Shown here piece by piece: positions 1 through 17,985 of a stretch of DNA of 17,985 nt (position 1 is the first letter of the stretch; every line of letters starts with the position of its first letter). The stretch spans positions 1 through 17,985 of the forward strand of contig JBDRUH010000027.1 of NCBI GenBank assembly GCA_039801225.1, given 5' to 3'. Source of the stretch: a candidate division WOR-3 bacterium. Lineage in GTDB: Bacteria > Hydrothermota > Tepidihabitantia > Tepidihabitantales > Tepidihabitantaceae. Both the position numbers and the translations under genes were made by a program. The notes below the pieces were generated by a model. It was not told the DNA's origin. It searched no databases and saw only the letters and a program-made list of their open reading frames with translations.

Positions 1-27
1 AACAAAAGATTAAAATATTTTATGGAG

Positions 28-33
28 TATAAT
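28..33 (+). promoter_or_regulatory. Possible sigma70 -10 element for the surface-protein operon
   Basis: Perfect TATAAT in an AT-rich stretch ~110 nt upstream of the GTG at 146; no convincing -35 at 16-18 bp. Confidence 0.4.
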
Positions 34-145
34 CTGTATTTCAGTAGCGTGCCTGATGTAAACTTCCCGAATCGGGCGGCACTCGTTTTAGCGAAGTGCC
101 CAATGTTTCTCCTTTGGCAATATTTAATTTTTACTAGGAGGTAAA

Positions 146-1210
146 GTGTGGCTAAATGTTAGAGAGTATCTGACCCGAGAAGCGGGCACGATTCGTGTTA
201 GAATCGGACTGGGTTCTGTGTTAGTGGCTATCGGCTTTATCCTCACTATCGCTGGTATCTGGGGATGTGGTCGAATGCCACCGGCAGAACCCTGGCAACC
301 TACCGCCGCAGATAGCGCGGGGATTGATTCGGTGGTTAAGGCATATAAACAACTGCTCAAGTTGGATTTCCCGGAGTTGGGATTTCAGTTTCTTAAGTGG
401 ACGGTGCCGGATACTATCCTCAAAAAGGCGATTAGCGACAATCCGTTCAGGCAAAAATATCGTTGCGACTCTTTACAGCACATCTTTTCTGCCGAGTCGC
501 TGCAATTTTTTAAATTCTCCTTTGTCGCCACACTGGACACCGCCGAACAGGAGACGACAGCAACGGTTACAGTAGTGGAAACCATTCCAGGGATTTTACG
601 GCTGCATGCGTTCCAATATACCCGTTTTCTGCGGGATTCAATTATCATTACCCCGGGTGAGACGCTGAGGCTGAAGTTTTATGACTCGGTTTTTACTGAC
701 ACTTCAATGATTGTGGAAAAGCCGATGCAGGGGGTGGTGAATGGTGGTTGTGTGCTGAGGAAAGAGGATGGGGAATGGCGTTTTTGGAAGTGGGATGGTG
801 GTCAGCGGTTTTCGGCACCAACCCCAGAGGATGCCCCTTATCTCCTTGCCGCGGACATAAAGGACGGGGTGAAAACAACCCGGTATTACCTGCGACCGGA
901 TACGACCCAGTTTGGCGTCCAGCGGTTTTATGGAACAGGTGAACTTCTGAGTTATAAAGCAGGAGACAGTCTTTGGGTGACGCCGGTTAATGTTTTAACC
1001 ACCGACCCGAACCATTTCTATTTCTTCTTCTTTAAGGGGATTCGTTACCCGATGGGAGATACCAATAAGATAAGGTTTGGTTTACCCGACACCGGCGTTC
1101 AGCGGCTCTTCATTGAGAAAATTCCCTATGAGGTTTTTTATGATGCCGGCGGCGAGTTGAACGCAGCGGGTTGGGGTATACCAATTTATATTCAAGGAGG
1201 TGGGCAATGA
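146..1210 (+). CDS. Putative lipoprotein of unknown function (354 aa)
   Basis: AGGAGG at 136-141 before GTG; hydrophobic stretch ending in lipobox-like IWG-C41; stop overlaps the next start (ATGA at 1207-1210). Confidence 0.75.
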   Translation: MWLNVREYLTREAGTIRVRIGLGSVLVAIGFILTIAGIWGCGRMPPAEPWQPTAADSAGIDSVVKAYKQLLKLDFPELGFQFLKWTVPDTILKKAISDNPFRQKYRCDSLQHIFSAESLQFFKFSFVATLDTAEQETTATVTVVETIPGILRLHAFQYTRFLRDSIIITPGETLRLKFYDSVFTDTSMIVEKPMQGVVNGGCVLRKEDGEWRFWKWDGGQRFSAPTPEDAPYLLAADIKDGVKTTRYYLRPDTTQFGVQRFYGTGELLSYKAGDSLWVTPVNVLTTDPNHFYFFFFKGIRYPMGDTNKIRFGLPDTGVQRLFIEKIPYEVFYDAGGELNAAGWGIPIYIQGGGQ

Positions 1211-4080
1211 AGAGAATAGTAGTTCCAAAGTCAAATCTCCAAAGCCAAATCTCAAATTTGGCTTTTGGCTTTTGGCTTTTGGCTTTGCTCTGTAGCGCCG
1301 CCTTGGCAGGTGTTACCGGCACAATCCGGGGGCGGGTAACCGATAAGAAGACTGGTGAACCACTAATCGCGGTTAATGTAATAGTGATTGGCACCGAGTT
1401 GGGCGCGGCTACCGATGCGAACGGAGTTTATGAGATTATCAATGTTCCGCCAGGGAGATATAAACTAACCGCTTCTTATGTAGGTTATCAGGAGATGACC
1501 GTAAGCGATGTCCTGGTGGTGCAGGACAATGTTACCGTGGTTGATTTTAAGTTAAGCCCAACGGTGATTGAGGTCGGACCGGTGGAGGTGAAGGCAGAGC
1601 GACCGTTGGTTAACCGGGGACAGGTTACGGTGGAGCGGGTGCTCACCGATGAGGAGTTCAAACGGCTGCCGGTGGTTCAGCTTTCGGAACTGGTCGGTAT
1701 GCAGGCGGGTGTAACCCAGAGCGCCGGTGGCGGCTGGACCCATATCCGGGGTGGTAGATATGACGATGTTGCTTATCTGGTTGATGGCGTTGCTGCCCAG
1801 GATGCGGTGGTGGGAACCCTATGGTCAAGCCCGAGACCAACTTCGGACGCACTTTCTTCGGTGGTGGTGATTACCGGCGGATTTGATGCGGAATATGGCT
1901 CGGCGATGTCCGGGATTATTAAGGCGGTAACCAAGGAGGGCGGTGGTAATCTATCCGGACGGGTACGGTATTTGACTGATGAGGTGTTTCCCAAACCGGA
2001 TTTGAACTTCGGTTATAATCGGTTGACATTTTCTTTAGGCGGTCCAACACCTTTGTGGAATCGGTTGCGGTATTTTATCTCTACGGAGTATTATAAGACC
2101 GATGATGACCGTAACTGCCTTTATAAGGTCCCGGCACCGCGGGGGGAGTATGCGGTAGAAGGTAAGTTGACGCTGCAGATGCCAAAGGGGTTCTTCTTGA
2201 CCCGCGAGGGGTTGAAGTTGACGCTGGATGGTCATCACTCTAACTATCAGTGGCAGGCTTTCGGGCACGCCTGGAGGTTCTGGCAAAGAGGTCTTTATGC
2301 CAACCGGGTGCGGTCTTATAAGGCAAACTTAACTCTAAACCATATGCTTGCTCCTGATCTGCTCTATGAGGCGAAGATTGGCTGGTTTTCTACCTCTTTG
2401 ATTAGAACGGTGCGGAATTTTTATGCCGAACAGGCGGACACAACCGGATTCTGGGGATTTTTGCGCCGGAGTGGTATCTGGGACCGCTATATATTCCGGG
2501 CTGAGGACTGGGTGTTTAATAATCCGGAGGGGCTGTCAAAGAAGGAGGCGGTAAAGCAGCTGTGGCGTTCTTACTGGCTCAGTCCGAATGGGGATACGGT
2601 CTATGCCCATCCCGGTGGTAAAAACTTCACCCAGGCTTATGCTTTAATTGACAATCCGTATGGCGTCCCCGGTCTGTTTGTTACTGAGGGTGATAACCGG
2701 ACCTGGCATTATCGCTCAACTGAGGATATCCTGTTTAAGTTTGACCTTACCAAGACCGTCTCCAAGATTCACGAACTGAAGACCGGTCTGGACATCACTC
2801 AGTATTCGGTCTCAATGTATGATAATTCCCTGCCCTGGGACCAGAACCCGTTCTGGGATGCGTATAACTATAAGCCTCTGGTGGCGGCGGCATATGTTCA
2901 GGACCGGGCAGACTTTGAGGACCTGGTGGTGCGTGCCGGGGTGCGGTTTGACTATCTTGACGCCAAGGCGAAGGTCCGGGCGTTTCCCGAGTCTCTGGGC
3001 GCCACACCAGAGATTGCTGATAGTTTCATACCGGTGGCGCCGAAGTTTCGGCTCTCGCCAAGGCTGGGAATTTCCTATCCGATTACTGAGCGGGTGAAGT
3101 TCCGTTTCTCCTACGGGCATTTCTTTAAGAACCCGGTTTTTGCCAATCTTTATGAGTATGGTGAGCGTTCGGCAGCGGAGTTGCGCGGGCGGGGAAACAT
3201 CATCGTCGGTAACCCGAATATGAGCGCCGAGAAGACCATCGCCTATGAGTTGGGTTTTGATGCCCAGTTGACCGATATCTTTGCCTTTGACCTTACCGCC
3301 TTCTATAAGGATGTCTTTGACCTTTCCGGTGTTCGTCCGGTCCCAGCCCTGCCCCAGCCCTATACGATGTATTACAATGTGGAGTATGCCCGGATTCAGG
3401 GGTTTGAGGCAACGATGACCAAGGCGCTTTTTAACTACTGGTCGGCTCAGTTAGGCTACACATTCTCCATCGCCAAAGGCACCGCATCAACCGCAACCGA
3501 CCAGTATCAGCGGACCACACCCCTGCAGGTTGACTATTACCTTGACCATGACCAGCGCCACTCACTCCACGGCAACATCGGCTGTGCTTTCCCCAATGAC
3601 TTTGCGTTTGTGCCGCTGCGCGATTTTAACGCCTCGGCGGTGGCTTCATACGCCTCCGGTTTACCCTACACACCAACGAATATTAAAGGGGAGCGAACCG
3701 GACCGGAAAATTCCGCCCGGATGCCGGCAACTTTCACCATTGATACGAGGTTAGCAAAGGACTTCAAAGTGGGTGGTCTTACTCTCTCGTTGAATTGTGA
3801 TATTTCCAATCTGCTTAATACCAAGGTGGTTGCCAGCGTCTATTCGGCGACCGGTAAGCCCGATTACGATGGTAGACTGATTACACCACAGGAGTTTTCC
3901 GGTGGACTTTTGTTTGGCGACCCTTACTATCATCCAGCACGAGACTACAATCACGATGGGTATATCACTCAATTTGAAATGTTTCATTCTTATATGCGGG
4001 CGCGGGAGTACTATATGAAAGCACCCACCTACTATGGTCCGTCGCGGAAAATCCGGATTGGCATTAGCCTGTCGTTTTAA
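1207..4080 (+). CDS. TonB-dependent receptor with N-terminal carboxypeptidase-regulatory-like domain (957 aa from ATG 1207)
   Basis: AAGGAGG at 1194-1200; signal peptide ending ALA; GTIRGRVTD...GEPLIAVNV...TASYVGY domain; plug motifs HIRGGR, YLVDG, GGFDAEYG; barrel strands; C-terminal Phe (IGISLSF). Confidence 0.93.
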   Translation: MKRIVVPKSNLQSQISNLAFGFWLLALLCSAALAGVTGTIRGRVTDKKTGEPLIAVNVIVIGTELGAATDANGVYEIINVPPGRYKLTASYVGYQEMTVSDVLVVQDNVTVVDFKLSPTVIEVGPVEVKAERPLVNRGQVTVERVLTDEEFKRLPVVQLSELVGMQAGVTQSAGGGWTHIRGGRYDDVAYLVDGVAAQDAVVGTLWSSPRPTSDALSSVVVITGGFDAEYGSAMSGIIKAVTKEGGGNLSGRVRYLTDEVFPKPDLNFGYNRLTFSLGGPTPLWNRLRYFISTEYYKTDDDRNCLYKVPAPRGEYAVEGKLTLQMPKGFFLTREGLKLTLDGHHSNYQWQAFGHAWRFWQRGLYANRVRSYKANLTLNHMLAPDLLYEAKIGWFSTSLIRTVRNFYAEQADTTGFWGFLRRSGIWDRYIFRAEDWVFNNPEGLSKKEAVKQLWRSYWLSPNGDTVYAHPGGKNFTQAYALIDNPYGVPGLFVTEGDNRTWHYRSTEDILFKFDLTKTVSKIHELKTGLDITQYSVSMYDNSLPWDQNPFWDAYNYKPLVAAAYVQDRADFEDLVVRAGVRFDYLDAKAKVRAFPESLGATPEIADSFIPVAPKFRLSPRLGISYPITERVKFRFSYGHFFKNPVFANLYEYGERSAAELRGRGNIIVGNPNMSAEKTIAYELGFDAQLTDIFAFDLTAFYKDVFDLSGVRPVPALPQPYTMYYNVEYARIQGFEATMTKALFNYWSAQLGYTFSIAKGTASTATDQYQRTTPLQVDYYLDHDQRHSLHGNIGCAFPNDFAFVPLRDFNASAVASYASGLPYTPTNIKGERTGPENSARMPATFTIDTRLAKDFKVGGLTLSLNCDISNLLNTKVVASVYSATGKPDYDGRLITPQEFSGGLLFGDPYYHPARDYNHDGYITQFEMFHSYMRAREYYMKAPTYYGPSRKIRIGISLSF
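1224..1286. repeat. Inverted heptamer array inside the signal peptide of the TonB receptor
   Basis: TCCAAAG TCAAATC TCCAAAG CCAAATC TCAAATT (1224-1258) followed by (TTGGCTT)x4 (1258-1285); AAAGCCAAA 1241-1249 pairs with TTTGGCTTT 1257-1265. Confidence 0.9.
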
Positions 4081-4089
4081 GGAGGAAGA

Positions 4090-7000
4090 ATGAACCCAAA
4101 AGTAAGAATGAGTAGAGTAGGGCACAGCCGACAGCCGACAGTCGTCAGCCGATTCCAAAATGCAAACCTGAAGGTTTGCCCTACCTTACTAATGTTACTT
4201 CTGATATTAACCAGTTTTTCCTGGGCTAAAACCGCTGCACCGGTTAAAGGCGCAAAGCGAATCTATGATATGAAGTGGCTGAACATCAACCGCTGGAGTT
4301 GTCCATTTTACAACGATGGACGATATGGCATTGATGTTACCATAGGAACCGGGCAGGCGGGTGGTTCCTGGCCACAACCGCTGAGAAATTTCTACATTTT
4401 CGGTGCCGGGATGTGGTTTGGTTCACTTAAACCGAGGGGTGATGGCAAGATAGATACGCTGGTCTCATTTGGCTACAACCCAAACTCTGGTGGAACTGAG
4501 CTGACGCCAACATTGTGCAGGTATGCCGGGGAGGGAGCGGGTAATCCCGACGACCGAATTTTTGTCTATCCAGGTGATTGGCCACCAAGTCCACGCAGTC
4601 GGTGGGAGACCGGTGACCCGAAATTGGATAGCGTTCTGATACCTTATGAGGCGTTTTCCCTCCAGGATATGTGGTGTGTTTATTCGGACGGTGCACCAGA
4701 AAACCACATCGCTCCGGGTAAACCGCAAAACATTGATGTTTATCAGCTGGTTTATGCCTGGAACTACCCGGCGAATCAGGACATATTTTTTATAATTTAT
4801 AATGTCCGAAACTCCGGTAGCGACACGCTGAAACGATGCTATATTGGTGCGGTGATGGACCCGGATATCGGCGGCGCCAGTGATGATATGGTCGGGTTCA
4901 TTCTCAGTGATTTAATTCCTGGGGTTCCAGATACTGTTAAGAATGTTGGCTATGCCGGTGATAATGACAATGTGGAGAGCCCGGGTTCAACCTGGGAGTC
5001 CGGAACACCTGGTGTGGTTGCTTATAAGTTCCTGGACAGTCCAAAGCGGATAACTGCGACAGGAGAGACCGTCCCCTTGGGTATGACCGCATTCAAGAAG
5101 TTCACGATTGAGATTGACCCGGTTACCGACCCGGCGCAGTATCTGACAATGGCGGGCTATGATTACCGCAGTGGTGTTTATTCTGCTTACGACTCGGTTG
5201 ATATAACCCCAGCAGACAAGCGGTTCATCCAGTGTTCCGGTCCGTTTGATCTGGCACCGGGGCAGGTGGAGCGATTGGTTGTCGCGGCGATTGCCGCACC
5301 TTTCGGCGGTCCGAACCAGTCCTGGGCAAACCGTCCCAAGGATTCACTCATCCATCTGGCTAAAGTTGCCAATGCGGCGCAGTTTATTTACGACAACAAC
5401 TGGCTTCTGCCCGGACCACCACCTTCACCCAATATTACCCTGGTGCCCGGGGACAAACAGGTAAGGATCGTCTGGGATGACCTGCCGGAGCGGACACCAG
5501 ACCGGTACTGGGAAAAGGTGGCAAGATACCAGGGGACATCCGGTTATGACCCGAAATACCGTGGTTATGACTTCCAGGGATATATTGTTTATAAGTCGCG
5601 TGATGGCTCTAACTGGCAGATTATTGCCCAGTGCGACCTGGCAGATACCCTGCCAAAACCGGGCAGCGAGAGCCAGTGGCCCTATAAAGTGGAGATACCC
5701 GAGGTTGGGGGAGTTCCTACTGATACCATCTATTACTGGCCTATCGGTCGTGATGAGACTCAACCGGAAAGCCTGTGGCTCAGGATGAATAATAACGGTG
5801 TTTTCTACACATTTCTTGATAAGGATGTTATTAACGGCTATCAGTATTACTACTGTGTCTGCGCCTACGACTGGAATTATATTACCACCGATACCAACGC
5901 TCAGGGGCAGCCAATCGCCTGGGATACTTTAGTCCTGCGGTCCGGGATAGTGGCAAACTTTTCTACCGTGCCGCGCTGGGAGCCGGTGAACTATATCCCG
6001 CCGGGCGAGTGTCAGGTGGTGCGATTGAAGGGCGATGCGGAAAACAACGGGCTCTCCTTTTCTACCAAGGTGGTGGTGCCTTTCCAGGTTACCGGTGACA
6101 CCTTTGAACTGCGGTTTTTAGGACCGACCTGGAGCGGTGCCACCGATAGGTCAATATACTCCTATTATGTGGTGAACACCTCCAAGAATGAACTCCTAAC
6201 TGTGGATACCACATCCTTTGACTATACTGTTACCGCTTCTCCTAAGACAAAGTCGGTGAATGTTCCGGTATTCAATGGTCTGGCACTCACATTAAAACTG
6301 AAACTGGGCATTCCGAATGCGCCCTTTGATGCGGCGAGTGTGTTGATCGGACACTATCCTGCGGACTCGTTAAGAATCGGTGCCGCACCATCACAAGCCT
6401 ACTGGGCGTTCCGTGGTTCAGACTATCGGATTGAATGGATGAACAATAATGGGTATCTCACCGCCAAGGTATACGATGTAACCAATGGCGATATAGAAGT
6501 GCCTTACAGCCCATTTGGCACCCGGGATACAACAGGACAGAAGAAGGCGGATGGCTGGTGTTTCTTTGACTCCCGATTCAACCCAACCGACACGCTCAAA
6601 GGAACAGCAAAATTTTTATACATCTGCGGTGGTTTAATTCAGTTCCAGAAATCGGGCGACAGTCTGCGCAGTTTTATCAATTTGATTGAACCGGGTGATG
6701 TGTGGCTTTTGACCGGGCACCGGGCGGAAGGTTCAGCGCCATTCTATAATGTCTATCAGGTCATTCCAATCCCGGGTTATGCTGATACCACAACCAAGCT
6801 AACTCTGAATGTTAAGGTAGTTCCCAACCCCTATATTGTCTTCAACCCGTGGGAGAAGTCGTCAGAACAGCGCATCGTCAAATTCACCCATCTGCCCAAC
6901 ACCTGCACGATAAGAATCTTCACCATCTCCGGGGACCTGGTGAAGGTGATTGAGCACAAAGACACCAGGAAGCAACCACTGGATGAGGGGGGCACCGCAA

Positions 7001-7110
7001 CCTGGGATATGGTTAATGACTACGGGCAGTTAATCGCTTCAGGTGTATATATCTATCATGTGAAGTCGCCGGTGGGCGAGTGCACCGGTAAGTTGATGTT
7101 CATCCACTAA
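4090..7110 (+). CDS. Large secreted protein with FN3-like region and T9SS-type/FlgD-like C-terminal domain (1006 aa)
   Basis: AAGGAGG at 4079-4085; signal peptide ending SWA; PPPSPNITLVPGDKQVRIVWD...FQGYIVYKS; C-terminal VKVVPNPY...TIRIFTISGDLVK...WD...IASGVYIYHV. Confidence 0.85.
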   Translation: MNPKVRMSRVGHSRQPTVVSRFQNANLKVCPTLLMLLLILTSFSWAKTAAPVKGAKRIYDMKWLNINRWSCPFYNDGRYGIDVTIGTGQAGGSWPQPLRNFYIFGAGMWFGSLKPRGDGKIDTLVSFGYNPNSGGTELTPTLCRYAGEGAGNPDDRIFVYPGDWPPSPRSRWETGDPKLDSVLIPYEAFSLQDMWCVYSDGAPENHIAPGKPQNIDVYQLVYAWNYPANQDIFFIIYNVRNSGSDTLKRCYIGAVMDPDIGGASDDMVGFILSDLIPGVPDTVKNVGYAGDNDNVESPGSTWESGTPGVVAYKFLDSPKRITATGETVPLGMTAFKKFTIEIDPVTDPAQYLTMAGYDYRSGVYSAYDSVDITPADKRFIQCSGPFDLAPGQVERLVVAAIAAPFGGPNQSWANRPKDSLIHLAKVANAAQFIYDNNWLLPGPPPSPNITLVPGDKQVRIVWDDLPERTPDRYWEKVARYQGTSGYDPKYRGYDFQGYIVYKSRDGSNWQIIAQCDLADTLPKPGSESQWPYKVEIPEVGGVPTDTIYYWPIGRDETQPESLWLRMNNNGVFYTFLDKDVINGYQYYYCVCAYDWNYITTDTNAQGQPIAWDTLVLRSGIVANFSTVPRWEPVNYIPPGECQVVRLKGDAENNGLSFSTKVVVPFQVTGDTFELRFLGPTWSGATDRSIYSYYVVNTSKNELLTVDTTSFDYTVTASPKTKSVNVPVFNGLALTLKLKLGIPNAPFDAASVLIGHYPADSLRIGAAPSQAYWAFRGSDYRIEWMNNNGYLTAKVYDVTNGDIEVPYSPFGTRDTTGQKKADGWCFFDSRFNPTDTLKGTAKFLYICGGLIQFQKSGDSLRSFINLIEPGDVWLLTGHRAEGSAPFYNVYQVIPIPGYADTTTKLTLNVKVVPNPYIVFNPWEKSSEQRIVKFTHLPNTCTIRIFTISGDLVKVIEHKDTRKQPLDEGGTATWDMVNDYGQLIASGVYIYHVKSPVGECTGKLMFIH
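4117..4184. repeat. GTAG-type REP-like element containing a CAGCCGA heptamer array, in frame in the signal-peptide n-region
   Basis: Terminal inverted GTAGGGCA (4117-4124) / TGCCCTAC (4177-4184); hairpin GCAAACC-TGAA-GGTTTGC (4162-4179); CAGCCGA CAGCCGA CAGTCGT CAGCCGA (4125-4152). Confidence 0.8.
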
Positions 7111-7122
7111 GGGAGGTTAAAA

Positions 7123-8205
7123 ATGAAGTCAAAAGTCAAAAGTCAAGTTAAGGAAATGCGGAATGCGAAATGCGGAATACGGATGATGGTTTTGGGACTC
7201 CTGGTCCTTTTCACTCTCTCCTGGGCAACTTTTAATAAGGTGGCAACGACCGGTGCTTCGTTTTTGAAAATCAGTGTTGGACGGGCATCGGGTATGGGTG
7301 ATGCCTTTACCGCGCTGGCTGATGACGCATCGGCGGGGTACTTTAATCCCGCGGGTCTGGCATATATCACCAGGCAGGCACAGTTTGAGCACGCCAACTG
7401 GTTTGCCGATGTGAATCATGACTTCCTCACCGTCGTGTTGCCGGTTACCAATTTTGGCACGATTGCCTTTTCCGCAACCGCGGTTACAATGGGCGAAATA
7501 GAGCAAACCACGGTTGATGACCCGGCAACGCCGGCAAGGGAGGATGAAGGCACCGGGCTCTTGATCGGTGCTAATGACTTGGCGGTTGGCATCTCCTACT
7601 CGCGGATAATTACCGATAAACTTTCGTTTGGACTCACGGTAAAGGGGGTCCAGGAGAACATCTGGGATTTGTCCGCGCAGGCGATGGGCGTTGACCTCGG
7701 TCTATTTTATAATACTGGTTTCAAGTCGCTCCGCCTCGGCACCGCGGTTACCAATTTCGGCACCCAACTGGCATTTAGCGGTCCGCATCTGGACTTCACC
7801 TTCTCCTGGCCCGACTCCGGCCCCAGTCAGTTACAGGGTTCTTACAAAACCACTCCAGCACCCCTTCCCACCACCTTCCGTTTCGGGGTGGCGATGGACT
7901 TAATAAAGGACGAAAACAACCGGTTGACCGCGGCGATTGATTTGGTTCACCCTTCAGACATCAATGAGACGGTGAATATCGGACTGGAGTATTGCCTGGC
8001 GGATATGCTTTCTCTCCGGGGTGGGTATATCCTGAATACTGACCAGGAGTATCAGAAAAAGATAGACTCACGTACCGGGCTCTGTGCCGGCGTCGGCATC
8101 AAGGGAAAGCCAACCCCGGCATTGGAGTTATCGCTGAACTACGCCTTCCGTTACTATGAGTTCATCAAACCGACCCATCGCCTGATGCTCACAGTTGGTT
8201 TCTAA
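7123..8205 (+). CDS. PorV/PorQ (UPF0164)-family outer-membrane beta-barrel protein
   Basis: GGGAGG at 7111-7116; ASFLKISVGRASGMGDAFTALADDASAGYFNPAGL motif typical of PorV/FadL-like barrels; C-terminal Phe (LTVGF). Confidence 0.87.
   Translation: MKSKVKSQVKEMRNAKCGIRMMVLGLLVLFTLSWATFNKVATTGASFLKISVGRASGMGDAFTALADDASAGYFNPAGLAYITRQAQFEHANWFADVNHDFLTVVLPVTNFGTIAFSATAVTMGEIEQTTVDDPATPAREDEGTGLLIGANDLAVGISYSRIITDKLSFGLTVKGVQENIWDLSAQAMGVDLGLFYNTGFKSLRLGTAVTNFGTQLAFSGPHLDFTFSWPDSGPSQLQGSYKTTPAPLPTTFRFGVAMDLIKDENNRLTAAIDLVHPSDINETVNIGLEYCLADMLSLRGGYILNTDQEYQKKIDSRTGLCAGVGIKGKPTPALELSLNYAFRYYEFIKPTHRLMLTVGF
7126..7182. repeat. Two heptamer arrays immediately after the start codon
   Basis: (AAGTCAA)x3 at 7126-7146; AATGCGG AATGCGA AATGCGG AATACGG at 7155-7182; encodes KSKVKSQ...MRNAKCGIR. 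Confidence 0.9.
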
Positions 8206-8218
8206 TCCTCGGAAAAGG

Positions 8219-10369
8219 ATGCGGGGAATAGGGGGATGGTGCGCCATCCCCCTATTCTGGTTAATAACGGTTGCCTTCAGTGCCCAGTGGACAATCGGCG
8301 TTTATATGTGCGCAGACAACGGAATGAATGAGCAGGCGAACTCTGACATTGCCGAGATGATGGCGGTTGGCTCCAGTGGCAGTGTGAACATTGTTGTTCA
8401 GGTTGATTATGCCGCCTGGGACACAAACCCTTCCTGCCGGCGGTATTATATCAAGAAGAATCAAAAGGAACTCCTTGCCGACCTGGGTGAAGTGGATATG
8501 GCGGACAGCGCTACCCTCGCCGACTTCATCGCCTTCTTAAAAAAATCCTTTCCTGCCCGTAACTATTTCCTTATCATCTGGGACCATGGTAATGGCTGGC
8601 GCGCCGGATATGGTCCGAGGAGGGCGGTTGTCATTGACGAGTCCCACAGCCATATGATGGGTGTTGCCGGAGGAGAACTTGCCAGCGCCCTGAGGTTGGG
8701 GAAAAAGATGTTAGGCAGGAAAATTACCGTATTAGGGTTTGATGCCTGCCTGATGGGCTCAATTGAGGTTGCGACCGAGGTTATGGATTATTGCGACTAT
8801 CTTCTGGCATCAGAAGGGCTGGTAGGATGGGAAGGGTTTCCCTATGACGATTTCTTCGGCAAAATTGTGGCGAATCCTGCCGTAACCACTGAGGAACTTC
8901 TGAAAGAAATGTGTGCCGACTACGGGAAACGAAATTCTGGTGAAGATGTCTGCCTCTCGGCAATATTTCTGCCGCAATTGCCCCGGGTGATTAACCGAAT
9001 CAATGCTTTATGCTCCACACTTTCGGCTGTCGGCGATTTGCGGCTGGCTCGGGAACGGGTCCAGACATTTGGCATTGATGCCTCCCGACCGCCGGCGGTT
9101 ACCGATGAACAGATAGATTTCATTCACTTCTGGCAACTGGTGCCATCGGCTGGGGGCTGTGGGCTGTCAGCCGTCGCCCCGCTACTTTCTGCCCTTGACT
9201 CCCTGATAATTGCCAATGCCGCTTATGGAGATTATCGCAACGCCCGGGGAGTTGCCGCCTGGTTTCCCTATCGCTATCTCAGTTTTAAGGCGAAGGCGGC
9301 TGAATACCAGGAACTCGTTTTTGCCGATTCCACACCCTGGCTCTGGTTTCTTAATAACTACTACTCCAGAGACGATGTGAAGCCAACCCAGCCAGAAATC
9401 CTTAATCACCGGACAGGAAATCGCAATGATATCCGGCTCTGGTGGAGTAAAAGTTATGATTTAGCACCGGTGACCTATATTTTATATCGGGTGACTGAAC
9501 CAGAGACAGTTTTTTTTGACTGTGCCGCAGACCTCAACAACTGGCAGACAGAAGGCTGGACTCTCTCCACCCGCTATTTTCACTCCGCCCCCTTTGCCTT
9601 TTTCTCGGGCTCGGCTGCCGGTCTCAATAGTGAATTGACTTTATGCGAACCGCTCAATCTACCTGCGGGTGGACTTCTCTCATTTTATGCCTGCTATCTC
9701 ACCGAAGAGGGTGAAGATTCGTTATCCAACCCGGTGCGGGATGTATGCTATCTTGAGTATTCCTCAGACCGCTCTAACTGGTTTCCTATGGACTCATTTT
9801 ACGGAACAAAGGAGTTCTGGGATGAGTTCCGGTATATTCTACCACCAGTGTCGCAGTTTTATCTCAGGTTTCGCTACCGGACCAACGGTGCTATCAACTA
9901 TCTCGGCGTCTTCATTGACGATTTGAAAGTTGAGCGGTTCTCAACCTCAACCTCAACCTCACCAGTAAAGGACACCACCTTTTACCTTTTTAACCTTCCC
10001 CGGGACACCACAGGGTATTACTTCCTCGTTGTTGGGGTTGATTCATTTGGCAATTTCTCCAGTGTTAGTGATTATTATCAAGTTAAAATTAAAACATTTG
10101 CCGAGCCTTATACCCGACCGGCGCCATTTGCTGACCGATGCAAAATCGTTCTGGACTTCCCGGAGGAAGAAAATCCCGATGTTTTAATCTTTACCCTTTC
10201 TGGCACTCTCGTCAAACGGTTTCACCGGGTTACCAGCCAGGAGATAGATTGGGATGGCAGGCAGGAGCGGGGTAAGGAAATTGCTGACGGGGTTTATATT
10301 GTTGTGGTTAAGGGGAGGAATTTCAGGAAAATTGGTAAGATTGCCAAAGTTCGCACATCTTGGATTTAG
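8219..10369 (+). CDS. Secreted clostripain-family (peptidase C11) cysteine protease with C-terminal beta-sandwich domains and T9SS/FlgD-like CTD
   Basis: WTIGVYMCADN N-terminal motif; catalytic His in IIWDHG and Cys in GFDACLM; CTD IFTLSGTLVK...WDGR...IADGVYIVVV; ATG 8219 preferred over TTG 8195 (start uncertain). Confidence 0.88.
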   Translation: MRGIGGWCAIPLFWLITVAFSAQWTIGVYMCADNGMNEQANSDIAEMMAVGSSGSVNIVVQVDYAAWDTNPSCRRYYIKKNQKELLADLGEVDMADSATLADFIAFLKKSFPARNYFLIIWDHGNGWRAGYGPRRAVVIDESHSHMMGVAGGELASALRLGKKMLGRKITVLGFDACLMGSIEVATEVMDYCDYLLASEGLVGWEGFPYDDFFGKIVANPAVTTEELLKEMCADYGKRNSGEDVCLSAIFLPQLPRVINRINALCSTLSAVGDLRLARERVQTFGIDASRPPAVTDEQIDFIHFWQLVPSAGGCGLSAVAPLLSALDSLIIANAAYGDYRNARGVAAWFPYRYLSFKAKAAEYQELVFADSTPWLWFLNNYYSRDDVKPTQPEILNHRTGNRNDIRLWWSKSYDLAPVTYILYRVTEPETVFFDCAADLNNWQTEGWTLSTRYFHSAPFAFFSGSAAGLNSELTLCEPLNLPAGGLLSFYACYLTEEGEDSLSNPVRDVCYLEYSSDRSNWFPMDSFYGTKEFWDEFRYILPPVSQFYLRFRYRTNGAINYLGVFIDDLKVERFSTSTSTSPVKDTTFYLFNLPRDTTGYYFLVVGVDSFGNFSSVSDYYQVKIKTFAEPYTRPAPFADRCKIVLDFPEEENPDVLIFTLSGTLVKRFHRVTSQEIDWDGRQERGKEIADGVYIVVVKGRNFRKIGKIAKVRTSWI
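8226..8257. other. Perfect 14-bp hairpin (terminator-like or mRNA-stabilising) overlapping the clostripain 5' end
   Basis: GAATAGGGGGATGG-TGCG-CCATCCCCCTATTC, 20 nt after the PorV-family stop; no strong U-tract. Confidence 0.75.
9146..9180. repeat. NNGGCTG heptamer array in frame within clostripain
   Basis: TCGGCTG GGGGCTG TGGGCTG TCAGCCG TCGCCCC; encodes SAGGCGLSAVAP; reverse complement of the CAGCCNN family. Confidence 0.6.
9940..9963. repeat. Hexamer array (CTCAAC)x3 + CTCACC encoding the STSTSTSP linker
   Basis: Direct reading of the sequence; lies at a domain boundary after FIDDLKVERF. Confidence 0.75.
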
Positions 10370-10422
10370 AACATTTGGGGCTTGGAATTTGTTTGGAATT
10401 TAGGATTTCAGATTTAGAGTTT
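10358..10422. repeat. Degenerate ATTTNGN heptamer array filling the convergent intergenic gap
   Basis: ATTTAGA 10364-10370, ATTTGGG GCTTGGA 10373-10386, GTTTGGA ATTTAGG ATTTCAG ATTTAGA 10391-10418. Confidence 0.8.
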
Positions 10423-11031
10423 CTCCCCGGATGTGAAGATGATTACAATCAACCTGATGAATGTCTTCAGGAGTATCTTCAGGTCTAAGAAGAAGGAACG
10501 GTTTCGGACATAATCAATCTGAAGTTTGGTTTTTTTCGGCAGGACCACCTCAACATAACTTTTTTCCGGATCGGGACTCTCTCTTAGAATACCTTCTTCC
10601 TGGCTATATAATGTTGCCAGGTCGGTAAGACCAGGGCGAACAGTTAAAATGATGTCCCTCTCCTCTTTCGGTATGAGGTCAATAAACATCTTTATTTCCG
10701 GTCTTGGACCAACAAAGCTCATCTCCCCTTTTAAAATGTTAAAAAGTTGGGGCAGTTCATCCAGTTTGTGCCTTTTTAAAAACCTGCCAGTTTTTGTTAA
10801 CCGGGGGTCGCCCTGTGCTGTTACCGAACTTCCCAATCGCTCCGCATCCGGCACCATAGTCCGGAACTTGATGATTTTGAATGTTTTGCCAGATCTGCCC
10901 ACCCTTTCACCGTAATAAAAGACCGGTCCCCGGGAGGTCAATTTAATGGCAAAGGCGATCAGTGCCAGTAATGGCAAAAGTAAAATTATGCCGATGAGGG
11001 AAAGGGTAATGTCAAAAAGTCGCTTTAGCAT
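10414..11031 (-). CDS. Bacterial sugar transferase (initiating polyprenyl-phosphate phosphoglycosyl transferase)
   Basis: MLKRLFDI start; KFRTM, DPRLTKTGRFLKRHKLDELPQLFNILKGEMSFVGPRPE and RPGLT motifs; ATG 11031 preferred over 11070. Confidence 0.93.
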   Translation of the reverse strand: MLKRLFDITLSLIGIILLLPLLALIAFAIKLTSRGPVFYYGERVGRSGKTFKIIKFRTMVPDAERLGSSVTAQGDPRLTKTGRFLKRHKLDELPQLFNILKGEMSFVGPRPEIKMFIDLIPKEERDIILTVRPGLTDLATLYSQEEGILRESPDPEKSYVEVVLPKKTKLQIDYVRNRSFFLDLKILLKTFIRLIVIIFTSGEKL

Positions 11032-11995
11032 AAAAGGACCGGCAGATTTTTTCTTGTTGCAGAAGAACATTGGTTTTGTGGATTAAGGTATTTTTGGGGA
11101 AAAGGGCTTGGGCGGCTTTTAAGATGTTGCGGAGTGGAAAGGCAACCTTCAGGCACAACCGAAGTGGAAAAGAATAGAGTATGTTGAGCCGGCAGTGAAG
11201 CCGGGTAAAGCCGAACTTTCGCTCAAGGAACTCTTGAATATTGGTGTCGTGGGCAATGGAGCGTTCGCCGTTAATTACCAGCCGAAAGTTACGCTCGTTG
11301 AGATAATGGTCAATGATGGTCCAAATCAAAAGATACCCTGGTGAGTATTGCCGATTGAGATAGTCCGGGTGGTATTTAATCACCGAGGTGGTGGCGGTGC
11401 GGGCAAGGATGATGCATTCGCAGTAGCCGATCAGTTTTTCCTCAGCAAAAACGCCCCAGAATTCAAAGAAAGGGAATTTTTCCTTTTGCTCAAGGAGACT
11501 GGTATAGGTCTCTCTGTCTAAACCTTTCGTGTAACGATATCTTTTGAATGCGGAAAGATATACTTCATAGCCATTTTCTAAAAGAAATTCAGGTTTTATT
11601 TTTTCAACATAACACCTGTTGAGACCCCTCCTGACTTCATTTCTGACCTTTTTACTCAAGGTGGCAAAGGAAGCGGGCGGGGTGGCCACGAGCCACCACC
11701 ACCCGGTCTCTCTGGCGGTAAAACTGTCCCACCATCTTAAAAATGGCACCCGGGCGGTTTCAAGCAAATTTTCTAATTCCCTTAAGGAAAACTGCGGGGG
11801 TTCGTAGGGAATGGGTATTGCCGGGCGAAGCGCGCCCTGATATTTAACCCAGGGGAAATCGCCGAGGTAATAAACCTCCTGGCTCTCCTGGAGAAATTTA
11901 ATATATCCCTTTATATCCTCCTCTTTTTTGAGGTCATTCCAGGTCCTGTGCCAGACGAACAGCCCCCCAGCCCCCAGCCAGCAGCCACCAGCCAT
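11012..11995 (-). CDS. GNAT/FemAB-like acyltransferase-fold protein of a glycan cluster
   Basis: LSKKVRNEVRRGL motif and YSPGYLLIWTIIDHY segment resembling GNAT/FemAB-type proteins; ATG one base after the upstream TAA. Confidence 0.55.
   Translation of the reverse strand: MAGGCWLGAGGLFVWHRTWNDLKKEEDIKGYIKFLQESQEVYYLGDFPWVKYQGALRPAIPIPYEPPQFSLRELENLLETARVPFLRWWDSFTARETGWWWLVATPPASFATLSKKVRNEVRRGLNRCYVEKIKPEFLLENGYEVYLSAFKRYRYTKGLDRETYTSLLEQKEKFPFFEFWGVFAEEKLIGYCECIILARTATTSVIKYHPDYLNRQYSPGYLLIWTIIDHYLNERNFRLVINGERSIAHDTNIQEFLERKFGFTRLHCRLNILYSFPLRLCLKVAFPLRNILKAAQALFPKNTLIHKTNVLLQQEKICRSFYAKATF
11960..11995. repeat. CAGCCNN heptamer array beginning at the start codon
   Basis: CAGCCCC-C-CAGCCCC CAGCCAG CAGCCAC CAGCCAT; the last unit contains the minus-strand ATG; encodes MAGGCWLGAGGL. 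Confidence 0.8.
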
Positions 11996-11996
11996 T

Positions 11997-13046
11997 TTAG
12001 TTCTCAGGTTTCAGACTCAACAGCCGGATTAGACCCCAGATTGAGCCAAGTCCGTAGCCAAAATGCCGGGCGCCGAAGGCTATGGGCATAATAAAAAAAA
12101 GTCTAATGTCATTATTTTTGATGGCGATTATACAGGAGAAGTAAAGGCTGAGCAAGAGATACAGCCCCCAGGCCAAAAGCCAGAATTTAAAACCAAAAAC
12201 CCAGAGGAGGAGAAGAGAGATTACGAGAAGGAGGGGAAGATAGTGGCGCAATTTGAAAGGTGTTCTGGTGAATTTAAAAGCGAAAATCGTCCAGAAACCG
12301 TCCTGGAAGTTGTGTTTAAAAAACTGGGTCAATTTTGCCTTAGGGTAGTAGCAGGCGATTATTTCCGGCACCAGAAGGATTTTGCCTCCTGCCTTCTTTA
12401 AGCGGATATTGAACTCTAAATCCTGTGCCCTTAAAAGGTTTTCATTAAACAGACCGATCTTCTCAAAAACCGTTCTTTTATAACAGCCGCCGAATACAGT
12501 GTCAACCCACTTAGGTTTCCCGGCATAGCCCCTTCGGTAATAGGCATCTCCGGCGGCAAATATGGATGATGTGGCAAAGAGAATGGCTTTATTTTGCAGG
12601 GTGTTTTCTCTTGGCATCACCCGCCATATCCCACCGACACAAAGGAATTCGGAATTCGGAATTCGGAATTCCGAAAATTCCGCCTGCCGCCTGCCGTCTG
12701 CCACTCCCGTAAGGTATTGCACACATCTAGTGATATATTCCGGGTGATAGGTGGCATGGGCATCCATTCGGATAATTATTTCACCCCGGGCGTTTTTGAT
12801 GCCAGTATTCAAGGCACAGGGGGTTGTTTTTTTGGGGTTATCAAGCAATTTTATAAAATGATATTTCTTTGTATACTCTTCAACAATCTCTCTGGTTTTA
12901 TCCTCGCTCATTCCATCAACGACAATCACTTCCATATTTTCCTTAGAATAGTCCTGAAAGAGGATGGAGTCTAAACACATCCGGATAAGACCTTCTTCAT
13001 TCCGGCAGGGGATAATTACTGAAACGAAAGGTTGAGGTTGAGTCAT
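11997..13046 (-). CDS. Family 2 glycosyltransferase (ExoA-like) with C-terminal TM helices
   Basis: VSVIIPCRNE, VVDGMSED, IIRMDAH, VDTVFGGCY and AQDLEFN motifs. Confidence 0.92.
   Translation of the reverse strand: MTQPQPFVSVIIPCRNEEGLIRMCLDSILFQDYSKENMEVIVVDGMSEDKTREIVEEYTKKYHFIKLLDNPKKTTPCALNTGIKNARGEIIIRMDAHATYHPEYITRCVQYLTGVADGRRQAEFSEFRIPNSEFLCVGGIWRVMPRENTLQNKAILFATSSIFAAGDAYYRRGYAGKPKWVDTVFGGCYKRTVFEKIGLFNENLLRAQDLEFNIRLKKAGGKILLVPEIIACYYPKAKLTQFFKHNFQDGFWTIFAFKFTRTPFKLRHYLPLLLVISLLLLWVFGFKFWLLAWGLYLLLSLYFSCIIAIKNNDIRLFFIMPIAFGARHFGYGLGSIWGLIRLLSLKPEN
12172..12206. repeat. Degenerate heptamer array in a GT2 membrane segment
   Basis: GCCAAAA GCCAGAA TTTAAAA CCAAAAA CCCAGAG; the minus strand encodes LWVFGFKFWLLA and resembles the T-rich arms at 1258 and 14491. 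Confidence 0.45.
12644..12701. repeat. Compound heptamer array inserted in frame in the GT2 catalytic domain
   Basis: (GGAATTC)x4 at 12644-12671, then CGAAAATTC, then CGCCTGC CGCCTGC CGTCTGC at 12681-12701. Confidence 0.92.
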
Positions 13047-13070
13047 AACCTTAATCTTATCCTTAACCTC
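13030..13070. repeat. Inverted hexamer array spanning the GT4 stop, intergenic gap and GT2 start
   Basis: (GGTTGA)x2 at 13030-13041; TAACCT TAATCT TATCCT TAACCT at 13046-13069. Confidence 0.75.
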
Positions 13071-14295
13071 TGAACCATTGTAGGAGTGTATTTGCTATCT
13101 TGCCGATTTCAAACTCCTCCGCTATTCTCTTTCGGCCTTCATCAGACAGCCGTCTGGACTCAGGAGGGTCGGTTATTAACCTTAAAATTGCACCCACCAG
13201 GGCTTCGGCAGATTTTTCCGGAACCAAAATTCCAGAACCTTGAGATACAAGTTCCATAATTCCACCAGTTTTAGTGGAAATAACCGGAACTCCGAAAGCC
13301 ATCGCCTCCATTAAGGTAACAGGAATGCCCTCCTTATCACCATCAGGAGTAACAATGCTGGGCATTATCACCGCATCTATCGCCCCCTTTTTTAGCATTG
13401 CCATAAGTTCGGAATGGGGCAGAAACCGGACAAAAGTGATACTGTTCTCAAGACCCAGTTTGGCAACCTGTCGGCGCAGTTCCTTTTCCATAGGTCCTTC
13501 ACCAATTAAGAGACAGTGAATATTACCCCACCCCTGACTTTTCAATATGCCGATGGCTTCTATGAGAAACTTCTGTCCTTTCTTGGGAATAAAATCTCCC
13601 GGGCAGGCAATAACAAATCGGCGGTCGGCTTCTTGTTCTCGGCTTTGGGCTGTGGGCTGCAGGTTTACACCGATGTGAATCACTTTCACCTTCTCCTGAT
13701 ACTTCTCGCTGATAAGTGCCAGTAAATCCCGGCGGCCATCTTCTGCGATACATCTGACAAAGGCGGACGATGCCACTTTTACTTCAAGGAGGTTATTTTC
13801 GTTAATATCCCAGCGGTGGAGCGTAATGCTGTAAGGGATATGGGTGAGTTTTGCGATTATCCAACCAATCGTAGCGGTGGTGGAACCCCAGTGGGTGTGG
13901 ATGTGGTTAATACCTTTTTTCTTTAATAATGCGGCGAGGAAAACGGCCTTAGGGAAAACAGCGAGGTTCTTTAAGGCGATTTTTAAGTTGCGGGAGTGGG
14001 AGAAGTTTATTCTAATGAGCTTAGAGATAAGCGGATCTTTTGTTATGCTCTTAAGGAAATAAGTTAATATTTCCCAGTTTAGAAGTGGCAGATTGATTGT
14101 CAAGGGCAGAAGCGTCTCAGCCTCTTTATGGAAGACCTTCGGGGGCGGGTTGCGGGGCACAATAGTAAGGTCAACGCCGAGGTTTAATAGTGCCAGCATC
14201 TCTTCTATGATAAAAGTTTCCCGTTTGCCAAAAGGAGCACAGGCGGTGATGTAGGCAACCGACAGCCGACCGCCGATTGAGGAGGGGGTAGCCAC
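13063..14295 (-). CDS. Family 4 (GT-B) glycosyltransferase, WcaL-like
   Basis: AYIT...ETFI..E, HIHTHWG, KKG, and DKEGIPVTLMEAMAFGVPVIST (E-x7-E) motifs; GTG start. Confidence 0.9.
   Translation of the reverse strand: MATPSSIGGRLSVAYITACAPFGKRETFIIEEMLALLNLGVDLTIVPRNPPPKVFHKEAETLLPLTINLPLLNWEILTYFLKSITKDPLISKLIRINFSHSRNLKIALKNLAVFPKAVFLAALLKKKGINHIHTHWGSTTATIGWIIAKLTHIPYSITLHRWDINENNLLEVKVASSAFVRCIAEDGRRDLLALISEKYQEKVKVIHIGVNLQPTAQSREQEADRRFVIACPGDFIPKKGQKFLIEAIGILKSQGWGNIHCLLIGEGPMEKELRRQVAKLGLENSITFVRFLPHSELMAMLKKGAIDAVIMPSIVTPDGDKEGIPVTLMEAMAFGVPVISTKTGGIMELVSQGSGILVPEKSAEALVGAILRLITDPPESRRLSDEGRKRIAEEFEIGKIANTLLQWFRG
13616..13659. repeat. NNGGCTN heptamer array in the GT4 inter-domain linker
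   Basis: TCGGCGG TCGGCTT CTTGTTC TCGGCTT TGGGCTG TGGGCTG; the minus strand encodes QPTAQSREQEADRR. Confidence 0.7.
14256..14278. repeat. CAGCCGA-type heptamer triplet near the GT4 start
   Basis: CAACCGA CAGCCGA CCGCCGA TT; the minus strand encodes IGGRLSV. Confidence 0.65.
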
Positions 14296-14301
14296 TCCTG
14301 G

Positions 14302-14329
14302 ATTTTCCCGATATTTTTAGCTCAGTCAA
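14302..14329 (-). promoter_or_regulatory. Putative sigma70 promoter for the glycan operon
   Basis: Minus strand TTGACT (14329-14324), 16 bp, GAAAAT (14307-14302), 6 nt, GTG at 14295. Confidence 0.45.
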
Positions 14330-14411
14330 GCCAGTAAAAGAGACACAGACGGGCGCCAGCCTGTAAATGCTTGGTAAATCTTAACTTGCCAAATCAAAAA
14401 ATGTAATTTTC

Positions 14412-14439
14412 TTGACTTTAATTTTCCTCCGGCTATTCT
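14412..14439 (+). promoter_or_regulatory. Putative sigma70 promoter for the DJ-1/dtd/yicC/gmk operon
   Basis: TTGACT (14412-14417), 16 bp, TATTCT (14434-14439), 7 nt, ATG at 14447; no Shine-Dalgarno. Confidence 0.6.
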
Positions 14440-14446
14440 TTTTATT

Positions 14447-15094
14447 ATGAGAATTGGCTGGTTAGCGGTCCAAAATCTAAAATCTAAAATTTTTGGATTC
14501 TGGGTTTTGGGTTTTTGCTTATGGCTTATGGCTTATGGCTTTTGTCCTTCGGCGGAAGCGGACTCTGCCCAGTCGGTCGCGGTATTTTTGCCCCAGACTT
14601 TTTTCCGGGACGACGAGTTTCAGACAGTAACAATGGCGCTGGAAAAAGCCGGTTTTAATGTTGTTGTAACAGCGGCGGAAACAACTGTAGTAAAGGGGAT
14701 TGATGGTCTTCTGGTTAGACCCCAGCGACTGTTAAGAGATATTTCACCGCAGGGGTTTGTCGGACTGGTGCTCATCAATGGCCCTGGTGCCGCGGTTTAC
14801 TGGGATGATAAGGAGTTGCATAAAATCTGTCAAGAGTTTGTCTCGGCGGAAAGGGTGGTGGCGGCAATTGGCACTTCGCCAATTATCCTGGCAAAAGCGG
14901 GTGTCCTTTCCGGGAAAAAGGCAACCGCCTTTCCTGACCGCCGCACCATTACCATCCTTAAGGAAAACGGCTGCCAATATCGTTTCGGTCCAGTAGTCCG
15001 CGATGGGAACATCCTTACTGCCAACAGGTCAGAGAACTGCTTTGCCTTTGTTAGGGCGTTAATAAAGATGCTTACCGCCCGATTGCCAGGCTAA
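14447..15094 (+). CDS. DJ-1/PfpI-family protein with N-terminal signal peptide; nucleophile Cys replaced by Gly
   Basis: [35 protein letters not shown] and [10 protein letters not shown] motifs; AEA|D signal-peptidase-like site. Confidence 0.85.
14470..14546. repeat. Inverted heptamer array encoding the DJ-1 signal peptide
   Basis: CCAAAAT CTAAAAT CTAAAAT (14470-14490), then TTTTGGA TTCTGGG TTTTGGG TTTTTGC (TTATGGC)x3 TTTTGTC (14491-14546). Confidence 0.92.
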
Positions 15095-15101
15095 GAAAGG
15101 G

Positions 15102-15563
15102 ATGAGGGCGCTAATCCAGCGGGTGACAGAGGCACAGGTGACGGTAGTGGGTGAGACTGTGGGCGAAATCGGACCCGGTTTAGTAATTTTCCTCGGGTTG
15201 GGAAAGAAGGATAATGAGGAGACCTGCCGGCAGATGGCATCAAAGATTGCCCGGTTGCGTATCTGGGAAGACGAGGCGGGTAAGATGAACCGGTCACTGT
15301 TAGATACTGGTGGTTCAGCGTTGGTCGTGTCTCAATTTACCCTGTACGCCGATACCGAGCATGGCAATAGACCTTCATTCTCCAACGCCTGTGAGCCGGA
15401 GCGTGCCCGGGAACTTTATGAGCGATTTGTTGAGGAGTTGCGGTATCTTGGCATACGGGTTCAAACCGGTAAATTTGGCGCCCGGATGATGGTGAAACTG
15501 GTTAACTCTGGTCCGGTGACAATAATGCTTTGTTCTGAAGGCAGGGAGGATAAGGAGAAATAG
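15102..15563 (+). CDS. dtd: D-aminoacyl-tRNA deacylase
   Basis: [30 protein letters not shown] and NSGPVT motifs. Confidence 0.96.
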
Positions 15564-16438
15564 TGATTAGAAGTATGACCGGTGTTGGACGGGCAGAAGG
15601 AACGCTTAAGCCCTTTGGTGGTCCGATGCGGGTGGATATCCGTTCAGTCAATCATAAGTATTTTGAACTGTCCGCTAAACTGCCACCCCAGTTTACTGGT
15701 TGGGAAAGAGAAATATATGAAATGGTGCGGCGGGCGGTGCATCGGGGTTATATTCAGATACAAATTACCCTGGATGAGGTCCCATCCTCTCCGCAGATAA
15801 CCGTTGACCGAAAATTGGTCCGCGATTACCTCCGGTTGGCACAGGAACTGAAGGGGAAATATCACCTTGGGGGCGAGGTCAATATCAATACTCTCCTTAC
15901 TCTGCCCGGGGTAATAACCACCAAAAGGGAGGAGTTAAATCCTAACCAGTTGTGGCGCTCCGGTAAGAAGTTGATCGTTCAGGCGATTAAGGAACTGGTG
16001 AAGATGAAAGAGACCGAGGGGGTTAATTTGATGCGTGACCTGCGCCGAAGGATAAATAAAATCCGTCGGGCGGTTCGGGCTATTGAAGAAAGGGTGCCAA
16101 AACGTCTCGCGGAACGCCGAGAAAATCTTCTTGAGCAACTGGAAAACTTAAACGCACCGACCGCCCCGAAGCGAATCTTAGAGGAGGTGGCGTTTATCTC
16201 CGAACGGTTAGATATCCACGAAGAGTGTGTTCGGTTGAAGAGCCATTGCAGTATGTTTCTTTTGGCGCTACGCAGGTCGGCGCCGTCGGGTAAGAAACTT
16301 GACTTTATCGCTCAGGAGATGCTCCGGGAGACTGATACCCTTGCCGCCAAAGCCCGGGATGTGGTCATCTCCCGCCGGGCGATAGAGATCAAAGGTGAGA
16401 TAGAGAAATTGAAGGAGCAGGTGCGGAATGTGGAGTGA
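15563..16438 (+). CDS. yicC: YicC/YloC-family endoribonuclease
   Basis: MIRSMTG, IRSVNHKY, DIHEECVRLKSH, GKKLDFIAQEMLRE and EQVRNVE motifs; classic position upstream of gmk. Confidence 0.95.
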   Translation: MIRSMTGVGRAEGTLKPFGGPMRVDIRSVNHKYFELSAKLPPQFTGWEREIYEMVRRAVHRGYIQIQITLDEVPSSPQITVDRKLVRDYLRLAQELKGKYHLGGEVNINTLLTLPGVITTKREELNPNQLWRSGKKLIVQAIKELVKMKETEGVNLMRDLRRRINKIRRAVRAIEERVPKRLAERRENLLEQLENLNAPTAPKRILEEVAFISERLDIHEECVRLKSHCSMFLLALRRSAPSGKKLDFIAQEMLRETDTLAAKARDVVISRRAIEIKGEIEKLKEQVRNVE

Positions 16439-17039
16439 ACGGCACAAGCCCTTTATGGTCGTGCTTTCCTCTCCTTCGGGCGCTGGTAAAACAACAATCT
16501 GCCGGGAGGTGGTCAGGCAGGATAAAAAAATCTTTTACTCAGTTTCCGCCACCACCCGTGCCCCAAGGGAAGGGGAGAGGAAGGGGCGAAGTTATATCTT
16601 TCTCTCCGAAGAGGAGTTCCTGGACAGGGCGGGGAGGGGTGAGTTCTTAGAGTTTGCTCGGGTGTATGGTCATCTTTACGGCACGCCGAAAAGTCCGGTA
16701 TTTGAGGCATTCCGAGAAGGTAAGGATGTCCTGGCTGACCTGGATATTCAAGGGATGCGGGTCGTAAAAAGGGTCCTGCCCGGGACGGTGAGCATTTTCA
16801 TCCTGCCGCCGAATGTTTTGGAGTTGAATCGCCGAATTGCCCGGCGGCGGAGCGAAGCGCCTGAAGAGATTAAGTGCCGGCGGCTGGCATTTAAAGAGGA
16901 GACCCGGGCAATTCCCGAGTTTGACTATCTGGTTATTAATGATAAACTTAATCAGGCGGTCCGGGATGTGCTGGCGATTATCAACGCGGAAAGGCACCGG
17001 ACGAGCCGGAAGATTAAATTTAAAGGAGGTTTAAAATGA
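16428..17039 (+). CDS. gmk: Guanylate kinase
   Basis: P-loop SPSGAGKT, SVSATTRAPR, YGHLYGTP, DIQG and FDYLVIND motifs. Confidence 0.97.
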   Translation: MWSERHKPFMVVLSSPSGAGKTTICREVVRQDKKIFYSVSATTRAPREGERKGRSYIFLSEEEFLDRAGRGEFLEFARVYGHLYGTPKSPVFEAFREGKDVLADLDIQGMRVVKRVLPGTVSIFILPPNVLELNRRIARRRSEAPEEIKCRRLAFKEETRAIPEFDYLVINDKLNQAVRDVLAIINAERHRTSRKIKFKGGLK

Positions 17040-17329
17040 AATCGGTGTCCATTGAAGAGATTTGGCGGCTATTTTCTAATAAATATTTGGCTTTAAATGT
17101 GGCGGCGCTGGAGGTGCGCCGGATTATTGATGCTCTCAGCCGGGACGAAATTCAACTGCCCACCAACCCTTTTGACTATGCCTTACATCGCCTTCTCCGT
17201 GGAGAACTGAAGTTCGCACCATTGAGTGAGAGTGAATATCAGGCGTTGGTTCAGAAGGGTCTGGTTGAATTTGCTGGTTCCGGGTCAAGTTCTCCGGGTC
17301 GGGAGCGCTCGGCTCAGGGTCGTTCTTAA
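17036..17329 (+). CDS. rpoZ: RNA polymerase omega subunit
   Basis: SIEE...NKYLALNVAALEVRRI...ALHRLLRGEL pattern; gmk-rpoZ-coaBC synteny; AGGAGG RBS. Confidence 0.82.
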   Translation: MKSVSIEEIWRLFSNKYLALNVAALEVRRIIDALSRDEIQLPTNPFDYALHRLLRGELKFAPLSESEYQALVQKGLVEFAGSGSSSPGRERSAQGRS

Positions 17330-17372
17330 CTGAGAAACTACCGCCTATCCGGGGAACGGCGTGGTGAAACCG

Positions 17373-17985
17373 ATGGGTGAAAAGCAAATTGAGGTTCTCC
17401 TGGGCGTAACCGGTAGCATCGCCGCCTATAAAGCACTGGAACTGGTCCGGCTGATTCGTGAAGCGGACTGGGGTGTTACGGTGGTGATGACCCGCTCGGC
17501 AACCCGATTGGTCGGCGTGGACTCTTTTCGCACCTTAACCGGCAGACCGGTAGCCCTGGAACTTTTTCTTAGGGAGCGCCCCCTGACGACGACGCTTCAG
17601 CATATTGACCTGGCTAGTGGCGCTGACCTGATTGTTGTCGCACCAGCAACCGCCAACATCATCGGTAAACTGGCTTCGGGCATAGGTGACGATTTGCTTT
17701 CCACCATCCTTCTGGCTGTCCCTCGGGAAAAGGTTCGCACCGGTCGGGTATGCTTCGCTCCGGCGATGAATACCAATATGTGGGAGAACCCGGTTGTTCA
17801 GGGGAATGTGGAAAAACTCAAGAGTCTTGGCTACCGGTTTATTCCCCCGGGCACCGGGAAACTCGCCTGCGGTGATACCGGCACGGGAAGAATGGCGTCG
17901 CCTGAGGAGATTTTTGCCTTTCTCAGGGCGACAATTCAGGGGTTGCCGGAGTTGAAAGGGGTATCGGTTCTAATCACAACCGGAA
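17373..17985 (+). CDS. coaBC: Bifunctional phosphopantothenoylcysteine decarboxylase/synthetase (partial, runs off window)
   Basis: Translated manually from ATG 17373 (in-frame GTG 17361 is an alternative): VLLGVTGSIAAYKA, HIDL, APATANIIGK, PAMNTNMW, LACGDTGTGRM, then LKGVSVLITTG. Confidence 0.95.
   Translation, partial: MGEKQIEVLLGVTGSIAAYKALELVRLIREADWGVTVVMTRSATRLVGVDSFRTLTGRPVALELFLRERPLTTTLQHIDLASGADLIVVAPATANIIGKLASGIGDDLLSTILLAVPREKVRTGRVCFAPAMNTNMWENPVVQGNVEKLKSLGYRFIPPGTGKLACGDTGTGRMASPEEIFAFLRATIQGLPELKGVSVLITTG

Follow-up and report, generated by a model that had tools for sequence, protein, structure and literature searches.

Heptanucleotide tandem arrays and small palindromes in a candidate division WOR-3 bacterium: a window that is probably a hot spot of selfish or neutral DNA

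Tandem heptamers of the STRR type are said to have been described by Mazel in 1990. The SDR elements of Nostoc punctiforme, which Elhai and colleagues are said to have reported in 2008 (Genome Res 18:1484), are reportedly 21–27 nt long, partly palindromic, present or absent between relatives, and embedded in tandem heptamers. Rickettsia palindromic elements (RPEs) are 100–150 nt long and are not tandem heptamers; Ogata and colleagues reportedly found them in 2000 in frame in unrelated genes, housekeeping genes included, with the same peptide added each time and the host gene left intact. The neuO poly-psi and hmw1/2 repeats occupy single loci, contain many copies and have been demonstrated to switch by changes in copy number. 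The STRR of Calothrix are cited in the accessible part of Rehm et al. 2015 (PMC4692102), where the GGGAATC repeats of Xanthomonas are placed within 50 bp of gene starts or stops and four units are preferred.

The repeats analysed here lie in a window of 17,985 nt (contig JBDRUH010000027.1, positions 1 to 17,985) and throughout its host genome. As far as the accessible text describes the Nostoc/Anabaena STRR and the Xanthomonas repeats, the likeness extends to the 7-nt tandem period, a surplus of heptamers relative to other long SSRs across the genome, the few units per array, a position no more than about 50 bp from starts and stops, and occasional inverted pairs. The differences are that the present host is a hot-spring bacterium, that about 115 unit types occur, most of them without G-quadruplex potential, and that many arrays are coding, including those in signal peptides and enzyme loops. 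The heptamers of neuO (E. coli K1) and of the hmw1/2 promoter (H. influenzae) share, in the accessible parts of the sources (PMC13001214, PMC8262952), the 7-nt unit, the 5′ coding or promoter position and the association with surface-modifying genes. In contrast to those loci, hundreds of short arrays are found here, in all gene classes, and off-phase alleles were not seen in spanning contigs.

The period-7 repeats noted in a preliminary description of this DNA are in excess of codon-shuffled controls, in the genome (see below) and in the window, where TRF at a score of at least 30 reports 13 period-7 rows; 100 codon-shuffled windows average 0.20 and never exceed 2. Ten of the 13 arrays named in that description were recovered: 8 of 11 heptamer arrays (1224–1286, 4124–4152, 7126–7183, 9148–9167, 11960–11994, 12644–12702, 13641–13659 and 14472–14544) and both hexamer arrays (9940–9961 and 13046–13069). 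The remaining three, at 10358–10422, 12172–12206 and 14256–14278, are below the TRF threshold; their top self-match is still at lag 7 (0.48, 0.61 and 0.75, respectively). All host reading frames are open, as had been stated, and the dtd-yicC-gmk-rpoZ-coaBC block (15102–17985) indeed contains no TRF row. The count of seven genes in ten with an array within about 30 codons of the start stands only if the hexamer array at 13046 and the sub-threshold array at 14256 are included; TRF period-7 rows alone give five in ten.

Four arrays of the forward strand are located in signal-peptide regions. The array at 1224–1286, an inverted pair made of an A-rich stretch (TCCAAAGCCAAATC, 2.1 copies) and 4.3 copies of TTTGGCT, occupies codons 6–27 of a TonB-dependent receptor gene (1207–4080; Pfam). 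It encodes PKSNLQSQISN followed by LAFGFWLLAL, which extend the n-region of the signal peptide and supply part of its h-region, and is predicted to form an RNA hairpin (−27.1 kcal/mol, z −2.06). In all five orthologues (68–85% identity) the array is missing and the signal peptide is short and ordinary. At 4090–7110, a gene that is T9SS-cargo-like by its Atlas label has its n-region occupied by a composite insertion (4116–4185) consisting of GTAGGGC, 4.1 copies of ACAGCCG at 4124–4152 and the palindrome GCAAACCTGAAGGTTTGCCCTAC at 4162–4184, with a translation that runs into GHSRQPTVVSRFQNANLKVCPT. The palindrome belongs to a family with 37 copies in the genome (family A), and the inserted segment forms a long stem (z −3.07); the five orthologues all have short signal peptides, with about 24 residues absent. 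In the PorV-like gene (7123–8205; Pfam PorV), codons 2–21 consist of 3.0 copies of AAGTCAA and 4.1 copies of AATGCGG (7126–7183), encoding KSKVKSQ..EMRNAKCGIRM ahead of the h-region. This segment does not fold significantly better than its shuffles (z +1.08), and its arrays are missing from 11 of 11 orthologues; other repeats occupy the same site in some genomes, a distinct 14-nt repeat in G018 and G009 and another short repeat in G023 and G015. The fourth array (14470–14546), with 2.7 copies of AAAATCT followed by 7.7 TTTTGGC-like copies, covers codons 9–33 of a DJ-1/PfpI gene (14447–15094), and encodes QNLKSKI and 13 further residues in place of the h-region. Its predicted hairpin (−29.8 kcal/mol, z −3.32) was equalled in stability by none of 200 shuffles, and five of five orthologues have short, ordinary signal peptides.

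The other arrays lie within genes or at gene junctions. In the gene for a C11 (clostripain-family) peptidase, 2.9 forward-strand copies of GGCTGTG (9146–9180) constitute a six-residue insertion (GGCGLS) relative to five of five orthologues, while a forward hexamer array (CTCAAC, 3.7 copies, 9940–9963) encoding STSTSTS leaves the length unchanged in the same comparison and swaps the sequence, from FASLRRALT-type to FSTSTSTSP. The weakest of the listed arrays is the degenerate stretch of GGAATTT/GGATTTA-like units at 10358–10422, in the spacer of the convergent genes 8219–10369 and 10414–11070, where the self-match at lag 8 is 0.40. The summed contig depth of run X1 is 63 in the bin of this stretch and about 9 elsewhere, which means that this sequence occurs repeatedly in the sample. 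On the reverse strand, a CCAGCCA/CAGCCCC array (11960–11995, lag-7 self-match 0.76) forms codons 1–12 of the gene at 11012–11995 (MAGGCWLGAGGL), and two arrays lie in a GT2 gene (11997–13046). A degenerate GCCAAAA-type array at 12172–12206 falls in its C-terminal membrane part, where the coding strand reads FGFKFWLLAWG and homologues vary in length; at 12644–12702, within the GT2 domain, 4.6 copies of GGAATTC and 3.3 copies of CCGCCTG make an exact 17-residue insertion (GVADGRRQAEFSEFRIP) relative to three of three homologues (38–42% identity). The start of this gene (13046) and the stop of the GT4 gene (13063) are both covered by a hexamer array (TAACCT, 4.0 copies, 77% matches; 13030–13070; lag-6 self-match 0.66). 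Within the GT4 gene (13063–14295), whose homologues reach just 27–29% identity, the reverse strand carries 2.7 copies of GGCTGTG with degenerate flanks (13616–13659, lag-7 self-match 0.57) and, at codons 6–13, three degenerate CAGCCGA-type units (14256–14278).

At all seven window sites compared, the orthologues or homologues are without the arrays; the repetition is thus at the DNA level, as proposed, and not conserved protein. The arrays are lineage-specific insertions of DNA, with boundaries and ages not resolved at the nucleotide level, since the closest relatives compared share about 79–85% protein identity. Array density is 213 per Mb in the host genome (G000), against 20–35 per Mb, a background level, in the three nearest sampled genera, which have no arrays with a score of at least 40.

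In the host genome as a whole (1.50 Mb in 72 contigs, 88.8% complete), period 7 accounts for 320 of 817 TRF rows; four Markov simulations give 15–30 such rows and three codon-shuffled genomes 14–31. At scores of at least 40, periods 7, 14 and 21 make up 223 of 335 rows and periods 8–11 only 11. Arrays typically have 2–10 copies (median 3.6), and many are perfect. The unit types group into a few related sets; the CAGCCGA type occurs at 33 loci and the GCCAAAA type at 28. The enrichment at gene boundaries noted in the window extends to the genome: intergenic DNA, 9% of the total, holds 123 of 361 arrays (34%), and gene interiors, which form 70% of it, hold 135 (37%). Relative to a mean array coverage of 0.65%, coverage is 2% at −90 to −31 upstream of starts, falls to 0.85% over the RBS (in strong-RBS genes), is 1.8–2.2% over the initial 60 nt of genes and 0.1–0.4% further in, and reaches 3.1% across the 30 nt 3′ of stops. 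Arrays thus accumulate in the least-constrained sequence: spacers flanking the RBS, the first 20 or so codons, about 60 nt after stops, C-terminal tails and surface loops.

The idea that envelope genes are colonised while housekeeping genes are spared describes only a local contrast. Further hot spots include the dcw cluster (murD/ftsW/murC/murB/ftsA/ftsZ), pyrG, lptC, infA, map, Hdr-like oxidoreductases and a P-type ATPase, and a single array builds both the tail of rpoB and the start of rpoC. Of 29 relatives, 26 have an rpoB tail that is 4–11 residues shorter; the tails of three g19 genomes are about as long but unrelated in sequence. N-terminal arrays show no enrichment at hydrophobic N-termini when the array is masked (20/51 versus 485/1145, p = 0.77). 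Genes of every functional class are hit.

By gene calls and categories from a simple in-house caller (1359 genes) rather than curated annotation, 208 of the 320 arrays are coding and 112 intergenic. As 7 is coprime to 3, every frame of an array encodes one and the same 7-residue repeat, and so only stop-free, benignly oriented units persist in genes. The proposed retention of in-frame arrays by selection is visible as a filter on units and orientation: 158 of the 208 coding arrays contain no stop in either orientation, a property of 50% of all heptamers, while both orientations carry stops in 33 of the 112 intergenic arrays, where 13% would be expected. Coding arrays favour the hydrophilic orientation: CAGCCGA gives TADSRQP in 24 cases and is read the other way round in four. 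Units of the TADSRQP, KAEGGRR and KSQKPKA types are found in loops, tails and signal-peptide n-regions, and FWLLAFG-type units in signal-peptide h-regions and membrane segments.

The arrays are accompanied by small palindromes. Families A, C and D (18–25 nt, 34–37 copies each) are mostly intergenic (29/37, 28/34 and 30/35, respectively), with some copies in inverted doublets, and in these respects resemble REP/REPIN elements (RAYT, Y1 transposases). Among 17 other genomes with (TTTTGGC)3, 15 have Y1_Tnp genes; unlike REP/REPIN systems, the host genome has no such gene, and REPINs themselves are without tandem heptamers in the accessible part of Bertels & Rainey 2011 (PMC3116915). A 25-nt palindrome occurs in 10 copies, 8 of them in coding sequence. 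On inspection, CAGCCGA-type repeats flank all listed copies except C34 7708 (9 of 10), and a TRF-called period-7 array lies within 50 nt of 8 of the 10. This placement inside heptamer arrays is shared with the SDR of Nostoc punctiforme as these are reported; the coding location sets the present palindrome apart, in a comparison by description only. The palindrome is read in one common frame as an RPNRAPDSG-like peptide in six unrelated proteins, and an ANLKVCPT-like palindrome peptide occurs in four; such in-frame peptides resemble RPEs, to which homology is not expected. Identical composite modules are thus found at many unrelated loci, which shows a spread beyond local slippage.

These observations are probably best explained if the window is a hot spot in a genome-wide population of heptanucleotide arrays and small palindromes that behaves as selfish or neutral DNA. 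New sites would be seeded by a copy-and-paste or gene-conversion-like process with an enzyme not visible in the assembly; copy number would then be altered by replication slippage, and arrays that break genes would be purged by purifying selection. This explanation gives no reason for the period of 7, and perfect arrays could also reflect selection for function. The window contains no mobiliser gene, as stated before, and none was found in the genome: searches for four-helix-bundle (TIGR02436), GxxExxY, Y1 transposase (0 candidates) and RVT_1 reverse-transcriptase genes were negative, and no multi-copy mobile-element family emerged when the 1359 predicted proteins were clustered. The seeding step is therefore without a candidate enzyme, although in an assembly of 88.8% completeness the absence of a mobiliser is not proven.

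An origin from a mobile cassette of the kind seen in related genomes, where the loop of a long hairpin with inverted heptamer arms contains an Avd-like four-helix-bundle gene (TIGR02436/PF05635), is a tentative possibility; it bears on where the arrays came from and does not conflict with the selfish-array explanation. What the host retains of such cassettes would be inverted arrays without a gene (MITE-like) and single arms, either spread while the cassette machinery was present or supplied in trans from unassembled DNA. The flanking of TIGR02436 genes by arrays, as mentioned in the preliminary description, is borne out in relatives and fails in the host, which lacks the gene: among 36 four-helix-bundle genes in 11 relatives, period-7 arrays lie no more than about 200 nt away on both sides of 18, on one side of 8 and on neither side of 10, and the flanking units, which vary between copies, are reverse complements (at least 6/7) in 12. 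The G060 cassette recurs at the orthologous site in G063 and is truncated in G061; at this site G057 has about 45 nt with one unit per arm, and G059 has 80 nt without arrays, a pattern that fits insertion and palindrome-driven deletion alike. At least one four-helix-bundle gene is present in 17 of 17 other genomes of the order with (TTTTGGC)3 and in 25 of 48 without, 65 genomes in all, although related genomes do not give independent counts. Density tracks gene number in five of six genomes sampled (31 genes and 462 arrays per Mb in G008, 9 and 102 in G004, none and 20–35 in G001, G002 and G011). The host, however, combines its density and 40 (TTTTGGC)3 matches with zero such genes, while relatives with more fragmented assemblies still have at least 16. 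Close array pairs (up to 40 nt apart) in the host are inverted in 7 of 33 cases, against 5.5% of random pairs, and the arrays at 1224–1286 and 14470–14546 have the inverted form; the other 26 pairs are not inverted, and single arrays predominate.

A role of the arrays as hairpins or non-B structures at transcript ends, in mRNA stability, RNase III processing or translation initiation, is unlikely. REP elements and G-rich Xanthomonas heptamer repeats have been proposed to act likewise, and GGGAATC repeats are likewise near starts and stops (Rehm et al. 2015, PMC4692102, accessible part). The coverage maxima just 3′ of stops and on either side of a spared RBS, the enrichment of inverted pairs, and the three of eight window segments that fold better than shuffles (z −2.1, −3.1 and −3.3) would fit such a role; five of eight do not, the diversity of units leaves no common structure or motif, sister-genus orthologues function without arrays, most arrays are coding, and an Rfam scan of the window found no match. 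That the arrays are contingency loci, in which gain or loss of one unit shifts the frame and toggles envelope genes, has little support and is very unlikely. A period of 7 is not divisible by 3, and TonB-dependent receptors, T9SS proteins and glycosyltransferases, with window arrays in their 5′ coding regions, are classic phase-variable classes. The arrays are short, however; essential genes are equally affected (the rpoB/rpoC junction, murB, murD, pyrG), where an off state would be lethal; one added unit puts only 3 of 80 upstream arrays in frame with an RBS-preceded start; and 14 gene-end arrays would fuse neighbouring frames on a change, although these are ordinary gene junctions. Contigs from three samples, in which rare variants would be hidden and among which the source sample may be present, span 4124–4152 (X1, X2, X3), 7126–7183 (X1), 13641–14278 (X1) and 14470–14546 (X2) without gaps. 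The reading of the repeats as ancient functional peptides with a secondary DNA periodicity is already contradicted and almost certainly wrong: the encoded peptides do suit their sites, charged in n-regions and hydrophobic in h-regions, but the segments are absent from the orthologues, identical units occur in the 112 intergenic arrays, and a perfect 7-nt period is not expected under peptide selection.

Under the selfish or neutral reading, the arrays and palindromes would represent a little-studied form of selfish DNA, which in this bacterium even builds parts of signal peptides.

The host genome assembly (1.50 Mb, 72 contigs, 88.8% complete; the window is contig C27) carries a large excess of tandem heptamers. 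Period 7 accounts for 320 of the 817 rows of a genome-wide Tandem Repeats Finder (TRF) scan, compared with 15–30 rows in four Markov simulations and 14–31 in three codon-shuffled genomes. At a score of at least 40, periods 7, 14 and 21 make up 223 of 335 rows and periods 8–11 account for 11; the hexamer excess is smaller (51 vs about 16 at a score of at least 30, and 4 at a score of at least 40). The units are diverse, with 115 canonical types, the top two of which make up 61 of the 320 arrays, and the median array has 3.6 copies. The arrays are clustered, with a variance of 5.8 against a mean of 2.5 per 10-kb window, and C27 is the densest of the 40 largest contigs, at 0.78 arrays per kb.

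In the window TRF reports 19 rows, 13 of them at period 7, against a mean of 0.20 and a maximum of 2 in 100 codon-shuffled versions. Ten of the 13 arrays listed there are recovered at a score of at least 30; the remaining three (10358–10422, 12172–12206 and 14256–14278) are degenerate and were missed by TRF, yet their best self-match is still at lag 7. The host ORFs are open, as had been described. Pfam identifies a TonB-dependent receptor, a PorV-like protein, a C11 peptidase, a sugar transferase, GT2, GT4 and DJ-1/PfpI, followed downstream by dtd, yicC, gmk, a 97-aa ORF without assignment and coaBC, a block in which TRF likewise finds no arrays. A 1006-aa protein has no Pfam domain and matches Atlas clusters labelled ‘T9SS type A sorting domain-containing’, whose commonest taxon, taken as a lead only, is candidate division WOR-3. 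An ORF of 354 aa at 146–1210, with a strong RBS and no Pfam match, overlaps the start of the TonB-dependent receptor by 4 nt (ATGA). The window sequence is carried by hot-spring metagenome runs, and there are no RNA runs among those listed for it; searches of genome contigs and of metagenome contigs gave no close strain, only one relative each at 33% identity.

The distribution of the arrays relative to genes was analyzed with 1359 gene calls from a simple dicodon and RBS model (91% coding), on which all positional figures depend. The 361 arrays divide into 123 intergenic, 64 in the first 40 codons, 39 in the last 40 codons and 135 internal, where these classes make up 9%, 10.6%, 10.4% and 70% of the genome, respectively; 87 of the 361 lie upstream of a start by at most 200 nt. 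Coverage per base, with a genome mean of 0.65%, is 2% at −90 to −31 from starts, dips over the RBS, returns to about 2% over the first 60 nt inside genes, falls to 0.1–0.4% deeper in genes and reaches 3.1% in the first 30 nt past stops. These peaks around starts and after stops extend to the whole genome the enrichment at gene boundaries proposed for the window. Coding calls hold 208 of 320 arrays, although the density per base is highest outside genes. Genes that might have been split by an array were also sought; of 14 candidates, the five inspected are normal adjacent genes.

The other part of the proposal, that envelope genes are colonised while housekeeping genes are spared, does not hold beyond the window. 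With the arrays masked, a hydrophobic N-terminus is found in 20 of 51 genes with N-terminal arrays and in 485 of 1145 others (p=0.77). Pfam was run on 29 array-bearing genes from four further hot spots, which comprise 62 gene calls, and the genes examined include MraW, PBP, MurD, FtsW, MurC, MurB, FtsA and FtsZ; GcvH, a MutL-family protein, RmlD, a P-type ATPase, Omp85/TamB, PurM-like and LptC; and CTP synthase, IF-1, methionine aminopeptidase, archease and Hdr-like oxidoreductases. The array-free housekeeping block of the window is merely a local absence.

Comparison with orthologues or homologues shows that the arrays are absent from relatives at every comparable site in the window, which bears out the view in the preliminary description that the repetition lies in the DNA. 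The array in the n-region of the PorV-like protein is missing in 11 of 11 orthologues, and those in the signal peptides of the TonB-dependent receptor and DJ-1 and in the n-region of the T9SS cargo are each missing in 5 of 5. GT2 shows an exact 17-aa gap at the array site in 3 of 3 homologues, and the C11 peptidase a 6-aa gap at its heptamer array in 5 of 5 relatives, while its hexamer array replaces a sequence of the same length. At the PorV site two species pairs bear different short repeats at the same place; different repeats in different genera imply independent hits on one site. In genus g10 (loci L008 and L010, from G018 and G009) the n-region of the PorV orthologue holds a 14-nt TCCAATGACCAGA-like repeat, and the related AATGACC is among the commonest heptamers of another genome of the order, G004. 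Just upstream of the array at 4124–4152, contigs from two sequencing runs (X1 and X2) carry an in-frame 3-nt insertion (GAG) at 4114, an indel polymorphism inside a signal-peptide n-region. Outside the window, an array around the conserved overlapping stop/start lengthens the tail of rpoB and the N-terminus of rpoC. A second candidate in rpoB, TAESREPT, was rejected as an array insertion; it is a difference of 3–4 residues inside an older, family-wide variable insertion. This insertion, about 18 aa long, lies between EDMP(F/Y) and the PVD-MVLNPLGVPSRMN motif. It is present in 23 of 23 genomes of family f1 and in none of the 7 from the order's other families, and its sequence is hypervariable (host rpoB, L100:3400–3560; L102–L130).

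Since 7 and 3 are coprime, an array encodes a single cyclic heptapeptide in any frame: (TTTTGGC)n is translated to FWLLAFG and its complement to KSQKPKA, while CAGCCGA gives TADSRQP. In 158 of the 208 coding arrays the unit is stop-free on both strands, vs 50% of all heptamers, and hydrophilic orientations predominate (for CAGCCGA, 24 vs 4). In 10 of the 51 genes with N-terminal arrays, the array overlaps the sole strongly hydrophobic N-terminal window (30 vs 20 of 51), and the signal peptides of the receptor and DJ-1 in the window are partly repeat DNA.

Among relatives the arrays are patchy. A tree of an RpoB fragment (321 columns) places the host with genera g2 and g3 (support 97/91), then g12; samples of 200–400 kb from each of these three have a background density of 20–35 arrays per Mb and none at a score of at least 40. 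The host has 213 arrays per Mb, G004 (genus g5) 102 and G008 (genus g9) 462. The sequence (TTTTGGC)3, with at most one mismatch, has 40 matches in the host and is found in 17 of 65 other genomes of the order, where the reversed control has none: g8 3/3, g9 10/11, g13 1/5, g14 1/2, and a single one-mismatch match each in g22 and g23. Its presence requires at least three gains or losses on the RpoB tree. In G024 and G064, the inspected TTTTGGC arrays (20 loci) appear mainly non-coding. (CAGCCGA)3 is nearly restricted to the host, with 15 matches and three single matches in g9; its reversed control is invalid, since reversal yields a rotation of the repeat itself.

A survey of 14-mers detected further small dispersed repeats in the host. 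Families A (GCAAACCTAAAGGTTTGCCCTAC, 37 copies, one at window 4162–4184), C (34 copies) and D (35 copies) are mostly intergenic palindromes, and family B is a 25-nt palindrome in 10 copies. A period-7 array lies within 50 nt of 8 of the 10 family B copies and of 14–22% of families A, C and D, against a background of 3.6% over all positions and 9% over intergenic ones. Eight of the 10 family B copies are in coding calls, six of them in the same frame, giving an RPNRAPDSG-like peptide within TADS...RQPT; the proteins concerned are unrelated, a P-type ATPase and an Hdr-like enzyme among them. Local slippage does not account for this pattern; some process copies the modules to new sites.

Other repeats stand apart. 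Family E, the palindrome TTCTACCTATAGGTAGAA, has 14 copies (C1:45734, C10:29816, C15:5203, C3:50875 and 10 more, outside the window), mostly intergenic, none with a period-7 array within 50 nt (0/14), with flanks conserved over at least 50 nt on each side (taatacttttaaaatcaaggagatagccaataaaaaccc... / ...ttttttgcgtggcaaaatag...); it may be a MITE, a regulatory site or a small RNA. A sequence of about 30 nt resembling GTCCACTCCAGCACTAGGGTGGTAAAACCC occurs about 17–20 times by k-mer survey and looks like a CRISPR repeat. Module chains ...cccctcGGCTCCGTCATTCCGACCGAGCC - aacggcgagtggaggaatccc - TTCGCTCGGGGCAGGCTT... recur in fixed order in intergenic regions (C1:25948–26010, C28:5975–6065, C71:3439–3500), often preceded by A-rich heptamers; their core, gtcattccgag...gaggaatc, resembles repeats of many FCB-group and other genomes.

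The preliminary description had stated that similar arrays flank four-helix-bundle genes (TIGR02436/PF05635), and in relatives this proved to be the case. Period-7 arrays lie within about 200 nt on both sides of 18 of 36 such genes, in 11 genomes, on one side of 8 and on neither side of 10; by arithmetic from measured densities, arrays on both sides have a chance of less than 1% even at the density of G008. At 12 genes the flanking units are reverse complements, and the units vary from copy to copy. In G060 a TIGR02436 gene lies between (ACAGCTT)x4 and (AGCTGTT)x10.6 (L162:1455–1933, C65). At the orthologous site (L208–L211) this cassette is present in G063 and 3′-truncated in G061; G057 has about 45 nt with one unit of each arm in its place, and G059 has 80 nt without the arrays. 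The cassette as a whole is thus polymorphic for presence and absence at this site. A four-helix-bundle gene is found in 42 of 66 genomes of the order searched, the host not among them; in g9 a genome carries 12–31 copies. With the host set aside, all 17 genomes that have (TTTTGGC)3 also have TIGR02436, vs 25 of the 48 that lack it, and the figures for Y1_Tnp are 15 of 17 vs 13 of 48, counts that overstate independence because the genomes are kin.

In the host, inverted arrays occur only in gene-less form. Close array pairs are inverted in 7 of 33 cases, vs 5.5% of random pairs, and inverted pairs often share a loop such as CGATTTGAG. Two window arrays of inverted-pair form, at 1224–1286 and 14470–14546, fold into hairpins with z-scores of −2.1 and −3.3; Rfam gives no matches in the window at the gathering threshold. 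Searches for Y1_Tnp (PF01797), RVT_1 (PF00078), TIGR02436 and TIGR04256 (GxxExxY) found none in the 88.8% complete host assembly, nor did all-against-all clustering of the 1359 predicted proteins find a multi-copy transposase-like family.

Several known systems could be invoked to explain these repeats. MutS is present in the host (3 matches), so the repeats are not explained by a loss of mismatch repair. Phase variation at contingency loci would fit a unit not divisible by three in 5′ coding or promoter positions, as found here. However, only 3 of 80 upstream arrays lie one unit from an in-frame start preceded by an RBS, and the arrays are not confined to dispensable surface genes but also occur in essential ones, being located in or at rpoB/rpoC, murB, murD, pyrG, infA, map and the neighbours of ftsA/ftsZ. 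Contigs from three runs (X1–X3) cross four window arrays gap-free, which is a weak indication because rare variants are lost from contigs and a single study produced the runs. Most of the long arrays are break points in the Logan contigs, and several joints are other loci with the same array. The closest described relatives are the heptameric simple sequence repeats of Nostoc and Xanthomonas, which are mostly intergenic and of one unit type (PMC4692102). The host shares with such STRR-type repeats the genome-wide excess of 7-nt tandem repeats over other periods, but not the few dominant, mainly intergenic units.

Families A, C and D, short palindromes outside genes with tens of copies each, are a feature shared with REP/REPIN–RAYT systems, but PF01797 finds no RAYT gene in the 88.8% complete assembly. 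Family B resembles RPE elements in lying in frame within unrelated intact genes, a likeness that does not imply homology, and the four-helix-bundle cassettes are matched by the two inverted arrays without the gene itself. The account with the best support is that the repeats form a selfish or neutral population on which selection acts as a filter, and that an unseen enzyme seeds them at new sites. What is new is how far the repeats have invaded coding sequence, together with the in-frame palindrome modules and the link to the cassettes.

A bolder reading, which we offer tentatively and consider rather unlikely, is that the heptamer arrays are the arms of an undescribed mobile module whose gene-less copies outlived the gene and were domesticated as coding sequence. 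Avd-like genes would ride in the loop of a hairpin formed by two heptanucleotide arrays, inverted and specific to each copy; single arms and versions without the gene would spread MITE-like through the genome; and in this reduced hot-spring genome they would have outlived the gene, to be domesticated as n- and h-regions, C-terminal tails and surface loops, core enzymes included. Such a module would share its stem-plus-ORF layout with the intervening sequences of 23S rRNA, which gave the four-helix-bundle family its name. In the titles and abstract openings searched, no description was found of heptamer arrays flanking these genes. PF05635/TIGR02436 proteins resemble Avd, the accessory protein of DGRs, according to PMC10053308, which also gives Xcc0516 of Xanthomonas campestris as a PF05635 representative with a solved structure.

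The many in-frame selfish repeats in proteins, with some signal-peptide pieces made wholly of repeat, provide a clean case of non-coding repeat DNA turned into coding sequence. For annotation, the arrays mislead start-codon calls and mimic lineage-specific insertions in conserved proteins. Heptamer repeats have so far been described chiefly in heterocystous cyanobacteria and in xanthomonads and, to our knowledge, have never been explained; the phenomenon now extends to a deep-branching hot-spring lineage, in which the patchiness between sister genera is a natural contrast for tracing the cause. The physical tie of the arrays to Avd-like genes, with filled and empty sites, gives a concrete, testable candidate for the missing machinery. 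Nostoc, too, encodes PF05635/TIGR02436 family members. If the mobile-module reading is true, the heptamer excess of Nostoc and Xanthomonas would share the same cause, and it would become possible to test what stand-alone Avd-like proteins do.
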